From sequence record PZ476263.1: a DNA stretch of 64,000 bases; one strand, given 5' to 3'. The notes under the pieces are model-generated. The model saw only the letters and a list, made by a program, of their open reading frames with translations, was not told where the DNA came from and did no database searches. Made by a program: the position numbers and the translations under genes. This document shows, piece after piece, positions 1-64,000 of the stretch. How positions within the stretch are numbered: the stretch's first letter is position 1; each line of letters starts with the position of its first letter. The DNA comes from a phage.

Positions 1-220
1 GTTTATCAATACAACGAACATTTACACGATTAATTCGGTCAATCTGACAAGGCTTATATTCTCCAGTTTCTTCATTAAGAATAGATACTTGGAATCCGAT
101 TAGGTGAAGAACTTTACGAAGCGTTTTATCATCCTTTGGATCAAACTTCATGATTTTTGCACATTCCAGAATGAAATCCAGAGTTACTGCACCGTATTTA
201 ACTTCTTTCTTAAAACCCAT
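1..220 (-). CDS. hypothetical protein (N-terminal part only; gene runs off the window start)
   Basis: ATG at 220 on minus strand preceded by GAGGAG RBS; frame stays open to position 1 (MGFKKEVKYGAVTLDFILECAKIMKFDPKDD...). Confidence 0.4.
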   Translation of the reverse strand, partial: MGFKKEVKYGAVTLDFILECAKIMKFDPKDDKTLRKVLHLIGFQVSILNEETGEYKPCQIDRINRVNVRCIDK

Positions 221-307
221 AATTTTCTCCTCGACAACTCTTTAAAAGAGGGAGCTAATTGCTCCCATTCCTCGTATAATATAAAATTAACTAACCAATG
301 TCAAACA

Positions 308-1345
308 TTATTTTGCAACATTTCCAGGAATTAGTTGTCGATGCTGGACAAAACCTTTCAAGTTACCACTCCAGAAATTACCATCACGATCTACATGGGT
401 AATTCCTTCTTCCCAACTGGCAGGATCCCAAGCCACATTCACCATTGGAACATTAGGGATAAAATCTTCCTCTGTTTCAGCGATCTCTTTAGCTTGGTGT
501 TCAAAAGGAGACGCGTGTACCTTTTTACCACCCACAAGTCGAGAATAAATATCTAAAGCTTTATCTTTTGTACTGTCAAGTCGGCGATAACTTACCTGAC
601 CGCAGCAAGAAGAGGAAATTCGTAAAGCCTCTTCTTCACTAAGCATAACGGGCTTGCCATCCTCATCCTCTACATAATAACCAGAGAATACGAAACAGTC
701 ATCACCACACAATCCAATATTTTCGTAAGCATGTTCAACATATGGAGTATGCCAAACACCCTTTTCCAATTTTTCTGGATGAGAAGCATCATACGCTTCT
801 TTCATTTTCTTTGCAAGAACTTCGATTGTTGGATCTGCATCTGCATCTACACGCAACCAGAAGAAATTTTCAAACTCTGTTGCTGTAACTACCGTCTTCA
901 TCATTTGAAAAGGTTCGATCAGTCGGTTAGCAATTTGCTTATGATATCCTGCCGTTTCAAATCGTTCAGCCCATTCCGATGCAGACTCTGCCGCTTTAAC
1001 CCAAGCTTCTCGGCCTGTACAGAAAAGATTGTGAGCCAGACCATCTTCACCATCAACCCAATCATACCAAACTTTACCGTCGTGTTCCACACCATGATCT
1101 TGCATACCTGGTTTGTTAGCCCCAAATCGAACAGGCATTGCTGTGTTATTACGAACAAGCTCAATCATCTTCTTGATCGGAACTGCACGAGAAGACATTG
1201 CGTTTCGACTAAACAGTCGATGGGTCATCAACTCAGAATGAATAAAACGAGGATACGTCAATTCAAAAGTTGTGATTCGAGAATTTGTTACCGTACCAAT
1301 AGAGTCTGCAATAATTTTAACTTCAATTTGATTCAGCTTGTCCAC
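308..1345 (-). CDS. thyX: ThyX-like flavin-dependent thymidylate synthase (divergent motif THR-x7-S instead of RHR-x7-S)
   Basis: 345 aa ORF; segment FIHSELMTHRLFSRNAMSSRA matches ThyX signature region; GTG start with AGGAG RBS. Confidence 0.5.
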   Translation of the reverse strand: MDKLNQIEVKIIADSIGTVTNSRITTFELTYPRFIHSELMTHRLFSRNAMSSRAVPIKKMIELVRNNTAMPVRFGANKPGMQDHGVEHDGKVWYDWVDGEDGLAHNLFCTGREAWVKAAESASEWAERFETAGYHKQIANRLIEPFQMMKTVVTATEFENFFWLRVDADADPTIEVLAKKMKEAYDASHPEKLEKGVWHTPYVEHAYENIGLCGDDCFVFSGYYVEDEDGKPVMLSEEEALRISSSCCGQVSYRRLDSTKDKALDIYSRLVGGKKVHASPFEHQAKEIAETEEDFIPNVPMVNVAWDPASWEEGITHVDRDGNFWSGNLKGFVQHRQLIPGNVAK

Positions 1346-1348
1346 TTA

Positions 1349-1576
1349 TTACTCCTTATTCTTTTCTTTAAGTACATTCAAATTATATGGTAGATAGCCT
1401 TCTAATTCTAACCAATCACCTTTTTCATTAATATATTCTAAAGATTCAATCTTGTCACCCTTTTTCTTTAGAACATTTAAAACTTGATCAACATCAAGAG
1501 AGTTATCGGAAAGCTGAAGTTTATCATCAACATACATACCTTCCCAATCATACCCTCGGAATATTACAATTTTCAT
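1349..1576 (-). CDS. hypothetical protein
   Basis: 75 aa ORF tightly packed in minus-strand operon. Confidence 0.4.
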   Translation of the reverse strand: MKIVIFRGYDWEGMYVDDKLQLSDNSLDVDQVLNVLKKKGDKIESLEYINEKGDWLELEGYLPYNLNVLKEKNKE

Positions 1577-1758
1577 TTTAATCTCCGTATCTTATAATCA
1601 ACTGTCACATTATGCATGACTTTAAGGTACATGTCAAACACTTCTTTGCACATATCACTTCTTACCCTGAAGGAAGCAAGAATGCTTCCATTTTCAGATG
1701 ATAAGATCTCTACATACTCTCCGTACTTAACAATCCATCTTCCCTTTCCACACTTCAT
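1573..1758 (-). CDS. hypothetical protein
   Basis: 61 aa ORF, 4-nt overlap with neighbours (translational coupling). Confidence 0.35.
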   Translation of the reverse strand: MKCGKGRWIVKYGEYVEILSSENGSILASFRVRSDMCKEVFDMYLKVMHNVTVDYKIRRLK

Positions 1759-2372
1759 TGCCCCTTCCCTAAAATAAAGTCACGAATACGAAGCCAACAC
1801 ATGGTTTCCAAGTCATATTGGCAACGAGGCTCTTCTTTCTGTGTAAAAGGAGTATCGTATTTAATCTTAACAACATGATCACCAAATTGATTCAAGAATT
1901 CATTACGGTCATCGATAATGTAAGAACCTGCAACACCCGCCTTATATTTAGTAGCATAAAAACCACAACCGTCTGTTCCGCCATCAAGGTCCAACAACGG
2001 GAAATGACGTTTTAAGAAACGTACCTTACTGGAGAAGTGACCCTTCTTGCAATAAGAGACGAATCGAATCGGATGACCAGCATTATACAGATCCGTAATC
2101 GCTTGTACAGCATTTTCTATAGGCAGCATCTTATCATATAAGAAAGGATCTTCCCAATAATCATACGGCTGAATCATCTTCTTACATCGGTCAGGGAAAT
2201 AAACAGAAAGGTTATAATCAAAGTACCCCTTCTCTTCAAGATCCTTGTTCATCATCTCAGCATTTGGTTCGGTTCCATAAACCTCCGTCATCCACTTCAT
2301 CCAAGGCCAGCCAGACTCTACGATAGTAAGATCAACATCAATGATGATCGCTGGTTTATTCATAATCGGCAT
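1755..2372 (-). CDS. HAD-family 5'(3')-deoxyribonucleotidase-like phosphatase
   Basis: N-terminal IIIDVDLT (DxDxT HAD motif I); 205 aa; nucleotide-metabolism context. Confidence 0.5.
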   Translation of the reverse strand: MPIMNKPAIIIDVDLTIVESGWPWMKWMTEVYGTEPNAEMMNKDLEEKGYFDYNLSVYFPDRCKKMIQPYDYWEDPFLYDKMLPIENAVQAITDLYNAGHPIRFVSYCKKGHFSSKVRFLKRHFPLLDLDGGTDGCGFYATKYKAGVAGSYIIDDRNEFLNQFGDHVVKIKYDTPFTQKEEPRCQYDLETMCWLRIRDFILGKGQ

Positions 2373-2373
2373 A

Positions 2374-3003
2374 TTATTCCCCTTTGCTGGTCAGTTTAAT
2401 AATTTTACGTGCAGTTCCGCTAAGATCACCATTCACATTTTCAACTTCGAAGTAATTAAACTTCAGAGATGGGTCAAAATCTTCAGGAGAAAGATATCGA
2501 CGGGAATCCCCATCAAAATTCAGATACTCACCAGTCTCTTGATTTTTACGCGTTAGTTTGATCAAGTTAAAATTCCCTTTTGCAGCATTAATAACAGGAA
2601 CCGCTTCATCGGGGAAACCACCATCCGAAATAACAAAAGTAACATTGTAATCCGGCAAAGATTGTTCGATATCTACTAATTTTTTAGATAATGCGTCACC
2701 AAAAACAGATTCACCGAAGACTGGTTTTACTACATCTTCCGAAATGTGGATCAACCAGTTTCGTGCGGAAACTTGTTTACCTGCAACAATAAAATACGGC
2801 TGTGGAACTTCTTTATAATCACGATGATAAAGAGCATTCCAAAGTTCACGATTAATACCTGCTGTACGAATTGCGATATCGAACAACATCTCTTTAAATT
2901 CTACATGAATTCCAATTTCCTTCCCATGGAGATTCAAACAGATTTCTTCTGCTAATGCATCTTTACCAGACATTGCAGGACCGTTCAGATTGATAACTTT
3001 CAT
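2374..3003 (-). CDS. deoxynucleoside monophosphate kinase-like P-loop kinase
   Basis: N-terminal NLNGPAMSGKD Walker A-like loop as in T4-type dNMP kinases; 209 aa. Confidence 0.55.
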   Translation of the reverse strand: MKVINLNGPAMSGKDALAEEICLNLHGKEIGIHVEFKEMLFDIAIRTAGINRELWNALYHRDYKEVPQPYFIVAGKQVSARNWLIHISEDVVKPVFGESVFGDALSKKLVDIEQSLPDYNVTFVISDGGFPDEAVPVINAAKGNFNLIKLTRKNQETGEYLNFDGDSRRYLSPEDFDPSLKFNYFEVENVNGDLSGTARKIIKLTSKGE

Positions 3004-3091
3004 TTCTTCTCTCCTCTCTGTTGTTTAGATAAGACGTATACTACTCACTTTTAATCTTTAAGTCAATATACTTTATTAAATATTTTCACTT

Positions 3092-3118
3092 AAAGAAAAA
3101 CCGCCCCGAAGGGCGGTT
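3092..3118 (-). terminator. intrinsic terminator (UUCG tetraloop hairpin + U-run on minus strand)
   Basis: plus-strand aaagaaaaaCCGCCCcgaaGGGCGG; reverse complement gives CCGCCC-UUCG-GGGCGG followed by UUUUUCUUU; just downstream of the gene ending at 3128. Confidence 0.6.
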
Positions 3119-3127
3119 AAATCATTT

Positions 3128-4174
3128 TTAGCTTACGATATTTGCAAGCAGTTGTGCACGTTTTTCTTTCGGCAACAAGTTGACACGTCCACGGCGCTGC
3201 TGGCCTGTTTTCTTGTTACGATAACGAACGTATTTACCGAGGTTTGTATAATGGAAGCCATCTTCAACCCATTCAGACATGTCCACCAGATCGTCAGTGT
3301 ACAGATCGAAGTTCGGAAGTCGATTGTCCCAAGCCATAAGGATTTCATAAAGCTCCTGGTTAGAAAGAACATCGTACATGTTGTAGTCTTTCATTTCATC
3401 CCAAGCTTCCATATTACCTTTTAAGCATTCTGCCCAAAGCTTATGACCTGCAAACTTACCATGCTTTGATTTCTTATATTTACTACACAGCTTATCTGTC
3501 AGATATTCCAGTTTGTTGGAAGTAAATGCAAATGTTGCTTTTGCAATTTGTAGAGTGTCGATCATTCGATAATTCGAAGGCTTATCATAACCATTCAAAA
3601 TAAATCGTGCATTGATCTTCTTCATATCAAATTTCTTAATGTTGTGACCAACAACCACATCAGCATCGTCTAGCAGCGACCAAAGATCAGGCATTAATGT
3701 TGCATCGCTCTCTGATTCATAATTTTCACGAATATCACGATAGATGATCTCTTCTGAATCTGCCCATTTCGCAACGAAGGACATGATATACCAATCCGAC
3801 TGCAACTGATTAAGGCCAATGTTGTTATTCCAAAGGCTCCAGCAATGACCCAGTAGAGGCGCTGTCTCGATATCAATAAACAAGATTCGGGCACGATTAT
3901 AAGAGAATTTACGATTATGGTCTTGCAGTTTAAAGTCCACAGTGTTCTTAGCTGTGGCTGCAAACGCTTCTTGATCCGCCATGAATCGATCATATTCAGA
4001 AAGAAGATCTTGAACTGAACTTACACCCTGTTTTTCAACTTCTCGACGCAACATATTTCGAACTGTAGATTCTTGAGATTCTTTACCCAACTGTCGGGCA
4101 ACTTCACGTTGAGACATACCGTGCTTCATCAGATCCAGAACTTGCTCAACAGTAAAAGTTACTTTATTAGACAT
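3128..4174 (-). CDS. DEDDy-type 3'-5' exonuclease with N-terminal helix-turn-helix domain
   Basis: Exo motifs FIDIETAP, VVGHNIKKFDMKKI, YNMYDV; N-terminal MSQREVARQLG HTH-like segment. Confidence 0.55.
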   Translation of the reverse strand: MSNKVTFTVEQVLDLMKHGMSQREVARQLGKESQESTVRNMLRREVEKQGVSSVQDLLSEYDRFMADQEAFAATAKNTVDFKLQDHNRKFSYNRARILFIDIETAPLLGHCWSLWNNNIGLNQLQSDWYIMSFVAKWADSEEIIYRDIRENYESESDATLMPDLWSLLDDADVVVGHNIKKFDMKKINARFILNGYDKPSNYRMIDTLQIAKATFAFTSNKLEYLTDKLCSKYKKSKHGKFAGHKLWAECLKGNMEAWDEMKDYNMYDVLSNQELYEILMAWDNRLPNFDLYTDDLVDMSEWVEDGFHYTNLGKYVRYRNKKTGQQRRGRVNLLPKEKRAQLLANIVS

Positions 4175-4184
4175 TTATTACTCC

Positions 4185-4409
4185 TTATTTTGAAAATTCG
4201 ATAATATCTACAACAGCGAAGTCGCGGATTTCTTGTTTGTCTGCATCATATGCACGTAGGAACCACTGAGGACCTTTATGGTAAGGACTTTCCCCGTACC
4301 ACATGGTTGGCGCACCTAAAACTGTGCGATAACCACACTCTCCTTTCCAATTCTTATAAAAGAATCGAATAGCCGGACAATCAATTCCCGACAAAAGTTT
4401 TTCGCTCAT
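4185..4409 (-). CDS. hypothetical protein
   Basis: 74 aa ORF. Confidence 0.35.
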   Translation of the reverse strand: MSEKLLSGIDCPAIRFFYKNWKGECGYRTVLGAPTMWYGESPYHKGPQWFLRAYDADKQEIRDFAVVDIIEFSK

Positions 4410-4971
4410 ACAAATAACTCTCCTCCAGCTCTTTTATGAATGCCTTCACATAAATCTCAATCATTGTGCTCTTATCGAGATTTTCATCAATAACTACGCC
4501 GTATCTTTCTAAACCGTTTCGAGCTATTGTTTCCTTTTTTATCCGCTTAAGATATTTTTTCAAATCTGCGACAATCTCTCCGTGAAATTTATTCAATGAA
4601 TAATCTCTTTCAAGATAATCAGCCATTCTACGCAAGACTTCACTCATTGTCAAGGATGTTTTATCTTCCATGTGCTTAGACCAAAGCTTTTGCACACCAC
4701 CTTCAAAAAGGTTTATTGTGCTCCCGATAACACCCCTGACTTTACCATCAAAGTGGTCATGGTCAAGACAAGGTTTTTCCATAACCTCCCCCAGTATAGC
4801 ACAAACTCCCTGTTGGTCAAGTAAAATTTCATCACGATATTTGGAAATTTCTTTAGAACCACTTACCCAAATTTCCTTATTCAGTTTTACACGTATCGGT
4901 TTAGTTGCCTTATCCTTTGCTACGAATAATGGCTTCTTGGACCGCCTCTTCCTCGATCTGCGTGCTTGCAT
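4381..4971 (-). CDS. endonuclease VII-like Holliday junction resolvase
   Basis: CAILGEVMEKPCLDHDHFDGKVRGVIG matches T4 endo VII zinc/HxDH core (C..C...LDHDH...KVRG). Confidence 0.65.
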   Translation of the reverse strand: MQARRSRKRRSKKPLFVAKDKATKPIRVKLNKEIWVSGSKEISKYRDEILLDQQGVCAILGEVMEKPCLDHDHFDGKVRGVIGSTINLFEGGVQKLWSKHMEDKTSLTMSEVLRRMADYLERDYSLNKFHGEIVADLKKYLKRIKKETIARNGLERYGVVIDENLDKSTMIEIYVKAFIKELEESYLYERKTFVGN

Positions 4972-5572
4972 TAATTCCCTCCAAAGCCAGAGCCATTAAA
5001 AACTCCCCGTGTGTAGGAGCTTCAGGATCATCAAAGTATTGATCCATACCTTTTCGATAAAGACTTACAGGGAAATTTATATTTTCAAACAAACTATGGC
5101 CTGTGTGATCCTTATACTTGCTTGAAACACCCTCTTCAATATCTTCCAAAATGCCTCTTCCAAATTTTGAAGAGTTCAGGGCTATACGGATAAGGAAAGA
5201 ATCCTTACCTTCCTTTTTAACATTGTTCTTTATAATGCCTTCCAATGCGTGCTTATCATTTATTGCTTTTAATCCAAGCCGAGTTACGATCATTTCATCA
5301 AAATATTTTCCTTTGAGATGATTCCAGAATGACCATTGAGAGGTACAGATACTTGAGATAGTAATCTCCTTCCCACCTTGATAATCAAAAACTTTTAAAT
5401 CATACCCACCATAAGCCCTTTCGGCTTCATAACCAATATCTTCAAGAGACTTCTTTAAACGTGGGATGATATGCCCACGCTCAATAGTATTCCAGCAAAT
5501 TATTACTTTATTTACCTTTTTAAGTTTAATATCCGTTTCGCTCAAGATAACACCTCCCGATAAGAAAAGCAT
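4910..5572 (-). CDS. hypothetical protein
   Basis: 220 aa ORF; start may be downstream of the annotated one because of overlap with the next gene. Confidence 0.35.
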   Translation of the reverse strand: MLFLSGGVILSETDIKLKKVNKVIICWNTIERGHIIPRLKKSLEDIGYEAERAYGGYDLKVFDYQGGKEITISSICTSQWSFWNHLKGKYFDEMIVTRLGLKAINDKHALEGIIKNNVKKEGKDSFLIRIALNSSKFGRGILEDIEEGVSSKYKDHTGHSLFENINFPVSLYRKGMDQYFDDPEAPTHGEFLMALALEGINASTQIEEEAVQEAIIRSKG

Positions 5573-6149
5573 CTGCTAAATCTGTCGCACCACCATTCTT
5601 TCCACTTTTGGTATACCCTTTTAGGAAATCTGGTTGAAGACTTTCACAGACCTTCATCATTTCATCTTTGCCCATTTTGATCTTGACCATCTTCGTCCCT
5701 TTATCATTCATGACCTCCTGCTCTTCACCTGGCAACTTATCACGCGCCCAAGATTTAACCGAAGTTGGTGCAACAGTATGTATGTTTTGCATAGTATACC
5801 CAGAACGGAGCAGTGTCAACTGAATACAGAAAAATAATCCTGCGAGATCTCTCGTTGCATTGCCTGCGGATCCGAAACTAAGAGATTCAAGTACAATATG
5901 CTCAACTTCAAATGATACACAAAGTTCAAGGATACGTCCAGAGATATATTCCATCTGCTCAGCTGGATTTTCAAAATACATTTGCCAATCTTTCGCATTG
6001 GACGACCCTGTAGTCTTCATAACTTCCTTAAAGATCGGTTCACCATTATCAAAAATTACACAAGCGCAGGATGCCATACTCTGATCAATCGATAATAGTT
6101 TCATCTTCTTCTCCTTTTGTCTCTTCGTCAAGGTAATGGTATTGATCAA
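5526..6149 (-). CDS. RuvC-like (RNase H fold) nuclease, putative
   Basis: LLSIDQSMAS (N-terminal catalytic Asp), HIVLESLSFG, GGATDLADAFLIG resembling RuvC carboxylate motifs. Confidence 0.4.
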   Translation of the reverse strand: MINTITLTKRQKEKKMKLLSIDQSMASCACVIFDNGEPIFKEVMKTTGSSNAKDWQMYFENPAEQMEYISGRILELCVSFEVEHIVLESLSFGSAGNATRDLAGLFFCIQLTLLRSGYTMQNIHTVAPTSVKSWARDKLPGEEQEVMNDKGTKMVKIKMGKDEMMKVCESLQPDFLKGYTKSGKNGGATDLADAFLIGRCYLERNGY

Positions 6150-6411
6150 TCAGAAAAACATAGTTTTTAATTTCACCATCCATATAGACCATGAAGGTAA
6201 CGTATTTCTCGTCGTAGAATGGATCTCCTACAACATAGACCTGACATACCTTATCGATACGATTATCGTACCATTGCACTCGCCAAGGCTCTTCGATCAT
6301 AGTCCAAGGACCTTCTACCTTGTAAATCTGGCGACCAGCGCCAGTTACGATAGAGGAGCGGATCTTATCCGCTTCCATTACATCATCAAAGCTTTTAGAA
6401 AAATCTGACAT
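6085..6411 (-). CDS. hypothetical protein
   Basis: 108 aa ORF. Confidence 0.35.
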   Translation of the reverse strand: MSDFSKSFDDVMEADKIRSSIVTGAGRQIYKVEGPWTMIEEPWRVQWYDNRIDKVCQVYVVGDPFYDEKYVTFMVYMDGEIKNYVFLIDQYHYLDEETKGEEDETIID

Positions 6412-7520
6412 TAAATCCCCACACGTTTCAGAGTAGATGCTAAAGTTGTCTTATCATTTTCTGTACGCTTCATATACACGCATTGGAAAATAATAGATGC
6501 CCATTGTCCCGCTGAATATTTACGTGGAATACCCATATGATCAACGTATTCAACACCGTCAGGGAACCAAGTTTTATACTGATCAATGATCGCCATCCAC
6601 ATCGATTTTTCATCAACACAAGGAGAAATAACCTGGAAAGCAGAAGTCTCACCAAATCGAATACCCTCAAATGTCTGATAAGGCTTAACGTTATCCGCAG
6701 AATCCCCAAACAACATTTGGTAACCGAAGAATTTTTTACCCCAACCTTTCACTTTTCCTGATTCCATCCAAATATCCCCCATAGAATCATCAATAAGCCA
6801 AAGCTCAGGATGCTTCCAACTACGTTCAGTAGGATCACGCATTGTATTAAAAAGCAGTGACGGAACCTGTACCTGATCCTTATCAAAGGATGCCACAATA
6901 TGACTGAACTTACCAGTCTTTTTGTAATTTAAATATCCCTTGTATCCAAGCATAGAAAGGTAATCATCTGCCTCGATACCATCGATAACGATAGCCCCAT
7001 ACTTTTTCTGCACATATCGTCGAGTTTCTCCAAGCAGCAAAGGACGAAGAGAATCTTCACGGTTACCTTTATAGATCTCCGGTGTAGGCAATGCCAATCG
7101 GAAGTTACCGCTCCCGCCGAGAACACCAAGGCCGTTTGACGATCCAACGTGCTCAAGTAATGCGTTGATCTTTACTTTCAAGAGATGCAGACAGTTCTCT
7201 ACTGGCTCTGGAGTTTGCTTCTCTATAATTTCAAAGTCATCACGGGTCCAAGGTTTAAATTCCTTACCTTTTGCCACGGCTTTCGCTTCCATGTTGATAT
7301 TCTGATCTTTAAGCCAACCACCAACGACATTTTTCTGTCGGCCCCAAAACTCTGTTTTGTTCTTAAATTCCTTTTCTCGTCCCGTACCTTTATGCCGTGC
7401 AATGATCGTTCGTTTTTCTGCACCTGCGGCAGCTACGAAACACGTTTGATCGAGGTCTAAAGCAACAACAACGTTGTCTTCAACAATGCCTGACCAATCT
7501 TCAACTAATGGATAACCCAT
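6411..7520 (-). CDS. 5'-3' exonuclease / flap endonuclease-like protein
   Basis: VIDGIEADDYL and FGDSADNVKP resemble FEN/5'-exonuclease metal-binding motifs. Confidence 0.45.
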   Translation of the reverse strand: MGYPLVEDWSGIVEDNVVVALDLDQTCFVAAAGAEKRTIIARHKGTGREKEFKNKTEFWGRQKNVVGGWLKDQNINMEAKAVAKGKEFKPWTRDDFEIIEKQTPEPVENCLHLLKVKINALLEHVGSSNGLGVLGGSGNFRLALPTPEIYKGNREDSLRPLLLGETRRYVQKKYGAIVIDGIEADDYLSMLGYKGYLNYKKTGKFSHIVASFDKDQVQVPSLLFNTMRDPTERSWKHPELWLIDDSMGDIWMESGKVKGWGKKFFGYQMLFGDSADNVKPYQTFEGIRFGETSAFQVISPCVDEKSMWMAIIDQYKTWFPDGVEYVDHMGIPRKYSAGQWASIIFQCVYMKRTENDKTTLASTLKRVGI

Positions 7521-7699
7521 TTAATCCTCCTTAAGAAATTTTTGCAATACCTTGATAATTTTTTCGCAGCAATCTTTTTCACTAACAATGATCACGTCTG
7601 TTGAATCACCATCATTTTGTAGGATGCTGACATACTTATGACCATTCGGACTTTTTCTTATTTCAATTCGAGTATCACCATAATCTTCATATTCAAACA

Positions 7700-8209
7700 T
7701 TAAAACGCCTCCCCATAATCTTCATCATCTTGTTTAGCCTCTGGACGCTTAAATTTAAAATCCGTCCCCATGTATTCGGCAAGATAATCAATATTTAAAG
7801 ACCACTCTTTTTGACTACGCTCTCGCCATACATCAAATTCAGACTTCAAATATTCAATTGCTTCTTCACGAGTGATCCCATTAACTTTCATAAACTGACG
7901 GATCGCTCGTTCAAGTTTACCGTTCTTTTCAGCAAGACCTGGATGATGGAATTCATGACAAGGTGGACAAAGACACATCAAACCAACAAGCTTAACTTCA
8001 TCATTCTCGAATATCCAATCCTCATGACATTCTACCGGATGTTTACGTCCATTGCCACCCTGACCACCACAAATTTGACAGTGATGGTTGTGCTCTGCAT
8101 AACATTTTCGACGAACCTTGTCCCAACCTGCTTGCGTAAGATAAGAACGAAGGTTAGTATTCCAAGCTGTCTTTGGAATTACACAAATCTTGTGCTTAAT
8201 ATTTTTCAT
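7700..8209 (-). CDS. zinc-binding (HNH-like) protein, putative
   Basis: Cys/His cluster HNHHCQICGG...CHEDW...CLCPPCHEFHH. Confidence 0.3.
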   Translation of the reverse strand: MKNIKHKICVIPKTAWNTNLRSYLTQAGWDKVRRKCYAEHNHHCQICGGQGGNGRKHPVECHEDWIFENDEVKLVGLMCLCPPCHEFHHPGLAEKNGKLERAIRQFMKVNGITREEAIEYLKSEFDVWRERSQKEWSLNIDYLAEYMGTDFKFKRPEAKQDDEDYGEAF

Positions 8210-8421
8210 CAGACTTTACCCTCTTGTTTCTTGAATACGATAATGAATAACCCAAAAAGATAGAACAAAGAAACCACTAAAGACGTTACCATCGTGAATC
8301 CAATAGCATCCCGAGCATCATACCCGATACTTAATAAACTGTCAACCAAAACTGAAGGGAAGTAGTAAAGTGATGTTGTTACTATGAAAATGTAAGCTGT
8401 CATGATTGATAAGAATTTCAT
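8209..8421 (-). CDS. small membrane protein
   Basis: 70 aa, two hydrophobic helices. Confidence 0.4.
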   Translation of the reverse strand: MKFLSIMTAYIFIVTTSLYYFPSVLVDSLLSIGYDARDAIGFTMVTSLVVSLFYLFGLFIIVFKKQEGKV

Positions 8422-8430
8422 TTTATGTCC

Positions 8431-8772
8431 TCACTTGTTAACTATTGCAAGCATGTTACGCGGCATCTTGATAATGCATGAATCTTCCATATTGAACTGA
8501 TCAAGATAGTCAGATAAAACACAGTAGTGATGCCAATCATAATCACCAAAGAAGATTTCAATCTTTGTGATACGATCAATAACAGGATTATCGCCAACAA
8601 CCTTTTCTAAAAGCAACCCTTCAAAAATATATTCCTTATCTTTGTAAAATGTACAAAGCTTTGATGGGATGTTCATTGCCCAGCGATCACGATTTTCTGA
8701 GTTTTCAAATCTGAACAATCCAACATCTTCAACCATATCAACTGCACGAATTTCAAGAATGATTTCTTTCAT
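8431..8772 (-). CDS. hypothetical protein
   Basis: 113 aa ORF. Confidence 0.35.
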   Translation of the reverse strand: MKEIILEIRAVDMVEDVGLFRFENSENRDRWAMNIPSKLCTFYKDKEYIFEGLLLEKVVGDNPVIDRITKIEIFFGDYDWHHYCVLSDYLDQFNMEDSCIIKMPRNMLAIVNK

Positions 8773-9245
8773 TAGTAAAGGTCCTCAGAGTAAAGTTCTT
8801 TCCTGTCCTTAACGACTTCAGGATCGACTTGATTAGCATATGTTGCAATAATCATTGCTTCTTCACGAGTCCAATAATTTGAGTATTGGTCGATAAATCC
8901 TTGGTCGTCACCACAAACATGGCGCGACACAAGTTTACCACTAACTTGATCAATAACTTCAGCCATATCTTTAGAATAATGACGAGCACCAGGAATAACT
9001 AGTGCACCACCATCTTTTAATTTAAAACGATTAGCTGCACAAACAATTATTCGTTGAAACTTCCGATCTTCGTACCAATGAGCGATCTGCCAACAGATTT
9101 CAGGAACATTGTTCAACACATCCTCTTCAGTATATTTAGTAAAATCACCATAAGAATTCAATTTTGCAGCCAAACTTTCTGGAGTCTCGCGTTGCAATGC
9201 TTTATCCAGCAAGGCCAAACGTTCTTCAAATGTTAACTTGGTCAT
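8772..9245 (-). CDS. hypothetical protein
   Basis: 157 aa ORF. Confidence 0.35.
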
Positions 9246-9443
9246 TTAGTTTCTCCAATAGATATTTTTGAATTTTTGCATTTTCCAAAGAACTTCAAAA
9301 TACGGCATTGCATAATAAGATATACCATCTTTTGTATACTCTCCGCAGGTACTAAAGCCTTCGGGATATTTTTTAAAGATGTTACCCTTTCTGATCTCTT
9401 CTTCAAGCCACTCAGGATCCGCCCTCAAAAGTTTAAAGTACAT
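9246..9443 (-). CDS. hypothetical protein
   Basis: 65 aa ORF. Confidence 0.3.
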   Translation of the reverse strand: MYFKLLRADPEWLEEEIRKGNIFKKYPEGFSTCGEYTKDGISYYAMPYFEVLWKMQKFKNIYWRN

Positions 9444-9454
9444 AGTTCGTCTCC

Positions 9455-9658
9455 TTATCGTTTAATATACTTGGAAGGACATGATCCTGCAAGTGATTTT
9501 CTGACTTCTGCGGAATTTCTTCCATCCGAATAAACACATACCTTTTTATTACCGTCACGATACTCATCTTCTAGGCTCAAGGTTTGAGATCCCTTGCAAT
9601 TGCCAACAAAAAACAATGTCATTGTTGAAACCACTAAAGCAGCTGCTATGTTTTTCAT
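9455..9658 (-). CDS. small lipoprotein (signal peptide + lipobox)
   Basis: MKNIAAALVVSTMTLFFVGNCKGS: hydrophobic signal followed by lipobox Cys; 67 aa. Confidence 0.5.
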   Translation of the reverse strand: MKNIAAALVVSTMTLFFVGNCKGSQTLSLEDEYRDGNKKVCVYSDGRNSAEVRKSLAGSCPSKYIKR

Positions 9659-9721
9659 TTACCCTCTCCTCTTTGATTTGATGGATACATCATATTATAA
9701 AACAAACCTCGTGTCAACACA

Positions 9722-9751
9722 TAAAAACAAAAAACCACCCCAAAGGGTGGT
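9722..9751 (-). terminator. intrinsic terminator
   Basis: ACCACCC-caaa-GGGTGGT hairpin; minus strand has a U-rich run after it; lies downstream of the gene ending at 9764. Confidence 0.55.
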
Positions 9752-9763
9752 CTATTTTAAAAA

Positions 9764-10030
9764 TCATTCAGTGTAATTTACGTTCTCTTCGTTATCCTGA
9801 ATGTTATCTTTTCGTGGGTTTGGTGTCAGATCCAAATGTGCCAACTTAGTGCCTTCAGGTAAATCATTTAAGCTGTATTCCACATTAACCAGTTGACCCG
9901 TCAGTTCATCCATTTTGTTAGAGATGTAAGCTGCAATTGAACGGCCTTCAAGAGTCGCCAGGTATTTCAGTTTCTGATAAGTAGTGTCGTTGAAATCAAT
10001 ATGCATTTTTATCCCCTTTATTATTTTCAT
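9764..10030 (-). CDS. hypothetical protein
   Basis: 88 aa ORF. Confidence 0.35.
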   Translation of the reverse strand: MKIIKGIKMHIDFNDTTYQKLKYLATLEGRSIAAYISNKMDELTGQLVNVEYSLNDLPEGTKLAHLDLTPNPRKDNIQDNEENVNYTE

Positions 10031-10064
10031 TATGCCCCTATCTAAAGGGGCTTGTTAACAATTC

Positions 10065-10295
10065 TTAAGCTAAACGAACATCTTCTGGCGTTGTGTAGAA
10101 ACCATCAACAACTTCCGAGGTTTGAGTTGTAAAGTCAACGATCACATCTTCTTGACCATATTCATTTTCCAAACCAACCACGATACCTTTGTCACCGATG
10201 TTAACACCTGCCAAAAAATATTCATTGTAAATATTTTCTACGTCAGTAGGATCGAAAATTACTTCATCACCCAGTTTCAATTCGCTAAATTGCAT
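10065..10295 (-). CDS. small acidic protein
   Basis: 76 aa, strongly acidic. Confidence 0.35.
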   Translation of the reverse strand: MQFSELKLGDEVIFDPTDVENIYNEYFLAGVNIGDKGIVVGLENEYGQEDVIVDFTTQTSEVVDGFYTTPEDVRLA

Positions 10296-10657
10296 TATTC
10301 GTTGTCCTCTTCAACATCATCTTCTTCAAGATTTGCAGGATTGCTACGTCCCATCAGCAGATCAAGTTCATTGAGTTGTTCAATCTTATCTTCCAGTTCA
10401 GCACGTTTCTTCTCGGCTGCATCCTGCTTGTCGTATTCACCATTAATCAGAGTACGCAGATACTTAGGATCAATGTTCAAGTCTTCTTTAGTGATTGCAA
10501 GAATATCTTTCAGGTCTTGAGCTGCATCTTTTTGACGACGAATTGCTTCGACACCTTCTTGAATGATATTAGCCAGGCGTTTACGAGCTTCTACGTCAGA
10601 CGGCAGGGTTTTCAGCAGTTCGATTTTAGATTTAGCCATTTTTAATTTCTCCTTCAT
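10295..10657 (-). CDS. coiled-coil protein with acidic C-terminus
   Basis: 120 aa, heptad-like charged repeats, C-terminal EEDDVEEDNE. Confidence 0.35.
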   Translation of the reverse strand: MKEKLKMAKSKIELLKTLPSDVEARKRLANIIQEGVEAIRRQKDAAQDLKDILAITKEDLNIDPKYLRTLINGEYDKQDAAEKKRAELEDKIEQLNELDLLMGRSNPANLEEDDVEEDNE

Positions 10658-10702
10658 TGATTAATATAAGTTAATTATACAGATTATTTAAAACAAGTCA
10701 AC

Positions 10703-11062
10703 TTAATTTTTAAAAGTTTTTTCGATCAGGGCGATAGCTTCTTTCCAGTTAGTTTCATCAACACGAAGACTCATATAATGCTGTTCCGTGTTGTCAACCA
10801 CTTCTTCAGTAACTTCTTCAAAGAATTTAAATTCTTCAGGAAGGATCTCAAAATAATCACCGCCTCCTGAATATGCCCTTTTTATGCTGCCGTTTGGAAA
10901 AACAACTGAACAAACACTACCGTAATCATCTACTAATTCCAAAACTTCGAATTGACCACCATTGTATGCAATCTTTTGAATAAGATCCTCGTTGTGAACT
11001 GAAGCATTTTTAAAATCACGAATAGTGTCGACCTTAAGTTTATATTTCTTTCCGATTTTCAT
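10703..11062 (-). CDS. hypothetical protein
   Basis: 119 aa ORF. Confidence 0.35.
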   Translation of the reverse strand: MKIGKKYKLKVDTIRDFKNASVHNEDLIQKIAYNGGQFEVLELVDDYGSVCSVVFPNGSIKRAYSGGGDYFEILPEEFKFFEEVTEEVVDNTEQHYMSLRVDETNWKEAIALIEKTFKN

Positions 11063-11130
11063 CTTCGTTTCCTCTCTTGGTTAAGTGAGGCCATTATGCC
11101 TCACTATTGATACCTTGTCAAATCTTTATT

Positions 11131-11463
11131 TTAAAATTCTTTAAACAAGATCTGCAAGATTGGAACTTCCAATCCTAGCTCGTCAAAGTTAATATCTGAC
11201 ATAAATACCGGAATTGTTCGAGTAATGAAAGAATCCCCGCCTGTATGGACTTTGAGTACCAACATCCCTTTGTACCCCGCCTTAAATTCTTGAACAAATG
11301 GACTTAAAGCACTTACGTAGATAACATGTTTCCCATCTGCAAATTTCTTGTAACGAGTACCTTTTGCCAGACCAGAGATCGGAATACCATCAAAAGTGAT
11401 TGTCGTCATTGTTGGATCGTATGCAATAATCGGACTTGGTTTACTTTGTGATTCTGTGCTCAT
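11131..11463 (-). CDS. hypothetical protein
   Basis: 110 aa ORF. Confidence 0.35.
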   Translation of the reverse strand: MSTESQSKPSPIIAYDPTMTTITFDGIPISGLAKGTRYKKFADGKHVIYVSALSPFVQEFKAGYKGMLVLKVHTGGDSFITRTIPVFMSDINFDELGLEVPILQILFKEF

Positions 11464-11476
11464 ATATTATCTCCTC

Positions 11477-11653
11477 TTATCGAACAAACATCTTGCCTTG
11501 GTCACAATAACCATTCTTGATCCCACGCGGCGCACTCAATTCTTTAAGTGCAACACCACCACACTTACAAACTGTACTTTCACGTTCAGATATTTTACGA
11601 TTCTGATCGAACTCTTCACCACACTTAGTGCATTTATAATTATACAGCGGCAT
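11477..11653 (-). CDS. zinc-ribbon protein (CxxC...CxC), FmdB-like
   Basis: 58 aa ORF not in the track: MPLYNYKCTKCGEEFDQ...CKCGG; fills the gap between flanking genes. Confidence 0.4.
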   Translation of the reverse strand: MPLYNYKCTKCGEEFDQNRKISERESTVCKCGGVALKELSAPRGIKNGYCDQGKMFVR

Positions 11654-11656
11654 TAC

Positions 11657-12457
11657 TTAAAAACCTCCCAGCTTTGCTTCAAAATATGTCAGCGGCTTCA
11701 TGATCTTGCCATTGCAATCTTTCCAGACTACACGATTAACACCGTTGACTTTCACAACATTACCTTTAACACCAGTATATCGACCCTTGTTACGTTTTTC
11801 AATAAGATCAGATTCCAGTTGAATCATCTCTTCAAGAGCTACATCATTCTCACTGAAATAGAAGTGCTGCTTGTAAAATTCCTTGTTGAATTCTTCAACT
11901 GTAGGAATCTTAGAATCATTAGAGTCAAGGACTTCTTCAAGTGCATCAATATAATCGAAATTAAATTTACGCATGATCTCAATTGTGTTTCGAACAACGC
12001 CGTTCGCCAGTTGTTGTCCAACATAATAAGTAAGAATGCTTAAGTTGTCAAAGATGTCTGAATTTTTCTCTGTGACGTAAGGAAAAATATCATATGGTCC
12101 ATCTTTATAAGTTTCATGCAAGCTTCGAGTTTGAAAATCTGCATAAACAGAAACAACGAAAAGATCACACAGTGCATCAATGACTTCTTTACGATTATTT
12201 TTACTAATGCCGAGTTCGTAAAGCTCATTATATTCTTCTTCTACAAGCTCCCACTGAAAGAGAAGCTCGGATGTGGATAGGGCGTGTTTACCACGCGCTG
12301 CAAAATTCCAATCAATAACACGCTGTGCACATTGAGAAACTTTTTCATTTTCGTCAATCTTTAACAGACTGCTAACAAATTCTTTCTCTTTAGTGTTCAT
12401 TTCTAGGAAATCAAACATCATACTCTCCTCTTTCTTAAGTGCAGGGCCATTATACAT
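11657..12457 (-). CDS. possible MazG-like all-alpha NTP pyrophosphohydrolase
   Basis: acidic helical motifs WELVEEEYNELYELG and EVIDALCDLFVV; weak. Confidence 0.25.
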   Translation of the reverse strand: MYNGPALKKEESMMFDFLEMNTKEKEFVSSLLKIDENEKVSQCAQRVIDWNFAARGKHALSTSELLFQWELVEEEYNELYELGISKNNRKEVIDALCDLFVVSVYADFQTRSLHETYKDGPYDIFPYVTEKNSDIFDNLSILTYYVGQQLANGVVRNTIEIMRKFNFDYIDALEEVLDSNDSKIPTVEEFNKEFYKQHFYFSENDVALEEMIQLESDLIEKRNKGRYTGVKGNVVKVNGVNRVVWKDCNGKIMKPLTYFEAKLGGF

Positions 12458-12472
12458 GACCCTTTCAATAAA

Positions 12473-12952
12473 TCAATAGTTATTGTAAATATCTTTCGCT
12501 TCTTCTCGTCGAGAATCCATAAGGATCTTTTCTTTAGCCAAAGAATCTTTTTTCAACTTGGCTTTCTTGTCAGATACCTTTTTCTTGATTGCATAGTACA
12601 ATACATCTCTTTCAACGTGGTTCATCCATTCGAGATCACCATTTACAAACAAAGTATCTCTCAAAACACCAGGCCACCTCTCAAAATATGTAACCCTGCT
12701 AGGATTCATAGAATCCACCAAAGTAAATTCCACTTCCCATGTATCAGGTGCATCATCATCTGAGTCTGGATTATCCGTGTAATAACCTGTGTGGATCGTG
12801 AACCAGCCAAGGTCATTGCGAATAGATCCGATTATCTTATCAGCAGGTGCTTTAACCATAATGTACTCGTAAACTTTGCAAATCACAATGTAAATCAGTA
12901 CAAATCCGATAGTAATGAAGATCCCTACAAAATCTGACAAAAACTCAATCAT
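12473..12952 (-). CDS. membrane-anchored protein
   Basis: N-terminal TM helix FVGIFITIGFVLIYIVI; 159 aa. Confidence 0.35.
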   Translation of the reverse strand: MIEFLSDFVGIFITIGFVLIYIVICKVYEYIMVKAPADKIIGSIRNDLGWFTIHTGYYTDNPDSDDDAPDTWEVEFTLVDSMNPSRVTYFERWPGVLRDTLFVNGDLEWMNHVERDVLYYAIKKKVSDKKAKLKKDSLAKEKILMDSRREEAKDIYNNY

Positions 12953-14322
12953 TTCTTAGTCCTCTTAACCAGCGCTCGTAATGTCTCAAGAAGAGAATCG
13001 GCATGTTCAATAACTTCACCAAGGGTATTCGCTTTAGTCTTATCATGACGGATCTCAACGAACTTATAATTTAGTCGTGGTAAAAACAGAGACTTAAGAT
13101 CCTTATTCTCAGCATCTGTAATATCATTTGCCTTGATCGTGATAATCTGACCAATAAAATATTCCGGTGCTTTCTTACGTAAAGCGTCTGTCAGTCCTGA
13201 ACCTACACCAACTTCCAAAAGACCATCTCGTGTACGGCAAACAAGAGAACCGACAAGCGAAGGATCTTTTTTGTGAGGTAAGGTAGCAACAACCTCAAGA
13301 TCCACGTCGAATTCGTTCTTCAGCTTAATACCTTTCTTAGTCTTATTGTCACCCCAAGGCATGTTTGCCTCTTTCAAGACCGTACCTTCCTTCTTCTGTT
13401 GACGCATCTCGATGAAGTGGTCAATAGCCTCTTCAAGACTATCGATCTGACGACCACGGATCATCTTTAAATGAGAAGACTCATCCACATAGTTGACAAT
13501 ATTTTCAACCTGCTTACGGCGGTCTTTATATTTTTTCTTAGACTTACGTGCAATATACTCGTCCATAGAAACAACATCCCAAACAACCAAGCGTACCAAA
13601 TTAGGATCAATATTTTCAGGATCCTGGTTCAGATAGCCGTTACCGATCTCTCGTGGCTGAACTCCGTGTGGATAAGACAGATCAATAACTAAACCTTCCC
13701 CGTGCATAACAAAAGGACCATCAGAATTGGCTTTTTCTTTCAGGTTTTGCTCAAGTGAAGGAATACACCGGAAATTAAGCTCTTTCCCTGATCGTGAACG
13801 ATAAATGATCTGTTCAGGCCAAACCATAATGTCTGCATAAAGTCCGTCCATCTTCTCGTCGGAGAAAGCGCCCTCATAATCAAACTTGATCAACAGATCC
13901 TCTTTAAAAAGCGTATAACTTTGGTAAGGTGGCTCTGTGATCAGACCTTTCCACACCTTGTTTGTAAGAGTGGTCTGTACACCACAGTCGAGATCACGAT
14001 TTATAACTTTTAACAGAGTTTCCGGCTCAGAGCAAAGCTGAACAGTGTTGATCATTTCTTCACGGGCTGCATAGCCTGTAATTTTTCGACCGCAAACAAA
14101 TTTAACCAGATATCGGATCGAGTCAACAAGACTGTTATTGCCTTGGTGGAATGTTGATTCCATGACTTTCAAGCCACGGACATAAAAATTCAACTCTTTG
14201 GAATAGGTGACTTGGAATACATATTCCAGATCTTTATTATCTCGATTTGCGACCAAGATTGCTTCTTTCTCTTTTGTGGATCGGGTTGCTGCCAGTTGAT
14301 TGATAATATCTGTTACTTTCAT
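12949..14322 (-). CDS. ATP-dependent DNA ligase
   Basis: KMDG (KxDG adenylation motif I) plus EGLVIK-like segment; likely true start is ATG at 14322 with AAGGAG RBS (track ORF extends to 14430). Confidence 0.6.
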   Translation of the reverse strand: MKVTDIINQLAATRSTKEKEAILVANRDNKDLEYVFQVTYSKELNFYVRGLKVMESTFHQGNNSLVDSIRYLVKFVCGRKITGYAAREEMINTVQLCSEPETLLKVINRDLDCGVQTTLTNKVWKGLITEPPYQSYTLFKEDLLIKFDYEGAFSDEKMDGLYADIMVWPEQIIYRSRSGKELNFRCIPSLEQNLKEKANSDGPFVMHGEGLVIDLSYPHGVQPREIGNGYLNQDPENIDPNLVRLVVWDVVSMDEYIARKSKKKYKDRRKQVENIVNYVDESSHLKMIRGRQIDSLEEAIDHFIEMRQQKKEGTVLKEANMPWGDNKTKKGIKLKNEFDVDLEVVATLPHKKDPSLVGSLVCRTRDGLLEVGVGSGLTDALRKKAPEYFIGQIITIKANDITDAENKDLKSLFLPRLNYKFVEIRHDKTKANTLGEVIEHADSLLETLRALVKRTKK

Positions 14323-14332
14323 TTTGTCTCCT

Positions 14333-14656
14333 TTATTTTTTAATAACTCGAAGTCTTTTCGCCAACACCCAAGTCCCGCCTTGACTTTCAGGACGATTGA
14401 ACATTTCGATACCTTCCACTTCAACTTCATACCATTTGCGTATTTCTCCCGACTTGAGATTCATACTCAAATGTGGTGCATGAGGTTTCAATGTGCAATG
14501 CCAACCTGGTCTTATTGCAAACCCCCGTGTCGGGTGGTTCTCCGCCTCCATCCAAACATCTGGCTCAATCACCAATTTACGATTGATAAATAATGGTCCT
14601 ATTGTACCATCCTTTCTTACTCGAAACAACTTATATGCTTTGATCTTTTTAATCAT
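14333..14656 (-). CDS. hypothetical protein
   Basis: 107 aa ORF. Confidence 0.35.
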   Translation of the reverse strand: MIKKIKAYKLFRVRKDGTIGPLFINRKLVIEPDVWMEAENHPTRGFAIRPGWHCTLKPHAPHLSMNLKSGEIRKWYEVEVEGIEMFNRPESQGGTWVLAKRLRVIKK

Positions 14657-14881
14657 TTAGTTTTTCCTTTTGAGTTTTCCACACAAAGGGCCTTCTTTAT
14701 AATCAGGATTCTCTTCGAAGAATTCCTCATTCTTTAATAGCATAGCGATCATACTTTTACGCAATGTTGAAGATGCCTTCATACCACGATACCAAGCGTC
14801 AAACCAACTCTTTTTAAGTGGGCTTTTATACATCTTAGTAAAGTATTGAGGATGACTTTCATGACTGATCTTGATTCTCAT
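14657..14881 (-). CDS. hypothetical protein
   Basis: 74 aa ORF. Confidence 0.3.
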   Translation of the reverse strand: MRIKISHESHPQYFTKMYKSPLKKSWFDAWYRGMKASSTLRKSMIAMLLKNEEFFEENPDYKEGPLCGKLKRKN

Positions 14882-15330
14882 TATACATCACCTGTTGACC
14901 AAAGCAAGTAAAATTTTTCAGGGATAAAATAAAAATCTTCCACAGTACCATCCTCTCTGTTTATGTCTTCATGATAACGACACTTAACCGAATAAACACC
15001 AGGTTTCATTGCCTTAAGATCGTGCTTAGTCATACTCTCAAGAAAGTTATTTTCAAGCAAGGAAGGTGCGATATTTGGTTGTTTAATGATGCACGACTCT
15101 CCGCCGATACCTATTGCAACAATAAACTCGGCATTGTAAGGTGAATCATATACAGGTTTATCACTTTTATTTTTAAGGCAATTGATCATTCCTGCATTAA
15201 GCCATGTTTCAGACAGACTTTTTCTTTTTGACGACACGTTTCTTCTCCTTAACCTGTTCAACAGGTTTTCTCTTAGGCTTAGGTTTTGGTTTGTACGGTT
15301 CCTCAGGCTTCTGGTAAAGCCCAAGAACAA
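14881..15330 (-). CDS. hypothetical protein (start probably internal)
   Basis: 149 aa ORF overlapping the upstream gene; likely begins at a downstream Met. Confidence 0.3.
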   Translation of the reverse strand: MFLGFTRSLRNRTNQNLSLRENLLNRLRRRNVSSKRKSLSETWLNAGMINCLKNKSDKPVYDSPYNAEFIVAIGIGGESCIIKQPNIAPSLLENNFLESMTKHDLKAMKPGVYSVKCRYHEDINREDGTVEDFYFIPEKFYLLWSTGDV

Positions 15331-15637
15331 CTCTTTCTATTGCACTCATAGGAACGGTAGTCATCTTACGTCTCTCTGCGTCAGGGAGCTGTAATTCCCA
15401 CACACCCAACCAATAAGTTAAATCATCTATACGTTCCTGAACCCAAGGGTCTGGTTTCGGAATAGTTAAGAGTCTAACCAACTCTTCTTCGCATGTCAAT
15501 AGACATTCTTTAAGTTTTTCAATAGGTGTATTGAAAACAAAAGCAGTCTTATCAAAAGGCTTCTTCTCTTCTACCATTACTCCCCCTTTTCTTCTTCCCA
15601 ACCATATTTTCTCATACGCTCTTTGTATTGAGGCCAC
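15209..15637 (-). CDS. hypothetical protein with Lys/Pro-rich C-terminal tail
   Basis: C-terminal PKPKPKRKPVEQVKEKKRVVKKKK. Confidence 0.35.
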   Translation of the reverse strand: MASIQRAYEKIWLGRRKGGVMVEEKKPFDKTAFVFNTPIEKLKECLLTCEEELVRLLTIPKPDPWVQERIDDLTYWLGVWELQLPDAERRKMTTVPMSAIERVVLGLYQKPEEPYKPKPKPKRKPVEQVKEKKRVVKKKKSV

Positions 15638-15807
15638 TTCTTCTCAATCACAGCCTGTGTAATCTCCGCATCCATAGAGACATGAACGTATTCACTATAA
15701 AGCTCGTCAATGTGCTCTACAAGGTCATCGCGTCCCTCTGAACGCAAGAATGCACGGACAGTTGCAATCTTTCGCCCAAGGAGGCACTCTTTGCACTCAC
15801 AAGTCAT
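15577..15807 (-). CDS. hypothetical protein
   Basis: 76 aa ORF. Confidence 0.3.
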   Translation of the reverse strand: MTCECKECLLGRKIATVRAFLRSEGRDDLVEHIDELYSEYVHVSMDAEITQAVIEKKWPQYKERMRKYGWEEEKGE

Positions 15808-16106
15808 TCCCCCTCCTTATTTAAAATTAACATATGTTTAAATTTATTTTTTCTTGCATAGATCAAGAGACTCATATCCACACAAGCGATCCTGTCCTTA
15901 TCCCCTGCACAAACCAGAATGAAGTTATCACCGTCTTGTTCCACATTCACAACTTCGAGGTCTGTGTCATGCTTCTCAAGGAGCTTTTCAAGCCAATCAA
16001 ACTGATAGTTTAAATCCACAAGCCATTTATAGTACCGAGGCTTGCTCTGTGCCTTATAGATCTCCTCCATCTTCTCAATAACGTTATCACACATAGTCAA
16101 AGACAT
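15804..16106 (-). CDS. hypothetical protein
   Basis: 100 aa ORF. Confidence 0.35.
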   Translation of the reverse strand: MSLTMCDNVIEKMEEIYKAQSKPRYYKWLVDLNYQFDWLEKLLEKHDTDLEVVNVEQDGDNFILVCAGDKDRIACVDMSLLIYARKNKFKHMLILNKEGE

Positions 16107-16280
16107 TTCTTATCTCCCTTTGTTATTTATTGTTCTTACGGTCTTTACCAATATCTTGATTGAGGTATCTCACAAGAGAGCAACCCAACCAAATAACGGA
16201 TACCACAAATCCAATCACACATACAGTGTGAAACTCTACAGAGTTCATCCCAAAAGCCACAATGTCGTTAGTACACTCCA

Positions 16281-16589
16281 TCAGATCATCTCCAAAGTTA
16301 TTAATACATTATCCAAATCATCAGCCACAAGCTGAAGCTCAGGTTTCATAGTATCTTCCACACGATGATAAATCAAACCTTTTTCCACATATTGATTCAT
16401 CACTCCGTGATAGTTCCCCAAAATGGTGTACCAGTCACATTCGTAAACAGTCACTACACATACCTTGAGGCCAGCTTTCGCAGAGTGCCAAGCTTCACGC
16501 ATAGCTTGAAGATGACTTAATTCATTTTCTGATAACTTTTTAGATTTATTATTCAATAACATTATAAGTAATTCTCTCTTTCGTTTCAA
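16281..16589 (-). CDS. hypothetical protein (first gene of leftward early operon)
   Basis: 102 aa ORF immediately downstream of minus-strand promoter. Confidence 0.4.
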   Translation of the reverse strand: MKRKRELLIMLLNNKSKKLSENELSHLQAMREAWHSAKAGLKVCVVTVYECDWYTILGNYHGVMNQYVEKGLIYHRVEDTMKPELQLVADDLDNVLITLEMI

Positions 16590-16597
16590 TGATGTGC

Positions 16598-16626
16598 ACT
16601 ATATCTATGTAAAAATCTCATGTCAA
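16598..16626 (-). promoter_or_regulatory. sigma70-type promoter for leftward genes (-35 TTGACA, 17-bp spacer, -10 TATAGT)
   Basis: plus strand shows ACTATA (16598-16603) and TGTCAA (16621-16626), i.e. consensus hexamers on the minus strand. Confidence 0.55.
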
Positions 16627-16775
16627 TACTTTTAATTAATAAATTTTAAGATAAAATATAAAAGATCTCTAAAGATCTGTTGACTTGATCTATAGATCTA
16701 TGTTAAATATGTTAAATGTTTATAAAGATCTTGTTTTTTTTTAATGTTTTTATTATTTATTGTTTTAATAATAAT

Positions 16776-16826
16776 TATGAATGAAATGAATAATTATTAT
16801 ATAATTTATGAATGAAATGAATAAAT
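16776..16826. repeat. direct repeat pair (TTATGAATGAAATGAATAA x2) in AT-rich control region
   Basis: two near-identical ~20-nt copies separated by ~10 nt. Confidence 0.6.
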
Positions 16827-16908
16827 TATAATGTAAAGGGGTTTGGTGAGCGGCGGCGAGCCAGGGAATTCTAATATAGTATTGTATGCCTAAACGGGCA
16901 TAAAGGGT

Positions 16909-16936
16909 TTGACTTGTTAAGAAGCTCGTGTATGAT
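16909..16936 (+). promoter_or_regulatory. sigma70-type promoter for rightward early genes (-35 TTGACT, 16-bp spacer, -10 TATGAT)
   Basis: TTGACT at 16909-16914, TATGAT at 16931-16936, followed by GAAGGAGG RBS and ATG at 16967. Confidence 0.55.
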
Positions 16937-16966
16937 GGGTAACGAAGACCAGAAGGAGGTGAAGTT

Positions 16967-17353
16967 ATGTTTGATGTAAACACCTCTGTTGGGAAGAAAT
17001 CATTTGAAGATGATACATTCACCATGTTGCCTCTCCGGTGGGTTGTTGAACTCTCTGGGGAGGATTTGAAAAGGATGATACTTTTGAGGTGGAGGTTTTC
17101 ATTCTTTGCAGAGTTTGCTTCCCGACAGGGTGAACCTGTGGCTATGTGTTTTTATGAATCTCAGGTTGCGTTGTGTGAGTTGTTCCAGATGTCCAGTACA
17201 AGTCAAGCTAAGGTAAGCGCATTCCTTAAGAAGATGGAAGCTGGGGGTTACATAAGTATACAAAGAGAGAAGGTTATCATTAACGGAAAGTCGAAACCTC
17301 GGCACTATATCGTTATCAATGACCCAATCCTTAAAGAAAAGTATAACTACTGA
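16967..17353 (+). CDS. hypothetical early protein
   Basis: 128 aa ORF with strong RBS directly after promoter. Confidence 0.45.
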   Translation: MFDVNTSVGKKSFEDDTFTMLPLRWVVELSGEDLKRMILLRWRFSFFAEFASRQGEPVAMCFYESQVALCELFQMSSTSQAKVSAFLKKMEAGGYISIQREKVIINGKSKPRHYIVINDPILKEKYNY

Positions 17354-17363
17354 GGAGAAAACT

Positions 17364-17585
17364 ATGATGTTCGAAAACAATATCGATAAACCAAATTTAA
17401 AGCCTCTAGAAAGCTCTCTAGCTAAAAGAACTGAAGAGGTCGGGTGTTTGCTTACCTTTATGGCTTTTAACGCTCAGAACGTTTCTAAGGAAGTTTATAA
17501 AATTGTTGATGAATCACTGCTCCCAAAGGCAAAGGTTAATCACATGATTGAGCTAAACGAGATGCTTGATTCGTTTGTTCGTTAA
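17364..17585 (+). CDS. hypothetical early protein
   Basis: GAGGAG RBS before ATG at 17364 (track ORF starts at 17319). Confidence 0.4.
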   Translation: MMFENNIDKPNLKPLESSLAKRTEEVGCLLTFMAFNAQNVSKEVYKIVDESLLPKAKVNHMIELNEMLDSFVR

Positions 17586-17641
17586 TTGACTATCGTCCAT
17601 TATCCCAGTAAAATGAAGATATACTCTTACTTAACTGATTA

Positions 17642-17893
17642 ATGGATATGAAAAAATTTAAACTTTACTTAGACTACTGTTCTTCGGACTATACGACTGA
17701 AGAATACGCAAGCCTGACCGACAGCTACGATGAGGCATTTGAAGAAGGTAATGATGTAGCTTTCGATACAACAGGTTTTTCACTTGAGTGTTGGAAAAAG
17801 GTTGACTTTGGTAGAGGAAACAGCATATACTTCTTCTACCCCAACGAGAACGACTACTCAACTCGTTACAAAATGACTTTTATGGAGGATTAA
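17642..17893 (+). CDS. small acidic early protein
   Basis: 83 aa, acidic. Confidence 0.4.
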   Translation: MDMKKFKLYLDYCSSDYTTEEYASLTDSYDEAFEEGNDVAFDTTGFSLECWKKVDFGRGNSIYFFYPNENDYSTRYKMTFMED

Positions 17894-18109
17894 ATGAAAT
17901 TCAGTATCATTATTGATTTTGAAGTAGATGAAACCAATGAGCAGCTTTTAGAAGCACTTAACGACGAGATTCAACGTACTGGTCAAACTATCCAGGAAAA
18001 ATTTGCAACGTTCCCTCAGGCATTTTATGAAACTCTTGTTGACGATATGCAAGGTCAAGATGAAGAGTTCCCTGGTTTGGAAATTAAAGTTCGTATGATG
18101 GAGGAATAA
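17894..18109 (+). CDS. small acidic early protein (paralog of next gene)
   Basis: 71 aa; shares D.D.TN.QL...TG.T...F pattern with 18109..18327. Confidence 0.4.
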   Translation: MKFSIIIDFEVDETNEQLLEALNDEIQRTGQTIQEKFATFPQAFYETLVDDMQGQDEEFPGLEIKVRMMEE

Positions 18110-18327
18110 TGACAACTCAATCTTTAAAGTACACTTTGACACTGGACATCGACTACACAAACCCTCAGCTTGCTGAAATGGTTAAAGAGAAGATGGAAAA
18201 AACAGGTATGACTGTTGAACAGATCAAGACGAATGTTGAAAAGGAAATTTTTACAGGTTTTAACGAGCTGATCGAAAGTGACCTTAAAAACATGCCAGGT
18301 TTTTCTTTCAATGTCGAACGAGGATGA
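18109..18327 (+). CDS. small acidic early protein (paralog of previous gene)
   Basis: 72 aa; ATGA overlap with upstream gene. Confidence 0.4.
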   Translation: MTTQSLKYTLTLDIDYTNPQLAEMVKEKMEKTGMTVEQIKTNVEKEIFTGFNELIESDLKNMPGFSFNVERG

Positions 18328-18440
18328 TTAGAGATGGAAGGCCAGATCTTTTACGAATATGAAGGTTGTGACGAATACGACGGCTTCATTACATGGGGGG
18401 CGGGTTAATGGGAGAAGAAAATTGGGACGTTTAGAAAAAA

Positions 18441-18653
18441 TTGAAGATTGGTTTTACGGCGGGATCTCTGGATGCTTTGAAGATGAACACCCAGACTTCT
18501 AATTATTTTCCTCTGGAAGATAATCCTCGTAATCATGAGTGTAAAGATTACGATTGCCTATGTTATTGCTGCGGTCATCGATTTGCAGGGCCAAAGAGAA
18601 GCATAATGTGTAATCTTTGTCTTAACAAGAAGAAACCTGTTGACAATAGCTGA
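18441..18653 (+). CDS. Cys-rich small protein
   Basis: ECKDYDCLCYCCGH...CNLC. Confidence 0.35.
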   Translation: MKIGFTAGSLDALKMNTQTSNYFPLEDNPRNHECKDYDCLCYCCGHRFAGPKRSIMCNLCLNKKKPVDNS

Positions 18654-18964
18654 TTAAATATGTAAGATTATTTTGTTGCCTGAGAGATTAGTCATCTTGA
18701 AGGCTGGGTGGGCAAATATAAGTTGGAACCATTATACCACCGACGCGATTTACGCTTTTGGTTGACTGTGACTAAATGGGATGCCCAGTCCATCCTTCTT
18801 TAAAACGGGGAGCCGTCGAAGATTGTCTGATTAGTGATTTACGGATCACTATAGTTTTACTACCACGACAATCTTTTACGGTGTACCCCTTGTCATGATG
18901 ACGAGGTTTAAGGTTATCCTGTCGTTAAATATCCAAAACCTGTTACCACCCACAAGAGAATTTA

Positions 18965-19047
18965 GCGCGGGTGTATCTCAACGGTCTTCTAAACCGTCGT
19001 TAATCGAGTAATTGGAGTATGAAGGTTCGAGTCCTTCCTCCCGCGCT
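18965..19047 (+). tRNA. tRNA-like element, atypical (canonical anticodon arm with UCU and T-arm, but no canonical D-arm or encoded CCA)
   Basis: acceptor GCGCGGG/CCCGCGC; ACGGU-CUUCUAA-ACCGU anticodon hairpin; GAAGG-TTCGAGT-CCTTC T-arm. Confidence 0.35.
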
Positions 19048-19064
19048 AAGTTCTTTTAAATGCA

Positions 19065-19140
19065 GGCCCTTTAGCTCAGTGGTTAGAGCAGGCGACTCAT
19101 AATCGCTTGGTCGCTGGTTCAAGTCCGGCAAGGGCCACCA
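19065..19140 (+). tRNA. tRNA with CAT anticodon; anticodon stem and acceptor resemble enterobacterial tRNA-Ile2 (lysidine) rather than elongator Met
   Basis: GGCCCTT acceptor, GCTC/GAGC D-stem, GGCGA-CTCATAA-TCGCT anticodon arm, TTCAAGT T-loop, encoded CCA. Confidence 0.8.
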
Positions 19141-19157
19141 CTCAATAGTTTATTTAC

Positions 19158-19249
19158 AAGATCATTCAGTAATTAAGCGAATGCCGGAAGCAGAACCGGA
19201 TCAACAAATGCGTACGGGTGTCATCGCCACCTAGCAACTGAATGATCTT
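19158..19249 (+). other. long stem-loop RNA element (13-bp perfect inverted repeat flanking 66 nt), followed by U-run; possible terminator or small RNA
   Basis: AAGATCATTCAGT (19158-19170) and ACTGAATGATCTT (19237-19249); internal CCGG-aagcagaa-CCGG hairpin. Confidence 0.45.
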
Positions 19250-19332
19250 TTAAATTCTCTTAACCTCATAAAATCCTTGACATAATAAGAAATTCCTGAT
19301 AACATCTCTATATCGACTTAATTGAGGTGCTT

Positions 19333-19707
19333 ATGCCTAAAGCTGAAATCGTTACTAGAAAACGGGGTCGGCCTACTACAGAGGAAAGTATCGCTATCAA
19401 CACCGAGAAGGCGATTCTTCATGCTCGTTCAGAGTTTGCAAGACTTACTCCTCAGGCGATTAAGACTCTGGAAGGTCTACTCACTTCCGGTACAGAGAAA
19501 GTTAAAGAAACTACTGCGAAGTATATTCTTGAACAGGCTGAAAAAGCTAACAATCTGTACACGATGGAAGATAATGAGGAAGATTTAGCGGGAGGTTCAA
19601 CTTCTGCGGATTCTGATACTCATAAAGGCCCTTCTGATGTATTTAAGGATGCAATTCCTCTTACTACTCAAATCAGAGAGTATAAAATTGCAGAAGGTGA
19701 AAACTAA
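19333..19707 (+). CDS. hypothetical protein with N-terminal basic KRGRPT segment
   Basis: 124 aa from ATG at 19333. Confidence 0.4.
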   Translation: MPKAEIVTRKRGRPTTEESIAINTEKAILHARSEFARLTPQAIKTLEGLLTSGTEKVKETTAKYILEQAEKANNLYTMEDNEEDLAGGSTSADSDTHKGPSDVFKDAIPLTTQIREYKIAEGEN

Positions 19708-19728
19708 AGGCTCTTAGGGGCCTTTTAT
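19707..19728 (+). terminator. putative intrinsic terminator
   Basis: AGGCTC-ttag-GGGCCT hairpin followed by TTTTATT. Confidence 0.4.
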
Positions 19729-19946
19729 TAATAGTTCTTTTTAATGTAGTTGCTTGGTGTAATTTTTCGGCAGATGGCTGCAACCATCCTATCGATAACT
19801 CATAGTTAGTGCTGCAAACACTGGCTACCTTAAAGAGAATTTAACTCGTCGAATAAGGAAGATGCTGATCTCAAAGTGAGGTCACTTACCGCAAGGGGTG
19901 TGCATAGACTCCCGCTTCCGAATAGACTATGTGGCGAGATGTATTT

Positions 19947-20028
19947 GGGGACGTGGCAGAGCGGTCGAATGCGCCTGACTGTAAATCAGGTATCCCACAC
20001 GGTGGTTCGAATCCATCCGGCCCCACCA
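19947..20028 (+). tRNA. tRNA-Tyr (GTA)
   Basis: CCTGA-CTGTAAA-TCAGG anticodon arm, GGTGG-TTCGAAT-CCATC T-arm, acceptor CGGCCCC-A-CCA; overall like enterobacterial tRNA-Tyr. Confidence 0.75.
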
Positions 20029-20282
20029 AATTAAGAAGCAGGGTCGCTACCTGCAAGTCGTCGGACTGAGATTCCCTGAATAAGACCCGACTTTAAGGCG
20101 TACAAATGTTCGGTTTAAAGTCCCTTATCTCACAGTCGAAACGGCGCATCCTATTCAGCCGTGATGTGATGTAATCACTGACCTCTTTGAAGGATCATGG
20201 CATCCTATACAAAAAAAAAACCTGAATAATTTAGGTTTTAATGCCTGGGGGTTCGTAGCCCTATTACTAAGAGGACTTAACT

Positions 20283-20492
20283 ATGTTTACTATTAAAATT
20301 ATTGATATCGATGGAAATGAGACGGGTGTTTCAACAAGGCACTACAGATGGTACTCAAAAATGAATATTTTTGATGTGGAGGGTGGAGAATCTGTTTCTG
20401 TACCACCAAAAAGTCGTGCTTATGTAATGAATGACAAAGGAATAACCATCGGTAGATACACAAATACAGCGGATCAACGCGTTCTTAATTAA
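20283..20492 (+). CDS. hypothetical protein
   Basis: 69 aa ORF between tRNAs. Confidence 0.35.
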   Translation: MFTIKIIDIDGNETGVSTRHYRWYSKMNIFDVEGGESVSVPPKSRAYVMNDKGITIGRYTNTADQRVLN

Positions 20493-20493
20493 A

Positions 20494-20568
<75 letters not shown>

Positions 20569-20667
20569 AACACATATCCATCTGACGCGTTTATGGGGTT
20601 GACCTGATCAATCTTCTCCTAATTTCGTGTGAAGACATCATGATTGTTGGGATGGATAAACTTATTT

Positions 20668-20742
20668 TGGGGATTAGCCAAGCGGTAAGGCATCGGATTT
20701 TGATTCCGACATTCACTGGTTCGAGTCCAGTATCCCCAGCCA
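20668..20742 (+). tRNA. tRNA-Gln (TTG)
   Basis: TGGGGAT...AAGCGGTAAGG...CGGATTTTGATTCCG...GGTTCGAGTCC...CCCCAGCCA; very close to E. coli tRNA-Gln. Confidence 0.85.
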
Positions 20743-20747
20743 ATTAA

Positions 20748-20824
20748 CGGTGTGTAGCGCAGCTTGGTAGCGCATCTGGTTTGGGGCCAGAGGGCCGTTG
20801 GTTCGAATCCAACTACACCGACCA
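20748..20824 (+). tRNA. tRNA-Pro (TGG)
   Basis: CGGTGTG TAGCGCAGCTTGGTAGCGCA TCTGG-TTTGGGG-CCAGA ... GGTTCGAATCC ... CACCGACCA; very close to E. coli tRNA-Pro. Confidence 0.85.
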
Positions 20825-20871
20825 ATTTACCCTCATATAACAATAATAAATATTCTCCTCTCCTTCGCCTC

Positions 20872-20900
20872 GGCTCTCCTTTTTTGGAGGGCCTTTTTTA
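20872..20900 (+). terminator. intrinsic terminator ending the tRNA/early rightward unit
   Basis: GGCTCTCC-tttttt-GGAGGGCC followed by TTTTTTATTT. Confidence 0.6.
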
Positions 20901-20914
20901 TTTGGTCTTTCGGT

Positions 20915-20923
20915 GATAAAATA
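20915..20923 (+). promoter_or_regulatory. late-type promoter element GATAAAATA (extended -10-like TGnTAAAAT)
   Basis: gTGATAAAATAc 17 nt upstream of spanin start; same motif recurs upstream of other late operons. Confidence 0.45.
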
Positions 20924-20939
20924 CTCAAAGGAGGTAATC

Positions 20940-21302
20940 ATGCCAGATTTTAAAAAATATTTATTCATTGCTATATTCATAGTGTTCTTAATTTCATCTG
21001 CTAAGCTTTATCTTAATCATGTTGAATCAGTAGGTTACGAAAAAGGTTTCAATGTTGCTAACTCTGCTTGGGTAAAAAAGGCAGGGGAGTACAAAAAGAA
21101 AATTGACGATACATATGAAGAAAACAAGCGTCTTAACGAGGAGCTTTCCCGATCCAATCAGGAAAAGATAAAGGATGAAAAGGCAAAAGAAGAAAAAATT
21201 ACCGATATGCAGATCGAATACTACAAGTCTGAAAAAGGTAAGGATGTCTTTGACAATAATGAAATAATTGACATATACAACGAATCCTTGGGGGTAAAAT
21301 GA
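20940..21302 (+). CDS. i-spanin-like protein (N-terminal TM helix + periplasmic coiled coil)
   Basis: MPDFKKYLFIAIFIVFLISSAKLYL TM followed by charged coiled-coil; ATG at 20940 after AGGAGG RBS. Confidence 0.5.
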   Translation: MPDFKKYLFIAIFIVFLISSAKLYLNHVESVGYEKGFNVANSAWVKKAGEYKKKIDDTYEENKRLNEELSRSNQEKIKDEKAKEEKITDMQIEYYKSEKGKDVFDNNEIIDIYNESLGVK

Positions 21303-21598
21303 GAAAAATATTTATAGCTTTCTTCTTTTGCTTTTTACTTTCCGGTTGTCAATCAGCAGAAATCTGTGGCCCTACGGAAGAAGTAACTATTGAGAAGATT
21401 CTTCCTAAACCTGATCTTGAACTCCTTGTCAAAGAAAAGGAAAAGAAGCTCATCCAGAAGGGATCTACTAATGCAGACGTTGGAAAGGTCATGAGTGATA
21501 ACAATCTTCGTTCCAATCGTATAGAGCGCCGTTGGGAAGGCTTAAGGACTTACGTTTGCAACAGTTTCAAAAATATCCCTAAAGAATACTGCGATTAA
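21299..21598 (+). CDS. o-spanin-like outer-membrane lipoprotein
   Basis: signal peptide with lipobox FLLSGC; ATGA overlap with upstream i-spanin-like gene. Confidence 0.5.
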   Translation: MRKIFIAFFFCFLLSGCQSAEICGPTEEVTIEKILPKPDLELLVKEKEKKLIQKGSTNADVGKVMSDNNLRSNRIERRWEGLRTYVCNSFKNIPKEYCD

Positions 21599-21606
21599 CA
21601 TTGACA

Positions 21607-21638
21607 GGCCCTTGCTTTTATGCAAGGGCTTTATTTTT
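21607..21638 (+). terminator. intrinsic terminator
   Basis: GGCCCTTGC-ttttat-GCAAGGGCT followed by TTATTTTT. Confidence 0.6.
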
Positions 21639-21650
21639 AGTGCTTTTTGT

Positions 21651-21659
21651 GGTAATATA
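21651..21659 (+). promoter_or_regulatory. late-type promoter element GGTAATATA (variant of GATAAAATA)
   Basis: tgTGGTAATATAcc 37 nt upstream of terminase start. Confidence 0.35.
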
Positions 21660-21695
21660 CCTTTTATCGACAGAAGTCAATAGTTAAGGAGAATT

Positions 21696-22050
21696 ATGTC
21701 TGCTACATTCGCACCTGCGAGTCGCAAGCAACAAATGGTTCTCGAATCTACAGCACAGATTATGGTAATAGGTGGTGCAGCAGGATCAGGTAAATCATAC
21801 CTTTTACAGTTGATGCCTTTGCTTATTGTAAACGACCCTAAAACAGCCTGCATCATGTTTCGTCGTACTGTACCGCAGATTCGTGGACAAGGTGGCTTGT
21901 TTGACAAAGCTAAAGATATTTATAACCAGCTGCCTCCGGTAGTTAAGCCGAAGTTTAAAGAGAACGAGATGACTGCTACATTCCCTAACGGAGCAACCGT
22001 TAAGTGGCAGTCTATGCAACACGTAAGTGATAAATACGACATCCAGGGGT
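21696..22050 (+). CDS. terL: terminase large subunit, exon 1 (Walker A ATPase segment)
   Basis: IGGAAGSGKSY Walker A; frame terminates at TAA 22050-22052 inside predicted intron 1; predicted 5' splice site after U22050. Confidence 0.6.
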
Positions 22051-22960
22051 AAAAATTTCCTGCCCATCGTATCTTAATCGGTGAAACTCTGTTATAATAA
22101 GTACAGACAATACCGAGATCCATTACCTGAAATGACAGTAGGGAGATATGATGAAAAAATTTGAAATTGTTCCAAGCAAACCTGAATTTTCCGTAAGTGA
22201 AGACGGGCTGATTATGTTTACCTCTACAGGTACTATTCTTAAGCCGTATGTTGATAAGGATGGTTACCACAGGGTTAGAAATTTCTCTGCTGGAGGTAAA
22301 TCTCATTACATCGCCGTTCATCGCGCCGTTGCTGAGGTTTTTGTTAAAAACCCTAACCCAAAAGTGTTTAAGATTGTTAATCACTTGGATAATGTTAAGA
22401 GCAACAATCATAAAACCAATTTGGAATGGACAACCGAATCATTAAACCGAGTTCATGCAGTTCATGCCAACGGTACAGCATCTGTTAGAAACAATGTTAA
22501 ATTTACAGAAGGTCAAGTCAGAAAGGTGTGTGAACTTTTGAGCTTGGGCTATCGGATAGTTGATATTGTGAAACTTACAGGCGTTGATAGATTCAATGTG
22601 ATGGCAATTAGAAGCGGAAAATCTTGGGTTCAGATCTCTTGTGAGTTTGAAACTTTAAAAGTAGAAAGAAAAGATACACTGTCTGAAAAGACGATTCTTT
22701 GGATTAAAGACCAAATTAATCGCCAAAGGTCAGATGATGAAATACTTTTAATGTCGGTAAGACTTACAAAAGAAGAGCTTGAAAGAGCAAAGAAGATTAT
22801 TTCATTGATGGATTGTAACGACTAATGCTGATGAGTGTAAGCATGTAGGGCCAAGCGGTCCGAAACGATACGCCAAGGATGGAAGATATAGTCTGAACTA
22901 TATGGTGACATATAGCTGCTTAAGCAGGGTTAAGATTAGCGATCTTAATCGAACACAATG
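22051..22960 (+). mobile_element. group I intron 1 (about 910 nt) with internal HNH homing endonuclease ORF
   Basis: S element AAGATATAGTC at 22883-22893, R-like AACGACTAA at 22818-22825, P9 hairpin CTATATG-GTGA-CATATAG (GNRA loop), candidate IGS GCCC near 5' end, 3' end ...GAACACAATG. Confidence 0.6.
22148..22825 (+). CDS. intron-encoded HNH homing endonuclease
   Basis: DGYHRV...HRAVAEVF...NHLDNVKSNNHKTNLEW HNH core; lies wholly between terminase exons. Confidence 0.65.
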   Translation: MMKKFEIVPSKPEFSVSEDGLIMFTSTGTILKPYVDKDGYHRVRNFSAGGKSHYIAVHRAVAEVFVKNPNPKVFKIVNHLDNVKSNNHKTNLEWTTESLNRVHAVHANGTASVRNNVKFTEGQVRKVCELLSLGYRIVDIVKLTGVDRFNVMAIRSGKSWVQISCEFETLKVERKDTLSEKTILWIKDQINRQRSDDEILLMSVRLTKEELERAKKIISLMDCND

Positions 22961-23014
22961 TGGAATTTACATTTATAGGTGTGGACGAAGGCACTCAGTT
23001 TGAGTGGGAGCAGT
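22961..23014 (+). CDS. terL: terminase large subunit, exon 2 (54-nt micro-exon encoding Walker B-like FTFIGVDEGTQFEWEQ)
   Basis: in-frame segment between two intron cores; hydrophobic stretch + DE typical of terminase Walker B. Confidence 0.5.
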
Positions 23015-23341
23015 TAATCTAGCTGCCTCGTACAGTAATGTACGATGAGAAATTCTTGTGAATTGCTGGAAAATCCTTAGAGCTTGTAAAACTACAACAT
23101 GACCTGCAAAGGTGAGTGTGAATGTTAAAAATTTACAAGATTGGACGATCAGCCTCCAAGCCTCTTTACGAGAGGAAGGTTCAACGACTAGCCGAAAGGC
23201 GTAGATCATAAGCAAATGATGATCGAAGTGCAAGACCCCTACCTTATTGGTAGGGTGAAGATATAGTCTGATCTGCATGGTAACATGCAGCAGTGCTTGA
23301 GTGCACGGCAACGAACTTGCGATCCGTTGCGAACATAACAG
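23015..23341 (+). mobile_element. group I intron 2 (about 327 nt, ORF-less)
   Basis: IGS-like GCTGC pairing with exon GCAGU; R-like GTTCAACGACTAG 23179-23191; S AAGATATAGTC 23258-23268; P9 CTGCATG-GTAA-CATGCAG; 3' end ...GAACATAACAG. Confidence 0.55.
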
Positions 23342-24420
23342 TAGAATACATGATGTCTCGTCTTCGTTCCAGTTCTTCTTACCCTTCACGAATGGTAATT
23401 AGTTGTAACCCTGATCCTGATCATTATCTTCGTAAGATGGTTGATTGGTATCTCGATAAGGATGGTTATCCTGATCCTACAAAGGATGGAGTCATTCGAT
23501 ATTTCGTTCGAGTTGATGACCAATACATGTGGGGCGAATCAGTAGAAGAGCTTAAGAAGCGGTACGGTAAGAAATGTAAGCCTGTTTCTTTTACATTTAT
23601 ATCTTCTACTATTTACGATAACCCACCAATGCTTATTAACAACCCAGACTATCTAGCACAGCTGGAAGGTCTTAATGAGGTTGACAGAGCAAGACTGTTA
23701 CACGGCAACTGGGATGCACGTCCTCAGGGTGCTAACTATTTTAAACGTTCTTTTCTTAAAGAGGTTGATGTTCTTCCTTTAGGTGTAGATAAGGTTAGAT
23801 CATACGATAAAGCAGGAACTGAACGTTCTACAGGTAATAAAACACCTGACTTTACAGCCGGAATCGGTGTGGCGAGAGATCAGGACGGAATTTATTATCT
23901 TTTTGGCGATTATTGTGAAGAGTTTGTTGATGAAGGTGATTGGTCTACTGGCAACCTTGGTAGGTTCTGTAAGAAAGCTGGTGAACGAGATACGATCATT
24001 ATGAAACAAGCAATTCATGACGGTGATGATGTTAGAATAATATTCCCTGTTGACCCTGGTCAAGCGGGTATTGCTGAATTCACTACATCTTCCCGAGAAT
24101 TATTAAATCAAGGATTCATTGTTGAGAAAGACCCAACTCCTGGTAACAAGAAGAAGCTTGTACGCTTCTCTCCGTTTGCTAACCTTGCTCAGAACGGATT
24201 TGTTAGGATTGTTAAAAAGTCTTTCCCTTTGGATACCTATGAAGCATTAATGAAAGAGCTTGAATCTTTCAATGGTGAAAGGTCAACAGGGACACGTAAA
24301 GATGACTGGGTGGATGCTATCTCAACCGGAATAAATTTCCTTGAGAAAACAGAAATAGTCAGGGCTGTTACAATACCACGACCTTCTGCCCCAACACTTT
24401 ATTCGAAGTATCGACGATAA
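23342..24420 (+). CDS. terL: terminase large subunit, exon 3 (nuclease domain)
   Basis: continues ...EYMMSRLRSSSSYPSRMVISCNPDP...; acidic nuclease motifs DQDGIYYLFGDY, DPGQAGIA, DDWVDAISTG. Confidence 0.6.
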
Positions 24421-24429
24421 CCGAGGGGA

Positions 24430-25962
24430 ATGATTTTGAAAAATAAGAAAAGTCGTAAAACTAATGTTCGCAAAGCAACTAGCGAAGAATTAAATGTTTC
24501 TCGTCTTCGTATGAGTGAACAAGGTACTTTTGCACTGGCTAAGGTTCAGATCGAAACTGAACGAATGAAAGCCGAAGAAATTAAATGGCCTCAGCTTATC
24601 GGTACTGTTGAAGCTATGAAGCAAGATGCTACGGTAGCGACTGGCCTTGATATGCTGTATACTTTCGTAGAAAAAGCATTTAAGGATTTTAAAGTTATTC
24701 CTGGTAAATCAAAAGAATCACAGGATGCTGCCGACTTTATCACTTATTGTTTGAAGAATATGGAAGGACAAACTCTTCGCCAGTTTGCTCGTGATGCTGC
24801 AACATTTAATGAATACGGAATCTCCGTAGTAGAAAAAGTTTATACGCAGATCCTTACTGGTGAATATGCTGGCAAGTTTAAAATTAAAAATCTTGCTTTC
24901 CGACCACAAGCGTCTTTAAGTCGTAAAAATCCTCTCGTATATAGCGATGACGGTTCTAGAGTAATTGGCGTTAAACAGACCCTTACTTCTTTCAAGAATT
25001 ACACAAATAGCGTATTGGGCAATAGTTCTGGATTTATTGGTTCTCGCAACGGTGATGATGTTATCATTCCTGCAAACAAGGTTATGATCATGACCACTGG
25101 CGGATCTTCGTCTCAGGCACTAGGCGTTTCACCTCTGGTTGCTTGCTATCGACCTTGGCGTGAAAAGGTTCTGATTGAAAACTTAGAAGTTGTTGGTGCT
25201 ACAAAAGATATGGGCGGTGTTATCGAATTAAAGATACCTTCTTCCATACTTAACAAAGCTGCAATTGACCCATCAAGCTACGAAGCTGAAATGGTTCAGG
25301 GTCTAATGGCTGACGCAGCCAACGCCCACTCTGGTGAGCAATCTTTCTTTATGCTGCCTTCTGACACTAAAGATAACGCTCCTTTATACTCAATGTCTCT
25401 GAAAGGCATTGACGGTATGGGTAAACAGTACAGCACTCGTGACCTTATCAGTGATCGTAAGAAATCAATCCTTGATCGTTTGGGAGCAGGATTCCTTAAC
25501 GTGGGTAATGATGATGCTGGTTCTTATAATCTGTCTGAGTCTAAGCAAACAATCCACACTCAATTTGTACAACGTGTAAATGAAATTATTGCTGAAGCAT
25601 TAAATGAGAATTTACTCCCTCAGCTTCTGGCATTAAATGGTATTCGCCTTGAACAAAAAGAAATGCCTTTCATTAAATTCGGTCAGATTGTTGACACAGA
25701 TATGGAAGGATTCTCCAAAGCTGTACAGCGTATGGGTGCTGTAGGTTATCTGCCTAAGACTCCAGAAGTAATCAATAAGATCCTTGACGTACTTGGAATT
25801 GATTATCAGTTGGCAGAAGATATTTCTCAAGAAGACCTTATGTTGCTTCTTGGAGATAATACCAGTCGTTCAGGTGATGGCTTTGCGCCAGGTTCGACAG
25901 GAAACGGGACTGGAAAGATTAGTGCTTCAAGAGACAATTCAATTTCTAACTTAGAAAATTGA
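24430..25962 (+). CDS. portal protein (putative)
   Basis: 510 aa ORF immediately downstream of terminase; size and position typical of portal. Confidence 0.5.
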   Translation: MILKNKKSRKTNVRKATSEELNVSRLRMSEQGTFALAKVQIETERMKAEEIKWPQLIGTVEAMKQDATVATGLDMLYTFVEKAFKDFKVIPGKSKESQDAADFITYCLKNMEGQTLRQFARDAATFNEYGISVVEKVYTQILTGEYAGKFKIKNLAFRPQASLSRKNPLVYSDDGSRVIGVKQTLTSFKNYTNSVLGNSSGFIGSRNGDDVIIPANKVMIMTTGGSSSQALGVSPLVACYRPWREKVLIENLEVVGATKDMGGVIELKIPSSILNKAAIDPSSYEAEMVQGLMADAANAHSGEQSFFMLPSDTKDNAPLYSMSLKGIDGMGKQYSTRDLISDRKKSILDRLGAGFLNVGNDDAGSYNLSESKQTIHTQFVQRVNEIIAEALNENLLPQLLALNGIRLEQKEMPFIKFGQIVDTDMEGFSKAVQRMGAVGYLPKTPEVINKILDVLGIDYQLAEDISQEDLMLLLGDNTSRSGDGFAPGSTGNGTGKISASRDNSISNLEN

Positions 25963-25983
25963 TCTTTGCTTTAAATCAATCTC

Positions 25984-26601
25984 TTGCAAAACGTATCGTT
26001 CAGTGTTAAAATAAATATCACGGGAGCAATGATGGAAAACATTACTATCTCCGACCTTCCTTCACATACCTATCTGTCTCGAATTCAAAAGAGTCGGGCT
26101 GTGAAAAAGGCCAATGAGCTACTTGAAAAGGGCTTCAATAAGGAAGCCTCTATATCAGGAGCCATTGGCTCCGTTCTTATTCAAAAATCCAATCAGCAAG
26201 AAGAAATGATTTCTTATGAAATTATTTACGAACCTGATACTCCTGACCTGCATGGTCAGTGGATGAGTAAAGAAACATTAGTTAAGGCGCAACAGGATTT
26301 CAAAAAGGCTCAAGAAATAGGGGCCGTAACTGAAAACCTTTATCACTTGGTTGATACCGAAGCATTCAAGATCGTAGATCATTGGATTCAGCCAGAATTT
26401 GATGTAACTGTCGCTGCGACAGGTGAAGTCATTAAAGCAGGATCTTGGGTAGCAAAAGTTCAATATACACCTGAAGCATGGGAATTGAAAAAGGCTGGCA
26501 TCGTCGGCGGATTATCTCTTCAATGTGGCGGGATGTTGAATGAAGAAACAAATGAGCTATCCGATCTTGATTTCAGTATCGCATTGGAAGAGGAAGAATA
26601 A
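25984..26601 (+). CDS. head maturation protein (possible prohead protease); start probably at 26029
   Basis: position between portal and scaffold; GGGAG RBS before ATGATG at 26029. Confidence 0.3.
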   Translation: MQNVSFSVKINITGAMMENITISDLPSHTYLSRIQKSRAVKKANELLEKGFNKEASISGAIGSVLIQKSNQQEEMISYEIIYEPDTPDLHGQWMSKETLVKAQQDFKKAQEIGAVTENLYHLVDTEAFKIVDHWIQPEFDVTVAATGEVIKAGSWVAKVQYTPEAWELKKAGIVGGLSLQCGGMLNEETNELSDLDFSIALEEEE

Positions 26602-27686
26602 TGATTAAGACGTTGATAGAGAAAGGACGCAAGATTAAATCTCGCGGAATTGCTCTAACTCACAAAGACCAAGGTTACAGTGCTAATAATCGTCCTGTAA
26701 GCCTTCTCACCAAATCTGATATTGACCCGAATAAATTGACGGTTGATATTATCAAAACTTTAGAGCAAGTTCAGGTAACCCTGAGCATGGAAGAATTTCT
26801 TCGTAGATTCTTCGGTCTGTGGTCAGACGATGCTGAATTACTCGCAAAGATTCTGGGTTTTAAAACTGAATTTGAAGAGTATGTAGAAAATACAGACGAT
26901 CCTGATACATACGAAGAAGCTTATATTAAGCGTCATCAAGAATATATTGAAGAAAAGCTTACCACACTTTCAATTATCAACAAAGCAAAAGAAGGTGCTG
27001 ACCTTTCACTGTTGGAACGCTACGAACTAATTAAGACTCGTAAGCAATTCGAAGAAGGTTGTGCTGAACTGAATCTTGATTTTGGTGATACATCAACCTT
27101 ACGCAAGCCAGAAATTGATAAGGTAGAGAAATCTGCTGAATCTAAACCTGCAAGCTCCGCTGGAGCTACCACAACCATTAAGGAGACTCCTGTGGAAAAA
27201 GAAGTAGACGTGACTAAGTCTAAGCAATTCATTGACCTTATGAAAGCCAATGAAGCGCTGATGGCACAAGTACAGGGTATGCAAGAGACTTTCCTTGCTG
27301 CTCAAGATATCGTTAAAGCTCAAGCTGTTGCTAAACGTGAAATTGCAATCAACAAAGCTGCAAGCTTTGCATTTGTTGCTGAAGAACAGCGTGAAGCAGT
27401 TGCTGATCTGATTGAAGACCCAGCTAAAGCTACTGTTGTTGCTGTACTGGAAAAAGCCGCCGCCTCCCTGAAAGAAAAAGATGAAGCACTGGCAGCTAAA
27501 GACGCAGAAATCGAAGAGATCAAAAAATCCTTCGCTAATGGTGAAGAAACTGGTGCTGATGGTCAACTGACTGAAGTTGCTAAAGGTGCTGAAGATGCTC
27601 AAGCTCGCTTGAATCGTATTATCGCAGACCGCGCTGCTGAAATTGCTAAAGCTGCAAGTGGCACTTCTGAATTTATTAACGTCTAA
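26601..27686 (+). CDS. scaffolding protein
   Basis: 361 aa, acidic, Ala/Glu/Lys-rich predicted helical protein (AKAQAVAKREIAINKAASFAFVAEEQREAVADLIEDPAKA). Confidence 0.55.
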   Translation: MIKTLIEKGRKIKSRGIALTHKDQGYSANNRPVSLLTKSDIDPNKLTVDIIKTLEQVQVTLSMEEFLRRFFGLWSDDAELLAKILGFKTEFEEYVENTDDPDTYEEAYIKRHQEYIEEKLTTLSIINKAKEGADLSLLERYELIKTRKQFEEGCAELNLDFGDTSTLRKPEIDKVEKSAESKPASSAGATTTIKETPVEKEVDVTKSKQFIDLMKANEALMAQVQGMQETFLAAQDIVKAQAVAKREIAINKAASFAFVAEEQREAVADLIEDPAKATVVAVLEKAAASLKEKDEALAAKDAEIEEIKKSFANGEETGADGQLTEVAKGAEDAQARLNRIIADRAAEIAKAASGTSEFINV

Positions 27687-27706
27687 TTATCGAGGAAACA
27701 AATAGA

Positions 27707-28132
27707 ATGGCTAAAGCACACGTTGTAACTCTTGAAGGGAACTATTCCGATATCGTACTGGGCCGTGTTGTTGCATTTGGTGACACGGGTTGGAACTTTG
27801 AAGAAGTAGATATGGCATACACCGCTGACCTAGTGGCTGGCCTGCTGGTAGCTGCCGATGGTACTCCGGCTGCGGCTGCTGCTGATGTATACGGTGTTCT
27901 GGTTGACCGTAAAGTCCTGCCTGGTGTTACTAAGCATGATGGTGCAACCCCTATGGCTGGTGAAACCCTGCCTATGACTATCGCTGTTCGTGGTCTGACC
28001 CTGAACGCAACTAAACTGGTTTACGCTGATGGTAGCCCAATTGACGACGCTGGTAAGCTGGCTCTGTCTAAAGCTGGTAACCAAGTAACTGATCGTGTAG
28101 TAGCTACCGAATTCCTCGGCGCTATCCTGTAA
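27707..28132 (+). CDS. head decoration protein (lambda gpD-like position)
   Basis: 141 aa gene directly upstream of major capsid gene; shares its strong codon bias. Confidence 0.45.
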   Translation: MAKAHVVTLEGNYSDIVLGRVVAFGDTGWNFEEVDMAYTADLVAGLLVAADGTPAAAAADVYGVLVDRKVLPGVTKHDGATPMAGETLPMTIAVRGLTLNATKLVYADGSPIDDAGKLALSKAGNQVTDRVVATEFLGAIL

Positions 28133-28155
28133 TTATTTCGAAGGAGACATTTTAA

Positions 28156-29151
28156 ATGCAAAACGGTGATTTTCAAATTCTGGATTATACTGGCCTGATT
28201 CAAACCCTGCCGCGTGTTGATACCCTGCTGCAAAGCATGAATCTGTTCACTGAGAACTTTGGTCGTACTACTATCGCTAAAATCGAACGTCGTGATGACG
28301 GTGCTGGTCAGATCAATGCTGTTCAGCGTGGTAGCGTTCGTCAGCACCTGGGTAATGATCGTAAAAAGATCGCAAACCTGAACATCCCGTTCTTCCCTCT
28401 GGACCGTTCTATTGACCGTGCTGATATCCAGAACTTCCGTGAATTCGGTACGGATAATGCTCCGGCAACCGTAGAAGCTGAAGTTGCTCGTCACCTGGCT
28501 CGTATTCGTCGTAGCCATGCGGCACTGAAATCCAAAGCAATGTATGCTGCACTGAAGGGTACTTCTTGGTCCCCGAACGATCCGGTTTGTGATTACGACT
28601 ACTACGATGTTTGGGGTGTTACCCAGCAGACCGCCGATATCGACTTCACCGCTCTGGCGGTTGACCCGATTGAAGTTATCGAAGCTGAAGCTCGTGCTCA
28701 CATCATCGATTACGCTGGCGACAGTGGTGACAACTACGAAATCGTAGTTATGGCATCCCGTCAGTGGTTCTCTGCACTGATCGCTCACCCGCAGGTAACT
28801 GGTGCTTACTCTCAGTATCCGTCTACTCAGGAAGTTCTGCGTCGTCGTCTGGGTGGCAATGCTAACAACCGTATCTTCGAACACAAGAACGTGCTGTTCA
28901 TCGAAGATATTTCCGGTAACATCCCAGCTGGTGAAGCTTATATCTTCCCTCGTGGCATCGACCGTATGTTTGAAATCTACTACGCGCCGAGCGACACTCT
29001 GGAAGGTGCTAACCAAGTTGCACAGGAACTGTATGTATTCTTCAAAGAATCTCAGTACCTGCGTGAAGCTAAGATCGAATCTGAAACTTCCTTCCTGACA
29101 GTTAACAACCGCCCTGAGCTGGTAGTTAAGTCAACTGGTAAGTTTGAATAA
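28156..29151 (+). CDS. major capsid protein (lambda gpE-like)
   Basis: 331 aa; highly biased codon usage (CTG, CGT, GGT) typical of abundant virion protein; strong RBS; followed by terminator. Confidence 0.6.
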   Translation: MQNGDFQILDYTGLIQTLPRVDTLLQSMNLFTENFGRTTIAKIERRDDGAGQINAVQRGSVRQHLGNDRKKIANLNIPFFPLDRSIDRADIQNFREFGTDNAPATVEAEVARHLARIRRSHAALKSKAMYAALKGTSWSPNDPVCDYDYYDVWGVTQQTADIDFTALAVDPIEVIEAEARAHIIDYAGDSGDNYEIVVMASRQWFSALIAHPQVTGAYSQYPSTQEVLRRRLGGNANNRIFEHKNVLFIEDISGNIPAGEAYIFPRGIDRMFEIYYAPSDTLEGANQVAQELYVFFKESQYLREAKIESETSFLTVNNRPELVVKSTGKFE

Positions 29152-29168
29152 TTTTAATAACTATCTTA

Positions 29169-29196
29169 AAGGTCACCTTCGGGTGGCCTTTTTTAT
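29169..29196 (+). terminator. intrinsic terminator (UUCG tetraloop)
   Basis: AGGTCACC-ttcg-GGTGGCCT followed by TTTTTTATT. Confidence 0.65.
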
Positions 29197-29213
29197 TATG
29201 CCTGTACATTTTG

Positions 29214-29222
29214 GATAAAATA
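29214..29222 (+). promoter_or_regulatory. late-type promoter element GATAAAATA
   Basis: ttTGGATAAAATAgtg directly after capsid terminator. Confidence 0.4.
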
Positions 29223-29275
29223 GTGTACTATTATAAGATAGGCCCTTAATATAATCAATGACGAAGGAGTTATTA

Positions 29276-29887
29276 ATGTCTAAATCAACTCACTTAGAAA
29301 TCTTTCGAAGTGAATATCACATGCTCAAATTCTTTGGGGAATATCTTGAAAAGTTAGATGTTAATACATCTGCTCGATTGGGAGCTTTCCTTTATAGTTA
29401 TGACGGAAACTTAGTTCTGGCCCGTGGCCTTTATGATTTTCTTTCTCAAATGGAAAAAATGACTGCCTTGGGTATTGATGTTAAATCATCTACTCAGAAA
29501 GGTACTAGCTTCTTGGTATTTTTTAAAGAAAAACCAAAAGCCCCTGAAAAATTCCGTCAAGATGTTAAAAAGATTGAAGCTTTGAAAGAAGCAATTGTAG
29601 TAGCTACTCCAGCTAAAACTATGGAGGAGACTATCCTTGTTTCTACGAAAGTAGAAGAAGAGGGTAAATCTGAAGAGACTGTGGAAGTAGAAGAAAAAGT
29701 TGTTAAGTCTTCTCGTAGTCAAGAAGAAAAAGCAGAGATCTTAGCAAAAGCGGAAGAACTTCGTGATGACAGTAAGAAAGCTGCTGCAAAAGCTGCACTC
29801 GAAGCTTTCGGTATGGAACACGGTGTTTCTCTGAGCAAAGGTAAAACCTTTGATGCGATGTTGGAAGATTTAGCTGCTGCACTTTAA
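29276..29887 (+). CDS. hypothetical structural-region protein
   Basis: AAGGAG RBS before ATG at 29276; charged Lys/Glu/Ala-rich C-terminal half. Confidence 0.4.
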   Translation: MSKSTHLEIFRSEYHMLKFFGEYLEKLDVNTSARLGAFLYSYDGNLVLARGLYDFLSQMEKMTALGIDVKSSTQKGTSFLVFFKEKPKAPEKFRQDVKKIEALKEAIVVATPAKTMEETILVSTKVEEEGKSEETVEVEEKVVKSSRSQEEKAEILAKAEELRDDSKKAAAKAALEAFGMEHGVSLSKGKTFDAMLEDLAAAL

Positions 29888-29940
29888 TCCCGCCTCAAGC
29901 CCCTACTCTGGGGCTTAAATTCCTAGGAGAAATTTAATAA

Positions 29941-32900
29941 ATGTCTGAATACAATGATAAGGTCGTAGAGGCTTTTGTTACTGCCCCAGATCCTGTCGTT
30001 ACTACCAGTGGTGGTGGAGTTATTTTTAACGGTATTGAAACTCGTGATACCGTTTCTACCACTTTGGTTGGTGATGGTACTGTAACTGCGCCTCTTCAAG
30101 CACAAATTCGTGTTTCTCGTCGAGCAGGTAACGCCCTTCAGGTAGTTCAAACTGAAAGTGAACAAGGTCTGTTTGCATCGGCAGGCGAAGCTAAAGTTTC
30201 CGTATCTGCTGTCAACGTTGCAAAATATGTTACAGCTGAAGAAGCTGCAAGTCAAGGTGATGCTGCACTGGAAGGTGTTTTAGTAGAACCTGTTCACTTA
30301 ACCACCACAGCAGCAACATCTGGATTACAGATCAGTGCAGATCCTCTGACTGGTAAAAAATCTCGAATCGGTCTTGTTGTTTCACCTGCTGCCACTAACG
30401 CACTGTCTTTAGAAGAAGATGGTTTGTCTGTTAAAGTGTCTCCAGCTATTGATAACAACATTCAAGTTCGTGAAGGTGCTCTGTATGTTCCTCCGAGCAA
30501 TGCAGAAGTATCTCCTGATTCCGACAACAAGCTTGAATTACGTTCCAATGGTCTTTATGTTGCCACTGTAAAAGGTGACAAAGGCGACCAGGGTGAACAA
30601 GGCCCAGCGGGTCCTCAAGGTGAAGTAGGTCCAGAAGGTCCGCAAGGTCCGGCTGGAGAGAAGGGTGACCAAGGTGAACAAGGACCTCAAGGTGACAAAG
30701 GGGATCAGGGCGTAGCTGGTCCAGCAGGTCCACAAGGTGCTCGTGGTCCAGAAGGTCCTCGTGGTGAAACTGGCTTGGGCATTAATGTTCTGAGTTCTTT
30801 AGACTCGGAAGATCAGTTGCCTTCTGTTGTTGATTTACAGAATGGTGATACCTATGTAATCGGACAAAACTTCTTTACTGTCATCACTGAAGGTGGTGTA
30901 AAACAGTGGAGAAATATTGGTAACTTCGCAGGCCCAGAAGGTCAATCTGCATTTGAAGTTGCTGAGACTGCTGGATTTGTTGGTACTGTAGATGATTGGT
31001 TAGCAAGTCTTCGCGGTGCTGATGGTATCGGTCTTCAGCTTCTTGGCGCTCTGCGTCGTGTGGAAGACTTACCGGAAGAAGGCAACCGACAAGGCGATGC
31101 TTATATCATTCAGGAACAAATGTATGTTTGGACTGGTGATGTAGATCGTTGGCAGATTGTAGGTCAGATTGGCCCAGAAGGTCGTTCTGCTTATCAGGTT
31201 TGGTTGGCGAATGGCAATACTGGATCACAAGTTGACTTCCTTAACTCACTCAAGGGTGAAAAGGGAGATACGGGTGAGCAAGGTCCTCAGGGGGAAAGGG
31301 GCGAAGACGGTAAAAACGCAAACGCAATCAACATCCTTGGTAGTGTAGCTGATGAAGCTTCTCTTCCAGAAGGCGCTGATGCAGGTGATGCCTACCTTAT
31401 TGGGACTAACGTCTTTGTATCAGACGGCGCTGGTAACTGGGAAAATTTGGGATCTTTCCAAGGCCCACAAGGTGATCAGGGTGTTAAAGGTGACAAAGGC
31501 GATAAGGGAGACAAGGGCGATAAAGGTGATAAAGGTGATGACAACTACACCATTGCTGTTGCTAACGGTTTCGTCGGATCTGTAACTGAATACCTTGCGT
31601 CCATTAAGGGTGAGAAAGGTGATGTAGGTGCAACTGGTCCCCGTGGTCTTACTGGTCCACAGGGTGAACAGGGTCCCGTCGGTGCTGGTCTGAATATTCT
31701 CGGATCTTTCGAGGATGAGTCTGAACTGCCAACTTCTGGAATTACCGAAGGTGATGCCTACCTGATCCAAGGATTCCTTTATATCTTTACTGGAGGTTCT
31801 TTTAAGAACGTTGGTGAAGTTAAGGGTCCTAAAGGAGATCAGGGCGATGTAGGACCTGCGGGTCCACAGGGTGAGCAGGGTATTGCGGGACCACAAGGCC
31901 AGCAAGGTTTAGTTGGACCTGCGGGTCCTCAAGGCGAGACTGGTCCACAAGGCCCAGAAGGTCCAGAAGGTCCTCAAGGTCCTCAAGGAGCGCAGGGTGA
32001 AAAAGGCGATATTGGTAGTGGCCTTATTGCTCGTGGAACTGTTGAAACATCTGTGCAATTGCCTAGTGACGCTGCAATCGGTGATTTTTACGTTGTAACT
32101 TCCGAAGGTATTGGCTATGCTTGGGACGGTTCTGATTGGGTAGCCACAGGATTAGCACAAGGACCTATAGGTCCTGCTGGAGCTGATGGTGCCAAGGGTG
32201 AAAAAGGCGACAAAGGAGATCAAGGAGAAAAAGGCGACGCTGGTACAGGTCTGACTCCGAAAGGTCTTGTTGACACATCTTCTGACTTACCTTCTTCTGC
32301 TGAAGTTGGTGATTTCTACGTAGCTGCTGACACTGGTATTGGTTATGCTTGGGACGGCACTTCTTTTGTAGAGTCCGGCACTGTACGTGGACCACAAGGT
32401 GAAGCGGGTCCTCAGGGCGAAGCAGGTCCAGAAGGTCCGCAAGGCCCTCAGGGTGGAATAGGTCCCGTTGGACCAGAAGGTCCGCAAGGTATCGCTGGCC
32501 CTAAAGGGGATAAAGGTGACGTTGGTAGTGGTTTAATCCCTCGTGGAACAATCCCGACTATGGCAGACCTTCCTTTGACTGGTGAAGTTGGTGACTTTTA
32601 CGTAGCCAATGATACGGGAATCGGCTATGCCTTTAACGGGACTGCTTTTATAGAGTCTGGGGTTGCTCGCGGCCCTCAGGGCGAGAAGGGTGAAACTGGT
32701 GCAGTTGGACCGCAGGGTCCGGTTGGTGCTACTGGTGCAATTGGACCGCAGGGTCCTCAGGGTGCTCAAGGTGAACAGGGCATTCAAGGTGAACGAGGAG
32801 AAATCGGTCCTCAGGGTGAGAAAGGTGACACTGGAGAGCAGGGTCCTCAAGGGGATATCGGTCCAGGGGTTGAGATCATCGGTAAATTCGATAACTCTTC

Positions 32901-33729
32901 CGAACTTCCTTCTACTGGTCAATTAGGTCAAGGTTATCTGATCCAAGGTGATTTCTGGGGATGGACAGGTACTGCTTATGAAAACTTAGGTCGTATTCAA
33001 GGTCCTGTAGGCCCTGTAGGTCCGACTGGTAACCAAGGTCCACAAGGTCCTGTCGGTGTTAAAGGGGATAAAGGTGACCAAGGTACTTTGTGGATTGTAT
33101 TCGCAAGGGATCCTTTGGTAAGTGATGGTCGTGTCAACGACTTCTTCCTGAACTCTTCTACTTTGGAATACTTCCGTAAAACGTCTGCAACTAACTGGGC
33201 TTCCCTCGGATACTTGGGTGGTGGTAACGTTTATGATGCACCTGGGGATGGTAAAGCTTACGTCCGTCAAGATCAGGGCTGGTCTGAATTAACTTACCCT
33301 GTCAATGAAGCACCTACCGATGGCGGTGATTATGTTCGTAAGAATGGTACTTGGAGCACTCTGGTTATTCCGGTAACGGAAGCTCCGCTGGAAGGTGGAT
33401 TCTACGTCCGTGAAAACGGTGAGTGGGTGAAACTCGACAAATACGACTTGCGTGTAATTGCTTCTACTGGTGTGGTTGATGCATCTCAGGCCAACAGCTG
33501 GACTTTGGACGGAACAACCAGTAAGTCCTTGGTGATTAATAACCTTCCCGAAGGCCGAGCAATGACTCTTGTACTGAGATTCACTGGTAACGGTGGAAAC
33601 ATTACTTGGGACTCTAAGATCGCATGGTCTAATGGTACAGCACCTGTGCTGGGAGTTACCCGTACTATCCTGACTCTGTTCTGGGATGGTGAGTTCCTTA
33701 CTGGTACTCAAGCAATGACTGTTGGTTAA
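29941..33729 (+). CDS. collagen-like repeat fiber protein (1262 aa)
   Basis: multiple G-X-Y runs ([25 protein letters not shown]...) alternating with eight ~35-aa modules (LP..G..GD.Y.....G..W); C-terminal triple YVR.NG.W repeats. Confidence 0.7.
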   Translation: MSEYNDKVVEAFVTAPDPVVTTSGGGVIFNGIETRDTVSTTLVGDGTVTAPLQAQIRVSRRAGNALQVVQTESEQGLFASAGEAKVSVSAVNVAKYVTAEEAASQGDAALEGVLVEPVHLTTTAATSGLQISADPLTGKKSRIGLVVSPAATNALSLEEDGLSVKVSPAIDNNIQVREGALYVPPSNAEVSPDSDNKLELRSNGLYVATVKGDKGDQGEQGPAGPQGEVGPEGPQGPAGEKGDQGEQGPQGDKGDQGVAGPAGPQGARGPEGPRGETGLGINVLSSLDSEDQLPSVVDLQNGDTYVIGQNFFTVITEGGVKQWRNIGNFAGPEGQSAFEVAETAGFVGTVDDWLASLRGADGIGLQLLGALRRVEDLPEEGNRQGDAYIIQEQMYVWTGDVDRWQIVGQIGPEGRSAYQVWLANGNTGSQVDFLNSLKGEKGDTGEQGPQGERGEDGKNANAINILGSVADEASLPEGADAGDAYLIGTNVFVSDGAGNWENLGSFQGPQGDQGVKGDKGDKGDKGDKGDKGDDNYTIAVANGFVGSVTEYLASIKGEKGDVGATGPRGLTGPQGEQGPVGAGLNILGSFEDESELPTSGITEGDAYLIQGFLYIFTGGSFKNVGEVKGPKGDQGDVGPAGPQGEQGIAGPQGQQGLVGPAGPQGETGPQGPEGPEGPQGPQGAQGEKGDIGSGLIARGTVETSVQLPSDAAIGDFYVVTSEGIGYAWDGSDWVATGLAQGPIGPAGADGAKGEKGDKGDQGEKGDAGTGLTPKGLVDTSSDLPSSAEVGDFYVAADTGIGYAWDGTSFVESGTVRGPQGEAGPQGEAGPEGPQGPQGGIGPVGPEGPQGIAGPKGDKGDVGSGLIPRGTIPTMADLPLTGEVGDFYVANDTGIGYAFNGTAFIESGVARGPQGEKGETGAVGPQGPVGATGAIGPQGPQGAQGEQGIQGERGEIGPQGEKGDTGEQGPQGDIGPGVEIIGKFDNSSELPSTGQLGQGYLIQGDFWGWTGTAYENLGRIQGPVGPVGPTGNQGPQGPVGVKGDKGDQGTLWIVFARDPLVSDGRVNDFFLNSSTLEYFRKTSATNWASLGYLGGGNVYDAPGDGKAYVRQDQGWSELTYPVNEAPTDGGDYVRKNGTWSTLVIPVTEAPLEGGFYVRENGEWVKLDKYDLRVIASTGVVDASQANSWTLDGTTSKSLVINNLPEGRAMTLVLRFTGNGGNITWDSKIAWSNGTAPVLGVTRTILTLFWDGEFLTGTQAMTVG

Positions 33730-33739
33730 TTTTCAATAA

Positions 33740-33760
33740 GGGGGCTTCGGCCCCCATTTT
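33740..33760 (+). terminator. UUCG-tetraloop hairpin, possible terminator/attenuator
   Basis: GGGGGC-ttcg-GCCCCC followed by ATTTT then AAGGAG RBS. Confidence 0.4.
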
Positions 33761-33771
33761 AAGGAGAAGTA

Positions 33772-34407
33772 ATGAGTATTAAAATTTATGGCTGGGTTCC
33801 AATGATTCGTATGTCCGACATGCGTTATCCTGTTTACCTTTCCGACTTTAAAGCTGAATATACCAACGTATCTACCGGAAGCTTCGTCTATGAAGAGGGT
33901 ATGGCTGAATTTGGTTATTACCCTGTTCTTGATGTTGATATTCCGCAAGGTGATGTAGTTACCGAAGGAGCACCAGTTCAAGGTGAGGATGGCAAATGGT
34001 ATAAATCTTGGAACTCTCGTGACTACACCGAAGAAGAGATCGCTGATAACCTTCGTCGTCAAAAAGAACAATTAATCTACTCTGCCAAATCTAATTTCGA
34101 AAATGAAAACATGGGGGGTGTAGAAGTTGATGGTAGTTTCTATTCTGTAGATTCAAATTCACTCTCTCTTTATCATTCTATTCTCTCTGTTGCAGAAATG
34201 TCTGAAGACGACAAATTGTTCAGTCTGTTAACTTACGACAATAAGGTTATCGAACATCTCCGTTTAGATGCAATCGAACTTATTGAAGAAATAATTTCCG
34301 TGTATGTAGAAAGCTACAATAATATGACGGCTTTCATTAAAGAAGTGAATGTTGCAAAAAATATGGAAGAATTACCTTCCGTACCTGAGTCTTTCCGCAT
34401 TGCTTAA
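33772..34407 (+). CDS. hypothetical protein between fiber genes (possible fiber assembly factor)
   Basis: 211 aa ORF, acidic C-terminal half. Confidence 0.35.
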   Translation: MSIKIYGWVPMIRMSDMRYPVYLSDFKAEYTNVSTGSFVYEEGMAEFGYYPVLDVDIPQGDVVTEGAPVQGEDGKWYKSWNSRDYTEEEIADNLRRQKEQLIYSAKSNFENENMGGVEVDGSFYSVDSNSLSLYHSILSVAEMSEDDKLFSLLTYDNKVIEHLRLDAIELIEEIISVYVESYNNMTAFIKEVNVAKNMEELPSVPESFRIA

Positions 34408-34419
34408 TCGAGGTAATAT

Positions 34420-36036
<1,617 letters not shown>

Positions 36037-36074
36037 TTTAATTATAATTCACAGGGACGTGATTAGGAGATAAT

Positions 36075-37658
36075 ATGACGAATTCTGTAGTAGGTATGGC
36101 AGGTCACAATAATGGTGTATTTTATGGATACTCTCTTTATGACTTGGAGCAAAAAAGAAAGATAGCCTTTAAAGATTTAACTAAGGGTGACTCAGGGGCG
36201 AAGGGCGATAAGGGTGATCCTGGTCCAGAAGGTCCACAAGGTGATAAAGGAGATACCGGAGAGCAAGGCCCTGTAGGACCTCAAGGTCCTGCTGGTGCAC
36301 CAGGGCAACAAGGTGTGCCTGGTGAAAGAGGACCTCAAGGTCCCGAAGGCCCACAAGGCCCTCAAGGCCCAATTGGTCCCGAAGGACCAGTAGGACCAAT
36401 CGGCTCCCAAGGTCCCGAAGGTCCTAAAGGAGAGCAAGGTGAACAAGGCCCTTCTGGATCTCAAGGTCCTCAAGGATTAAAAGGGGATACAGGGGCACAA
36501 GGACCTCAAGGTCCCGTTGGACCCAGAGGAGAGACAGGTGCAACAGGACCTGTTGGACCTAAAGGGGACACAGGCCCAACAGGTCCAAAAGGAGAAACGG
36601 GTGAACAGGGACCCATTGGTCCGCAAGGACCTAAGGGTGATACAGGTCCCGTGGGTCCTGCAAGCTTAACCTTCAGAGGTTTCTATGAACCTCTTGAAGA
36701 ATACAACGAAAAGGATACAGTAGCTTATAATGGTTCTACTTATTTTGCGTTAAGAACCAGTACAGGAGCAACACCGGATATTTCTCCCGATGACTGGGCA
36801 TTACTTGCAGCTGAAGGTGCAGTTGGACCACAAGGACCTATGGGACCAGAGGGTCCGCAAGGTATCGCTGGTGCTCAAGGTCAGGAAGGCCCTATAGGAC
36901 CGCAAGGTGAACAGGGTCCGGTTGGACCTGTTGGCCCACAAGGCCCACAAGGTCCTGCGGGTCAGGAAGGAATAGAAGGCCCTCAGGGACCTCAAGGAGA
37001 AGAAGGCCCTATGGGACCTCAGGGACCACAAGGGATTGTAGGACCAACAGGTCCACAAGGCCCTCAAGGCCCCAAAGGGGACACTGGTGCAGTTGGACCA
37101 CAAGGTCCTCAAGGCCAACAAGGTCTTGATGGTCCACAAGGCCCTGCTGGTCCGCAAGGCGAAAGAGGTGTTACTGGACTAACCGGACCCCAAGGTCCCA
37201 AGGGTGATATCGGCCCTGTGGGTCCGGCTGGCCCTCAAGGTAAGGATGGTAATTCTTACACTATCTACAACTGGGGCAACATATCAACGGGCTATGGTGA
37301 GATGGTAATACCTGGTGTTACTAACACAGTATTCAGAGTGAGACGAGTAGGAACCACATTAGAATACAGTGTACTTAGTAAAGGTGGTGCGAATAGATAC
37401 CTTGACTTCCATACCATAATTCCAGCCCCCTCTACAGGGGGCGCTGTAATTATCCAATCAGGAAATACAACATTGACATCCTCCAGCTCTTTAAATGTTG
37501 TTACATCTGCACCTCCTGGTCTTGGTTTTCGACCAATATTCATCTCTTTAAAAGAGTGGGGAGATAGGGCAATAGTAACCATAGAGGTTTTCCACACAGG
37601 TAGAAGTGGAGATTCCAGTTACCCAATACATGTTCGTATGCTAACGACGAAGTATTGA
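36075..37658 (+). CDS. collagen-like fiber protein, paralog B (527 aa)
   Basis: N-terminal [25 protein letters not shown] runs, central [12 protein letters not shown] module, different C-terminal domain. Confidence 0.65.
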
Positions 37659-37662
37659 CATG

Positions 37663-37690
37663 AAAGCCACCTTCGGGTGGCTTTATTTTT
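37663..37690 (+). terminator. intrinsic terminator (UUCG tetraloop)
   Basis: AAAGCCACC-ttcg-GGTGGCTTT followed by ATTTTTAT. Confidence 0.65.
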
Positions 37691-37748
37691 ATACAAATGA
37701 CTTTCTTTTAATTTTGTGATAACATGTTTTAATACACTGGAGGATAAT

Positions 37749-38273
37749 ATGACTGATGCAGAAGTAGTACAGCTTGTTCGTAACTTTTTAGGCGGACTTA
37801 CTGAAGATGAAATGCCTGATAGCATGATTCTGTTTTTCTATAATAAATGGAAGGTTTGTTACGACTTAGAAAACAGGCCAGATCAATTTTCAATTATTCT
37901 GTACAATACCGTGCTTGATTGCGTACGTTGGCTTATTGTTCAGGAAGTTTCAAGTGGAGCTTCTGCAATTCGTGAACGATTCGAAAAAGTCGGTGATGAA
38001 ACCATATCCGTTAAATACGGGTCTAACTCTGGAAACTGGCAAGACTTCCTCGACTGGTTGACCGAACATCCTGAATATATTGATCCCTGCCTTAAGGATA
38101 ATGCCGTAGGTTCTGGGCTTGGTCTAATTATTATCGGTGGAACAAGAAAGGGGGAATTTGCAAGAGTTAAAAGAAATCGTGATTCTTTCAATGGCTTTAT
38201 GGAACCAGGTATTTTCCCTGCTGCGGGTACAAGAACTGGTGTCAAAAAGCGTAATCCTTGGATGGTCAACTAA
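37749..38273 (+). CDS. head-tail joining / neck protein (putative)
   Basis: ATG at 37749 after GGAGG RBS; position between fiber and tail genes. Confidence 0.3.
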   Translation: MTDAEVVQLVRNFLGGLTEDEMPDSMILFFYNKWKVCYDLENRPDQFSIILYNTVLDCVRWLIVQEVSSGASAIRERFEKVGDETISVKYGSNSGNWQDFLDWLTEHPEYIDPCLKDNAVGSGLGLIIIGGTRKGEFARVKRNRDSFNGFMEPGIFPAAGTRTGVKKRNPWMVN

Positions 38274-38335
38274 AGCTTTGACTTTGTTGCTTTTGCTCAT
38301 CTATTGTGGTAAAATAACTTTCATGGAGAATAACC

Positions 38336-38797
38336 GTGAAGAAAGTATCAACAATTGATTTTTCCGTCATGGACCACTATTACGACCAAATAACTGAATT
38401 GGAAGGCAAAGAAATAGAAGTAGGATTCTTTGACGAGCCTCACTATTCAGGTCTTAATATGGCAACTCTCGCCGCTATTCATGAAAACGGCTGGCACAAT
38501 CTCCCTGAACGTAATTTCATGCTTTCTACCGCTGTTCATTACAGGGGTGGACTCTATAAGAATCTTGCAAAACTTCATTCGGATATTCTCAAGCGTAAAC
38601 CTTATACTGTCGCTCTTAATAAGATCGGCAAGGATTATGCAGATAGTATCCGATTCACTATCGACCAAGGGACATTTACCAATAACCGAGTATCCTCGGA
38701 ATGGGCCAGTGTTAAGGGTTTCAGTGATGCAATGATTCACTACGGAGATCTTTACAGTTCAGCGAAGTTTAAGATTGTTGCACTAACGAAAGACTAA
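38336..38797 (+). CDS. head-tail joining / neck protein (putative)
   Basis: 153 aa, synteny. Confidence 0.3.
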   Translation: MKKVSTIDFSVMDHYYDQITELEGKEIEVGFFDEPHYSGLNMATLAAIHENGWHNLPERNFMLSTAVHYRGGLYKNLAKLHSDILKRKPYTVALNKIGKDYADSIRFTIDQGTFTNNRVSSEWASVKGFSDAMIHYGDLYSSAKFKIVALTKD

Positions 38798-38806
38798 GGG
38801 GGCTGA

Positions 38807-39247
38807 ATGTCTCGCGGATATGCATTGCTGAGGGGACGTAACCAGCTTATTCCTCGTATAGAGGTTGAAGGTCGTCGCCGTACATATAAAAAAGTAGATT
38901 TAGATGACCCGTTCGACAATGGTGGTGTGGAAATTGAATACACACCAATAACCGCTGTAGAATGTGTCATCCAACCAATCAGGGGTAAGGCTTTACGTGA
39001 TCAAAACAACCAGCTAACTGCTGCGGGTGAAGAAGATTACGATTCTTACACTGTTTATTCAGAAACTGTGCTTTATCGAGCACAGGAAGGTACGGATAAA
39101 TTATCTGATCAGTTATGGCTTCCTAACTCTGTTGGGGAGCATAGTTGGTTTACCGTTATGAAAGCTGACCCTTATCCGAGTTCAGGTACGATGCGTTATC
39201 GCTACTATCTGATTGCTGTTCCTGTAGGAACGGAGGGTGGATTATAA
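38807..39247 (+). CDS. head-tail joining / neck protein (putative)
   Basis: 146 aa, synteny. Confidence 0.3.
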   Translation: MSRGYALLRGRNQLIPRIEVEGRRRTYKKVDLDDPFDNGGVEIEYTPITAVECVIQPIRGKALRDQNNQLTAAGEEDYDSYTVYSETVLYRAQEGTDKLSDQLWLPNSVGEHSWFTVMKADPYPSSGTMRYRYYLIAVPVGTEGGL

Positions 39248-39897
39248 TGGATCAACTTCCTAATGAGTTTACCAACTCCGACGAGATTATGGGTAATCTT
39301 ACAAAGACCATCGGTCGTCTATTGAAAGACGTAACCACCTATCGTGTGGTTGAAGCTAATGAAACAATCCCTAAAGTTGAGGGACCTTTCATTCTCGTAG
39401 ATCTTACAGATTTGACCCCTCTCGATTGGGAAACAAATAGTATTGTTGAAGATGGTGTTACCCACACTGTTCACAACTACACCGCAACATATAACCTTAC
39501 GGCATATCGTGGAAAACCTCACTGGGCGTTAACTCGATTCCATCAAGCGTTAAGTTTGGCTTGGATAAGAGATAAATACTTTCCAGTTGGTTCTCCTTTT
39601 GCCTATTCGTCATCTTCATCTATTGCAAGATTAAGAATACCTCTTAATGAACAATATTATGAAAACAGGGCGAGACTGCTTGTTACATTTAACGTTACGT
39701 TCGTTGAAAGTGACTTCGGTCAGTTTGAGGACATTGAAACTATCATCATTAGCACAACGACTGACCCTGAGGGGATCGAGAACGATGCGGTTGTTGATAT
39801 CAATTTTCCACCTGGAGGTGATGTCCCTATGTTGCCACCACAACCTGAACACGAATTAACTTACATCGACACTATCGTCACTGTCAATGAAAAGTAA
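39247..39897 (+). CDS. tail completion / sheath terminator protein (putative)
   Basis: 216 aa, ATGA-type overlap with upstream gene; synteny. Confidence 0.3.
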   Translation: MDQLPNEFTNSDEIMGNLTKTIGRLLKDVTTYRVVEANETIPKVEGPFILVDLTDLTPLDWETNSIVEDGVTHTVHNYTATYNLTAYRGKPHWALTRFHQALSLAWIRDKYFPVGSPFAYSSSSSIARLRIPLNEQYYENRARLLVTFNVTFVESDFGQFEDIETIIISTTTDPEGIENDAVVDINFPPGGDVPMLPPQPEHELTYIDTIVTVNEK

Positions 39898-40007
39898 ATC
39901 CGGTTATTGATAGGCACTTGCTTATCAGTGACAAATGAGGGGCTTCGGCCCCTAATCAATTGGCACTTCCGTGCTAGTCAATAATCGTCTAGAAGCAGAG
40001 GATAAAC

Positions 40008-41423
40008 ATGGCTTATGAAGATAAGGTAGTTGACGTCGAGGTAACTCTTGGTACTCAGCCTATTGATACCGTAGGGTTCGAAACCCCGATGTTCTTAGCA
40101 GTTCATAATAACTTCCCAGAACGTGTACGTTTTTATGGATCATTGGAAAGTCTGGTAGGTGATGGTTTTGCAGTTGGTTCAGCTGCTTATCAGTTTGCCT
40201 CGAACGTATTTGCAGGTTCTTTTGCTGCAAGTCTGGTAGGTATCGGACGTATGTCTCTGGCAAGTTCTCGTGTAGATTTTACCGGAACAGTCAATGAAGA
40301 ACGCGTCGTTGTAAATATTACCATCAATGGTACTATTAAAGCAGTAACTATTTCGCTGCAAGTTGGAAACACCCCAGGTCAAGTTGCTACCGCTCTTGCA
40401 ACTGGTATTAATGATGATGTAGACCTCGCAGGTCGAGTTGTTGCTACTGTAGAAAACAGCACTGTTGTAGTGATCCAGTCTGCTGAGAAAGTTAGCATCG
40501 GGAAAGGTGAGGGCACTTATAAGATCGTAAACACCTCTGCTGAAACTGTTGCTACTGTATTGCCTCAGGTTCTGGCTGAAAACCACAACTGGTACTTCCT
40601 GTCCCATGAACAGCGTTCTGATGCAGATATCGTTGCTGCTGCCGAATTTGCTCAGGCAAACTACAAACTGCACGTTTATAACTCCAGCGATTCTGATGCA
40701 CTGGCGGCTGCTAACCAAAGCACCTCTGTCTTTGACACGCTGAAATCTTTGGGTTATAACTCCCTCGGGACCTACGACAAAGATGCAGATGTGGAATATA
40801 CCGAAGGTTCTGTAATCGGTGCAATGGCTGCAAACGATCCTTCTTACGGTGACTCTATCCACCTGAAGACAATGCCTGGTATGGCTCCTTCTACCATCTC
40901 TGAAACTCAGCGTATGAACGCATGGGGACGTAACGCAAACATTTATCGTGCAATGTACGGTACTAACAGCTATATCGAAGGTCGTACTTCCAGCGGTCAG
41001 TATGTTGACGTTATTCGCTTCTCCCACTGGCTGAAGTTCCGTATGGAAGAATCTGTATTTGGTTACATGAAGCGTCGTTCTGATCAAGGTCAGTCCATGA
41101 AGATGAGTGATGAAGATCTTCCGGTTCTGCGTTCTATCCTGTTTAACAACCCAATCAACATCGGTATTCGTAACGGTGGTATCTTGACGGGTTATGACAG
41201 TGTGAACCGTGTAAGCTACGATCCGATTATCACCATCCCACGTCGTGCTGAAATCCCGACTAACGATTTAGCTAACCGTATCCTGCGTGATGTTAAAGTT
41301 GAAGTAGTTTACAACAACTCTCTGCATTACGTCAAAATCCGCGCTGCTGTGGTTCTTGATCGTCCGGCAAATACGACTCAGAGCACCCAAGCTCCTTTCT
41401 CTAACTCTTCTGTAGGGGTGTAA
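40008..41423 (+). CDS. tail sheath protein (putative, P2 FI-like position)
   Basis: 471 aa gene followed by 160-aa tube-size gene, frameshifted chaperone pair and tape measure. Confidence 0.5.
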   Translation: MAYEDKVVDVEVTLGTQPIDTVGFETPMFLAVHNNFPERVRFYGSLESLVGDGFAVGSAAYQFASNVFAGSFAASLVGIGRMSLASSRVDFTGTVNEERVVVNITINGTIKAVTISLQVGNTPGQVATALATGINDDVDLAGRVVATVENSTVVVIQSAEKVSIGKGEGTYKIVNTSAETVATVLPQVLAENHNWYFLSHEQRSDADIVAAAEFAQANYKLHVYNSSDSDALAAANQSTSVFDTLKSLGYNSLGTYDKDADVEYTEGSVIGAMAANDPSYGDSIHLKTMPGMAPSTISETQRMNAWGRNANIYRAMYGTNSYIEGRTSSGQYVDVIRFSHWLKFRMEESVFGYMKRRSDQGQSMKMSDEDLPVLRSILFNNPINIGIRNGGILTGYDSVNRVSYDPIITIPRRAEIPTNDLANRILRDVKVEVVYNNSLHYVKIRAAVVLDRPANTTQSTQAPFSNSSVGV

Positions 41424-41426
41424 TAA

Positions 41427-41909
41427 ATGGCTTCGAATCCTAAGTTAATTAGTCTCCAGGCGTATGACCCAGCGAAAGTTCTGATCTTTATTGGTGGACA
41501 ACGTGTTTCTGGATTTGCTGCCGATACCAAGGTCGTAATTTCTCGTAACAACGACAACATCACTCCGCTGTCTGGTGTGGATGGGGAGATCAGTTCTGCA
41601 ATTGTTCGTGATAACTCTGGTGTCGTAACTATTTCTCTCCAGAACACTTCCGTTTGGAATGGTTATCTGGCACAATGGCAGTTGCAAGCTCGTGTCACCG
41701 GACTCGTGTACTTCCCAATCCAGATTGAAGGTTCTCAGGGTCTGTCTCTGAACACCTTTGGATGGGTACAACGTCAACCGGACTTGACATATGGCTCAGA
41801 AGTTGGTCAAATGGACTGGGAAATCGGTGTTGTCGATGCTCAACTGTCCGCTGATCAGATTCAGGGAGTTGCAGCTGGCATTACTGGTATTCTTGGTTTA
41901 GATCAGTAA
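41427..41909 (+). CDS. tail tube protein (putative, P2 FII-like position)
   Basis: 160 aa, immediately after sheath-size gene. Confidence 0.5.
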   Translation: MASNPKLISLQAYDPAKVLIFIGGQRVSGFAADTKVVISRNNDNITPLSGVDGEISSAIVRDNSGVVTISLQNTSVWNGYLAQWQLQARVTGLVYFPIQIEGSQGLSLNTFGWVQRQPDLTYGSEVGQMDWEIGVVDAQLSADQIQGVAAGITGILGLDQ

Positions 41910-41984
41910 TTACGTGAGCCTCAGGGATGAGGCCCTTATTCACGGTATGGAAAATATTAACTAAGTGGACACAGGAGTGTAAAC

Positions 41985-42458
41985 GTGCAAGGTTTTAAAA
42001 TTAAAAAGAGTACAGATATTATCCTTTGCGGTGGTAAACGATTCACTATTTATCATTGGTCACCTACTCAAGTGATCCGTAACATGCCTAAGATTGGTAA
42101 ACTTGTTGCTGTTCCTCTGGGAACTATGGCAGGCTCTGCAATCTCTGGTGGGCAAGATTTTCAAGACGCTGTACCAACAGCAATCCTTTACATTCTGGAT
42201 CGTATCGATGAAGGCGGTCTGGATATAATCAACCTTCTTTTAGATGGTGTTGAAGTAGATAGTATGGGTGGCCCAATCGATATCGATGAAGTGTTCGATG
42301 GTCACGTTGAAGATTTGTTTAAATTACTGGCTGAAATTATTCAAGTGAACTACGGCTGTTTTTTCGGGAAGAGCGGTTTCGGGACAATCGAAAATCTCCT
42401 TCAGAAATTTGGTCTGGTTCGGAAGGTGAACGAGCTGGATCAGACGGAAGAAGCCTGA
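41985..42458 (+). CDS. tail assembly chaperone (short form)
   Basis: 157 aa upstream of tape measure; contains slippery T_TTT_TTC near its 3' end. Confidence 0.5.
   Translation: MQGFKIKKSTDIILCGGKRFTIYHWSPTQVIRNMPKIGKLVAVPLGTMAGSAISGGQDFQDAVPTAILYILDRIDEGGLDIINLLLDGVEVDSMGGPIDIDEVFDGHVEDLFKLLAEIIQVNYGCFFGKSGFGTIENLLQKFGLVRKVNELDQTEEA
42359..42365 (+). other. candidate -1 programmed ribosomal frameshift site (T_TTT_TTC)
   Basis: heptamer in zero frame X_XXY_YYZ; -1 frame is open from here through 42727. Confidence 0.45.
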
Positions 42459-42484
42459 GGCCGCTTAGTACCGTAGAGAGGGCT

Positions 42485-42727
42485 TTGGACTACGCCAGAA
42501 GAAATTCCAGCTTGAAATGGTATGACTATCTTTATTTCCGTGTCATGGAACGCTTTAAGGGCGTTAATGAGTTATCTATCGAAAGTGGTGACATGGAGGA
42601 TCTTCTTAAAAAGAATGAATATCTTGATATTCAGGATTATCTGGAAGGTGCACAAGAGAAAGAGAAGGAATACGAGCGGCAACGTCAAGAACAAGAAGCC
42701 CTGTTAAAACGGAGAAGAGGTAAATAA
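42485..42727 (+). CDS. tail assembly chaperone frameshift extension (E+E'/GT-like) or independent small ORF
   Basis: -1 frame relative to upstream chaperone; no ATG start (TTG); continuous with the -1 frame back to the slippery site. Confidence 0.4.
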   Translation: MDYARRNSSLKWYDYLYFRVMERFKGVNELSIESGDMEDLLKKNEYLDIQDYLEGAQEKEKEYERQRQEQEALLKRRRGK

Positions 42728-42780
42728 AAAGGGCTGGGGTCGAGAGACTCCGGCCTTTATTTTTATTATGAGGAGTTAAA

Positions 42781-45213
42781 ATGGCTGTAGAAGTAATTGC
42801 TACAACAAAGAACCGTGTCATATTTGAAACTGACAAAGGGTCTTATAAAAAGGCTCGTGATGAGATAAAGAAACTCTCTAACGAGTGGAAGAAGGCATCT
42901 ACGGAAGCCACCACCACATCTAGAAACTCTCCATCTGAGGTTTACAAGAAGTCTGCAAGAGAGATGCGACTTGTAAGTAAAAGATTGGCGGAGACTAGAA
43001 AACGGGAAGAGAAGCGAGAATCGGATTACAGGATCGCACTTGCCAAAAAGGAAGCGAAAGCAAAAGAGGCGGTAGCCAAAATATCTGCTTCGAGAATAAA
43101 ACAGCAGGTAAAAAGCTTAACTGCTGCAAGCCCTGGTTCAGCAGAGATGAGAAGATTCTACCAGCAGCAAGAAAAGGCTGCAAGAGCTGCATCGCGTTCT
43201 GCAAATAGGGCTGCTACGCCATTGCCACCTTTTAATGTTCAACGTGTGGAAGCTGCAAACCAGTTACTTTCCCGTGGACAACAACAGGCAGGTTCTGGTA
43301 TTGTTGGAGATCCAAATAGTCGTTTCCGCCCTGAACTGATTGCTGCACAGAACCGAGCTATGCAACAAAGTTCTCGTAATCAGGAAAAGTTACGTAAACA
43401 GCAAACAAGGGAAGAAGAAAGGCAGAAGATCAATGCTGCAAGGGCTGCTGCAAGGGTAGATGATGTTTCTGCACAACAGCGTATTCGATTAAGTTCTAAA
43501 TATGGAAGAGGCTACGCAGGTGCTTTGGGTAAAGATTCCGAAGGAAGGGGGATTGAGGATCTTAACAGACAATTCCGCGCTGGGACATTAACATCGGGTC
43601 AATACAGACAGAGCATCCAAGCATTAGAAAGACAGTTTAGAAGTGCCCAAGCAAGTGCAGGATCGTTTTCCTCTACTTTGGGGGATATTCGTTCTGGTCT
43701 TGTAAGTGCAACAGCAGCATATAGCGTATTCGCCGCAGGTGCTTCTGTTACTAGACAAGGACAATTCTTTGAAGGTATAAACGCCACCAGTTTACTTATT
43801 TCTGACTCTGCGGAAGAAGCAGGTCAAAGGGTTAAATTTGTAAGAGAAGAAGCTTATCGTTTAGGTCTTAACTTAAAAGAGGCATCTCAAGGCTTCACTC
43901 AGTTAGCGATTTCTGCCGAAGGTCAGATTTCAAAATCTGAAACCAATGAATTGTTCAGTGCATTCTCCGAATACTCAACGGCCTTGCAGGTTGATCCTGT
44001 TAGATATCAACGTGGTATTACAGCTATCCAACAGATCCTTGGTAAAGGCCAGGTAATGGCTGAAGAACTTAAAGGTCAGTTGTCGGAAGCGATACCTGGT
44101 TCTCTTCAGGTATTCTTAAAAGCAACTCAAGAGGCTTTTAATGATTCCTCTATAGATGTTGCTAAATTCCTGAAGTTAATGGAAGATGGTGAATTAAAAG
44201 CTTCTAAAATTATACCTCTTGTTGGTAAATATTATGCTGAGGCTGCTAGAAGGGGCGGTGCTCTTGATAAAGCTCTTGAAAGCAACCGAGTAGCTTATCA
44301 ACGTCTAAACCAGACTTTTGCAGAGTTCCAGAACAGAATATTCCAGGGTGGATTTGGAGAACAATTAACCCGAGTTTTCAACAATTTAGCCACTATTTTG
44401 TCAAGTAACGGTAATGTTGCAACAACTATCGGAAGATTCTTTGGTAATGTAATCGAAGGTTTTACCGACATGGTTCTCGAAGTCCATGACAACCTGGTTC
44501 TTCTTGATCGTGTCGTTACTTACTACTTCAAGAAGATTGGTGTAGAAGGTGATACCTTGAGACAGGTTTTCGACTGGGGTTCTTATCTACTCGGTATCGG
44601 CCTGTTTATCGGGGGTCTGACTAAGGTGTTTAACATCTTAGCGAAGATCGCAGGATTGAAAGGGGCCTTAAAAGAAATCCGTGGAACTCTCGGTGGTGAC
44701 CTTGCTACTGGTGGGAAAACCGGAACAGGTGCTAACACAACGGCTTCCGGCGGCGCAGGTACTGGTGGTACTACAGGAAAAACCAGTGTCGCAGGTAGAT
44801 TCAGCCAGTTGGGCAAACTCGGTAAGTTATTTGGCCTTGGTACGCTTTATTCCGCAGGATCAGAGATTAATGACCGCTTTATTCAGAGTGGTGAAAATCG
44901 TCTTGCAAATGCTGGGGTTGATACAGAAGCTTTCAAAAACACCTATGGCGTGACTCCGCAACCTGTAGGGCTTACGGATGTATTCAGAGAACTATTTGGC
45001 GGTTCTAAGAATATCACTGTAGATACTAATGCGATAAGCACCCCATCGGGAATAAGACCTTCTGGATTCCCTCTGACCGCTCCGCAAGAGCCACCTGAAG
45101 GTAAGATCACTGTTGAGATTAAGGCTGGCGAAATTCGTCAGTACATCAAAGCAGTTGTTGATGAAGAAAATAGATTCAATATCAACTTACTTACTCAGGG
45201 CGGTAACCAATAA
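42781..45213 (+). CDS. tail tape measure protein
   Basis: 810 aa, Ala/Gln/Arg-rich helical N-terminal half, Gly-rich hydrophobic segment, position after chaperones. Confidence 0.6.
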   Translation: MAVEVIATTKNRVIFETDKGSYKKARDEIKKLSNEWKKASTEATTTSRNSPSEVYKKSAREMRLVSKRLAETRKREEKRESDYRIALAKKEAKAKEAVAKISASRIKQQVKSLTAASPGSAEMRRFYQQQEKAARAASRSANRAATPLPPFNVQRVEAANQLLSRGQQQAGSGIVGDPNSRFRPELIAAQNRAMQQSSRNQEKLRKQQTREEERQKINAARAAARVDDVSAQQRIRLSSKYGRGYAGALGKDSEGRGIEDLNRQFRAGTLTSGQYRQSIQALERQFRSAQASAGSFSSTLGDIRSGLVSATAAYSVFAAGASVTRQGQFFEGINATSLLISDSAEEAGQRVKFVREEAYRLGLNLKEASQGFTQLAISAEGQISKSETNELFSAFSEYSTALQVDPVRYQRGITAIQQILGKGQVMAEELKGQLSEAIPGSLQVFLKATQEAFNDSSIDVAKFLKLMEDGELKASKIIPLVGKYYAEAARRGGALDKALESNRVAYQRLNQTFAEFQNRIFQGGFGEQLTRVFNNLATILSSNGNVATTIGRFFGNVIEGFTDMVLEVHDNLVLLDRVVTYYFKKIGVEGDTLRQVFDWGSYLLGIGLFIGGLTKVFNILAKIAGLKGALKEIRGTLGGDLATGGKTGTGANTTASGGAGTGGTTGKTSVAGRFSQLGKLGKLFGLGTLYSAGSEINDRFIQSGENRLANAGVDTEAFKNTYGVTPQPVGLTDVFRELFGGSKNITVDTNAISTPSGIRPSGFPLTAPQEPPEGKITVEIKAGEIRQYIKAVVDEENRFNINLLTQGGNQ

Positions 45214-45217
45214 TTCA

Positions 45218-45241
45218 AGAGGGCTTCGGCCCTCTTTTTTA
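45218..45241 (+). terminator. intrinsic terminator (UUCG tetraloop)
   Basis: AGAGGGC-ttcg-GCCCTCT followed by TTTTTTA. Confidence 0.65.
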
Positions 45242-45255
45242 TTGCTCGTATTCGT

Positions 45256-45264
45256 GTTAAAATA
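45256..45264 (+). promoter_or_regulatory. late-type promoter element GTTAAAATA
   Basis: cgTGTTAAAATActg 18 nt upstream of ATG at 45282. Confidence 0.4.
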
Positions 45265-45281
45265 CTGAAAGGAGGAAACTT

Positions 45282-46157
45282 ATGGCTACTGATTTAAAAC
45301 CTGGTACGTATCAAATGGGGACATTCTCCCCTCAGCAAATTGAAGCGATAGATAAAGCTTATCGCGAAACTCAGGCCGAAGAGGCAAGACAGAAGCAAAC
45401 TGTTGATAATGCCAAACTAAGGGGTGATGTACAGTATACTCTTTTCGCTTCGGGATTGAATACCGGAAGAGCTTCTTTGCTCGAAGGTAAAAATCAGACA
45501 AACGACATTGCAGTTTTGTTTGACGTTGTGACGAGACACACCTATACAAAGGATTATAACAAAACCAGTTATGCAGTTGAGTCAAAGGCGAAAGCTTCTG
45601 ATCATGTTGTAACTCAAGACGGTAAGTTTAGCTTCTCTGCAATCATAACTGATTCTCCTCTTGTCATCAATGAGAGAAACTATATTGATGCGGATACGGA
45701 CAAAGATGCTCCTCTCCAATCCAAGCGTCCAGCAAAGGCTGTTGAAATTCTCCGTCAGATGGCAGACAATCATCAATTGGTAACTCTGGTAACGGAAGAA
45801 GACATTCTCACAAACTATGTGATAACAAACTTTACTGTTGTTCGTGAGACTGGTCAAGGGGGCAGTGTTGCAATAGATATGAGCTTAGAAGAATTCCGCT
45901 TCAAGAATATATCTAAAACAGTCCTCGGAAGAACAACCGCAGATCCTAAGAAAGCGAAGAACGTTAACTCTGGTACGAAGCAGACTGCTGAAAACGGTGC
46001 TGTATCTGATAACGCACAAGGAAAGAGACAAACACCTTACCTCGGTAAGAATGCCGCTGCAAAGGAACGTATAGAGAATGCCTTGACGGGAACTACAGAT
46101 TTCTCTGGAGAAGCAGGCAAGAAATATGAATTCGATCCTTCATCTCTGAAGAGGTAA
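45282..46157 (+). CDS. tail protein (P2 gpU-like position), putative
   Basis: 291 aa after tape measure. Confidence 0.3.
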   Translation: MATDLKPGTYQMGTFSPQQIEAIDKAYRETQAEEARQKQTVDNAKLRGDVQYTLFASGLNTGRASLLEGKNQTNDIAVLFDVVTRHTYTKDYNKTSYAVESKAKASDHVVTQDGKFSFSAIITDSPLVINERNYIDADTDKDAPLQSKRPAKAVEILRQMADNHQLVTLVTEEDILTNYVITNFTVVRETGQGGSVAIDMSLEEFRFKNISKTVLGRTTADPKKAKNVNSGTKQTAENGAVSDNAQGKRQTPYLGKNAAAKERIENALTGTTDFSGEAGKKYEFDPSSLKR

Positions 46158-46159
46158 AA

Positions 46160-46528
46160 ATGATTGACTTAGATAAGAAATACGTTAGAACTTTCGATTT
46201 TGAATTGAGTGGTTACCCTGACGAAACATTCCGTGTGGTATTGGACTCTGTAACATATGAAGTGAGATTTACTTGGAATGAAAGGGATGAATCTTGGTTC
46301 TTCTCTCTTGGAGATATCGGTGTCCCACCGACAATAACAACTAAACTCACATGTTATTCCGATATCATAGGCCCTTATCGTTATTTAGATAATGTGCCTG
46401 ATGGTAACCTTTACCTCTTTCCACTGAGAAACATTGAAACTCGTGTGGGAAGGTATAATGTTGGCCCACTTGCGGGTGTTCAAATGATCTATGCCTCGCA
46501 AGAAGAAGATGTGGAGACTATATTCTAA
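46160..46528 (+). CDS. tail/baseplate protein, putative
   Basis: 122 aa, synteny. Confidence 0.3.
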   Translation: MIDLDKKYVRTFDFELSGYPDETFRVVLDSVTYEVRFTWNERDESWFFSLGDIGVPPTITTKLTCYSDIIGPYRYLDNVPDGNLYLFPLRNIETRVGRYNVGPLAGVQMIYASQEEDVETIF

Positions 46529-47484
46529 TGAGAGCATTGGAAAGGACATATACTTTAGTTATCGGAAGACCTGTTTACATTGGTGAAAAGCCCGTCAATA
46601 TCGAGAGATATGCGAGTAACACTAACCAAGGTGAGGCATACAAGATTACAGATCTTCATATGACCTTTGAGTTGAAAAAAGATAACTCGAAGGAACCGAA
46701 TAAGGGATTTGTTAGTGTATTCAACCTTTCCGATGAAGTAGTTAACTACCTGTCTATCAACCAAAGAGAATCCTTGGCGGTTCTCTTATACGCAGGCTAC
46801 AATGGGGATGAGAAATTAATATTCTCGGGAACTATTGAATGGGTTCAAGATACCTTCAAAGACGAGACACGAGAAACAAAATTCATATTTGGAGATGGAA
46901 CTTTAAATTTAACTACTGCAACAACTGCCCGTTCTTATCGTAAAGGTACACCGACAAATCAGGTATTAAATGATCTTATTTCAGACCTGAAATTACCAAA
47001 AGGTAGAGTGGTAGATTTCGGTAATCAAACTATTCAAAACTCTATGGCTTTTACAGGATCTGCGTCTCAAAATCTTGATAACCTGGCAAAGAATACCGGA
47101 TCTACTTTCTCTGTTCAAGATGGGGCTGTGTACTGGACGAAAGAAGGCTCTCGATTCGCTAATGTAATGTTTGAAATATCTGAAGACGGTGGAATGGTTG
47201 GTGTCCCAACATTAAAACAGCCTGCGGTTTCTAAAAAGAAGAAGAAAAAGGATACTAAAGAGTCCGCGAAGACAAAAGAGAAGAATGTTAAAGAGGATGT
47301 TGGTCTTACGGTAACCACATTACTTAACGGTGCAATTCTTCCTGAGTCAACTGTGTACTTAAATACAAAGTACATAAAAGGATTTTATAAGGTGATTGAG
47401 TTAACCCATCGCGGAGGTTATGAGGGCGGCGACTGGACAACTGAATTAGGATTGGCAGAAACACGAGGGGAGTTGATAAGATAA
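46528..47484 (+). CDS. baseplate hub protein (P2 gpD-like position), putative
   Basis: 318 aa; contains internal poly-Lys tract KKKKKKDTKESAKTKEK. Confidence 0.3.
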   Translation: MRALERTYTLVIGRPVYIGEKPVNIERYASNTNQGEAYKITDLHMTFELKKDNSKEPNKGFVSVFNLSDEVVNYLSINQRESLAVLLYAGYNGDEKLIFSGTIEWVQDTFKDETRETKFIFGDGTLNLTTATTARSYRKGTPTNQVLNDLISDLKLPKGRVVDFGNQTIQNSMAFTGSASQNLDNLAKNTGSTFSVQDGAVYWTKEGSRFANVMFEISEDGGMVGVPTLKQPAVSKKKKKKDTKESAKTKEKNVKEDVGLTVTTLLNGAILPESTVYLNTKYIKGFYKVIELTHRGGYEGGDWTTELGLAETRGELIR

Positions 47485-47487
47485 ATT

Positions 47488-48228
47488 ATGGCTTATGTAG
47501 ATCGCTACGATGCTGCACTTTCTGTATTCTTTTCCAGACATATGAGAAACGTGCATACAAATATCCGAGGGAGAGTTGTAGGCGTTAACTATGCAGTACC
47601 TTCCGTAGATGTTCAACCTATGGCACAAACTCAATTTGAGAATGGTACTGTGGATAAATTCCCTGTTCTTTATGATGTGCCTATAAACTTTCCTTCAGGT
47701 GCGGGTGGAAAGGCAAGATTGACTATGCCGATCAAAGTGGGGGATATGGTCGGCGTATCTTTTTCAGAAAGAAATGAATCAGATTTTAATGATGTTACCA
47801 CCCATCAATTATTCCCAGGGTGGGCAGTCACCCAAATATTTACAGACGGAAACTCTAAGGCTTCTCACCCAGACAACGTTGTGCTTGAAAATGATAAAGG
47901 ATCATTAACTTTCACGCCCGAGGGTAAAACAACATTGAAAAACGATGTTGCTACTTTTGACGTTTCTGAAACAGGTAAGCTTAACTATACAAATGGTCCC
48001 GCCAATCTTGAAATAGACGAATCGGGAAAAATGACATTCAGCAATGGGTCTGCGAACATAATAGCAAACCCTGGTGGATTGGTAACTGTAAACGGTTGTC
48101 AAATAACCCCTTCGGGGAACGTGATAACTGCATCCGGTATTGACTTAGAGCAATTCTACAGCGAATACAGAATCCATAAACACGGTGGTGTCGAAAGAGG
48201 TGGTGATATTAGTGGAGAACCAGTATAA
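47488..48228 (+). CDS. baseplate spike protein (gpV-like), putative
   Basis: 246 aa; C-terminal repetitive Asn/Gly/Thr-rich segment (ANLEIDESGKMTFSNGSANIIANPGG); first in V-W-J-I-H-G-like series. Confidence 0.35.
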   Translation: MAYVDRYDAALSVFFSRHMRNVHTNIRGRVVGVNYAVPSVDVQPMAQTQFENGTVDKFPVLYDVPINFPSGAGGKARLTMPIKVGDMVGVSFSERNESDFNDVTTHQLFPGWAVTQIFTDGNSKASHPDNVVLENDKGSLTFTPEGKTTLKNDVATFDVSETGKLNYTNGPANLEIDESGKMTFSNGSANIIANPGGLVTVNGCQITPSGNVITASGIDLEQFYSEYRIHKHGGVERGGDISGEPV

Positions 48229-48752
48229 TGGCAACAGTATTTAAAGATTTTCTTTTAAATCCGACAACTGGGGATCTTGATTTTAGTTCTCGAACCCTTG
48301 AGGTTGTCACATCTAACCAGATGAGCTTAAGACAAAGGCTTTATATCCGTTTTGGTATCTGGCAAGGAACTTGGTATTTCGATGAAGGTATTGGATTTCC
48401 TTACGGAATGTTTATCGCTAAGAAAACCTCTAAAACAGTTCTGGACAACAGGATAAAACAAGAAGTAAGACAAGAGCCAGATGTTATCGCAATAGAAGGC
48501 TTTACTTCTTCAATTGACGTGACTAGCAGAAGTTACAAATGCTTTTTTACGGTTGTTACTTCAGAAGGGGAAGAAATAAACTTTGCATTCTTAGGGGAGG
48601 ATGCTTTCGAATACCCTACCCCGCCAGAAGGTAACGTTGAATTGTGTGGTGATGTTGGTTCATTAATCGAATTTAAGAACAAGCTTTACTATCTTATCAA
48701 CTTCAGATTACCTAAATATGGTGATTCCACTTGGGTAAATAACTGGAAATAA
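48228..48752 (+). CDS. baseplate wedge protein (gpW/gp25-like position), putative
   Basis: 174 aa; ATGG overlap with spike gene. Confidence 0.3.
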   Translation: MATVFKDFLLNPTTGDLDFSSRTLEVVTSNQMSLRQRLYIRFGIWQGTWYFDEGIGFPYGMFIAKKTSKTVLDNRIKQEVRQEPDVIAIEGFTSSIDVTSRSYKCFFTVVTSEGEEINFAFLGEDAFEYPTPPEGNVELCGDVGSLIEFKNKLYYLINFRLPKYGDSTWVNNWK

Positions 48753-48757
48753 CACAA

Positions 48758-48787
48758 GGGAGCCTAGCGCTCCCTTTTCTTTTAATT
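48758..48787 (+). terminator. intrinsic terminator
   Basis: GGGAGC-ctagc-GCTCCC followed by TTTTCTTTTAATT. Confidence 0.6.
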
Positions 48788-48800
48788 CTCGGAATATTAT

Positions 48801-48809
48801 GATAAAATA
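48801..48809 (+). promoter_or_regulatory. late-type promoter element GATAAAATA
   Basis: ttATGATAAAATAcgc 33 nt upstream of ATG at 48843. Confidence 0.4.
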
Positions 48810-48842
48810 CGCTTATCGTCTAATTTTGGAGCAGGAGGAACA

Positions 48843-50327
48843 ATGGCGTCCAATTACGGTCTAACGGGTAGTGGATTTAACCTCCCGCCGATGGAAGACT
48901 TAGTTCAGGAAACGAAGAAAACCTTTAAGAATGAATTTGGTGAGGACTTCAATACTGAAAGCAACTCCGTCGCAGACAAACTAATTTCTATTTTCAACGA
49001 ACGTGAATACCAACTTTGGCTTTTGATGGGTTCTGTATATTACGCTCAGACAATGCAAGGTGCGGAAGGTATTTACCTTGATGATCTTCTATCTAAACGC
49101 GGTATCTATCGTAACGGCAAGACTCGAAGCACAGGTCAGGTACAAATGACCATTGGGTCAACTGTTCCTTACAATATGATCTATTCCGCGACGGCTTATA
49201 CCATTGACAATGATTATCGTCTTTCTAACGATGTACAGGTAGCAGGGAACATCTTTGCTCAAGTCATTAAAGGAACTGATCTTTCTGTTGGTAGTTATCG
49301 TCTACAGATCCAGAATATTAATGATCAATCCATAAAGGTCATGACTTATCAACTAACAGCCACTTCCGGTGCGCCTGTTATCGCATTCTTCTCAGCAATC
49401 AAAGAATTTATCGTCGAAAACACGATCCTTTCCAATACGGATAAGATCATCATCGACTCTGTGGAAAATGCAATCTACATTGGTTATGATACTAACAAGA
49501 ATCTTACAGGGTTGTCAAGTCGTATCGACTTCAGAACTCAACCCATTGCAGGTAACCGAACGATAACTTTAGATGTTCGTGCAACAGAGCCTGGTCCAAT
49601 ATCTCGTGATGCTTACAGTGTACGAGGTATAAGTCCTGTCCCTGCCGACTTCCTCGATCTTACAAACCTTGTGGCGTTCACGCCTGGTTCAGATGTAGAA
49701 TCTGATAACGAATATCGACTTCGTGCAATCGATGCAGTTAATACCGGAAAGGCAACAAGAACCGCGATCTTGGCTGCATTGCTGAACAAGGTTGAAGGTA
49801 TTGAAAAGGTAAGGATCTTCGCAAACAACACTGACAAGACTAATGCACTTGGTGTCCCTCCTTACTCGTTTATGCCAGTTGTTTATGGTGGTAACACCGC
49901 AGAGATTAGTCAAGTCCTTTACGACACAATCGCAGGTTCCAATAACACTTCGGGAACTACCTTCTACAACATCACGACTGAAGATGACCAGGTGGAAACT
50001 ATTTGGCATACAAAAGCTCAGGCAAGAAGATTGAGCTTACGTATCAGCTATCGTGGAAGACCTCTTTCTGTTGTTGAAGAAACAACGATATCAAATAGCT
50101 TGATTACTGCGATAAATGGAACTATGATAGCCGGAACACTGTATAACGTACAGCTCGTGGGTACTGTTATCAGTTCTACCGCATCCTCCCGCTTTACTCA
50201 AGTTTTTGTAGAGATAAAGAACGTAGAAGAACCTGAATCTTCCTACGTGGGAACGGATGTGTCTGCGGCAGTGACAGAAGTTTTTGCATTGTCGGCAGAA
50301 AATATTGAATTCCGTCAAATAGTTTAA
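48843..50327 (+). CDS. baseplate J-like protein, putative
   Basis: 494 aa, position after gpW-like gene. Confidence 0.35.
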   Translation: MASNYGLTGSGFNLPPMEDLVQETKKTFKNEFGEDFNTESNSVADKLISIFNEREYQLWLLMGSVYYAQTMQGAEGIYLDDLLSKRGIYRNGKTRSTGQVQMTIGSTVPYNMIYSATAYTIDNDYRLSNDVQVAGNIFAQVIKGTDLSVGSYRLQIQNINDQSIKVMTYQLTATSGAPVIAFFSAIKEFIVENTILSNTDKIIIDSVENAIYIGYDTNKNLTGLSSRIDFRTQPIAGNRTITLDVRATEPGPISRDAYSVRGISPVPADFLDLTNLVAFTPGSDVESDNEYRLRAIDAVNTGKATRTAILAALLNKVEGIEKVRIFANNTDKTNALGVPPYSFMPVVYGGNTAEISQVLYDTIAGSNNTSGTTFYNITTEDDQVETIWHTKAQARRLSLRISYRGRPLSVVEETTISNSLITAINGTMIAGTLYNVQLVGTVISSTASSRFTQVFVEIKNVEEPESSYVGTDVSAAVTEVFALSAENIEFRQIV

Positions 50328-50337
50328 GGAGTTAATT

Positions 50338-50979
50338 GTGGCAGAGAACGTAGAGAAAAAAGATGTTAACCACATCCATCCTCTGCCCGATTTCGTAAAA
50401 GGCGGTATAGATTACTTACCGCCCGAGATCTTTGAAAACAAAGATAACTTGCAGAAGGTCCTTGAGATCTTTCTGAAACGTCTTGAACTCATTGATCAAA
50501 AAGCTGTTGAACTTGCAGAGATGAGAACAATAATCAATGCGGAAGGTGAGACGCTTGACGAGATCGGAAGACAAAATGGGATATTCCGTAATGGACTCAA
50601 TGACCCTGAATATCGCGCGGTAATCATCATCCTAACGGGTGTTGGTTCTAAGAGCGGCACAAGGTCAGAAATAATATCCACACTGAAGCAGCTTTTCGGT
50701 GACGAAGGTGTTACTACCTATAAGGGTAAGAACTACCGAATGGATATTAACATATTTAACACATGTGTTGAAGTTGAACTTATTCTTGACCAGATCCTCG
50801 ATATGCTTCCTTTGGTTACTCACTTGAGACTTGTGGAGCATCAAGGGTATCCCTTTGGATTTGAGGGTGACCAACAAGCTTTCGGGTGGGCATCTGTCTA
50901 TGACAGTGAAAGAACTGGTGCAGGTGGATTATCAACTTTAGTTTATGTATCTGACGAAGAAGACCCTTGGAGCTTCTAA
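50338..50979 (+). CDS. baseplate/tail protein (gpI-like position), putative
   Basis: 213 aa, synteny. Confidence 0.3.
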   Translation: MAENVEKKDVNHIHPLPDFVKGGIDYLPPEIFENKDNLQKVLEIFLKRLELIDQKAVELAEMRTIINAEGETLDEIGRQNGIFRNGLNDPEYRAVIIILTGVGSKSGTRSEIISTLKQLFGDEGVTTYKGKNYRMDINIFNTCVEVELILDQILDMLPLVTHLRLVEHQGYPFGFEGDQQAFGWASVYDSERTGAGGLSTLVYVSDEEDPWSF

Positions 50980-50991
50980 TAGGAGAATTTA

Positions 50992-52626
50992 ATGGCTATA
51001 CCAACTACGCCGATTGTTGTTTTTGCGGCACAAGATGTTAACCTTCCTGGTACTGGAAGACCAAACAAATCAAAACCTATTGATGATCTGTTGGCGAAAG
51101 GTTATGACAAGGGCCAGAAACCTGCGGCGGAAGAATTTAACTATATCCTCCACCAATCTGGAGCTTGGCTTTCTTATATCATCAATGAGAAGTTCCCCGA
51201 GGTAGAAGAGGAATATCGCAGACTAATCAACGAGCTTGAAAATCGTATTAACGAACAGATCACTATTATTCGTCAAGACGTTGCTGCGGTAAGGCAAAAC
51301 GTAATTGAATTACGTCAATACTTGGATCAACAGGTGGCGAATCTTCGTCGTGAGATTACTGCGGTTGACCAACGGGTTACTCGTTTATCTCAAGACTTGG
51401 ATGCGGCTGTTGCTAACCTTACTTCACGTATAGATGCATTGGAGCCTCGTTTAGTTCCAATTGGTGCAATCCTTACATGGGCAGGACAAACCCCGCCTGC
51501 GGGTTATTTAGAGTGTAATGGTCAGGTATACAATACGAACCAAAACCCGAAACTCTATCAAGTTTTAGGAAGAAACGTAGTTCCTGATTATCGTGGTTTG
51601 TTCCTTCGTGGATGGGCGCATGGGTCTAACGCATACGATCCTGATTCTGGTCGTGCATTGGGATCTATTCAGGGCGATGCAATCCGAAACATTACGGGCG
51701 CAATGGGATATGAAAGTATCCGTACTGACCACGGTTATCGTGAAACTGGTGCACTTTATACTCAGTACAATTCCAACAGTGGTCCAGACCATGACCGTAA
51801 AAACCCTGCGGGTGATGTACGGTTTGATGCGAGCCGTGTAGTTCCTACCGCTCCTGAGAACAGACCAAAAAACGCCGCAGTTATGTATATCATAAAAACT
51901 GATCAGGCTCAGGGTACGGGAAGTCTTTCTCCTACGTCCTTGATTACTACACCTGATACGATAACTAACCGTGTTGGATTTACTCAAGGGATTAGTGCTC
52001 AAGTTCTTCCTGCAAACTTAGCTAGTCAGTATCCGGTAACTTGGACATCACAAAACGGTAATGTTGCAACCGTGGATAGTGCAGGTAACGTAAGATTGAC
52101 CGGACCTGGTGAGACGAATATTATTGCCTCTATATCTACGGGATTGTCGGCGCAGGTTAGAATTGTATCCTATACCGCACTAACAAGTATTAGTATTGGC
52201 ACTATTCCAACCATAGAAGTTAACGGGTCTGAAGTTGTACCTATTAACAGAGTACCTGCAAACTCCAATGAACCTCTGGTTTATTCAACCAGTAATGCAA
52301 ACGTGGCAGTAGTTACCCAAGGTGGTTATGTTTCAGGTGTTGCTCCAGGGACAGCTGTTATTACTGTGCGTGGCTCTATTTCTGGCGCTCAAGCTACAAG
52401 ACAGGTAACTGTAATTCCTGCGACTGTTGTTCAAACTATCGAAGATGTTCGTTTAGGTATTGAACAGCAAACCACTATGAACGGTGACAACTACACGAGT
52501 CCAGTTCGTGCTCCGGCAGGTTGTGTTATCACAGGTGTTGTTTCTGCGGGTCTTGGTCTTAACCAAGGTTATTATAAACCAATCCAGAAGCTTATGTCCG
52601 GCGTTTGGGTGACAGTTCAAGGATAA
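50992..52626 (+). CDS. tail fiber protein with coiled-coil stalk, tail-collar-like domain and Ig-like repeats
   Basis: heptad region (RINEQITIIRQDVAAVRQNV...), PIGAILTWAG...YLECNGQ...LYQVLG...PDYRGLFLRG collar-like motif, two Big_2-like segments. Confidence 0.55.
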   Translation: MAIPTTPIVVFAAQDVNLPGTGRPNKSKPIDDLLAKGYDKGQKPAAEEFNYILHQSGAWLSYIINEKFPEVEEEYRRLINELENRINEQITIIRQDVAAVRQNVIELRQYLDQQVANLRREITAVDQRVTRLSQDLDAAVANLTSRIDALEPRLVPIGAILTWAGQTPPAGYLECNGQVYNTNQNPKLYQVLGRNVVPDYRGLFLRGWAHGSNAYDPDSGRALGSIQGDAIRNITGAMGYESIRTDHGYRETGALYTQYNSNSGPDHDRKNPAGDVRFDASRVVPTAPENRPKNAAVMYIIKTDQAQGTGSLSPTSLITTPDTITNRVGFTQGISAQVLPANLASQYPVTWTSQNGNVATVDSAGNVRLTGPGETNIIASISTGLSAQVRIVSYTALTSISIGTIPTIEVNGSEVVPINRVPANSNEPLVYSTSNANVAVVTQGGYVSGVAPGTAVITVRGSISGAQATRQVTVIPATVVQTIEDVRLGIEQQTTMNGDNYTSPVRAPAGCVITGVVSAGLGLNQGYYKPIQKLMSGVWVTVQG

Positions 52627-52631
52627 TAATC

Positions 52632-53144
52632 ATGAGAATGAATAATTTTAAAGTATACTCGCCAGAGGTTAAAGCTTTTGGTGAAGGAGTTCAATATTTT
52701 CAAGATGAAAAGGGAAGGGACTTCTATGAATCTCGTGGACTATTCAAAAAGAAATATGTAGTTTTCTTTGATGAGCACAATATAGTTCGTGGATGGGCAA
52801 AAAGTGAAGAAGTTACCCGTCTTCACCCAGGTGGTTTATCCGTTGTCGACCTGAATACCTTGCCGAAAGAATTTTCTTTACAGGATGGTGTGTGGTCATT
52901 CAATGGGAAACAGGTCGTTAAAGCCGACTATGATCCGGTATTTACCACGGAAGTAAGAAAGGCAGGTATTTTGCAAGTAATTGGGTCTGTTATCGCCCCA
53001 CTTCAAGATGCTGTTGAATTAGGAGAGGCTACGGAAGAAGAGACTGAAAAATACAATCATCTCCGCAGGATGAGAGTTAAAGTCATGCGTATTCCAGATA
53101 GCACTTGCCCCGCCGATATAGACTGGTCAGAGTTTACTGTCTAA
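52632..53144 (+). CDS. tail fiber assembly protein (gpG/Tfa-like), putative
   Basis: immediately after fiber gene; ~170 aa; C-terminal DIDWSEF. Confidence 0.4.
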   Translation: MRMNNFKVYSPEVKAFGEGVQYFQDEKGRDFYESRGLFKKKYVVFFDEHNIVRGWAKSEEVTRLHPGGLSVVDLNTLPKEFSLQDGVWSFNGKQVVKADYDPVFTTEVRKAGILQVIGSVIAPLQDAVELGEATEEETEKYNHLRRMRVKVMRIPDSTCPADIDWSEFTV

Positions 53145-53186
53145 TCTTACATTTATGTCGGGCTTCGGCCCGACTGTGGAGAATCT

Positions 53187-53519
53187 ATGATTGTTGATTT
53201 AATGGCAGTATTAAAAGCACTATGGGGCCTATTAACATTCATTCTTTTAGGTGCACTTAAGATATTTTATTCCGACTTCAAAAAATTGGAGTCCCGTCAA
53301 AGTGAACTTGAAAAGGATGTTCTGCGACTTAAAGAATCTGCGGTCACTAAGGATAGTATTGATGCGATCCTTGACCGAAAAATAAAACATATTACTGATA
53401 CCATTCAAGATATCCGCGAAGATATCACCGACATGAGAAGGGAGGCTAAGGAAGAGAACCATGCTCTTCAGCGTGATATTCGCGAATTGTTGAATAAGAT
53501 CATAGAGGGTCGTAAATGA
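53187..53519 (+). CDS. membrane-anchored coiled-coil protein
   Basis: N-terminal TM (LMAVLKALWGLLTFILLGAL) then charged coiled coil; 110 aa. Confidence 0.4.
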   Translation: MIVDLMAVLKALWGLLTFILLGALKIFYSDFKKLESRQSELEKDVLRLKESAVTKDSIDAILDRKIKHITDTIQDIREDITDMRREAKEENHALQRDIRELLNKIIEGRK

Positions 53520-53974
53520 TTACAGCCATAATATATGGCCTTTGTTTTGTAATCCTTGCAACCCGAAAAGAGAGTGGCACGAAGATGGTGGCGGGGATTT
53601 GCCTCGCCTACCTGATTATCGAAAATATAATTTTGTATTATTTCAGCGGTATGATCGTCTTTGACATTTCTCTTTATTTTAATGTCCTCTGGGCATTGGA
53701 TTCGATACTGCTTTTCACTTTAGGTTGCACAGTGAAAGGATTAAGACAAAAGCTAATAGTCGGACTCAGTATACCTTTTATGCTTGTCCAAGTGTTTGCA
53801 ATCCAATACCCAGAACTTTTCCCTCTTTGGGTGTATGAATTCGCTTTCAAGGATGCCCACAAATATTTCATAGAGGTATTTGTGTTTGTATTTTCTTGGA
53901 AGGATAATACAGTCCCTGAGTGGATCAGAACAGCCATAGTAATATTTCTGGTCTTGATTGCTCATTTGGTCTGA
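53516..53974 (+). CDS. polytopic small membrane protein
   Basis: 152 aa, 4-5 hydrophobic helices; ATGA overlap with upstream gene. Confidence 0.4.
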   Translation: MITAIIYGLCFVILATRKESGTKMVAGICLAYLIIENIILYYFSGMIVFDISLYFNVLWALDSILLFTLGCTVKGLRQKLIVGLSIPFMLVQVFAIQYPELFPLWVYEFAFKDAHKYFIEVFVFVFSWKDNTVPEWIRTAIVIFLVLIAHLV

Positions 53975-53996
53975 ACATTGATAATGAAGGTGATCC

Positions 53997-54257
53997 ATGT
54001 TAAAATTTCTGAAAGACCTAGTAACCTCCGCAATAGAACCAGATAAGGCTTCACATACGAAGTTTTGGTCCAATGTGGGTATGGCAGCTATGACTGCTGT
54101 CTTTTTATGGTATGGGTTTAATAATACATTACCAGAGTGGTACGTTTGGTTGTATGCCCCAACCGTGGTTGCTCCGCACCTGTTGAGTGACCTAATTAAC
54201 CTTCGCTGGGGATTATCTCTTAAAAAGGATAAAGACCCTTCAGACGAAAACAAGTAA
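53997..54257 (+). CDS. holin-like small membrane protein
   Basis: 86 aa, two hydrophobic segments, charged C-terminus KKDKDPSDENK. Confidence 0.35.
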   Translation: MLKFLKDLVTSAIEPDKASHTKFWSNVGMAAMTAVFLWYGFNNTLPEWYVWLYAPTVVAPHLLSDLINLRWGLSLKKDKDPSDENK

Positions 54258-54269
54258 GAGGAGACAACT

Positions 54270-57200
54270 GTGTCGTCTAATACCGATATTTTAGCTTTGC
54301 TTAATACGGAAGCGGATCAAGCTGTGGACCAAATCATTGAAGACTCTAGAAGACTTCACTTGGTGGTCAATGGTACAGGAACAGAACAAGTAGTTACTGA
54401 AGATGGTAGCCTGATTCCTACAATCCGTAAAGCAATTATTGATAATTTTTATTTCAAAACTCCACCTTTACCTTGGAGAAATGGAGGATCGGTTGTTGAG
54501 TTTAACCAACTGTATGCTTTCACCGATCTGAATGGGAATGTATCTTGGTGGTATGCTCCTGGTGCGACGAGTGCTTCTCCTGTTGTGATGAGAGATAGCC
54601 CAATCAATGATGGTAAGTTTAGACCATTCTTTGATAAAGGTAATATTCAAGACACTTACGCTCCGCTTCTTTCTCCGGCTTTCCGTGGAAACCCTACAGT
54701 ACCACTCCCTCCTGAGGGAGATTCTTCCTTTACCATTGCACCAACTGCATGGGTATCTCGCGAAATTGAAAAGGTCCGTGGTGAAATAGTTGAAGAATCT
54801 CGCGGTGAATTTCAAAACATTATTGTAAGGGACGATGCATCTCTTAAAGACCTCTACGTAAGTGGGGAAGCGATCTTTACAAGTGAGAGAATTGCTGCAT
54901 TGGATTCCGAGCTGTCGCTTAAGCGCTTAAGAATGGCAGGTCCACAAGCGGAGATGGCTTTTGAGCAAAATGGATCCTCCCCTGCTGCGGGACTTACCAA
55001 AAAGACAAATATAAAGCCTTATGAAATAACCACTGGCAGGTTCATTTCCAATACTGTGCAGGCTGACGAGATTAAAGTTGGTGATACCTCTCGTTCAGTA
55101 AACAGTTTGGATGTTGAAGGTTACATGCAGGCTGATTATTTACATCTGGAAGGTAATGCCAATAACGATGCGGAAAGACCTCAGTTAATTGTTGACGGCA
55201 TCGCAGAGATTAAAACTCTTCGCGTTATAGATACAATTGAAGGGTTGAAAGCTGACGTTGAAGGTCTAGATATTAACCCCAATAGTGTCGTAGTTGAAAG
55301 AACTTCAAGGGTAAAAGGTGCAGCAACTTTTGATTCTACCGTAAATGTATCCGGCACAACGACTTTAAATAATGTGGTTATTGAAGGTACGCTAACGGGC
55401 GCAGGGATCGGTGTTGACGGAAAAGATATTGCTCCTCGTTCAGTAAATGCGACTTCTGTAACTGTTGCACAAAATCTTAACGTAACTGGTGAGACTTTTG
55501 CAGCTGGGGATATGACTGTAAATAACCTTAGGGTTAACGGTGCACTCATCGCAGATATCGATATTGAGGGAAGTGATCTTAACTTCACCAACATTAACGT
55601 CTCAGAAAAAGCCACAATAAAAGACCTTGAAGTGACAGGAACTGTAACCGGATTTACTGTAAGTGTTGACGGAGAGGATATTTCTCCTGCAACGGTAACA
55701 ACCTCCGGCAATGTAACTGTTGGAAATAACCTTCGTGTCTCTGGCGATCTTACTGTAGATGGTGAACTGGCAATACCTGCCTTAGATACAGGAGAGATCA
55801 CTGCGGGAGATATTTCAGGTAATTCTTTAACCCTCGACGGCGATCTTACCACAGGTCCAGAGTCTACCACTCGTCTTCATAATCTCGTTGTCACAGGAAC
55901 GACCACAGGCCTCACTGTAACAGCGAATGTAGATGGACAAGACATTCTCCCATCCAGTGTCGCTACAGGCAATCTGGATGCATCTGGAGAGGTTTCAGCG
56001 GCATCTCTGTCGGTTACTGGGGCAACGCAAGTAAAAGACCTGAATATTACAGGGACTGTTACCGGATTACAGATCGATCTTTCTGACGAGGCGGTATCTG
56101 TTGATTCAATAACGGCAAGAAGAACTTCCAACTTCGCAGATATTAGTACGACAAATATCACAAATGCTGAAAAGATTACAACTCAGGATTTACAAATCCT
56201 CGGTGATCTTACAGATGCTGACGGTAACCCATTCTATGCCAATGTGACTGGTCAAGACATCTTACCTAACAGTGTTCAATCTGCAACATCTGTCCGAACT
56301 AAAACTTTACGTGTTGAAGAAACATCTCTTCTTGAAGGAACAGTTACTTTAAATAACGGATTGATTGTTACTGACGGGGACATAACTTCAACGCAAGGTA
56401 TTGCAAAGTTTAACGATGTTCAGATATTTGGTTCTTTAACAGATGCGAATGGTAATGGTATTGGCACTGTTGAAAGTATCCAAGGAAGAGATATTGCCCC
56501 TCGAAGTGTTGTGGCTCAAGTTGATGTTCAGGCCGCAGCCTTAGAAATAACAGGGCAGGCACATGTAGGTTCTTTGATTGTTGATGGAGAAACTACAACG
56601 AGCAGCATAAACATTTCAGGTATTGCAACTGCTAATGAAGTTATTGTTGACACGGTAAGGTCTGGTCAGATAACTTCAGGAAACGTAGTAATAACAAGAA
56701 CTGTAGGCTCTTCTGATCCGGCACTTGAAGTACGTGGCCCAGGGCAGATTCAAGGCGATCTCAGTGTTACTGGAACAATCTCTGGAAACATTGACCTGTC
56801 TGCCAAAGATATCAGTGTAAACTCTTTAACCTCAGCAGGAGCTATAACCGGAATATCTGTTTCTTCCAGCACTTCTGTAACTGGATTGTCTGCTACTTTT
56901 GGTGAAGATTACCCTGAAGCACCTGCCTACGGGATTACATCTTTATCTGGTGCAAACATTAATAAAAACCTTCGTGTTGGTGGTAATTTAACTGTTGTTG
57001 GGAACATCTCTGGAAACATTGATCTTAGTGGGAAGACTATCTCTCCGCAAGAGGTTGATGCAACCACGATTGGAGCTACAAATGCCAATCTGACCAACCT
57101 TACAGTTACCGGAAACCTGACTTTACCTTCAGTACCTTTGACTTCTCAAAGTCTTACGGCGGAGGGTCTTGTTAGTGCAGCTAAGTTTAGCACAACTCCA

Positions 57201-57503
57201 AAAGAAAATACAACCAGTTCTTCTACCTACATCCCTGACGGAACTACAAGCGTTTATAACGTTAACGTAGTAAACGATGTGGAAGTAAGAGCACCGTTGA
57301 ATTTGCTTACAAGTGCTAAAGGAGAATCAATTTTCCTGTTCTTCGAACAAGACTCCATCGGAGGTCATGCTGTAACCTTCGGTTCTGATTTTGTTATTCA
57401 TGGAAGTGAAACCATCAACACGGATCCTAGTTCAATAACTGTGGTAAACATGGTTTATCGTGGTAAAGGTCCTTTGATTGACGTTTTCATCACCCGTCGC
57501 TAA
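54270..57503 (+). CDS. long repetitive tail fiber protein (1077 aa)
   Basis: more than 12 tandem ~40-50 aa modules of the form G.DI.P.SV......L.V.G; Thr/Gly/Val-rich. Confidence 0.55.
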   Translation: MSSNTDILALLNTEADQAVDQIIEDSRRLHLVVNGTGTEQVVTEDGSLIPTIRKAIIDNFYFKTPPLPWRNGGSVVEFNQLYAFTDLNGNVSWWYAPGATSASPVVMRDSPINDGKFRPFFDKGNIQDTYAPLLSPAFRGNPTVPLPPEGDSSFTIAPTAWVSREIEKVRGEIVEESRGEFQNIIVRDDASLKDLYVSGEAIFTSERIAALDSELSLKRLRMAGPQAEMAFEQNGSSPAAGLTKKTNIKPYEITTGRFISNTVQADEIKVGDTSRSVNSLDVEGYMQADYLHLEGNANNDAERPQLIVDGIAEIKTLRVIDTIEGLKADVEGLDINPNSVVVERTSRVKGAATFDSTVNVSGTTTLNNVVIEGTLTGAGIGVDGKDIAPRSVNATSVTVAQNLNVTGETFAAGDMTVNNLRVNGALIADIDIEGSDLNFTNINVSEKATIKDLEVTGTVTGFTVSVDGEDISPATVTTSGNVTVGNNLRVSGDLTVDGELAIPALDTGEITAGDISGNSLTLDGDLTTGPESTTRLHNLVVTGTTTGLTVTANVDGQDILPSSVATGNLDASGEVSAASLSVTGATQVKDLNITGTVTGLQIDLSDEAVSVDSITARRTSNFADISTTNITNAEKITTQDLQILGDLTDADGNPFYANVTGQDILPNSVQSATSVRTKTLRVEETSLLEGTVTLNNGLIVTDGDITSTQGIAKFNDVQIFGSLTDANGNGIGTVESIQGRDIAPRSVVAQVDVQAAALEITGQAHVGSLIVDGETTTSSINISGIATANEVIVDTVRSGQITSGNVVITRTVGSSDPALEVRGPGQIQGDLSVTGTISGNIDLSAKDISVNSLTSAGAITGISVSSSTSVTGLSATFGEDYPEAPAYGITSLSGANINKNLRVGGNLTVVGNISGNIDLSGKTISPQEVDATTIGATNANLTNLTVTGNLTLPSVPLTSQSLTAEGLVSAAKFSTTPKENTTSSSTYIPDGTTSVYNVNVVNDVEVRAPLNLLTSAKGESIFLFFEQDSIGGHAVTFGSDFVIHGSETINTDPSSITVVNMVYRGKGPLIDVFITRR

Positions 57504-57505
57504 TA

Positions 57506-57530
57506 AAGGCCCTTCGGGGCCTTTTCTTTT
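57506..57530 (+). terminator. intrinsic terminator (UUCG tetraloop)
   Basis: AAGGCCC-ttcg-GGGCCTT followed by TTCTTTT. Confidence 0.55.
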
Positions 57531-57541
57531 AAGGAGATAAC

Positions 57542-58774
57542 ATGATCCCTTTTCCAATTATAAACTTCGGTGCAGGACCTGTAATTCCGGCTGGGGTGAA
57601 AATTAAAAATATTCTTAATAATGTTTCTGGCGGAATCTATCTTTTGCTAACAAATGGTGATCTCTATGTTGTTGGTAATCAGGGCGGAAACGGTCTAGGA
57701 AAGAACGGAACAGCAAATATATTACCTTCTGGGTGGACCCTTACAAACACAGGTGTTGAGGAAGTCTATCCTGCAAGTATTACATATGGTTCTGGTGTGT
57801 GGGTTAAGAAGAATAATAATCTTTATGAGTATACGTCATCTTCAGTATTCCCTGCCGTAGCTACTGAACTAAATAACTCCTGGAACGTATTGCCTGCATC
57901 TTATTACACAATAGGAGGGGTTAATATACTGTCCTCCGCTGTCCAGATAACTAAAAACTACGCTATTCAACCTGACGGCACAGTTTACCAATTCAAAGCC
58001 ACAGGTCCTGAAGTGGCATGGCCCGAGAAGACTAAATACATTTTCGAAAATACCTTTAACCAAGTAAGGGTTGATGTTGACGGAAGTTTAAGATACAACG
58101 GTCCCAACGGGTACGACAGGATAGATGGCACTGTTTCTGGGGCAACTACCACATTGACTTGGAAAACAATAGGCGATTCCACAGTAAGATACGTGAAGGC
58201 AAAATGTTCGAGAGGTCAAATAAGAGATCCTTCCGGCGGGACTGGTGCGGTCCCTATAGTTGCTGTCTTTGCTCAAAGAGAAGATGGAGTTTGGGAAGGA
58301 TGCGGATCTACAGGTAGAGCAGGTTCCTCGCTTGGCAATTTACAAGGACCTACCTTGGGTGTAATGACCGACGTACCTGTGGGTAGTGACCTCTATACAG
58401 GTCAGGTATCCAGTTACAGAGAGGCGAGCTTAGGTGTGAGGACTGCCCTTCAAACATATATTGTAGATAGGGTTACCAATACGTACCTTTCCTCTGGCGG
58501 ACAAGGTGGTGAAACATACTCCCTGTACAGAAACTTACCTATCGCCACAAACTCTACCACTTATGCATCTATGGATCAACAGATAATTGATGATGGTGGT
58601 GTTCTGACGATTGCGGAAGGATTTGGAGATACCTTTGGACTACTTGCTACAAATAATGGGAGTCTTTATTGGGTTGGTAAGGGTTACAGTGGTACTAACT
58701 GGCCTTCTGACTTTAATAACACCTCTACTTATTTAAGTAAGTTCAATCTTGAAGGGATAGTGATTCCTGAATAA
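57542..58774 (+). CDS. putative receptor-binding / tail protein with beta-propeller-like repeats
   Basis: 410 aa, Gly/Thr/Asn-rich, repeated G.LY.VG motifs; last gene of late unit. Confidence 0.35.
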   Translation: MIPFPIINFGAGPVIPAGVKIKNILNNVSGGIYLLLTNGDLYVVGNQGGNGLGKNGTANILPSGWTLTNTGVEEVYPASITYGSGVWVKKNNNLYEYTSSSVFPAVATELNNSWNVLPASYYTIGGVNILSSAVQITKNYAIQPDGTVYQFKATGPEVAWPEKTKYIFENTFNQVRVDVDGSLRYNGPNGYDRIDGTVSGATTTLTWKTIGDSTVRYVKAKCSRGQIRDPSGGTGAVPIVAVFAQREDGVWEGCGSTGRAGSSLGNLQGPTLGVMTDVPVGSDLYTGQVSSYREASLGVRTALQTYIVDRVTNTYLSSGGQGGETYSLYRNLPIATNSTTYASMDQQIIDDGGVLTIAEGFGDTFGLLATNNGSLYWVGKGYSGTNWPSDFNNTSTYLSKFNLEGIVIPE

Positions 58775-58778
58775 TAAA

Positions 58779-58809
58779 AAAGGCTCCCAAAAGGGAGCCT
58801 TTATTTTTA
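58779..58809. terminator. bidirectional intrinsic terminator between convergent transcription units
   Basis: AGGCTCCC-aaaa-GGGAGCCT flanked by A-run upstream and T-run downstream. Confidence 0.65.
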
Positions 58810-58819
58810 TCCTTGAATA

Positions 58820-59977
58820 TTAGAATGGAATTTCATCATCGAAATCCATCATTCCGTCTGCAACCGACATATCGATGTGACCATCTGAAATCGTAGATTG
58901 AGGAGCATCTTCTTCACTAGGCTTCAGATCCTGCTGTTTTACAGGATCCTCTACCTTGCCACCATTTCGAATCTTATCTTCCAGAGAATTAATGAATCGG
59001 AATGTTTCTTCTGTTTTCTGAATAAATGCATCAATACTTTCATTTCCCCAACGAGCAGAAAGAATACCGGACTGACCTAAACGTGCACCAAATGCATAAT
59101 CATCTAAAGATTTAAATTCATCACGTAGCTTGGCTTTAACAGAATCCATAGCTTGAAGGATCTGTTCTACGATAACACCTTTTTCCAAAACTGATTGTTC
59201 AGGGAACATAGCTTCAGAAATTGAAAGGGCATTTCCGAGGCGAATAGGTAGATCATCTTTCTTACTGCCGCCGGACTTATTGCCTGTTGAGCCGCCTGAA
59301 TTTTTAGGACCATACGCTTTAAAGTTAGTTACTTTACCTTCACCATCCCGCAGACCTGCAATTCGACCATCTTTAGCAATTTGAGCCAACTGATCATTAG
59401 AAAGAACGACAAAAACTTCTTCACCACTTTCCACTTTCACAACCACACGATTCCCATCTACCGATGTAATATCACCATAGATTTTAGTTGCCGTTGCAGA
59501 AGACGTTTGCTGGCCTTGCTGTGCTGACTGTTGGCGAGCCTCTCGTGCACCGGAAGCGTCCGTAACCTTAATCTTAGATTTCTTACCTTCAATTGATTCA
59601 CCTTGCTCACCATTAGCACGAGTAAAGACTTTCTTTGAAACAGGTAGACGAATCTTCATACCCTCTTTCAGATCAACGTAGCCACCTTCAGGATTCTTAA
59701 TCTGGAACTGATTTTCATACTTCAGATTCTTAACTTCACCTTCACCAAAAGAAATCCAAGCCTGATCTTCACCTTCTTTCAACAGAACAGAATATCGATG
59801 AGTATTGTTAATGCTCTTTTGTTGGCCTGTGCTCTTATCCTTGAATGTCGTAACTCGTGGACTGCCGTCTTCATTAATACGTTTGATAACGATTCGCTCA
59901 ATAGTACCCGCAGCGATAGAAACAGTAACATCGTTAACAGCATCGTATACAGAATTAATAACTTTAACTTCAGACAT
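58820..59977 (-). CDS. SSB-like ssDNA-binding protein (long form) with acidic C-terminal tail
   Basis: C-terminus DGMMDFDDEIPF mirrors bacterial SSB tail DFDDDIPF; Gly/Ser/Gln-rich linker. Confidence 0.45.
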   Translation of the reverse strand: MSEVKVINSVYDAVNDVTVSIAAGTIERIVIKRINEDGSPRVTTFKDKSTGQQKSINNTHRYSVLLKEGEDQAWISFGEGEVKNLKYENQFQIKNPEGGYVDLKEGMKIRLPVSKKVFTRANGEQGESIEGKKSKIKVTDASGAREARQQSAQQGQQTSSATATKIYGDITSVDGNRVVVKVESGEEVFVVLSNDQLAQIAKDGRIAGLRDGEGKVTNFKAYGPKNSGGSTGNKSGGSKKDDLPIRLGNALSISEAMFPEQSVLEKGVIVEQILQAMDSVKAKLRDEFKSLDDYAFGARLGQSGILSARWGNESIDAFIQKTEETFRFINSLEDKIRNGGKVEDPVKQQDLKPSEEDAPQSTISDGHIDMSVADGMMDFDDEIPF

Positions 59978-60055
59978 TCAAACTCTCCTTTATTGATTAC
60001 CCTTTCGGGAACAGAAACTATATTACTACTTCAAAACTTCAATTGCAACTACTTT

Positions 60056-60442
60056 TTACAAATAAACACGTTTAGTTTTAGAATCCACACCCTCAAAAAG
60101 TTCATTGATAATGTTTAAATCTTTGATAAAGCGAACAGTAAAGTCCTCATCTTTCAATGCTCGTAAACGGTCACGTTTTACAATCTTAGGTTCACCGTCA
60201 TCATAATTCAAAACATCAGTTAGATCAAAGAGAGTGATCGTAATTTTTGCGTAAGTTTCCTTATCTATTTTTTGGTTCTTGTCAATCCCATAGACTGACG
60301 CAATTTCAAGTTCGTCTGTATCTTTACTGTATACAATGTTGGTATTCATTGCATACTCTACATCAGTCCATTTTGTGATATTACGAGTTGCAGATTTAAT
60401 TTTCCAACTATCGTCTAATTCGTATTTATCAAAAACGCTCAT
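60056..60442 (-). CDS. hypothetical protein
   Basis: 128 aa ORF. Confidence 0.35.
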   Translation of the reverse strand: MSVFDKYELDDSWKIKSATRNITKWTDVEYAMNTNIVYSKDTDELEIASVYGIDKNQKIDKETYAKITITLFDLTDVLNYDDGEPKIVKRDRLRALKDEDFTVRFIKDLNIINELFEGVDSKTKRVYL

Positions 60443-60498
60443 CTTTATCTCCTTCGTTTAGGTTGAGGTAATCATCTTACCCCAACCTTTATTACCTG

Positions 60499-60942
60499 TC
60501 AATACTCTGCGCGAGGTTTAACTACACCAGCTTTAGAAATTGGAAGCTCATCTGCATCTTTACCACGAAGACTATTGATCCATTCCCGTTCTGTCATGAC
60601 ATATTCGTGGTTGTCCTCTTTTGCTAGGCGAACATAAATTTCATAAGCTGACTCTCCGACGGGTCCCATATTACCTCGATCACCTTGTGGACCAGATAAA
60701 ATCTTTTCTACCTGTGCTTTTTCAACGACAGGTTTTGATTTGTATAGCGACCAAATCAGCAGGCCAGTCCAAATAGCCAGACCCGCAAAAGGGTAAATCG
60801 ACAATACAAGTCCCAACAAAGAAAGGATTAAAATAATGTGTTTGTTAAGATGGTCCCGCTTATAAGCGATAACTACAGGAACAAACCAGATCGCCAATAC
60901 AATTAAAGACAGAAAAAGAAAAATTACTATTGCAACATCCAT
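60499..60942 (-). CDS. membrane-anchored protein carrying a short collagen-like/fiber motif
   Basis: two N-terminal TM helices then GPQGDRGNMGPVGESAYEIYV...WINSLRG, the same motif found in the 1262-aa fiber. Confidence 0.45.
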   Translation of the reverse strand: MDVAIVIFLFLSLIVLAIWFVPVVIAYKRDHLNKHIILILSLLGLVLSIYPFAGLAIWTGLLIWSLYKSKPVVEKAQVEKILSGPQGDRGNMGPVGESAYEIYVRLAKEDNHEYVMTEREWINSLRGKDADELPISKAGVVKPRAEY

Positions 60943-60957
60943 AATGACCTCCTCAGA

Positions 60958-61161
60958 TTAATCGCTTAAAGTAACAGTATCGAAAAACACATCCCGCATC
61001 CACTCTTCAGCGGGACGAATGTAATAACCAGTTTTACCTAGAGATTGGTAATATTTTAAAATCTCTTTGGCAATATCTTTAGTCAAACCTGCCGCTACAA
61101 TACAGCCACCAGGTCCAGAGACTACATGTGTTTTGTATTTATCATTTTTGTTTTTGCTCAT
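60958..61161 (-). CDS. hypothetical protein
   Basis: 67 aa ORF. Confidence 0.3.
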   Translation of the reverse strand: MSKNKNDKYKTHVVSGPGGCIVAAGLTKDIAKEILKYYQSLGKTGYYIRPAEEWMRDVFFDTVTLSD

Positions 61162-61450
61162 TATTCTCTCCCTCTAATTTTTGTTTAAGTTTTTCTGCAT
61201 CCCAACTGTATGAGCTTGGAAGCCCCATTTTAACGTCACTATCTGTAAATGTACATAAAACACCTTTTGCGTCCTGACCCCGTTTAATTATAGAACTATT
61301 ATTATAGTTCGGTTGACTTTTACAAAATTTGTGCAGACTAATAATTTCACTTGGGGTTAAGGATGGTAATTTAGAATAAGAATCTGGTTTTTCATCTTTT
61401 AAATCACAACCTGCAAGAAGAAAAATAAAAGCAACGATTAATTTTTTCAA
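61142..61450 (-). CDS. lipoprotein
   Basis: signal peptide with lipobox LLAGC; 102 aa. Confidence 0.5.
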   Translation of the reverse strand: MKKLIVAFIFLLAGCDLKDEKPDSYSKLPSLTPSEIISLHKFCKSQPNYNNSSIIKRGQDAKGVLCTFTDSDVKMGLPSSYSWDAEKLKQKLEGENNEQKQK

Positions 61451-61597
61451 TTCACGATCCTCCCCAATACTTAAACAATTCTACACATGCGATTGTTGAC
61501 AGTATGAACCATATGGCACTTACAACATTTACATACAGGAATCTACAACCTGCCATAGAAACCATTATAAAGAGGCAGACAAAAGTTTTATAATCAA

Positions 61598-62002
61598 TCA
61601 TTTCTTACTCTCCTTTTTTGATTTTTCGTCTGCATCTACCTGATCTTCCGCCAGACTAATTATCTGATAAACTGTTTCAGGGTTTTGAAGAAACTCTGTA
61701 TATTTCTTGATCCGAACTACGAGTTTTGAACGAACTTTTCTTTCTCTTTCTACTTGCTTGAAGTAATGACCCTTCTGAGTATAAGTCCACGCATAGTAAA
61801 CTGTTTTTGCACGATGGCGGGTTGATTTTAATTTCTCCGCCAGCTCCGTATACGGGTCATTATCTGTGGGACCAAAAAGAAAAATTTGTGCAAAATTCTC
61901 TTTCATAATTTGAGATTCTTCAGGTGTCAGTCGTGGACACTCTTCGGAACCGTACTTAGGACCTTTTACCATTGGTTTTTTAGGATAAACTTTACTATTC
62001 AT
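61598..62002 (-). CDS. hypothetical protein
   Basis: 134 aa ORF. Confidence 0.35.
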   Translation of the reverse strand: MNSKVYPKKPMVKGPKYGSEECPRLTPEESQIMKENFAQIFLFGPTDNDPYTELAEKLKSTRHRAKTVYYAWTYTQKGHYFKQVERERKVRSKLVVRIKKYTEFLQNPETVYQIISLAEDQVDADEKSKKESKK

Positions 62003-62077
62003 ATTAATACCTCACTCCCGTTATGTTACTTTTACTCCGATGTAAGAGGGGTATTATAACCCCTCTCGATTTATTTA

Positions 62078-62707
62078 TCAATCACAACTTGAAGAACTTG
62101 AACCGCTATCATAAGAGCTACTGTCATAAGAGCTGGATGAACTCTCATAAGATGATGAAGAAGAACTTGAAGAACAAGATCGACTAGGTTCATCGCTCGC
62201 CATAACAGCGGCATACGTTCCAATACCTCCTAAAACACCTGCTGTTAATGGTACGTCATTGTTGCTGTTGACTTGAGTTGTTCCAGATCGAGATGTCGAA
62301 TTATGGGCCTCTTTAATAAATTTACGTTTAGCCTTTGGCGGCAGTTTCTTACCTTGTGCATAAACAGGAAGGTCAACTTCTTTCAATTTCTCATCTAAAG
62401 GTTTAGCCTTTTTAGGTGGAACTTTTTCAAGCTTAGAAACTTTAACAGTTTTCTTGTCGATGTTAACTCCAACGACGACTTCATTTTCTTCCAGATCGGT
62501 TTCAAATTTTTGAATCTTCGGCTTAGTGAAACGAACACTTTCAGACTTAACATTTAAACCAACAGCTTCAACATATTCTTTTACCTTTTGGGGAGCCTGA
62601 ACATTGTTCACATACTTCCGAGAATTAATATACTCATCAACTTTTGAAGTTTCGATCTTGACAGGTACAAAAATAGATTTCACCCAAGAAAATAATTTTT
62701 TAAACAT
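62078..62707 (-). CDS. hypothetical protein with Ser-rich C-terminal tail
   Basis: C-terminal SSSSSSSSYESSSSSYDSSSYDSGSSSSS. Confidence 0.4.
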   Translation of the reverse strand: MFKKLFSWVKSIFVPVKIETSKVDEYINSRKYVNNVQAPQKVKEYVEAVGLNVKSESVRFTKPKIQKFETDLEENEVVVGVNIDKKTVKVSKLEKVPPKKAKPLDEKLKEVDLPVYAQGKKLPPKAKRKFIKEAHNSTSRSGTTQVNSNNDVPLTAGVLGGIGTYAAVMASDEPSRSCSSSSSSSSYESSSSSYDSSSYDSGSSSSSCD

Positions 62708-62739
62708 AACTTCCTCCTTTCAATTTTTAATTCGAGGCT

Positions 62740-62768
62740 ATTGTAATTCAATAGCCTTTGCTTGTCAA
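62740..62768 (-). promoter_or_regulatory. sigma70-type promoter on minus strand (-35 TTGACA, 17 bp, -10 TACAAT)
   Basis: plus strand ATTGTA (62740-62745) and TGTCAA (62763-62768); upstream of gene starting at 62707. Confidence 0.4.
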
Positions 62769-62774
62769 TAAAAT

Positions 62775-63077
62775 TTAAATACCTTCTTCATCTTTTGGTC
62801 GACATTTCTTTTCCATAGCTTTTAGATTCTTATCAGTTTCTTCTGCGAGATCACGAAGTTTTTTAGCAAGAGGTTCACCAACAACGAACCATTTCTTTAC
62901 CGCAATCTTTGTCAACTTCGATAACCAATCGGCGAAATCTTCCATACGCCAAGCTACCCAACTGATAATCGCTGCAAAAATGTTTACAAACATCAACATA
63001 AATCGATGTGGGTTAATAATGCAAAGAATAACGATAAGGGAAAACATTTTTACAAAGTTAAATACAATTTTACTCAT
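62775..63077 (-). CDS. small membrane protein
   Basis: 100 aa, two hydrophobic helices. Confidence 0.35.
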   Translation of the reverse strand: MSKIVFNFVKMFSLIVILCIINPHRFMLMFVNIFAAIISWVAWRMEDFADWLSKLTKIAVKKWFVVGEPLAKKLRDLAEETDKNLKAMEKKCRPKDEEGI

Positions 63078-63481
63078 TTATTAATAGTCTCCTTAACAGT
63101 GTTTTGAATATTCTCATCCCATATTTCAAGGTCAAAGAATTCTAAAGGGCAATCGCCAATATCGTATGAGTTTGCAGTGCAAGGTGAAACCCAATAGCCT
63201 TCAGCAACTATTGATTGTACGCCTTCTGAACTAACAACATACTCAGTTATATAGGGAACCAAGATCGGTTCTACATCACCACAACCACATCCACAACAAA
63301 AATATTGACCATTTTTCAACTCATAGAGTTTATGTGGTGGTTTGATTATCACCTCTGCTAAAGGATATTCAGAGATGATTGCATCATTATACTGTTGGCC
63401 TCGGAACTTTGCAATAAATTTTAAAAAGTTTTGCGTATGTTTTTCTTGAGCTTCGTATTTACGTAAATTATCAATATTCAT
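63074..63481 (-). CDS. Cys-rich hypothetical protein
   Basis: contains CCGCGCGD and additional Cys. Confidence 0.35.
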   Translation of the reverse strand: MNIDNLRKYEAQEKHTQNFLKFIAKFRGQQYNDAIISEYPLAEVIIKPPHKLYELKNGQYFCCGCGCGDVEPILVPYITEYVVSSEGVQSIVAEGYWVSPCTANSYDIGDCPLEFFDLEIWDENIQNTVKETINK

Positions 63482-63783
63482 TTTTCTTCCTCTTTCCCTC
63501 CAAAGATACTAAAAGCTTTACTGTAGTCAATATGACCATCCACATAATGCTGTTCTTTCAACAGGCATTTCTTGCAAATACGGGATACTCTTGTCATATT
63601 GTCGGGATCATCTATGTACCGTCCTCTTATCGTGGTGTGCATATTTTCTGTTATGACCCACTCATGATTGCAAATAGTTTGAGGGTGTTCTTTTTTCTTT
63701 TTAAAAGGCCACATGTTATTTTCCTTTCTTTGTAATGATGAGTTTAAATTTACCATACACTGAATCAGAAAACAAGACATCAA
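63478..63783 (-). CDS. Cys/His-containing hypothetical protein
   Basis: 101 aa; CNHEW...CKKC. Confidence 0.3.
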   Translation of the reverse strand: MMSCFLIQCMVNLNSSLQRKENNMWPFKKKKEHPQTICNHEWVITENMHTTIRGRYIDDPDNMTRVSRICKKCLLKEQHYVDGHIDYSKAFSIFGGKEEEK

Positions 63784-63913
63784 CTAAAGAATTATCGTCC
63801 GCTTTAACTTTAAGAAAGTTGCGATTGCCACATTGATTAATGACTTCATACTCCTTACCTTCACTAAAAAGACCCCAACCCTTAAAATTACTTTTCTCAC
63901 AGAGTAGCTTCAT
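63716..63913 (-). CDS. hypothetical protein
   Basis: 65 aa ORF. Confidence 0.3.
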   Translation of the reverse strand: MKLLCEKSNFKGWGLFSEGKEYEVINQCGNRNFLKVKADDNSLVDVLFSDSVYGKFKLIITKKGK

Positions 63914-64000
63914 ATTTTATCCCCTTCTCGTCATTTGATGTAGAGATTATAGTTCATAAAGTATGGACCTGTCAACATATTTATATAAATAAAAAGGCCA

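Follow-up and report, generated by a model that had tools for sequence, protein, structure and literature searches.

A two-module structured RNA element in the tRNA operon leader of an rV5-like coliphage is homologous to part of the rIII-30.9 spacer of T-even phages

Virulent coliphages are the source of several described kinds of short structured RNA. The RNase III sites of phage T7 are bulged hairpins at several gene junctions, which could set the ends of RNAs and shield their 3′ termini, and maturation of the T4 tRNA precursor likewise involves RNase III. The PeSLs of T4-type genomes, reportedly described by Arbiol et al. in 2010, are said to be multi-copy and to consist of an early promoter and a stem-loop. 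T4 also encodes the stable RNAs C and D, which are structured, non-tRNA products co-transcribed with tRNA genes and are not represented in Rfam; their role is still described as unknown (PMC3014915; PMC9697503). According to a 2010 review, functional characterisation was lacking for any riboswitch or trans-acting small RNA of T4, and RNAs C and D were without a role (PMC3014915).

Here we report a two-module RNA element, composed of a nested hairpin (module A) and a smaller hairpin with a candidate pseudoknot (module B), in a 64,000-nucleotide stretch of phage DNA (record PZ476263.1; hereafter the window), where it lies between a predicted promoter and tRNA genes (Table 1). Like T4 rnaC and rnaD, the pair is phage-encoded, non-tRNA and structured, and its operon context is compatible with co-transcription with tRNA genes. 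Unlike them it has no sequence similarity to rnaC or rnaD (a blastn search at word size 7 of both genes against the window leader and the T4 rIII-30.9 spacer gave only chance matches, E ≥ 0.14), the T4 copy of A and B lies outside the tRNA cluster, and the T4 rIII-30.9 spacer is not reported to yield any stable RNA species. Module A resembles phage RNase III hairpins such as T7 R1.1 in being bulged, about 20 bp long and situated at the borders of transcription or gene units in a virulent coliphage, but differs in its conserved apical hairpin, long conserved junctions, 4-bp lower stem and occurrence once per genome. With PeSLs the pair shares the character of short non-coding T4-type modules with a stem-loop and modular shuffling; module A is, however, larger, and is a single-copy, covarying multi-helix structure. 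We rejected assignment to the PeSL cassettes, given one covariance-model match in 64 kb, one place per phage record and no promoter match within A or B.

Table 1. Coordinates of the two RNA modules and neighbouring features in the window
Feature	Position	Strand	Description	Basis
Predicted sigma-70-type promoter	18640-18668	+	TTGACA, 17-nt spacer, TAAGAT	10/12 consensus matches
Module A (nested hairpin)	18807-18889	+		Fold, covariation, covariance model, T4 identity
P1 of module A	18807-18810 / 18886-18889		GGGG/CCCC, 4 bp	
Internal loop above P1	18811-18812 / 18882-18885		AG vs UGUA (2x4)	
P2/P3 of module A	18813-18827 / 18867-18881		CCGTCGAAGATTGTC / GACAATCTTTTACGG, 15 stacked positions; C.U mismatch 18817/18877, G.U pair 18818/18876	
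5′ junction strand of module A	18828-18832		UGAUU	
P4 of module A	18833-18839 / 18844-18850		AGTGATT/GATCACT, 7 bp; UACG tetraloop (UNCG-like)	
3′ junction of module A	18851-18866		16 nt; starts with conserved UAUAGUUUUA	
Linker A-B	18890-18898	+	UUGUCAUGA; T4 equivalent CUUGAAUGUGAAUGA	Alignment of spacer variants
Module B	18899-18941	+	Hairpin S1 and candidate pseudoknot S2	Alignment
S1 of module B	18899-18906 / 18918-18924		Bulged stem UGACG(A)GG/CCUGUCG	
Loop of module B	18907-18917		11 nt, conserved	
Tail of module B	18925-18941		A-rich, conserved, GUUAAAUAUCCAAAACC	
Candidate pseudoknot S2	18911-18915 / 18937-18941		Loop AGGUU / tail AACCU	
Non-canonical tRNA-like gene	18967-19045	+		RF00005 35.8 bits (gathering 29)
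tRNA-Met (CAU)	19065-19140	+	Last canonical gene of the unit	ARAGORN; RF00005 70.9 bits
~90-nt stretch	19158-19249	+	Closed by 13-bp inverted repeat	Fold z = -3.86
Second tRNA group	19947-20824	+	Tyr, Gly, Gln, Pro; after 126-aa ORF	
Group I catalytic intron	22986-23290	+	Downstream of the tRNA cluster by a few kb	RF00028 78.7 bits, full-length model

A preliminary description of this DNA had proposed the nested hairpin that we call module A, and a direct reading of the window confirmed its coordinates and its pairing, with one mismatch and one G-U pair. The inner AGTGAT hairpin and the suggested extension of the stem by GGGG and CCCC also hold, and RNAfold returns the same structure, alike as MFE and as centroid. 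The predicted energy of -34.7 kcal/mol compares with -19.1 ± 3.2 kcal/mol for 200 dinucleotide-preserving shuffles (z = -4.88, RNAfold), none of which was as stable. P1 and P2/P3 together stack 19 positions in the window and 17 in T4, interrupted by the internal loop; the flanks of P1 add no further base pairs. RNAfold additionally draws a UAGU/ACUA hairpin (18852-18862) that is not kept in T-even copies. In the whole 64-kb window the covariance model of module A has a single match, of 101 bits. When the 295-nt leader is folded as a whole (z = -3.5), its MFE structure pairs CUGGGUGGG (18704-18712) with CCACCCA (18946-18953), forming one large domain that encloses A and B; this leader-closing pairing is not essential, since the relatives A73 and W70 lack the 3′ partner.

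The comparison of homologous copies is what identifies module A as an RNA under selection for its fold. In an alignment of 20 distinct copies (4 rV5-type and 16 T-even, the whole covering five genera among the T-even phages), standard pairs fill 98.9% of 440 cells, and compensatory changes on both sides affect 7 of the 22 pairs, in 22 cells that correspond to about 8 independent events in few lineages, T-even copies being mostly more than 95% alike. The covariation score of 0.227 was attained by none of 500 shuffles and compares with 0.03-0.10 in controls with the 3′ partners displaced by 1-3 columns, in which 30-63% of cells are paired and 0-1 pairs are compensatory. Such changes are found along the length of the structure: P1 changes from GAGG/CCUC to GGGG/CCCC, the pair 18815/18879 alternates between G-C, A-U and G.U, a C-G pair at the P2/P3 boundary becomes U-A, and P4 is altered at three positions. 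Relative to the T-even copies, those of the rV5 type carry an extra GA in the 5′ strand and an extra UC in the 3′ strand, which lengthens the helix by 2 bp. None of the 20 copies shows any change in the AG/UGUA internal loop, the C.U mismatch, the G.U pair next to it or UGAUUA, and for the variable junction base in ACCNC no covarying tertiary partner was seen. With 42 G.U cells in the alignment, 98.9% of cells are paired when the + strand is read and 90.5% when the - strand is read, which favours the + strand. Compensatory pairing above controls, on one strand, is the generic signature of a functional structured RNA, and module A displays it. The idea of a small structured RNA put forward in the preliminary description is therefore well supported, by compensatory pairing in two phage families, by the + strand and by the position between promoter and tRNAs; the conservation of pairing in relatives, which it had named as a check, was found together with compensatory changes.

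The same description had stated that the region holds no ORF. Mechanical ORFs of 25-40 aa do in fact overlap module A, among them a 40-aa ATG ORF at 18776-18898, and homologous copies are annotated as small hypothetical proteins in the GenBank records of UPEC06, T2 and KK4; what stands is that no reading frame is kept, because window and T4 differ by 2+2-nt indels on the two helix strands. Together with a 5-nt insertion in IME341-type copies and with substitutions that are pairwise compensatory, these comparative data exclude a coding role for module A. We also dropped a 6-codon mini-ORF in P4 (AUG/GUG AUU ... UAG), which IME341-type copies lack. A hairpin that arose by chance would have to be reconciled with the shuffling result above and with about 770 homologous copies, and we hold either account, small protein gene or chance hairpin, to be wrong almost certainly.

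The window phage falls within a small rV5-like E. coli clade of the Vequintavirinae (A7_1, A5-4, A73, W70, UPEC06, LTH01), whereas rV5 proper has only tRNA-Met in common with this stretch and carries no A/B element. Positions 18801-18941 of the window are 81.9% identical over 138 nt to T4 (AF158101, 130615-130753), a homology that the preliminary description had not noticed, as it had not noticed module B or the non-canonical tRNA-like gene. Matches to the same interval occur in 775 records, of which ~770 (771) are T-even, and only six Vequintavirinae records hold both modules. In every T-even genome examined (T4, T2, RB51, RB69, SP18, IME08, PhAPEC2, KK4, SH-2, AV111, 308Ecol101PP and CF-SP2) the matching block is found in the rIII-30.9 spacer and has the orientation of these two genes; in T4 this position is about 60 kb away from the tRNA cluster. 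At least 80% of the T4-type spacer is carried by 646 of the 771 T-even records. The flanks of the A and B block are unrelated between T-even and rV5-like phages, and the structure of both modules is retained in spite of about 18% divergence between the families.

Distant blastn searches of 5,426 complete E. coli genomes and the PLSDB plasmids returned no homologue of A and B, so that the block is not host-derived. Scans of metagenomes and genomes with 16-mers and 17-mers yielded ~150 loci, among which blastn left no true homologue and one 23-nt match to the query only; scans of IMG/VR gave a few dozen useful loci, and the comparative set is that of sequenced phages. Module B is found across the genera of the Tevenvirinae and is, by this distribution, native to them. 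Module A is confined to the T-even phages of the E. coli group and the one rV5-like clade, and a covariance model detected it in none of the Klebsiella-, Erwinia- or Serratia-type loci. The donor of the block was most probably a T4-type phage and the recipient the ancestor of the Vequintavirinae clade, a direction that we infer from the Tevenvirinae-wide occurrence of B and from the presence of both modules in only six Vequintavirinae records.

For module B we aligned 18 distinct copies, including those of T4-like phages of Klebsiella, Enterobacter, Serratia, Erwinia and Pectobacterium. S1 is paired in 92.9% of cells on the + strand against 72.2% on the - strand, and two of its columns are compensatory, in 9 and 7 of the 18 sequences. 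The proposed second helix, S2, is paired in 73% of cells in an alignment where a 1-nt insertion puts two rows out of register; its core is formed by GGUU of the loop and AACC of the tail, and the flanking pair is U-A in 5 sequences, A-U in 4 (including A18911-U18941 of the window) and unpaired in 9. We regard the pseudoknot as a moderately supported candidate. In its general layout, a short hairpin whose loop pairs with an A-rich tail within ~43 nt, module B resembles the preQ1-I aptamers and the T4 gene 32 leader pseudoknot, but it differs from small H-type pseudoknots in matching no Rfam riboswitch, in a tail about twice as long and in having no fixed distance to a start codon or terminator. 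A specific assignment to preQ1-I was rejected, as there was no match and the tail is too long. Module B is deleted in the rV5-like relatives A73 and W70, and the linker ahead of it marks the position of optional inserts of ~50 or ~150 nt in T-even phages.

Comparison of the rIII-30.9 spacers reveals a mosaic built from these modules and two inserts, here called I1 (~50 nt) and I2 (~150 nt). The T4 spacer consists of A and B; RB69 and T2 have A, I1 and B, and SP18 and slur03 have A, I2 and B. A metagenomic contig (L006) holds I1 and B without A, A is cut down to its basal hairpin directly after rIII in SH-2 and CF-SP2, and in KK4 a deletion between two AGTTTTA repeats has disrupted it. In KPV15 the order is a hairpin with a UGUACG loop, B, another hairpin and I2, Cronus has I2 upstream of B, and the rV5-like phages A73 and W70 have retained A only and lost B. 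Judged from these arrangements, the modules behave as self-contained units that are gained, lost and moved independently. The T-even spacers have no promoter of their own, and their modules are for that reason presumed to be part of the rIII-30.9 transcript.

Several further elements of these spacers deserve mention in their own right. I2 is a non-coding element of ~135 nt (for example in Shigella phage SP18, locus L024 at ~1090-1250, and in L183-L186) that is present in 404 T4-like phage records, keeps 80% identity down to Erwinia phage Cronus and is absent from T4; 16 of its 46 predicted pairs are compensatory in an alignment of five sequences only, its closing stem is formed by non-homologous, covarying flanks, and Rfam searches of a T-even spacer with I2 gave no match. 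I1 is a hairpin of ~50 nt (RB69, locus L174 at ~490-545; T2; L006) in which CAGA/UCUG covaries to CAGC/GCUG and whose loop resembles that of module B, both judged by eye. Inspection by eye also showed a 5-bp hairpin with an invariant UGUACG loop and stems CCAUG/CAUGG, CUCUG/CAGAG and CCGUG/CAUGG (L183, L184 and L003). Two conserved hairpins, D and E, lie upstream of 30.9 in T-even phages (T4 locus L021, ~1645-1710): D, CCCCUUGAGGG, covaries in other genera, and E is terminator-like, with GCAGG/CCUGC followed by AUUUUCAUUU. GUUCCCC together with this hairpin is faintly like the E. coli type I-E CRISPR repeat, presumably by coincidence.

The order of B followed by D and E in T-even phages, with E just before 30.9, raises the question of whether the element is a co-transcriptional regulator, either a put-like antiterminator or a ligand- or protein-sensing attenuator, that controls read-through into 30.9 in T-even phages or into the tRNA genes in the window. 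The general resemblance of B to small pseudoknot aptamers points the same way. However, the window copy has neither D nor E nor a nearby terminator-like site, about 190 nt and other modules intervene between B and D/E in KPV15 and Q7622, and no riboswitch family matches A or B even at E ≤ 10; we consider such a regulator improbable.

The patchy presence of the modules, their shuffling and their transfer between unrelated phage families could also be read as the behaviour of a DNA-level or selfish element, for example a miniature cassette for mobility or recombination, or a sequence targeted or carried by a homing endonuclease, with the palindrome incidental. Homing endonucleases are plentiful in T-even genomes, and segB lies in the T4 tRNA cluster. 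Against this, the element is present in a single copy per genome, its borders show no terminal repeats or target duplications by eye, its orientation always follows local transcription, and the G.U strand asymmetry and compensatory changes indicate selection on the + strand fold. We judge this explanation slightly more improbable still than a regulator.

In the window the element is embedded in a compact unit. The predicted promoter, both hexamers of which are identical in all four relatives examined, would start transcription at ~18675, and the next promoter in a consensus scan is at 19277-19305; between the two there are only mechanical ORFs of at most 43 aa and no credible gene. The unit comprises a leader of ~130 nt, A, B, the tRNA-like gene, tRNA-Met and the ~90-nt inverted-repeat stretch. 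ARAGORN does not call the tRNA-like gene, in which acceptor stem, T arm and anticodon-type arm (loop CUUCUAA; UCU, Arg-like) are present, the D arm is missing and the variable region is 23 nt long. It is identical in four relatives and has homologues at 80-95% identity in 266 phage records from several families, among them those of FelixO1-like, phi92-like, Klebsiella rV5-like and jumbo phages; a few of the homologues are annotated as “tRNA-OTHER”. In A5-4, LTH01, UPEC06 and A73 a clear homologue of T4 rnaD (species 2 RNA) directly follows tRNA-Met, in the place that the ~90-nt stretch takes in the window, and non-tRNA stable RNAs of the T-even type therefore reside in the same unit as A and B. 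Taken together, A and B sit in an operon that has no credible protein gene and in which small RNAs exchanged horizontally accumulate. Further along the window are the second tRNA group, whose order differs in LTH01 (Tyr, Pro, Gly, Gln), and a group I intron.

Searches for known RNA classes and signals were negative. Positions 18800-18945 match none of the 4227 models of Rfam 15, whether gathering thresholds or E ≤ 10 and lax filters are applied, and the only overlap, with Hrs1 on the minus strand at 14.6 bits, is a chance one; the Rfam search that the preliminary description had called for thus yielded no family. Its remark that the region contains no canonical tRNA is correct, given that none of the five tRNAs called by ARAGORN lies within 18800-18945 and that RF00005 matches begin only at 18967. 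No intrinsic terminator was found in 18300-19400, P1 being followed by UUGUCAUGA and no U run, and T4 early, middle or late promoters, DnaA boxes and IHF boxes had no convincing match within A or B. Three structural motifs were compared by eye and rejected: a hammerhead core, because the sequence is CUGAUUA rather than CUGAUGA, lacks GAAA and has no Rfam match; domain V of group II introns, which has GAGCCGU...ACGG in common with module A but a different architecture, with no match to RF00029; and a K-turn or loop E for AG/UGUA, whose strand pattern does not fit.

The reading that we prefer, with a probability of roughly 0.4, takes A and B to be self-contained structured RNAs that are matured from the tRNA precursor and act via a specific partner. 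The cassette would act as a + strand RNA, independently of neighbouring genes, and would have landed in the leader of an operon without a credible protein gene. The transcription, excision, stability and any partner or effect that we infer for the pair would then run as follows. The predicted promoter would transcribe A and B with the tRNA-like gene and tRNA-Met; host tRNA-maturation nucleases would cut the precursor, RNase P and RNase E at the tRNAs and RNase III or E possibly near the base of A; and A and B would persist as compact, nuclease-resistant small RNAs, like the T4 stable RNAs C and D. The internal loop, the junctions and the loop-tail pseudoknot would offer a specific binding surface, most likely to a host or phage protein, and a protein partner is likewise suspected for T4 RNAs C and D. 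Several observations speak against a stable RNA: A is dispensable, as it is missing, truncated or broken in SH-2, KK4, CF-SP2 and L006, B is deleted in A73 and W70, and there is the lack of similarity to rnaC and rnaD.

The main rival is a purely cis-acting processing or stability signal, namely an RNase III-type site or an exonuclease barrier, which would separate or stabilise the 3′ end of rIII mRNA in T-even phages and the 5′ leader of the tRNA precursor in the window. It corresponds in essence to the second proposal of the preliminary description, a processing signal for the tRNA precursor. A role specific to tRNAs is disfavoured by the ~770 T-even genomes, in which the element lies between two protein genes and at a distance from the tRNA cluster. 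A cis-acting role would fit the promoterless T-even spacers equally well. The 19 positions of P1 and P2/P3 with their internal loop resemble the bulged RNase III sites of T7 and are compatible with them in length (4 bp in P1 and 15 positions in P2/P3, with the 2x4 loop between), although the lower stem is short; SH-2 and CF-SP2 retain only the basal hairpin, directly after rIII; and A is placed between transcription units or genes in both contexts. The region upstream of T4 tRNA-Gln, which we take to be an RNase III site, has no resemblance to A by eye. On the other hand, P4 and the junction strands, dispensable for a nuclease site, covary and equal the base in conservation, P1 has only 4 bp and is not extended by its flanks, the tRNA operon needs no such site, as rV5 proper lacks the element, and B, which travels with A, is no long helix. 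The invariant nucleotides of the junctions and internal loop suggest that A may be more than a nuclease site, and we regard the purely cis-acting signal as possible, though unlikely.

A variant of the preferred reading goes further and is, in our estimate, doubtful to a greater degree than the cis-acting signal: in T4 and its relatives the rIII-30.9 spacer might hold an array of trans-acting RNA genes (A, B, I2 and others) that bind and neutralise or hijack a host factor of the E. coli group, such as a regulator that binds RNA or a defence protein that senses or cleaves it. If true, this would explain the capture of a ready-made A and B by the unrelated rV5-like lineage and the insertion of the block into its operon of tRNAs and stable RNAs.

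Phage structured RNAs near tRNAs are a known kind of element. The family described here, its presence in T4, its modular mosaic and its homology across phage families appear to be new: the element is undescribed in the literature on the rIII-30.9 spacer, on T4 small RNAs, on T4 TSS and termination maps and in phage RNA-motif catalogues, a survey that stops short of the ~10,000 viral candidate RNAs published in 2023 (PMC10690425). In the literature after 2010 we found nothing that alters the picture of that year for the rIII-30.9 spacer. If A and B serve only RNA processing, their definition is still useful for the annotation of ~770 genomes, where the region carries no annotation or is entered as a hypothetical protein. 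The rIII-30.9 spacer is not filler but a mosaic of covarying, self-closed RNA modules. A and B are small, deletable targets in T4, the best genetic system available, and the natural variants without A, B or I2 constitute a natural experiment; the element is also tied to the old problem of what the stable RNAs of phages do.

What the first reader, a model, noticed from the sequence alone, without database searches (positions are those of the whole stretch)
18965..19047. Atypical tRNA-like element with a perfect anticodon arm (UCU) and T-arm but no canonical D-arm or CCA
The 83-nt sequence has a 7-bp acceptor-like pairing (GCGCGGG/CCCGCGC), an ACGGU-CUUCUAA-ACCGU hairpin with U33 and A37 around UCU (Arg, AGA codon), and a GAAGG-TTCGAGT-CCTTC T-arm. 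However only about 9 nt separate the acceptor from the anticodon stem, there is a 23-nt variable region, and it ends in TAAG rather than CCA. It could be a degenerate tRNA-Arg, a tRNA needing processing or CCA addition, or a tRNA-derived regulatory RNA.
Basis: seen in the sequence. Interest (0 to 1): 0.5.

Follow-up and report, generated by a model that had tools for sequence, protein, structure and literature searches.

The report
Phage arginine tRNA with rearranged core
This is not a decayed tRNA but one copy of a conserved, phage-specific arginine tRNA (anticodon UCU) in which the D-arm is rebuilt around the anticodon arm, so gene finders miss it; if it works in translation, as the sequence evidence suggests, it would be a natural exception to the rule that tRNAs used in bacteria are cloverleaves.

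Summary
The interpretation needs revising. The element (tRNA body 18967-19045) belongs to a family found in about 270 phage records and about 100 viral contigs, almost always inside tRNA arrays. Covariation across 74 distinct members supports four helices. One is new: UCUC after the acceptor pairs with GAGU downstream of the anticodon arm, and a D-loop-like AAUUGGA follows it. The "23-nt variable region" is therefore a 7-nt bulge, the 3' strand of a D-stem-like helix, and a fused D-loop/variable loop. Every anticodon seen is arginine (UCU, CCU, UCG, ACG). The bacterial ArgRS determinants (A/G73, C35, U/G36, an A after GG) are kept, and 49 of 74 members encode CCA. None of 18 arrays with at least 8 tRNAs has a canonical tRNA-Arg(UCU). 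The window phage uses AGA for 22% of its Arg codons. The window copy belongs to a subclass without CCA that has a covarying 13-bp leader/trailer stalk. The best reading is a functional, non-cloverleaf tRNA-Arg(UCU). Expression and charging are untested. I found no prior description.

The parts
18954..18966 (+). 5' leader arm of the precursor stalk (AAGAGAAUUUAGC); pairs with 19045-19057
   Evidence: Single-sequence fold gives an 18-bp continuous stem, z -5.27. In 8 lineages the 20-bp helix (13-bp stalk plus 7-bp acceptor) is 97.5% paired, with compensatory changes at 16 of 20 pairs.
18967..18973 (+). Acceptor stem, 5' strand (GCGGGUG), tRNA positions 1-7
   Evidence: Rfam alignment. Pairs 1-7 with 66-72 are 98.9% paired in 53 sequences, and 6 of 7 pairs show double changes.
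18974..18976 (+). U8, A9 and U10. U8 and A9 are invariant connectors; U10 faces invariant U19009 (a U.U layer closing helix X)
   Evidence: Invariant in 74 of 74 members from a scan that did not fix them. The tertiary roles are inferred.
18977..18980 (+). Helix X, 5' strand (CUC plus A18980), the D-stem-like helix that encloses the anticodon arm
   Evidence: Pairs 11:42, 12:41 and 13:40 are complementary in 74 of 74 members with nine different combinations; 0 of 2000 shuffles reach this. Pair 14:39 is A.C or C.A in 55 members, a standard pair in 17, and a clash in 2.
18981..18997 (+). Anticodon arm: stem ACGGU/ACCGU, loop CUUCUAA, anticodon UCU at 18988-18990 (reads AGA)
   Evidence: All 5 pairs show double changes. 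The loop was left unconstrained in scans 24 and 73, yet it is always an Arg anticodon with U33, A37 and A/C38.
18998..19004 (+). 7-nt bulge CGUUAAU (family consensus C-R-U-U-A-A-N), at the site where a variable arm would leave the anticodon stem
   Evidence: Conserved in scans that did not fix it. Divergent relatives have shorter bulges (UC in L060; AGA in L105). Role unknown.
19005..19009 (+). Helix X, 3' strand (C19005 facing A18980, then GAG 19006-19008) plus U19009 facing U18976
   Evidence: Same covariation as the helix X 5' strand.
19010..19020 (+). Linker AAUUGGAGUAU: a fused D-loop and variable loop (A14/A15-like, U16/U17-like, G18 G19-like at 19014-19015, A20-like at 19016, then GUAU ending in a U48-like base)
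   Evidence: Invariant apart from two positions, in scans that did not fix it (for GGAGUAUG; 24/27 for UAA). GGA is kept even in divergent relatives. Equivalence to D-loop positions is inferred.
19021..19037 (+). T arm: stem GAAGG/CCUUC, loop UUCGAGU
   Evidence: Rfam alignment; 98.9% paired with compensatory changes.
19038..19044 (+). Acceptor stem, 3' strand (CUCCCGC), directly abutting the T stem
19045..19057 (+). Discriminator G73 (19045), then CUA where relatives have CCA; together these form the 3' trailer arm of the stalk (GCUAAGUUCUUUU)
   Evidence: N73 is G or A in 68 of 74 members. Nine CCA-less members have a contiguous 12-15 bp stalk, against 40 CCA-encoding members with none; covariation.

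Best explanation
The element is a gene for a structurally non-canonical but functional arginine tRNA (anticodon UCU, reading AGA) that the phage supplies because it uses AGA far more than its host does. The acceptor stem, T arm and anticodon arm are standard. The D region is rewired. The 5' strand of a D-stem-like helix (UCUC-A) runs straight into the anticodon stem. The 3' strand (C-GAGU) returns only after the anticodon arm and a 7-nt bulge. The D-loop-like segment (AAUUGGA, carrying G18/G19-like and A20-like bases) is fused to a short variable-loop-like GUAU just before the T stem. The result is a three-way junction instead of a four-way cloverleaf. Counting stacked layers, the anticodon stem (5), the 14:39 pair (1), helix X (3) and U10.U43 (1) give 10 layers, the same as a canonical anticodon stem, 26:44 pair and D stem, so an L-shape of normal length is plausible. 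This geometry is inferred. Host ArgRS would charge it through A/G73, C35, U36 and the A after GG, which is also inferred. The window copy belongs to a subclass whose precursor has a 13-bp leader/trailer stalk and no CCA. It would therefore need endonucleolytic release (RNase III-like and/or RNase P plus a 3' nuclease) and CCA addition by the host enzyme, again inferred. Shown here: the family, the secondary structure, the restriction to Arg anticodons, the tRNA-array context and the codon demand.
For: Conservation: blastn finds the element in 270 phage records (Felixounavirus, Justusliebigvirus, 121Q-like jumbo phages, Klebsiella myo- and T5-like phages, Streptomyces phages), mostly unannotated. 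It is also in about 100 IMG/VR contigs. Structure: 98.7% of 1060 cells are paired, against 33-46% when partners are slid, and 15 of 20 pairs show double changes. Helix X is 74/74 complementary with nine combinations, and 0 of 2000 shuffles reach this. tRNA identity: with the anticodon left free in the search, members carry only UCU (70), UCG (2) or CCU (2), plus ACG in a divergent relative. A sequence-agnostic descriptor over 1.63 Mb finds this topology only with Arg anticodons. N73 is G or A in 68 of 74 members, C35 and U/G36 are invariant, GGA is invariant, and CCA is encoded in 49 of 74. These match the bacterial Arg identity set A/G73, A20, C35, U/G36 (PMC9976931). Context: members sit inside tRNA arrays, and 0 of 18 arrays with at least 8 tRNAs has a canonical Arg(UCU). 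Felix O1's authors expected but did not find a tRNA for the over-used AGA codon (PMC3185647), and the element lies in that cluster. Demand: AGA is 21.8% of Arg codons in 41 long ORFs of the window, against 5.1% in E. coli O157 (PMC3606486). Feasibility: E. coli EF-Tu and ribosome accept an engineered D-arm-less tRNA without adaptation (PMC11551756). The covariance model separates members (85-103 bits) from ordinary tRNAs (34 bits or less).
Against: There are no expression, processing, modification or aminoacylation data for any member. ARAGORN rejects most members. In the window copy, the stalk sequesters the leader, the discriminator and the would-be C74, CCA is absent, and the acceptor has a U.U mismatch, so maturation is not guaranteed. 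One contig (L032) carries a canonical tRNA-Arg(UCU) immediately next to a stalked member, which looks redundant. The equivalence of A19016 to A20, and the L-shape itself, are inferred from sequence pattern only. The strongly conserved 7-nt bulge has no role in this model. Non-canonical tRNAs can be degraded by PNPase in E. coli (PMC11551756).
Confidence: 0.75

Rival explanations
1. It is a tRNA-Arg mimic that does not take part in translation. It would act as a decoy or inhibitor for a tRNA-Arg-directed enzyme, such as a host anticodon nuclease of the colicin D type or another tRNA-targeting defence, or it would titrate ArgRS or a modification enzyme.
For: The core is unusual and very strongly conserved, including a 7-nt bulge that no tRNA function explains. 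A stalked member sits beside a canonical tRNA-Arg(UCU) in L032. The stalked subclass, which includes the window copy, lacks CCA. tRNA-targeting defences and phage tRNA countermeasures are documented (PMC12409363 abstract).
Against: A decoy for an anticodon nuclease has no need for an A/G73 discriminator, an encoded CCA (49 of 74) or the full ArgRS identity set. The element replaces rather than accompanies the canonical Arg(UCU) in 18 of 18 large arrays. It occurs in phages of hosts as different as Streptomyces and enterobacteria, which fits a universal translational role better than one specific host defence.
Confidence: 0.12
2. It is a cis-acting RNA structure in the tRNA-cluster transcript, for example a processing or termination signal, or a target or passenger of the HNH homing endonucleases common in these clusters. 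It would resemble a tRNA only because it descends from one.
For: The window copy is embedded in a 20-bp hairpin that ends in a U-rich tract. HNH endonuclease genes lie directly beside or overlapping the element in Felix O1 and Roth39.
Against: Most members (40 of 63) have no stalk. The terminator scan finds nothing here. HNH genes are absent next to the window, 121Q and Stanimal copies. A mere processing signal would not conserve an Arg-only anticodon loop, a discriminator and CCA.
Confidence: 0.05
3. It is a degenerate tRNA-Arg pseudogene that lost its D-arm and acquired an insertion.
For: No canonical D-arm, no CCA and a U.U mismatch in the acceptor of this copy; ARAGORN does not call it.
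Against: Compensatory substitutions maintain all four helices across 74 distinct sequences, and the unpaired core is invariant. A real pseudogene copy (L016, no T arm) looks quite different and scores 39.8 bits against 85-103.
Confidence: 0.02

Closest known systems
Canonical bacterial and phage tRNA-Arg(UCU), e.g. E. coli argU, and the canonical copy at L032 1522-1598
   Same: 7/5 acceptor/T-arm geometry; UUCRANY T loop; the identical anticodon loop CUUCUAA; A/G73; GG-A in the elbow segment; position inside phage tRNA arrays; a presumed role in reading the host-rare AGA codon.
   Different: No D hairpin between the acceptor and the anticodon arm. The D-stem-like helix encloses the anticodon arm, and its loop-like segment is fused with the variable loop on the 3' side. 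There is an extra conserved 7-nt bulge. The secondary structure is a three-way rather than a four-way junction.
D-arm-lacking mitochondrial tRNA-Ser (AGY/UCU) of metazoa and nematodes (PMC7609411)
   Same: No D hairpin in the usual place; a short connector after the acceptor; coincidentally also reads AGN codons.
   Different: The mitochondrial tRNAs have lost the D-loop/T-loop elbow contacts, are shortened, and depend on co-evolved mitochondrial factors. This family keeps a full T arm, a GG elbow motif and a D-stem-length helix. It would have to work with unmodified bacterial ArgRS, EF-Tu and ribosomes.
Engineered D-arm-less 'mini HisT' used by E. coli (Edelmann et al. 2024, PMC11551756)
   Same: A non-cloverleaf tRNA operating, or here proposed to operate, in the E. 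coli cytosol.
   Different: Mini HisT is artificial, simply lacks the D-arm, and needed a pnp mutation for stability. This family is natural and widespread, and it replaces the D-arm with a rewired equivalent.
tRNA-Sec, allo-tRNAs and tRNA-Pyl (non-canonical cytosolic tRNAs; PMC5389517, PMC7609411)
   Same: Natural tRNAs that depart from the standard cloverleaf dimensions; often missed or mis-typed by gene finders.
   Different: Those keep the four-arm order and change stem lengths (8/5, 9/4, 8/4, 9/3). This family has the standard 7/5 lengths but a different strand connectivity.
Leader/trailer processing stalks of rRNA precursors (RNase III), and the CCA-less T4 tRNA precursors that need host RNase BN and CCA-adding enzyme (both from general knowledge, not tested here)
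   Same: The window copy's 13-bp leader/trailer helix and missing CCA resemble these maturation strategies.
   Different: I know of no report of such a stalk on a bacterial or phage tRNA precursor, and the nuclease involved is unknown.

Membership tests
tRNA (Rfam RF00005 / canonical cloverleaf) | Score at or above the curated gathering threshold | tested here: met
   35.8 bits against 29.
tRNA (Rfam RF00005 / canonical cloverleaf) | 7-bp acceptor stem abutting a 5-bp T stem with a UUCRANY loop | tested here: met
   18967-18973 with 19038-19044 (one U.U mismatch); T arm 19021-19037.
tRNA (Rfam RF00005 / canonical cloverleaf) | 5-bp anticodon stem and 7-nt loop with U33 and a purine at 37 | tested here: met
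   18981-18997, loop CUUCUAA.
tRNA (Rfam RF00005 / canonical cloverleaf) | D hairpin (stem 10-13/22-25 closing the D loop) between position 9 and the anticodon stem | tested here: not met
   Only 5 nt lie there. Rfam aligns 4 nt against 15 model positions, and ARAGORN makes no call. The partner strand lies 3' of the anticodon arm.
tRNA (Rfam RF00005 / canonical cloverleaf) | 3' terminal N73-CCA (encoded or added) | tested here: inconclusive
   The window copy encodes G-CUA, while 49 of 74 relatives encode N-CCA. Post-transcriptional addition was not testable.
Bacterial tRNA-Arg identity (ArgRS substrates; PMC9976931) | C35 and U36 or G36 | tested here: met
   UCU here; the family has only UCU, CCU, UCG and ACG.
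Bacterial tRNA-Arg identity (ArgRS substrates; PMC9976931) | Discriminator A73 or G73 | tested here: met
   G19045; G or A in 68 of 74 members.
Bacterial tRNA-Arg identity (ArgRS substrates; PMC9976931) | A20 in the D loop next to G18 G19 | tested here: inconclusive
   An invariant A (19016) follows the invariant GG (19014-19015), even in divergent relatives. Its spatial equivalence to A20 is inferred.
Bacterial tRNA-Arg identity (ArgRS substrates; PMC9976931) | Aminoacylation with arginine | not testable with these tools
   Needs a biochemical assay.
D-arm-less mitochondrial-type tRNA | D-arm replaced by a short unpaired connector and loss of the D-loop/T-loop elbow motif | tested here: not met
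   A D-stem-length helix and a GG motif are retained, in a new position.
tRNA-Sec / allo-tRNA | Acceptor/T-stem lengths of 8/5, 9/4, 8/4 or 9/3 | tested here: not met
   The family-wide register is 7/5 followed by N73-CCA. The apparent 9-bp acceptor of the window copy is the start of the stalk.
tRNA pseudogene | Relaxed constraint: no compensatory maintenance of helices and decay of conserved loops | tested here: not met
   Covariation score 0.771 against 0.188 in shuffles; invariant core.

The most novel reading that the evidence does not exclude
The rewired core is an adaptive 'stealth' fold. It would keep the surfaces read by ArgRS, EF-Tu and the ribosome while removing the canonical D-arm/anticodon-stem geometry that tRNA-targeting nucleases recognise, whether those are host defences, colicin-type toxins or the phage's own host-tRNA-depleting activities. 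Phages carrying it could then keep decoding AGA/AGG when cellular tRNA-Arg is destroyed. The conserved 7-nt bulge and the stalked precursor would be parts of that specialisation.
Probability: 0.15. Interest if true: 0.9.

Novelty: new variant of a known kind. Interest (0 to 1): 0.75.

Why it matters
tRNA secondary structure is among the most conserved shapes in biology. [quoted passage not shown] If this family functions in translation, it would be a natural, widespread tRNA with different strand connectivity that works with unmodified bacterial machinery. It occurs in well-known phages such as Felix O1, 121Q and phi92-like phages. That would show that the L-shape can be built from a three-way junction. 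It would also give structural biologists a compact test case for what ArgRS, EF-Tu, RNase P and the ribosome really require, and it would offer a ready-made scaffold for orthogonal tRNAs. There are practical consequences too. It supplies the tRNA-Arg(AGA) that the Felix O1 authors expected but did not find. Standard annotation appears to under-count phage tRNAs: the gene is unannotated in most records, labelled 'tRNA-OTHER' in some, called tRNA-Leu(taa) in 121Q, and overlapped by protein annotations in others. The stalked, CCA-less precursor subclass also points to a tRNA maturation route that I have not seen described.

Tried and rejected
1. The single-sequence MFE fold gives a non-tRNA structure with only z -1.9, and RNAalifold finds three helices but misses the 3-bp helix X. 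Only explicit pair counting exposed helix X.
2. My first unconstrained viral scan returned nothing because I mis-spaced the pattern by one base. I repeated it correctly.
3. tRNA-Leu(UAA), as annotated in 121Q: rejected. The UUAA lies in an unpaired bulge with no flanking stem, whereas the UCU hairpin covaries at all 5 pairs.
4. tRNA-Sec or allo-tRNA-like 9/5 geometry: rejected. Relatives show 7/5 followed by N73-CCA, and the extra pairs belong to a stalk found only in CCA-less members.
5. An intron-containing or circularly permuted tRNA gene: rejected. Removing any internal segment leaves no anticodon arm, and both acceptor strands are terminal.
6. Obligatory linkage to HNH homing endonucleases: not consistent across loci.
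7. Intrinsic terminator: the scan found none.
8. Presence in cellular genomes: only 4 true members among 185,579 species representatives, all on short, tRNA-rich MAG contigs.
9. rV5's published tRNA-Arg(AGA): rV5 does not carry this element at blastn sensitivity. I did not determine what rV5's gene looks like.
10. Prior description: ten literature searches, including exact core-sequence strings, found none. A 2023 screen lists a candidate 'DNAVirus_2961' that sometimes overlaps ARAGORN tRNA-Arg calls, but no sequence was available for comparison.
11. Protein-based tools were not relevant to this RNA.

Full report
**1. What is in the window**

There is a GC-rich terminal pairing, an ACGGU-CUUCUAA-ACCGU hairpin (anticodon UCU, 18988-18990) and a GAAGG-UUCGAGU-CCUUC T arm. 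There is no room for a D hairpin, 23 nt lie before the T arm, and there is no CCA.

ARAGORN finds five ordinary tRNAs just downstream (Met 19065-19140, then Tyr, Gly, Gln and Pro) but not this element. Rfam's tRNA model does match 18967-19045 at 35.8 bits (gathering score 29), deleting the D-arm and inserting about 20 nt before the T arm. No other Rfam family matches. The single-sequence fold is unremarkable.

**2. Which genome this is**

The window is closest to Escherichia phages A5-4, A7_1, LTH01 and UPEC06, classified in Vequintavirinae. In those records the element is identical or nearly so, and it is unannotated.

**3. A widespread family, not a one-off**

- blastn with the 106-nt region finds matches of mostly 80-95% identity in 270 phage records. 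These include Felix O1 and other Felixounavirus, phi92-like Justusliebigvirus, 121Q/PBECO4 jumbo phages, Klebsiella KpS8-like and T5-like phages, Streptomyces phages and others.
- Most of these records carry no annotation at the site. Some say 'tRNA-OTHER', and 121Q says tRNA-Leu(taa).
- Three pattern scans of IMG/VR used different seeds, so that every conserved block was left unconstrained in at least one scan. Together with the phage loci they gave 74 distinct full-length members.
- In 185,579 species-representative cellular genomes only four true members were found, all on short tRNA-rich MAG contigs.
- A covariance model built from the family separates members (85-103 bits; the window copy scores 102.4) from ordinary tRNAs (34 bits or less).

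**4. The structure**

On a 53-sequence alignment, the four-helix model has 98.7% of 1060 cells paired, against 33-46% when partners are slid by 1-3 columns. Fifteen of 20 pairs show changes on both sides, and the covariation score is 0.771 against 0.188 in shuffles.

Three helices are the ordinary acceptor stem, anticodon stem and T stem. The fourth is new. The bases right after U8-A9-U10 (CUC in the window) pair with GAG located after the anticodon arm.

In the set seeded only on the 3' half, pairs 11:42, 12:41 and 13:40 are complementary in 74 of 74 members. The combinations are:

| 5' / 3' | Members |
|---|---|
| CUC/GAG | 41 |
| CGC/GCG | 11 |
| CAC/GUG | 5 |
| CAG/CUG | 4 |
| CAU/AUG | 4 |
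| CGG/CCG | 3 |
| CGU/ACG | 3 |
| CCC/GGG | 2 |
| CUU/AAG | 1 |

None of 2000 column shuffles reaches full pairing at the two variable pairs. The common combinations occur with several unrelated acceptor stems, while several of the rarer types rest on a single acceptor lineage.

The next position, 14:39, is A.C or C.A in 55 members, a standard pair (C-G, A-U, U-A or U.G) in 17, and a clash in 2. That pattern suggests a wobble-type pair. U10 and U43 are invariant and face each other. RNAalifold alone misses this short helix.

**5. Reading the 23-nt 'variable region'**

In window coordinates it breaks down as follows:

| Coordinates | Sequence | Reading |
|---|---|---|
| 18998-19004 | CGUUAAU | 7-nt bulge |
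| 19005-19009 | C-GAG-U | 3' strand of helix X |
| 19010-19016 | AAUUGGA | same pattern as a tRNA-Arg D loop (A14, R15, Y16, Y17, G18, G19, A20) |
| 19017-19020 | GUAU | ends in a U that could play the part of U48 |

The family therefore looks like a tRNA in which the block order D-loop / D-stem 3' strand / anticodon arm has been reversed. The canonical argU-type sequence in L032 (UA-GCUC-A-GUUGGAUA-GAGC-A-[anticodon arm]) makes the correspondence clear.

Stacking the anticodon stem (5 layers), 14:39, helix X (3) and U10.U43 gives 10 layers. A normal tRNA also has 10 (5 + the 26:44 pair + 4). The GG can still reach the invariant U55-C56 of the T loop. This geometry is inference and was not tested.

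**6. It behaves like a tRNA-Arg**

- With the anticodon unconstrained, the family has UCU in 70 members, UCG in 2 and CCU in 2.
- More divergent relatives with the same topology have ACG (L060) or UCU with different bulge and linker lengths (L105).
- A sequence-agnostic descriptor run over 1.63 Mb of tRNA-rich phage DNA finds this topology only with Arg anticodons, apart from two hits that look like ordinary tRNAs.
- The bacterial arginine identity set is A/G73, A20, C35 and U/G36 (PMC9976931). The family has G or A at position 73 in 68 of 74 members, invariant C35, U or G at 36, and an invariant A after GG.
- 49 of 74 members encode CCA.

**7. Context and demand**

Members sit inside phage tRNA arrays. 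Of the 18 arrays in my loci that hold at least 8 ARAGORN-called tRNAs, none has a canonical tRNA-Arg(UCU), although several have Arg(ACG), Arg(UCG) or Arg(CCU). One smaller locus, L032, has both side by side.

The Felix O1 genome paper lists Arg(ACG) only. It remarks that a tRNA for the over-represented AGA codon would have been expected (PMC3185647). The element lies in that cluster at 25951-26032, partly under an annotated HNH endonuclease CDS.

In the window, AGA makes up 21.8% of Arg codons in 41 long ORFs. The figure quoted for E. coli O157:H7 is 5.1% (PMC3606486).

**8. The window copy is of a special 'stalked' kind**

Among 63 distinct members examined with their flanks, 40 encode CCA and have essentially no leader/trailer pairing. 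Nine lack CCA and have 12-15 contiguous extra base pairs extending the acceptor helix; L011 shows only 3 contiguous pairs but about 11 of 12 once one mismatch is allowed.

The arm sequences differ completely between lineages. In 8 lineages the 20-bp helix is 97.5% paired, with compensatory changes at 16 of 20 pairs. In the window the stalk is 18954-18966 with 19045-19057, and the fold has z -5.3.

The stalk implies a distinct maturation route: double-strand cleavage or melting, trimming of the 5' and 3' ends, then CCA addition. I could not test this. A promoter-like site lies at 18640-18668, and no terminator-like site is nearby.

**9. Feasibility and novelty**

Edelmann et al. 2024 state that all known bacterial tRNAs are cloverleaves. 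They show that E. coli EF-Tu and ribosomes accept an engineered D-arm-less tRNA without adaptation, and that RNase degradation was the only barrier (PMC11551756).

The 2020 review of natural non-canonical tRNAs covers tRNA-Sec, tRNA-Pyl, allo-tRNAs and mitochondrial armless tRNAs, and does not mention phages (PMC7609411).

Searches for the invariant core sequence and for descriptive terms found no prior description. A 2023 screen lists an uncharacterised candidate, DNAVirus_2961, that sometimes overlaps ARAGORN tRNA-Arg calls and may be the same RNA. I could not check this. The literature held here excludes most subscription journals, so an earlier report cannot be ruled out.

**10. Verdict**

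The 'degenerate' reading is rejected. The best explanation is a functional, phage-specific, non-cloverleaf tRNA-Arg(UCU) whose D region is rewired around the anticodon arm (confidence about 0.75). The window copy is made from a stalked, CCA-less precursor.

The main rival is a non-translating tRNA-Arg mimic (about 0.12). Expression, processing, charging and 3D shape remain to be shown experimentally.

Noticed in passing
window 18807-18945 (+): A segment of about 140 nt between the promoter-like site and the tRNA folds very stably (-45.6 kcal/mol, z -4.1). It recurs at 80-87% identity, always unannotated, in about 775 T-even phage records; in T6 it lies in the gap right after rIII. There are compensatory changes between the window and T6, and no Rfam family matches. 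It may be a conserved phage ncRNA or a mobile structured element.
   Followed up: partly
window 22148-24420 (+): A group I intron (Rfam 78.7 bits, 22986-23290) lies directly upstream of a terminase large-subunit ORF fragment (23293-24420). An ORF with sub-threshold NUMOD4/HNH-type Pfam matches (22148-22825) precedes it. The terminase gene appears to be interrupted by an intron and a homing-endonuclease cassette.
   Followed up: partly
L003 (Felix O1 NC_005282) 1551-1943: [quoted passage not shown] 121Q annotates its copy as tRNA-Leu(taa), and other records say tRNA-OTHER or place hypothetical proteins over it.
   Followed up: no
L032 1522-1598 (-) and 1611-1692 (-): A canonical 77-nt tRNA-Arg(UCU) starts 4 nt after the stalk of a stalked non-canonical member. 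This is the only locus seen with both forms, and it would suit a head-to-head comparison.
   Followed up: partly
L016 6108-6183 (-): A truncated copy keeps the 5' half up to GCGUAAUU but has no T arm or acceptor 3' strand. It is a true pseudogene of the family and scores 39.8 bits.
   Followed up: partly
L009 928-997 and 2598-2672; L011 262-337; L060 1770-1845: ARAGORN reports 'tRNA-???' genes with two-base anticodons (gt, ga, tg) inside the same phage arrays. These may be further tRNAs with unusual anticodon loops.
   Followed up: no
L037 6424-6703: ARAGORN calls a tmRNA gene (tag ANSMNASAFALAA*) at the end of a 13-tRNA array on a 64-kb viral contig of the Streptomyces-phage type.
   Followed up: no
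window 19065-19140; L008 10558-10632: A tRNA-Met(CAU) gene begins about 7-8 nt after the end of the stalk in two stalked lineages (window and L008). In L020 a tRNA-Met ends about 9 nt before the stalk. Stalked members are thus tightly packed against neighbouring tRNAs, so the stalk may insulate folding in polycistronic precursors.
   Followed up: no

Follow-up and report, generated by a model that had tools for sequence, protein, structure and literature searches.

The window (the whole stretch of 64,000 nucleotides analysed here) comes from an Escherichia coli phage of the Vequintavirinae whose closest records (A7_1, UPEC06, A5-4, LTH01, A73 and W70), referred to below as its sister phages, are about 89-93% identical to it. 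Within its tRNA region, a sigma-70-like promoter likely marks the start of a noncoding tRNA/small-RNA unit of ~600 nt that would end with the 92-nt element described here (19158-19249), and no ORF of at least 25 aa with a family match lies between this promoter and position 19333 (Table 1). The element is on the + strand, 17 nt past a tRNA with the anticodon CAU, and is overlapped by no ORF of at least 25 aa on either strand. The tRNA is identical to E. coli ileX at 73 of 76 positions and is therefore not a tRNA-Met but a tRNA-Ile2 (ileX/ileZ type), in which C34 would be converted to lysidine. Beyond the element, a second promoter-like sequence drives a CDS (phrog_3330, unknown function). A preliminary description of this DNA had likewise set the element just 3' of the CAU tRNA and ahead of a TTGACA promoter at about 19278.

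Table 1. Coordinates of the element, its parts and neighbouring features in the window, with the two stable RNAs of phage T4 used for comparison.
Feature	Coordinates	Strand	Remarks
Sigma-70-like promoter, TTGACA-17-TAAGAT	18640..18668	+	Consensus match alone
RB51-like noncoding stretch	18806..18940	+	81.6% identical to RB51 130601-130742
Odd tRNA-like RNA	18967..19045	+	Rfam tRNA model, 35.8 bits
tRNA, anticodon CAU	19065..19140	+	ARAGORN call tRNA-Met(CAU)
P1, 5' strand	19152..19170	+	13-bp perfect core 19158-19170 and 5-bp extension past a 1x1 mismatch
J1/2 junction, AATTAAGCGAATG	19171..19183	+	Almost invariant in the family
P2 hairpin, CCGG-AAGCAGAA-CCGG	19184..19199	+	4 bp, 8-nt loop; no variation in any copy
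J2/3 junction, ATCAACAAATGCGTAC	19200..19215	+	GC at 19210-19211 predicted to pair with GC of J3/1
P3 hairpin, GGGTG-TCATCGC-CACCT	19216..19232	+	5 bp, 7-nt loop
J3/1 junction, AGCA	19233..19236	+	
P1, 3' strand	19237..19255	+	13-bp core 19237-19249 and extension
Sigma-70-like promoter, TTGACA-17-TAACAT	19277..19305	+	Extended -10 TG; not part of the RNA
CDS, phrog_3330	19333..19707		Unknown function
rnaD-like copy	20029..20152	+	Directly after tRNA-Tyr
T4 rnaC (species 1), NC_000866	70908..71046		
T4 rnaD (species 2), NC_000866	71053..71171		

Two other features of the same noncoding stretch lie upstream of the CAU tRNA. The first resembles an unannotated segment of the T2-like phage RB51 between rIII and 30.9 and folds as a long stem (CCGUCGAAGAUUGUC / GACAAUCUUUUACGG); as the differences in RB51 are compensatory, it is probably another conserved structured RNA of the same unit. 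The second is an odd tRNA-like RNA that is not called by ARAGORN, with an acceptor stem GCGCGGG/CCCGCGC and the anticodon loop UCU; its T arm is normal, a proper D arm is missing and the variable region is long. Four sister phages carry it almost unchanged, the compared stretches of A73 and W70 having begun inside the RNA.

The element is bounded by the arms AAGATCATTCAGT (19158-19170) and ACTGAATGATCTT (19237-19249), which are reverse complements at 13 of 13 positions and enclose 66 nt, as had been described from the single sequence, and a repeat search of the window lengthens them to 19 nt, complementary at 18 positions. The CCGG hairpin and the trailing TTTT (19248-19251) noted in that description are also present. 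Taken alone, the inverted repeat is not significant, because 0.25 perfect 13-bp inverted repeats within 150 nt are expected per dinucleotide-shuffled window, with at least one in 35 of 200 shuffles. The folding check proposed with the preliminary description gave a predicted fold of -31.7 kcal/mol (z = -4.6), equalled by none of 200 shuffles. This fold is a three-way junction, in which a closing stem (P1) and two hairpins (P2 and P3) are joined by three single-stranded junctions (Table 1), and RNAalifold independently predicts P1, P2 and P3 together with a 2-bp GC/GC extension of P3. With its outer extension, the P1 helix measures 18/19 bp in the window, about 22 bp in Salmonella phage ST1UNAM and about 21 bp in P7, and is shorter in lambda (9 bp) and rV5 (10-11 bp), set against a length criterion of ~20 bp (some two turns) of largely uninterrupted helix for RNase III substrates. 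In the centroid fold of the lambda sequence, the 5' strand of P1 alternatively pairs into the long helix of the neighbouring module.

Conservation in other phages resides in the interior of the element and not in its repeat, which a description made from one sequence could not show. The 66-nt core shares 86-92% identity with its counterparts in lambda, P7/D6, rV5/FV3 and ST1UNAM, and the invariant junction and loop sequences AATTAAGCGA, CCGGAAnCAGAACCGGAT, CAAATG, TCATCGC and AGC are all present in the window copy. The lambda copy (44857-44941) is situated between tR'/orf-64 and S, inside the Q-antiterminated leader and with no tRNA upstream. Those of P7 and D6 are inside a tRNA operon, the gap to the preceding tRNA-Ser(UGA) in P1-like phages being 24 nt, and those of rV5 and FV3 are between tRNA-Ser and tRNA-Thr, with a gap of 15 nt in rV5-like phages and, in rV5, a position in the middle of the tRNA array; all of these copies, including that of lambda, are unannotated. 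The ST1UNAM copy aligns with all 93 nt, stem included, and occupies a noncoding gap of ~800 nt with its own promoter-like site in the orientation of the element, opposite to that of the flanking tail genes. Wherever tRNAs are adjacent, the strand of the element is that of the tRNAs in all cases, and its usual distance from the preceding tRNA is 15-25 nt. Scans with exact patterns, in which the P2 sequence was fixed, returned more than 160 copies among viral contigs, and 426 of the 5,426 complete E. coli genomes queried by BLAST contain lambda-type copies, annotated in 0.

Core identity is at least 80% among all copies, and part of the conservation could therefore reflect recent horizontal spread. 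The window's own allele is absent from the viral contigs searched, a metagenome scan for it returned five rV5-type copies and one lambda-type variant instead, and no phage record covers at least 80% of the element with its flanks. One lambdoid viral contig (L039) combines a 5' half-stem of the P7 type with a 3' half-stem of the lambda type, the two being unable to pair, a chimera that indicates recombination inside the conserved core. A scan of bacterial genome contigs gave 21 matches, at least three of which are low-coverage contigs of ~48.4 kb (the size of the lambda genome) from unrelated bacteria, and the rest look alike; lambda-pattern matches in assemblies of Pseudomonas, Shewanella and others (L147, L159 and L162) are among them. 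Their size and coverage, the grounds of this judgement, suggest contaminating lambda DNA that carries no taxonomic information.

A covariance model (R1) built from seven lambda-type copies only, with the window sequence left out, matches the window element with 91.3 bits (E about 6e-24) over its full length (1-92, at 19158-19250), with every modelled P1 pair formed. No further R1 match occurs in the rest of the window or in the sister phages, and the T4 tRNA region yields nothing (the top score, at a location without any relation to the element, is 11 bits, E 0.1). Covariation was assessed in an alignment of 38 sequences (35 distinct) fitted by the covariance model, which favours structure; 93.4% of the cells at paired positions were observed to pair, as opposed to 78.7% in shuffles, and changes on both sides occurred in 11 of 18 pairs overall (8 of 9 in P1 and 3 of 5 in P3). 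The observed values were reached in 0 of 500 shuffles on four of five measures and in 1 of 500 on the fifth, and when partners were slid by 1-3 columns as a control, 25-47% were paired. The bias of a model-fitted alignment is offset by the individual stem sequences, which show the same result without the model. The closing stem occurs in at least seven distinct sequences, each one pairing (AAGATCATTCAG in the window, AAGAGCATTTAGC in ST1UNAM, AAGAGTATTTGGC in P7, GTTGACCTTG in rV5, AGGATCA in L124, GTTGTGCTG in lambda and TGTGGTG in a lambdoid variant), and P3 has compensatory variants in lambda (GGCG/CGCC), the window (GGTG/CACC) and rV5 (GTCG/CGAC). Compared with lambda, the window thus has a compensatory change from C-G to U-A in P3, and compared with ST1UNAM, one in P1 from G-C to U-A. 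P2 and most junction positions show no variation and speak neither for nor against the fold, and the invariance of P2 is not independent evidence because the search patterns fixed it. On the tRNA strand, G-U pairs occur at 8 stem positions as opposed to A-C at 2 positions, an excess that points to an RNA transcribed in the direction of the tRNAs and not to a DNA cruciform.

The family does not correspond to the RNA classes with which it was compared. With cmscan at E up to 1, no Rfam 15 match overlaps 19141-19262, known ribozymes and riboswitches (hammerhead, twister, pistol and hatchet included) among the models, and no Rfam match occurs at the homologs at gathering thresholds; ARAGORN and the Rfam tRNA model find no cloverleaf at 19152-19255. 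The core has AAGCGAATG in common with E. coli ssrA, and some neighbouring regions have a tmRNA tag-like ORF; a tmRNA origin was rejected, as local alignment to ssrA gave chance 8-9-mers only and ARAGORN finds no tmRNA. A frame ATG CGT ACn GGn GTC ATC GCC..., read as MRTGVIA(A/T), is shared by lambda, the window and ST1UNAM, and a small peptide was rejected because rV5-type copies lose the frame through a 1-nt deletion, a Shine-Dalgarno sequence is missing and the substitutions compensate one another in the stem. P7 (ACCA) and lambda (C-CCA) have an NCCA sequence 3' of P1, a hint of RNase P-type recognition; since this sequence is missing from the window, rV5 and ST1UNAM, it is not a trait that defines the family. 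A lead to the M3 RNA of phi80, a non-tRNA substrate of RNase P (PMC11143913), was dropped, the phi80 late leader being without the element and without bracket stems.

The distribution of the element relative to the sister phages points to an exchangeable position. It is absent from all six, whose alignment with the window is near perfect up to the CAU tRNA, passes into another tRNA allele (diverged, with the anticodon arm unchanged) and an unrelated spacer of ~100 nt, and resumes before the next promoter, so that tRNA-Ile2 and the element form one swapped cassette. The sister-phage spacer is a homolog of T4 rnaD, the species 2 stable RNA (L001:2041-2140 and equivalents), and the window retains another rnaD-like copy after its tRNA-Tyr gene. 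RNAs like rnaD are therefore not limited to T-even phages, and the slot after the tRNA holds interchangeable small RNA genes. In the window, an rnaD-like gene has been traded, along with the tRNA allele, for an RNA of the lambda/P1/rV5 type.

A second setting of the family is the lambdoid late leader, which after tR' is an array of modules: a first bracket of AAGAGCATT and AGTGCTCTT around a cargo, the spacer TCCG, and a second bracket of GTTGTGCTG and CAGCACAAC around the core. Across lambdoid phages, the first bracket encloses at least five unrelated cargoes, including LPR2, a hammerhead-like core and a T-arm-like hairpin, and in some the second bracket is 'empty', a hairpin GTTGTG-GCAG-CACAAC. 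The AAGAGCATT/AGTGCTCTT type of bracket also closes the core in the window, ST1UNAM and P7 copies. LPR2 is a ~63-nt Hfq-associated RNA of the lambda late operon, detected by northern blot and RIL-seq in the lytic cycle (bioRxiv 10.1101/2024.10.31.621285). The target of its northern probe, TCGTGAAGAGTCGGCGAGCCTGGTTAGCCAGTGCT, corresponds to lambda 44816-44850, just upstream of the lambda element, and the lambda AAGAGCATT/AGTGCTCTT module is 59 nt long (77 nt if its outer helix is counted), in agreement with the ~63-nt band. From the position of the probe and the size of the band, we infer that LPR2 is a stem-bounded module excised at the bracket stem. A search of the window that allowed up to 3 mismatches finds no match to the LPR2 interior.

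Also in the late-leader bracket cassette, lambdoid prophage contigs (L043:7921-7967 on the - strand, and also L052 and L086) carry a type I hammerhead whose catalytic core (CUGACGAG...CGAAAC...GUC) is perfect and which scores 24.7 bits (E 0.0016) against an Rfam threshold of 34.

Taken together, the element is most likely a gene for a small stable RNA and not a plain terminator. Like Rho-independent terminators, it places a hairpin and trailing T residues at the close of a transcription unit; it differs in its AU-rich stem (4 G-C in 13 bp), in a 'loop' of 66 nt that forms a three-way junction and in its four T residues, which are not conserved, the sequence after P1 being CCCAAAC in lambda, ACCATTG in P7, ATACTG in rV5 and TCCG in ST1UNAM, with TTTT only in the window. 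The strong terminator offered in the preliminary description is on these grounds not supported. Its suggestion of a processed small RNA is favoured by the conserved, covarying family, by the slot shared with rnaD and by LPR2 as a neighbour. What the comparisons show is family membership, structure, strand and slot, and from there we infer excision, stability and action in trans. On balance, the element is probably the gene of a structured three-way-junction RNA of ~92-104 nt that would be excised from the tRNA precursor and would have a functional core. The promoter at 18640 would drive its co-transcription with tRNA-Ile2 and the tRNA-like RNA upstream, and host RNases would release it at P1, by RNase III in the 18-19-bp helix and/or by RNase P or E at its foot. 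With both ends locked in P1, the RNA would persist, and the invariant core would then serve as its functional surface, most likely by binding a conserved E. coli component. An RNase III site in the closing helix is plausible from the modelled fold; one processing enzyme shared by the family is not obvious, since P1 has only 9-11 bp in lambda and rV5.

More tentatively, and with less confidence than the excised RNA itself, the family may be an undescribed class of trans-acting structured RNA common to temperate (lambda, P1) and virulent (rV5-like phages, the window) coliphages. The target of such RNAs would be a conserved E. coli factor with a role in, for example, translation, RNA turnover or defence, and the RNAs would be carried in exchanged, hairpin-bracketed RNA cassettes that may travel alongside tRNAs, rnaD-like RNAs, LPR2 and hammerhead-like ribozymes.

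Several other explanations account for part of these observations. The locus could be a cis-acting boundary, an RNase III/E site, 3'-end stabiliser or weak terminator that ends the tRNA unit, shields the tRNA and insulates the next promoter, with an RNA that is itself functionless. Such a role would suit an element that closes the tRNA unit on its 3' side and lies 22 nt ahead of the following -35 hexamer, with a helix that nears the length of RNase III substrates, a trailing UUUU in the window and a place directly 3' of a tRNA in the window, P1-like and rV5-like phages. We nevertheless regard it as unlikely, because it leaves the almost invariant 66-nt interior and the covarying internal hairpin unexplained, the U-run and the downstream promoter are not kept in homologs, the rV5 copy is within a tRNA array and the lambda copy in an antiterminated leader without an upstream tRNA, and the terminator scan makes no call at the element. 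Less probable still is a DNA-level recombination linker or miniature mobile cassette, in which the inverted repeats bracket swappable cargo and the RNA fold is incidental. The replacement of the sister-phage tRNA and rnaD-like segment by the tRNA and element of the window, the bracket stems of lambdoid phages with their unrelated cargoes and 'empty' hairpin, and the chimeric contig with its breakpoint inside the core are all in keeping with this explanation, and cassette exchange clearly happens; it is partly true and compatible with an RNA function. As the whole explanation it is opposed by stem changes that are compensatory, with G-U pairs only on the tRNA strand, by covariation of the internal hairpin P3 as well and by the fixed orientation relative to tRNAs, and neither a transposase nor a target duplication nor a spread to several copies in one genome was seen, the window having one copy.

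It is very improbable that the element is a new RNA with catalytic or ligand-binding activity, such as a small self-cleaving ribozyme, whose conserved junctions would make up an active site or pocket and which would help to resolve the polycistronic RNA. Near-invariant junctions combined with variable stems are the usual signature of ribozymes and aptamers, and a type I hammerhead-like core occupies the neighbouring cassette of some lambdoid phages; on the other side stand the lack of any Rfam ribozyme or riboswitch match for the element at E up to 1 and, for a riboswitch, the lack of a conserved downstream gene that would suit. Finally, the frequency of perfect 13-bp repeats in shuffled windows given above would on its own allow a chance inverted repeat in an AT-rich spacer. 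The probability of this is negligible, and chance is refuted by the homologs in at least four unrelated phage groups, by the match of a covariance model trained without the window and by the covariation, beside a fold well below that of shuffles.

As a small stable RNA encoded within a phage tRNA operon, the element is a known kind of feature. The species 1 and 2 stable RNAs (rnaC and rnaD) of the T4 tRNA operon were already known in the 1970s, and, as in the window, are non-tRNA structured RNAs of ~90-140 nt that lie immediately 3' of a tRNA and on its strand. Neither is homologous to the element: the rnaD alignment consists of a 21-nt patch only (AGCAGAAnCGGnnCACCAAAT), which lies in a different structural context and is taken as coincidence and not as distant homology, and the rnaD consensus fold is a 5' hairpin with a long irregular stem and not a three-way junction. 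The element is thus a second family, unrelated to T4 species 1 and 2, that fills the same slot of the tRNA operon. Immediately upstream of the lambda element lies LPR2, whose closing stem is of the type found in the window, ST1UNAM and P7; the LPR2 interior is unrelated, and LPR2 has been seen by northern blot and RIL-seq, whereas the element is known from its sequence.

Helices processed by RNase III include the stems that bracket 16S and 23S rRNA and the R sites of T7 early mRNA. Like P1, these are long, slightly irregular helices flanking a functional RNA in a polycistronic precursor, and they differ in bracketing large rRNAs or mRNAs, where the element encloses a 66-nt junction and its P1 is short in lambda and rV5. 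Arbiol, Comeau and Krisch reportedly described in 2010 the PeSL cassettes of T4-type phages, each with an early promoter and a stem-loop, and are said to have proposed modular shuffling. The element is similar in being a stem-loop beside an early sigma-70-type promoter at a module boundary, with cassette exchange among relatives. PeSL stem-loops are simple hairpins without a conserved interior; in contrast, the interior of the element is conserved, and no annotated promoter adjoins the lambda, P7 and rV5 copies.

As far as Rfam, RefSeq annotation, full-text search and a 2025 review of phage sRNAs show, the family appears to be new, as do its fold and its occurrence in lambda and P1. Full-text search returned no literature match to the P2 sequence and the 2025 review has nothing at this locus, and the family may be listed among the 10,006 viral candidate RNAs of a 2023 survey or in older literature on the lambda late leader. 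If the trans-acting class is real, lambda's own copy went unnoticed. The well-supported fold and the presence of the family in lambda and P1, the phages with the best-developed genetics, open the question of function to deletion, compensatory mutagenesis and pull-down in lambda. The bracketed modules further suggest that swappable, stem-bracketed cassettes are a general way for phages to package and exchange small RNA genes.

Further structured or tRNA-like features were seen in the window and near some copies. In the window, an 18-nt inverted repeat (21178-21195 / 21319-21336; 94% complementary, 123 nt apart) straddles the junction of the ORFs at 20913-21302 and 21299-21598. A tmRNA-like tag frame, GCAAACGATGATGTTGTTCTGATGGCGGCGTAA (ANDDVVLMAA*), is found in noncoding arrays at L043:8067-8121 (-) and, in ST1UNAM, at L008:1160-1215, and ARAGORN finds no complete tmRNA in the arrays that contain it. 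Directly after the element copy of rV5 (L010:1586-1682) lies a tRNA-like gene with a long variable arm that scores 35.5 bits with the Rfam tRNA model and is assigned a 4-base anticodon by ARAGORN, and lambda retains a remnant, ACTGAGCCGTAGCC, of the 5' end of an rV5-type tRNA-like gene.

What the first reader, a model, noticed from the sequence alone, without database searches (positions are those of the whole stretch)
20872..48809. Recurring terminator-promoter pairs with a conserved G(A/T)TAAAATA element precede the late operons
Immediately after intrinsic terminators at 20872, 29169, 45218 and 48758 the sequence shows gTGATAAAATAc (20915), tTGGATAAAATAg (29214), gTGTTAAAATAc (45256) and aTGATAAAATAc (48801), with a variant tgTGGTAATATAc at 21651 before terminase. 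The motif resembles an extended -10 (TGnTAAAAT) with no convincing -35, and also resembles T4-type late promoters (TATAAATA). This suggests late genes are driven by a -35-independent promoter class, possibly needing a phage-encoded factor.
Basis: partly seen in the sequence, partly recalled or inferred. Interest (0 to 1): 0.6.

Follow-up and report, generated by a model that had tools for sequence, protein, structure and literature searches.

The report
Extended -10 late promoters, rV5-like phage
The repeated TGnTAAAATA element after terminators is real and conserved. It is the "putative late promoter" motif already published for phage rV5, and it reads best as an ordinary host sigma-70 "extended -10" promoter rather than a T4-style late promoter.

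Summary
The window comes from a Vequintavirinae (rV5-like) myophage. All five cited sites exist, each one base to the left of the coordinates given. Three more sites were missed (26004, 37717, 38307), making eight.

- **Not chance:** all 5 exact TGNTAAAATA matches in 64 kb lie on the gene strand in the 5% of the late block that is non-coding. Shuffled intergenic DNA gives 0.02.
- **Two promoter classes:** the early and DNA-metabolism blocks use TTGAC(A/T)-N16-18-TAnnnT promoters (20 sites, only 1 with TGn). The late block uses TGnTAAAAT with a weak or absent -35.
- **Conservation:** the motif sits at orthologous positions in six Vequintavirinae lineages, five named genera plus the window's own, while the flanks diverge. 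In the complete CR3 genome it occurs only before late genes.
- **Reading:** TG at -15/-14, invariant T-12/A-11/T-7, and a conserved TTG-type -35 at 17 bp wherever no terminator occupies that position all point to sigma-70. T4's TATAAATA is absent from the late gene strand.
- **Prior work:** Kropinski et al. 2013 reported the same motif (TggTAaAAtA, 8 copies) in rV5, made the same T4 comparison, and found no gp33/45/55 homologues.

No transcription start mapping was found in the library searched. How late timing is set remains an inference.

The parts
20872..20899 (+). Intrinsic terminator T1: stem 20872-20893 plus T-tract. It closes the tRNA and early block. Its T-tract occupies the -35 position of P1.
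   Evidence: -16.2 kcal/mol; 23 nt from stem end to the -10 hexamer.
20914..20923 (+). P1: TGATAAAATA, extended -10 with the hexamer TAAAAT at 20917-20922. It lies 26 nt before the ATG of the i-spanin gene (20940), so the predicted start is at the edge of the AGGAGG ribosome-binding site.
   Evidence: The same architecture occurs in UPEC06 and CR3.
21606..21631 (+). Intrinsic terminator T2, after the o-spanin gene.
   Evidence: -18.0 kcal/mol; 21 nt gap to the -10.
21650..21659 (+). P2: TGGTAATATA, extended -10 with the hexamer TAATAT, before the terminase large subunit gene (ATG 21696).
   Evidence: Orthologous sites: TGGTAATATA (UPEC06), TGATAATATA (CR3), TGGTAAAATC (KpS11, Hena1), each after a terminator.
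25984..26013 (+). P3: TTGCAA, 17 nt, TGTTAAAATA, before the prohead protease gene (26029). No terminator upstream.
   Evidence: TTGCAA-17-TGnTAAAATA is conserved in UPEC06, A7_1, CR3, KpS11, Hena1 and rV5.
29168..29191 (+). Intrinsic terminator T4, after the major capsid protein gene.
   Evidence: -15.1 kcal/mol.
29213..29222 (+). P4: GGATAAAATA. This is the weakest member. The TG is misplaced by one base, and close relatives have CAAAAT instead. A conserved 50-nt leader follows (29223-29275).
   Evidence: PWM scores of the orthologues are low.
37663..37684 (+). Intrinsic terminator T5.
   Evidence: -15.1 kcal/mol; 35 nt gap to the -10.
37697..37725 (+). P5: ATGACT, 17 nt, TGATAACAT, before gene 37749.
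   Evidence: Orthologues: ATGACA-17-TGATAATAT (Av-05), TGATAACAT (CR3, A7_1), TGATAAGAT (KpS11), TGCTAACAT (Hena1).
38287..38316 (+). P6: TTGCTT, 17 nt, TGGTAAAATA, before the Neck1/tail-completion gene (38336).
   Evidence: In the six-lineage alignment A2 the invariant blocks are TTGnTTTTG and GTGGTAAAATA. Downstream gene is phrog_222.
45217..45236 (+). Intrinsic terminator T7, after the tape-measure gene.
   Evidence: -13.9 kcal/mol; 21 nt gap.
45255..45264 (+). P7: TGTTAAAATA before gene 45282, 27 nt to the ATG.
   Evidence: Orthologues: TGCTAAAATA (CR3), TGATAAAATC (Av-05, KpS11), TGATACAATA (rV5), all after a terminator.
48756..48776 (+). Intrinsic terminator T8.
   Evidence: -13.0 kcal/mol; 26 nt gap.
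48800..48809 (+). P8: TGATAAAATA before the baseplate J-like gene (48843).
   Evidence: In the six-lineage alignment A1 the invariant columns cluster in T.TG.TAAAAT and the ribosome-binding site GGAGG, with only scattered single invariant columns elsewhere. Mean column identity is 56%. The rV5 orthologue has a TTGACT -35.
41948..41957 (+). Possible degenerate ninth site, TGGAAAATAT (T-12 replaced by A), after a hairpin and before gene 41985. The rV5 orthologue, P051, is TTGACA-17-TGGTAAAATA.
22090..22099 (+). TGTTATAATA, an extended -10 consensus inside the first insertion in the terminase gene, 49 nt upstream of the HNH endonuclease ORF (22148-22825).
42729..42758 (+). Strong terminator with no promoter behind it. 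It abuts the ribosome-binding site of the tape-measure gene (ATG 42781). It shows that terminator and promoter are separable modules.
   Evidence: -22.5 kcal/mol. Conserved in all genera compared.

Best explanation
These are the late-operon promoters of an rV5-like (Vequintavirinae) phage. They belong to the bacterial extended -10 class, with consensus (T)RTGnTAAAAT(A), which the host sigma-70 holoenzyme reads mainly through sigma regions 2.4 and 3.0.

The late block is built as a series of modules. A strong intrinsic terminator ends the upstream transcript. Its T-tract fills the place where a -35 box would be. The -10 hexamer begins 21-26 nt after the stem (35 nt at P5), and the TGn extension compensates for the missing -35. 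Where no terminator is present (P3, P6), and also at P5, which follows its terminator at a greater distance, a weak TTG- or TGAC-type -35 hexamer sits at 17 bp.

**Shown here:** anatomy, statistics, the separation into two classes, and conservation.

**Inferred:**
2. Late timing comes from the contrast with the early TTGACA-dependent promoters. Either a phage protein disables -35 recognition, as T4 AsiA and Thermus phage P23-45 gp39 do while sparing extended -10 promoters, or the weak late promoters only win RNA polymerase after early promoters are shut off and template copy number rises.
For: - **Placement:** 5 of 5 TGNTAAAATA and 8 of 9 TG.TAA[ATC]AT matches on the gene strand fall in the 5% non-coding part of the late block. 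Shuffles give 0.02 and 0.22.
- **Extended -10 anatomy:** TG lies exactly one base before the hexamer in 7 of 8 sites, against 1 of 20 early-type promoters (p=5e-5). T-12, A-11 and T-7 are present in all 8.
- **Class separation:** TTGAC[AT]-N16-18-TAnnnT occurs 20 times on the gene strand in 26 kb of non-late DNA and never on the opposite strand there, but only twice in 38 kb of the late block. TGnTAAAAT occurs 6 times in the late block and nowhere else.
- **A -35 where there is room for one:** P3 has TTGCAA, P5 has ATGACT and P6 has TTGCTT at 17 bp, conserved across genera. The rV5 orthologues of two sites carry TTGACT or TTGACA.
- **Phylogenetic footprint:** in alignments across five named genera plus the window's own lineage, the conserved blocks are the motif, the ribosome-binding site and, in P6, the -35-like element, with only scattered single invariant columns elsewhere.
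- **Whole genome of a relative:** in the 149-kb CR3 genome the exact motif occurs 5 times, always before late genes.
- **Strand bias in relatives:** 9 to 0 in rV5 and 7 to 0 in Hena1, with none in outgroup phages.
- **Geometry:** predicted starts fall just upstream of each ribosome-binding site, and the motif lies 25-63 nt before the start codon.
- **Published parallels:** the same motif was reported in rV5, which has no gp33/45/55 homologues. gp39 and AsiA inhibit -10/-35 promoters but spare extended -10 promoters.
Against: - No 5'-end mapping or in vitro transcription for any Vequintavirinae phage was found in the library searched, so promoter activity itself is unproven.
- The hexamer is TAA-- in 8 of 8 late sites, and almost always in orthologues, and never the sigma-70 consensus TATAAT. 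Early promoters have A at that position in only 5 of 20 (p=4e-4). Plain sigma-70 preference does not explain this extra specificity.
- An extended -10 promoter should be readable by host polymerase from the start of infection, so this reading alone does not explain lateness.
- No AsiA-, gp39- or Srd-like protein was identified in the window or in the CR3 annotation.
- P4 is not conserved as a -10 element in close relatives.
Confidence: 0.7

Rival explanations
1. The motif is read by a phage-encoded specificity factor. This could be an unrecognised gp55-like partial sigma or a sigma-appropriating activator. On this reading the late class is a phage-specific promoter type that only resembles an extended -10.
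For: - The invariant TAA-- hexamer and the frequent trailing A (TAAAATA) go beyond sigma-70 preferences and distinguish late from early -10 elements.
- The motif is confined to late genes across a whole genome.
- Many small early ORFs have no known function.
- One of them, 10295-10657 (phrog_639, labelled 'transcriptional regulator'), is a conserved helical protein with an invariant C-terminal ELD(I/L)LMGR motif and an acidic tail. It has no known structural relative.
Against: - TG at -15/-14 and T-12/A-11/T-7 are exactly the sigma-70 contacts.
- TTG-type -35 hexamers at 17 bp are conserved at P3 and P6, and perfect TTGACA/TTGACT boxes occur at rV5 orthologues. A sigma-2-only factor would not select for these.
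- No sigma-like, gp55, gp33 or gp45 homologue is reported in rV5 or annotated in CR3.
- T4's TATAAATA is absent from the late gene strand.
Confidence: 0.1
2. They are ordinary constitutive sigma-70 promoters with no temporal role. On this reading TGn is there only because the terminator T-tract leaves no room for a -35 box, and the late genes are transcribed from the beginning of infection or by read-through.
For: - Five of eight sites directly follow a terminator whose T-tract covers the -35 position.
- Kropinski et al. argued that sigma-70-like promoters spread over the rV5 genome suggest the host polymerase need not be modified.
- One early-block promoter also has TGn (19277-19305, TTGACA-17-TGATAACAT).
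Against: - P3 and P6 carry the same TGnTAAAATA without any terminator upstream, so the motif is not merely compensation for lost -35 space.
- The two classes are separated almost perfectly by functional block.
- The -10 variant itself differs between the classes.
Confidence: 0.15
3. The element is not a promoter. It would instead be a chance AT-rich word, part of the terminator, or an RNA-level signal such as a processing or translation element in the leader.
For: Intergenic DNA here is AT-rich. The motif lies between a terminator and a ribosome-binding site, where RNA signals could also sit.
Against: - None of 5000 composition-matched shuffles of the intergenic sequences reaches the observed count.
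- The motif occurs without a terminator at P3 and P6.
- Its distance to the start codon varies from 25 to 63 nt, whereas its internal geometry (TG, one base, hexamer) is fixed.
- At P1 and P7 the predicted RNA would begin after the motif.
Confidence: 0.05

Closest known systems
Putative late promoters of Escherichia phage rV5 (MEME motif TggTAaAAtA; Kropinski et al. 2013, Virol J 10:76, PMC3606486, Table S4C)
   Same: - Same consensus and the same number of copies (eight).
- Same location upstream of structural and late genes on the late strand.
- Orthologous positions: rV5 P036 corresponds to P8 here, P056 to P6, and P048 marks the same intergenic region as P7. There the PWM picks TGATACAATA about 20 nt downstream of the listed TGTTGTAAAAA core.
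- The authors made the same comparison with T4 TATAAATA.
   Different: - The window comes from a different lineage of the subfamily, close to A7_1 and UPEC06 and nearer to Certrevirus. The tail sheath protein is about 50% identical to rV5-type phages.
- Here most sites follow a terminator directly and lack a -35, whereas two rV5 sites have perfect TTGACA or TTGACT.
- The CB7/Certrevirus paper reported only the early sigma-70-like promoter.
Bacterial sigma-70 extended -10 promoters (TGnTATAAT; -35 dispensable)
   Same: TG lies one base upstream of a -10 hexamer with T-12, A-11 and T-7. The -35 is weak or absent. T or R often precedes the TG (TRTG). The class is described in PMC3950348.
   Different: The hexamer is almost invariably TAAAAT, never TATAAT, and is often followed by A. 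Function has not been tested.
Thermus phage P23-45 middle/late promoters with gp39, and T4 AsiA
   Same: In that system the phage's own middle and late promoters are of the extended -10 class. They escape a phage protein that displaces sigma region 4 and shuts off -10/-35 promoters. gp39 is also an antiterminator (PMC3351154). The window shows the same division between -35-dependent early promoters and TGn late promoters.
   Different: No gp39- or AsiA-like protein has been identified here, so the resemblance is in promoter architecture only. In P23-45 the class that gp39 inhibits is mainly host promoters.
T4 late promoters (TATAAATA; gp55 + gp33 + gp45 sliding clamp)
   Same: Recognition appears confined to the -10 region, with no -35 element at most sites. 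Both are AT-rich 8-10-mers placed before late genes with short leaders. The T4 review itself notes the likeness to extended -10 promoters.
   Different: TATAAATA is absent from the late gene strand. TG is conserved here but is not part of the T4 element. -35-like TTG hexamers are conserved at some sites. No gp55, gp33 or gp45 homologues are reported for rV5.

Membership tests
rV5-type putative late promoter motif (TggTAaAAtA) | Sequence consensus TGGTAAAATA-like. | tested here: met
   Eight window sites match.
rV5-type putative late promoter motif (TggTAaAAtA) | Located upstream of late (morphogenesis and lysis) genes on the coding strand, in a Vequintavirinae genome. | tested here: met
rV5-type putative late promoter motif (TggTAaAAtA) | Orthology of individual sites with rV5 sites. 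| tested here: met
   P3, P6, P7 and P8 have rV5 counterparts upstream of orthologous genes.
Sigma-70 extended -10 promoter | TG at -15/-14, exactly one base upstream of the -10 hexamer. | tested here: met
   Seven of 8 sites. P4 has the TG displaced by one base.
Sigma-70 extended -10 promoter | -10 hexamer with T-12, A-11 and T-7. | tested here: met
   Eight of 8 sites: TAAAAT six times, TAATAT once, TAACAT once.
Sigma-70 extended -10 promoter | -35 element weak or dispensable. | tested here: inconclusive
   By sequence, 5 of 8 sites have at most 3 of 6 matches, all from terminator T-tracts, and 3 of 8 have 3-4 of 6 with TTG or TGAC. Whether the -35 is functionally dispensable cannot be tested here.
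Sigma-70 extended -10 promoter | Initiation by sigma-70 holoenzyme 6-9 nt downstream of the hexamer. | not testable with these tools
   Needs 5'-end mapping or in vitro transcription. None was found in the literature searches.
T4-type late promoter | 8-bp element TATAAATA centred at -10. | tested here: not met
   There are no occurrences on the + strand of the late block, and only 4 in the whole window on both strands.
T4-type late promoter | Phage-encoded gp55 (sigma-2-like), gp33 co-activator and gp45 sliding clamp. | tested here: inconclusive
   No such family appeared among the 38 small window ORFs scanned, and none is annotated in the complete CR3 genome. Kropinski et al. report none in rV5. 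The window covers less than half of its genome, and remote homologues could be missed.
T4-type late promoter | No upstream (-35 or TG) sequence requirement. | tested here: not met
   TG is conserved in 7 of 8 sites and across genera, and a TTG-type -35 is conserved at P3 and P6.
AsiA/gp39-type promoter-class switch | Two promoter classes in one genome: -35-dependent promoters that are shut off, and extended -10 promoters that are spared. | tested here: met
   Class separation by block. This concerns architecture only.
AsiA/gp39-type promoter-class switch | A phage protein that binds sigma region 4 or the beta flap. | tested here: inconclusive
   No match to known families. The candidate 10295-10657 has no known fold relative. 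Binding cannot be tested here.

The most novel reading that the evidence does not exclude
The late class may not be plain sigma-70 extended -10. The near-invariant TAAAATA core has A at the third hexamer position in 8 of 8 window sites and almost all orthologues, and is never TATAAT. It could reflect recognition by, or dependence on, an undiscovered Vequintavirinae protein. Such a protein could be a sigma-4/beta-flap remodeller that switches polymerase from the TTGACA early class to the TGn late class, and perhaps also lets it read through the paired terminators as gp39 does. It could alternatively be a new specificity subunit. The conserved helical protein with the C-terminal ELD(I/L)LMGR motif (10295-10657) is one untested candidate.
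Probability: 0.25. Interest if true: 0.6.

Novelty: already known. Interest (0 to 1): 0.2.

Why it matters
Vequintavirinae are common coliphages and are often chosen for therapy and biocontrol, yet no transcription start or regulator has been mapped for them in the literature searched.

The value of this check lies in placing the motif correctly:
- It is the published rV5 late motif.
- It is conserved across the subfamily.
- It has the anatomy of a sigma-70 extended -10 promoter, not a T4 late promoter.

The clean split between -35-dependent early promoters and TGn late promoters gives a concrete, testable model for the temporal switch. It also gives annotators a simple rule for marking late operon starts in these genomes.

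Tried and rejected
1. **T4-type late promoter.** Rejected. TATAAATA is absent from the late strand, TG and -35-like elements are conserved, and no gp55/33/45 homologues are reported.
2. **Chance or AT-richness.** Rejected by shuffles of the intergenic sequences and by conservation.
3. **Motif as a by-product of terminators.** Rejected. P3 and P6 have the motif without a terminator, and the terminator at 42729 has no motif.
4. **'Putative RNA polymerase' annotated in UPEC06 and CR9 for the gene after P6.** It is a Neck1/tail-completion protein (phrog_222).
5. **Known regulators.** Pfam, PHROGs and NCBIfam scans of 38 small ORFs from the window's early and DNA-metabolism blocks returned only a FmdB-type zinc ribbon (11477-11653) and phrog_639 'transcriptional regulator' (10295-10657).
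6. **Follow-up of phrog_639.**
   - Homologues occur only in close relatives.
   - The model is a helical hairpin with pLDDT 77.
   - There is no PDB sequence or fold match.
   - It remains a lead only. Its C-terminal LDxLMG resembles clamp-binding peptides as I recall them, which is not a test.
7. **Sigma-54 reading of TGGCAC-N5-TGCT upstream of the sheath gene.** Rejected. The spacing is one base short, and the sequence is a conserved hairpin.
8. **Literature searches for Vequintavirinae transcriptomics or start-site mapping** found nothing relevant.
9. **Not done:** direct comparison with T4 gp55, gp33, AsiA and Srd sequences, and a motif scan of the window's own complete genome, of which only 64 kb is available.

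Full report
**Source of the window**

Megablast of 20000-30000 finds only Vequintavirinae (rV5-like) myophages. The best matches are Escherichia phages UPEC06, LTH01 and A5-4/A7_1 at 82-85% identity. The tail sheath protein is 90% identical to A7_1, 74% to Certrevirus and about 50% to rV5-type phages.

ORF lists, tRNA calls and the UPEC06 annotation give this layout:
- DNA-metabolism and early genes on the - strand at 1-16562.
- A divergent promoter region at 16562-16967.
- Small early ORFs and five tRNAs on the + strand up to 20824.
- One long + strand block at 20940-58774 holding spanins, terminase, head, neck, tail and baseplate genes.
- A bidirectional terminator at 58779-58802, followed by - strand genes again.

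**Checking the observation**

All cited terminators and motifs exist. The motif coordinates are one base too high. An exact search for TGNTAAAATA finds five matches in 64 kb against 1.45 expected. All five are on the + strand inside the late block.

A third new site, TGATAACAT at 37717, follows the terminator at 37663. With TGGTAATATA at 21650 and GGATAAAATA at 29213, that makes eight sites, P1 to P8.

The late block is only 5.05% non-coding, yet 5 of 5 exact matches and 8 of 9 TG.TAA[ATC]AT matches on the gene strand lie there. Shuffling the 22 intergenic sequences gives means of 0.02 and 0.22, and no shuffle out of 5000 reaches the observed counts.

P4 (29213) is the weak member. Its TG is displaced by one base, and UPEC06, A7_1 and CR3 have CAAAAT at that position.

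**Two promoter classes**

| Feature | Non-late blocks (26 kb) | Late block (38 kb) |
|---|---|---|
| TTGAC[AT]-N16-18-TAnnnT on the gene strand | 20 (0 on the opposite strand) | 2 |
| TGnTAAAAT on the gene strand | 0 | 6 |

- Only 1 of 20 early-type promoters has TGn, against 7 of 8 late sites (p=5e-5).
- The third hexamer base is A in 8 of 8 late sites against 5 of 20 early ones (p=4e-4).
- The best -35 matches for the late sites are TTGCAA (P3), ATGACT (P5) and TTGCTT (P6), each at 17 bp.
- The other five late sites have only the T-tract of the preceding terminator at the -35 position.
- Terminator stems end 21-26 nt before the hexamer, or 35 nt at P5, and fold at -13 to -18 kcal/mol.

**Conservation**

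Regions upstream of the orthologous genes were extracted from UPEC06, A7_1, CR3, rV5, Av-05, KpS11, Hena1 and two outgroups.

- **P8:** TGATAAAATA or TGGTAAAATA after a terminator in all six Vequintavirinae lineages (five named genera plus the window's own). In the alignment the invariant columns cluster in T.TG.TAAAAT and the ribosome-binding site, with only scattered single invariant columns elsewhere.
- **P6:** invariant GTGGTAAAATA plus TTGnTTTTG, the -35-like element.
- **P3:** TTGCAA-17-TGnTAAAATA in CR3, KpS11, Hena1 and rV5.
- **P2, P5, P7:** variants at the same places.
- **Complete CR3 genome (149,273 bp):** the exact motif occurs five times, all on the late strand, before the protease, Neck1, gp021, baseplate gp026 and spanin genes. 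Looser matches precede the terminase gene and three scattered genes: two annotated as structural (gp255 'virion structural protein', gp059 'major tail protein') and one as a membrane protein (gp190).
- **Strand bias of TGnTAAAAT in late regions:** 9:0 in rV5, 7:0 in Hena1, 12:2 in KpS11 and 7:5 in Av-05.
- **Outgroups:** the Plateaulakevirus and Phapecoctavirus outgroups show no bias (2:1 and 1:4).

The element is a functional, subfamily-wide feature.

**What it is**

The anatomy is that of a sigma-70 extended -10 promoter. TG lies one base before a hexamer with T-12, A-11 and T-7, often with T or R before the TG. The -35 is missing or weak.

1. The TG itself is conserved.
2. TTG-type -35 hexamers at 17 bp are conserved wherever a terminator does not occupy the space.
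3. The rV5 orthologues of two sites (P036, P051) carry TTGACT or TTGACA, which the rV5 authors listed among their 10-of-12 consensus sigma-70 promoters.

T4's TATAAATA never occurs on the late gene strand. The T4 late system needs gp55, gp33 and the gp45 clamp, and none has a homologue in rV5 according to Kropinski et al.. Predicted starts fall just upstream of each ribosome-binding site.

**How it probably works**

The late block reads as a chain of insulated units. Each terminator stops the upstream transcript, and a promoter placed immediately behind it restarts transcription. The TGn extension makes up for the -35 position taken by the T-tract. The modules are separable:
- P3 and P6 have a promoter without a terminator.
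- The strong terminator at 42729 has no promoter and abuts the tape-measure ribosome-binding site in all genera.

Timing is inferred, not shown. The closest working model is the Thermus phage P23-45. Its middle and late promoters are extended -10, and its gp39 displaces sigma region 4, which shuts off -10/-35 promoters and spares extended -10 ones. T4 AsiA has the same selectivity, and gp39 is also an antiterminator.

The two-class architecture here fits such a switch. It fits equally well with simple competition between strong early and weak late promoters, combined with rising template copy number.

**Search for a factor**

Pfam, PHROGs and NCBIfam scans of 38 small ORFs from the window's early and DNA-metabolism blocks found no sigma, anti-sigma or late-transcription family. 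The RefSeq annotation of the complete CR3 genome lists none either.

Two items carry a transcription label:
- A FmdB-type zinc ribbon at 11477-11653.
- The phrog_639 protein at 10295-10657, which has homologues only in close relatives. It models as a helical hairpin with an invariant C-terminal EQLxELD(I/L)LMGR motif and an acidic tail. It has no match to solved structures by sequence or fold.

The phrog_639 protein is an untested lead only. The gene after P6, annotated 'putative RNA polymerase' in some records, is a Neck1 protein.

**Literature and novelty**

Kropinski et al. 2013 submitted the upstream regions of rV5 late genes 27-66 to MEME and found eight copies of TggTAaAAtA. They noted its likeness to T4 TATAAATA, the absence of gp33/45/55 homologues, a possible Srd-like gp11, and 11 promoters with extended -10 regions (sites).

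The finding is therefore a rediscovery in another member of the subfamily. The CB7/Certrevirus study reported only the early sigma-70-like promoter. No 5'-end mapping for the subfamily turned up.

This analysis adds three things:
- The class assignment as extended -10 rather than T4-type.
- The clean early/late split.
- The cross-genus footprint.

**Verdict**

- Novelty: already known.
- Interest is low. There is a modest residual chance that the class-specific TAAAATA core points to an unknown polymerase-modifying protein.

Noticed in passing
window 21696-24420: The terminase large subunit gene is split into three coding pieces (21696-22052, about 22826-22985, 23293-24420). Two insertions separate them. 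One carries an HNH endonuclease ORF (22148-22825; phrog_59, E 1e-30). The other matches the Rfam group I intron model (22986-23290, 78.7 bits). UPEC06, A7_1 and CR3 have an uninterrupted 1488-nt gene. rV5 annotates the same kind of three-piece join with an HNH ORF.
   Followed up: partly
window 22090-22099: TGTTATAATA, a consensus extended -10, lies inside the first terminase insertion, 49 nt upstream of the HNH endonuclease ORF. The homing endonuclease may have its own promoter of the late type.
   Followed up: no
window 39898-40007: The 110-nt gap before the tail sheath gene has no late motif but three hairpins conserved in window, A7_1, CR3, Av-05 and Hena1.
- One is a 13-bp stem (GGTTATTGATAGGC-N4-GCTTATCAGTGAC) whose only changes are G-U-compatible, which looks like an RNA structure.
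- A GGTCA segment can pair with the start-codon region.

This could be a structured leader, a processing site or a translational control element.
   Followed up: partly
window 42729-42758: A strong terminator (-22.5 kcal/mol) abuts the ribosome-binding site of the tape-measure gene with no promoter behind it. It is conserved in all genera compared. The tape-measure gene must therefore be expressed by read-through, which suggests attenuation or antitermination.
   Followed up: partly
window 33745-33762, 53158-53175, 57505-57524, 39938-39954: GC-rich hairpins, mostly with TTCG tetraloops (GGGGCTTCGGCCCC type), sit in short intergenic gaps of the late block. Three have no T-tract. The one at 57505 is followed by TCTTTT and was called terminator-like by the scan. 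They may be RNA stabilisers or weak terminators.
   Followed up: no
window 10295-10657 (- strand): This ORF matches phrog_639, labelled 'transcriptional regulator'.
- It is a 114-120 aa protein modelled as a helical hairpin.
- It has an invariant C-terminal EQLxELD(I/L)LMGR motif followed by a variable acidic tail.
- Homologues occur only in Certrevirus-like phages, and there is no match to solved structures.

The motif resembles clamp-binding peptides as I recall them, which is untested.
   Followed up: partly
window 38336-38797; L001 34828-35256: The gene annotated 'putative RNA polymerase' in UPEC06, CR9 and 4L372XY is a Neck1/tail-completion protein (phrog_222, E 1e-35). This is a propagated misannotation.
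   Followed up: yes
window 1-16600, 16601-20824, 58801-64000: Twenty TTGAC[AT]-N16-18-TAnnnT promoters lie on the gene strand and none on the opposite strand. Several sit inside the 3' ends of upstream ORFs. Three more from the separate consensus scan pair CATAAT with a perfect or near-perfect -35 (11121 and 1637 with TTGACA, 10058 with TTAACA).
   Followed up: partly
window 18967-19045: Rfam's tRNA model gives a weak extra match (35.8 bits) next to tRNA-Met. ARAGORN did not report it.
   Followed up: no
window 29223-29275: The leader after P4 (AGTGTAC[CT]ATTATAAGATAGGC...AATCAATGACGAAGGAG) is conserved in UPEC06, A7_1 and CR3 even though the TAAAAT hexamer is not. The true promoter or another signal for this operon may lie here.
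   Followed up: no
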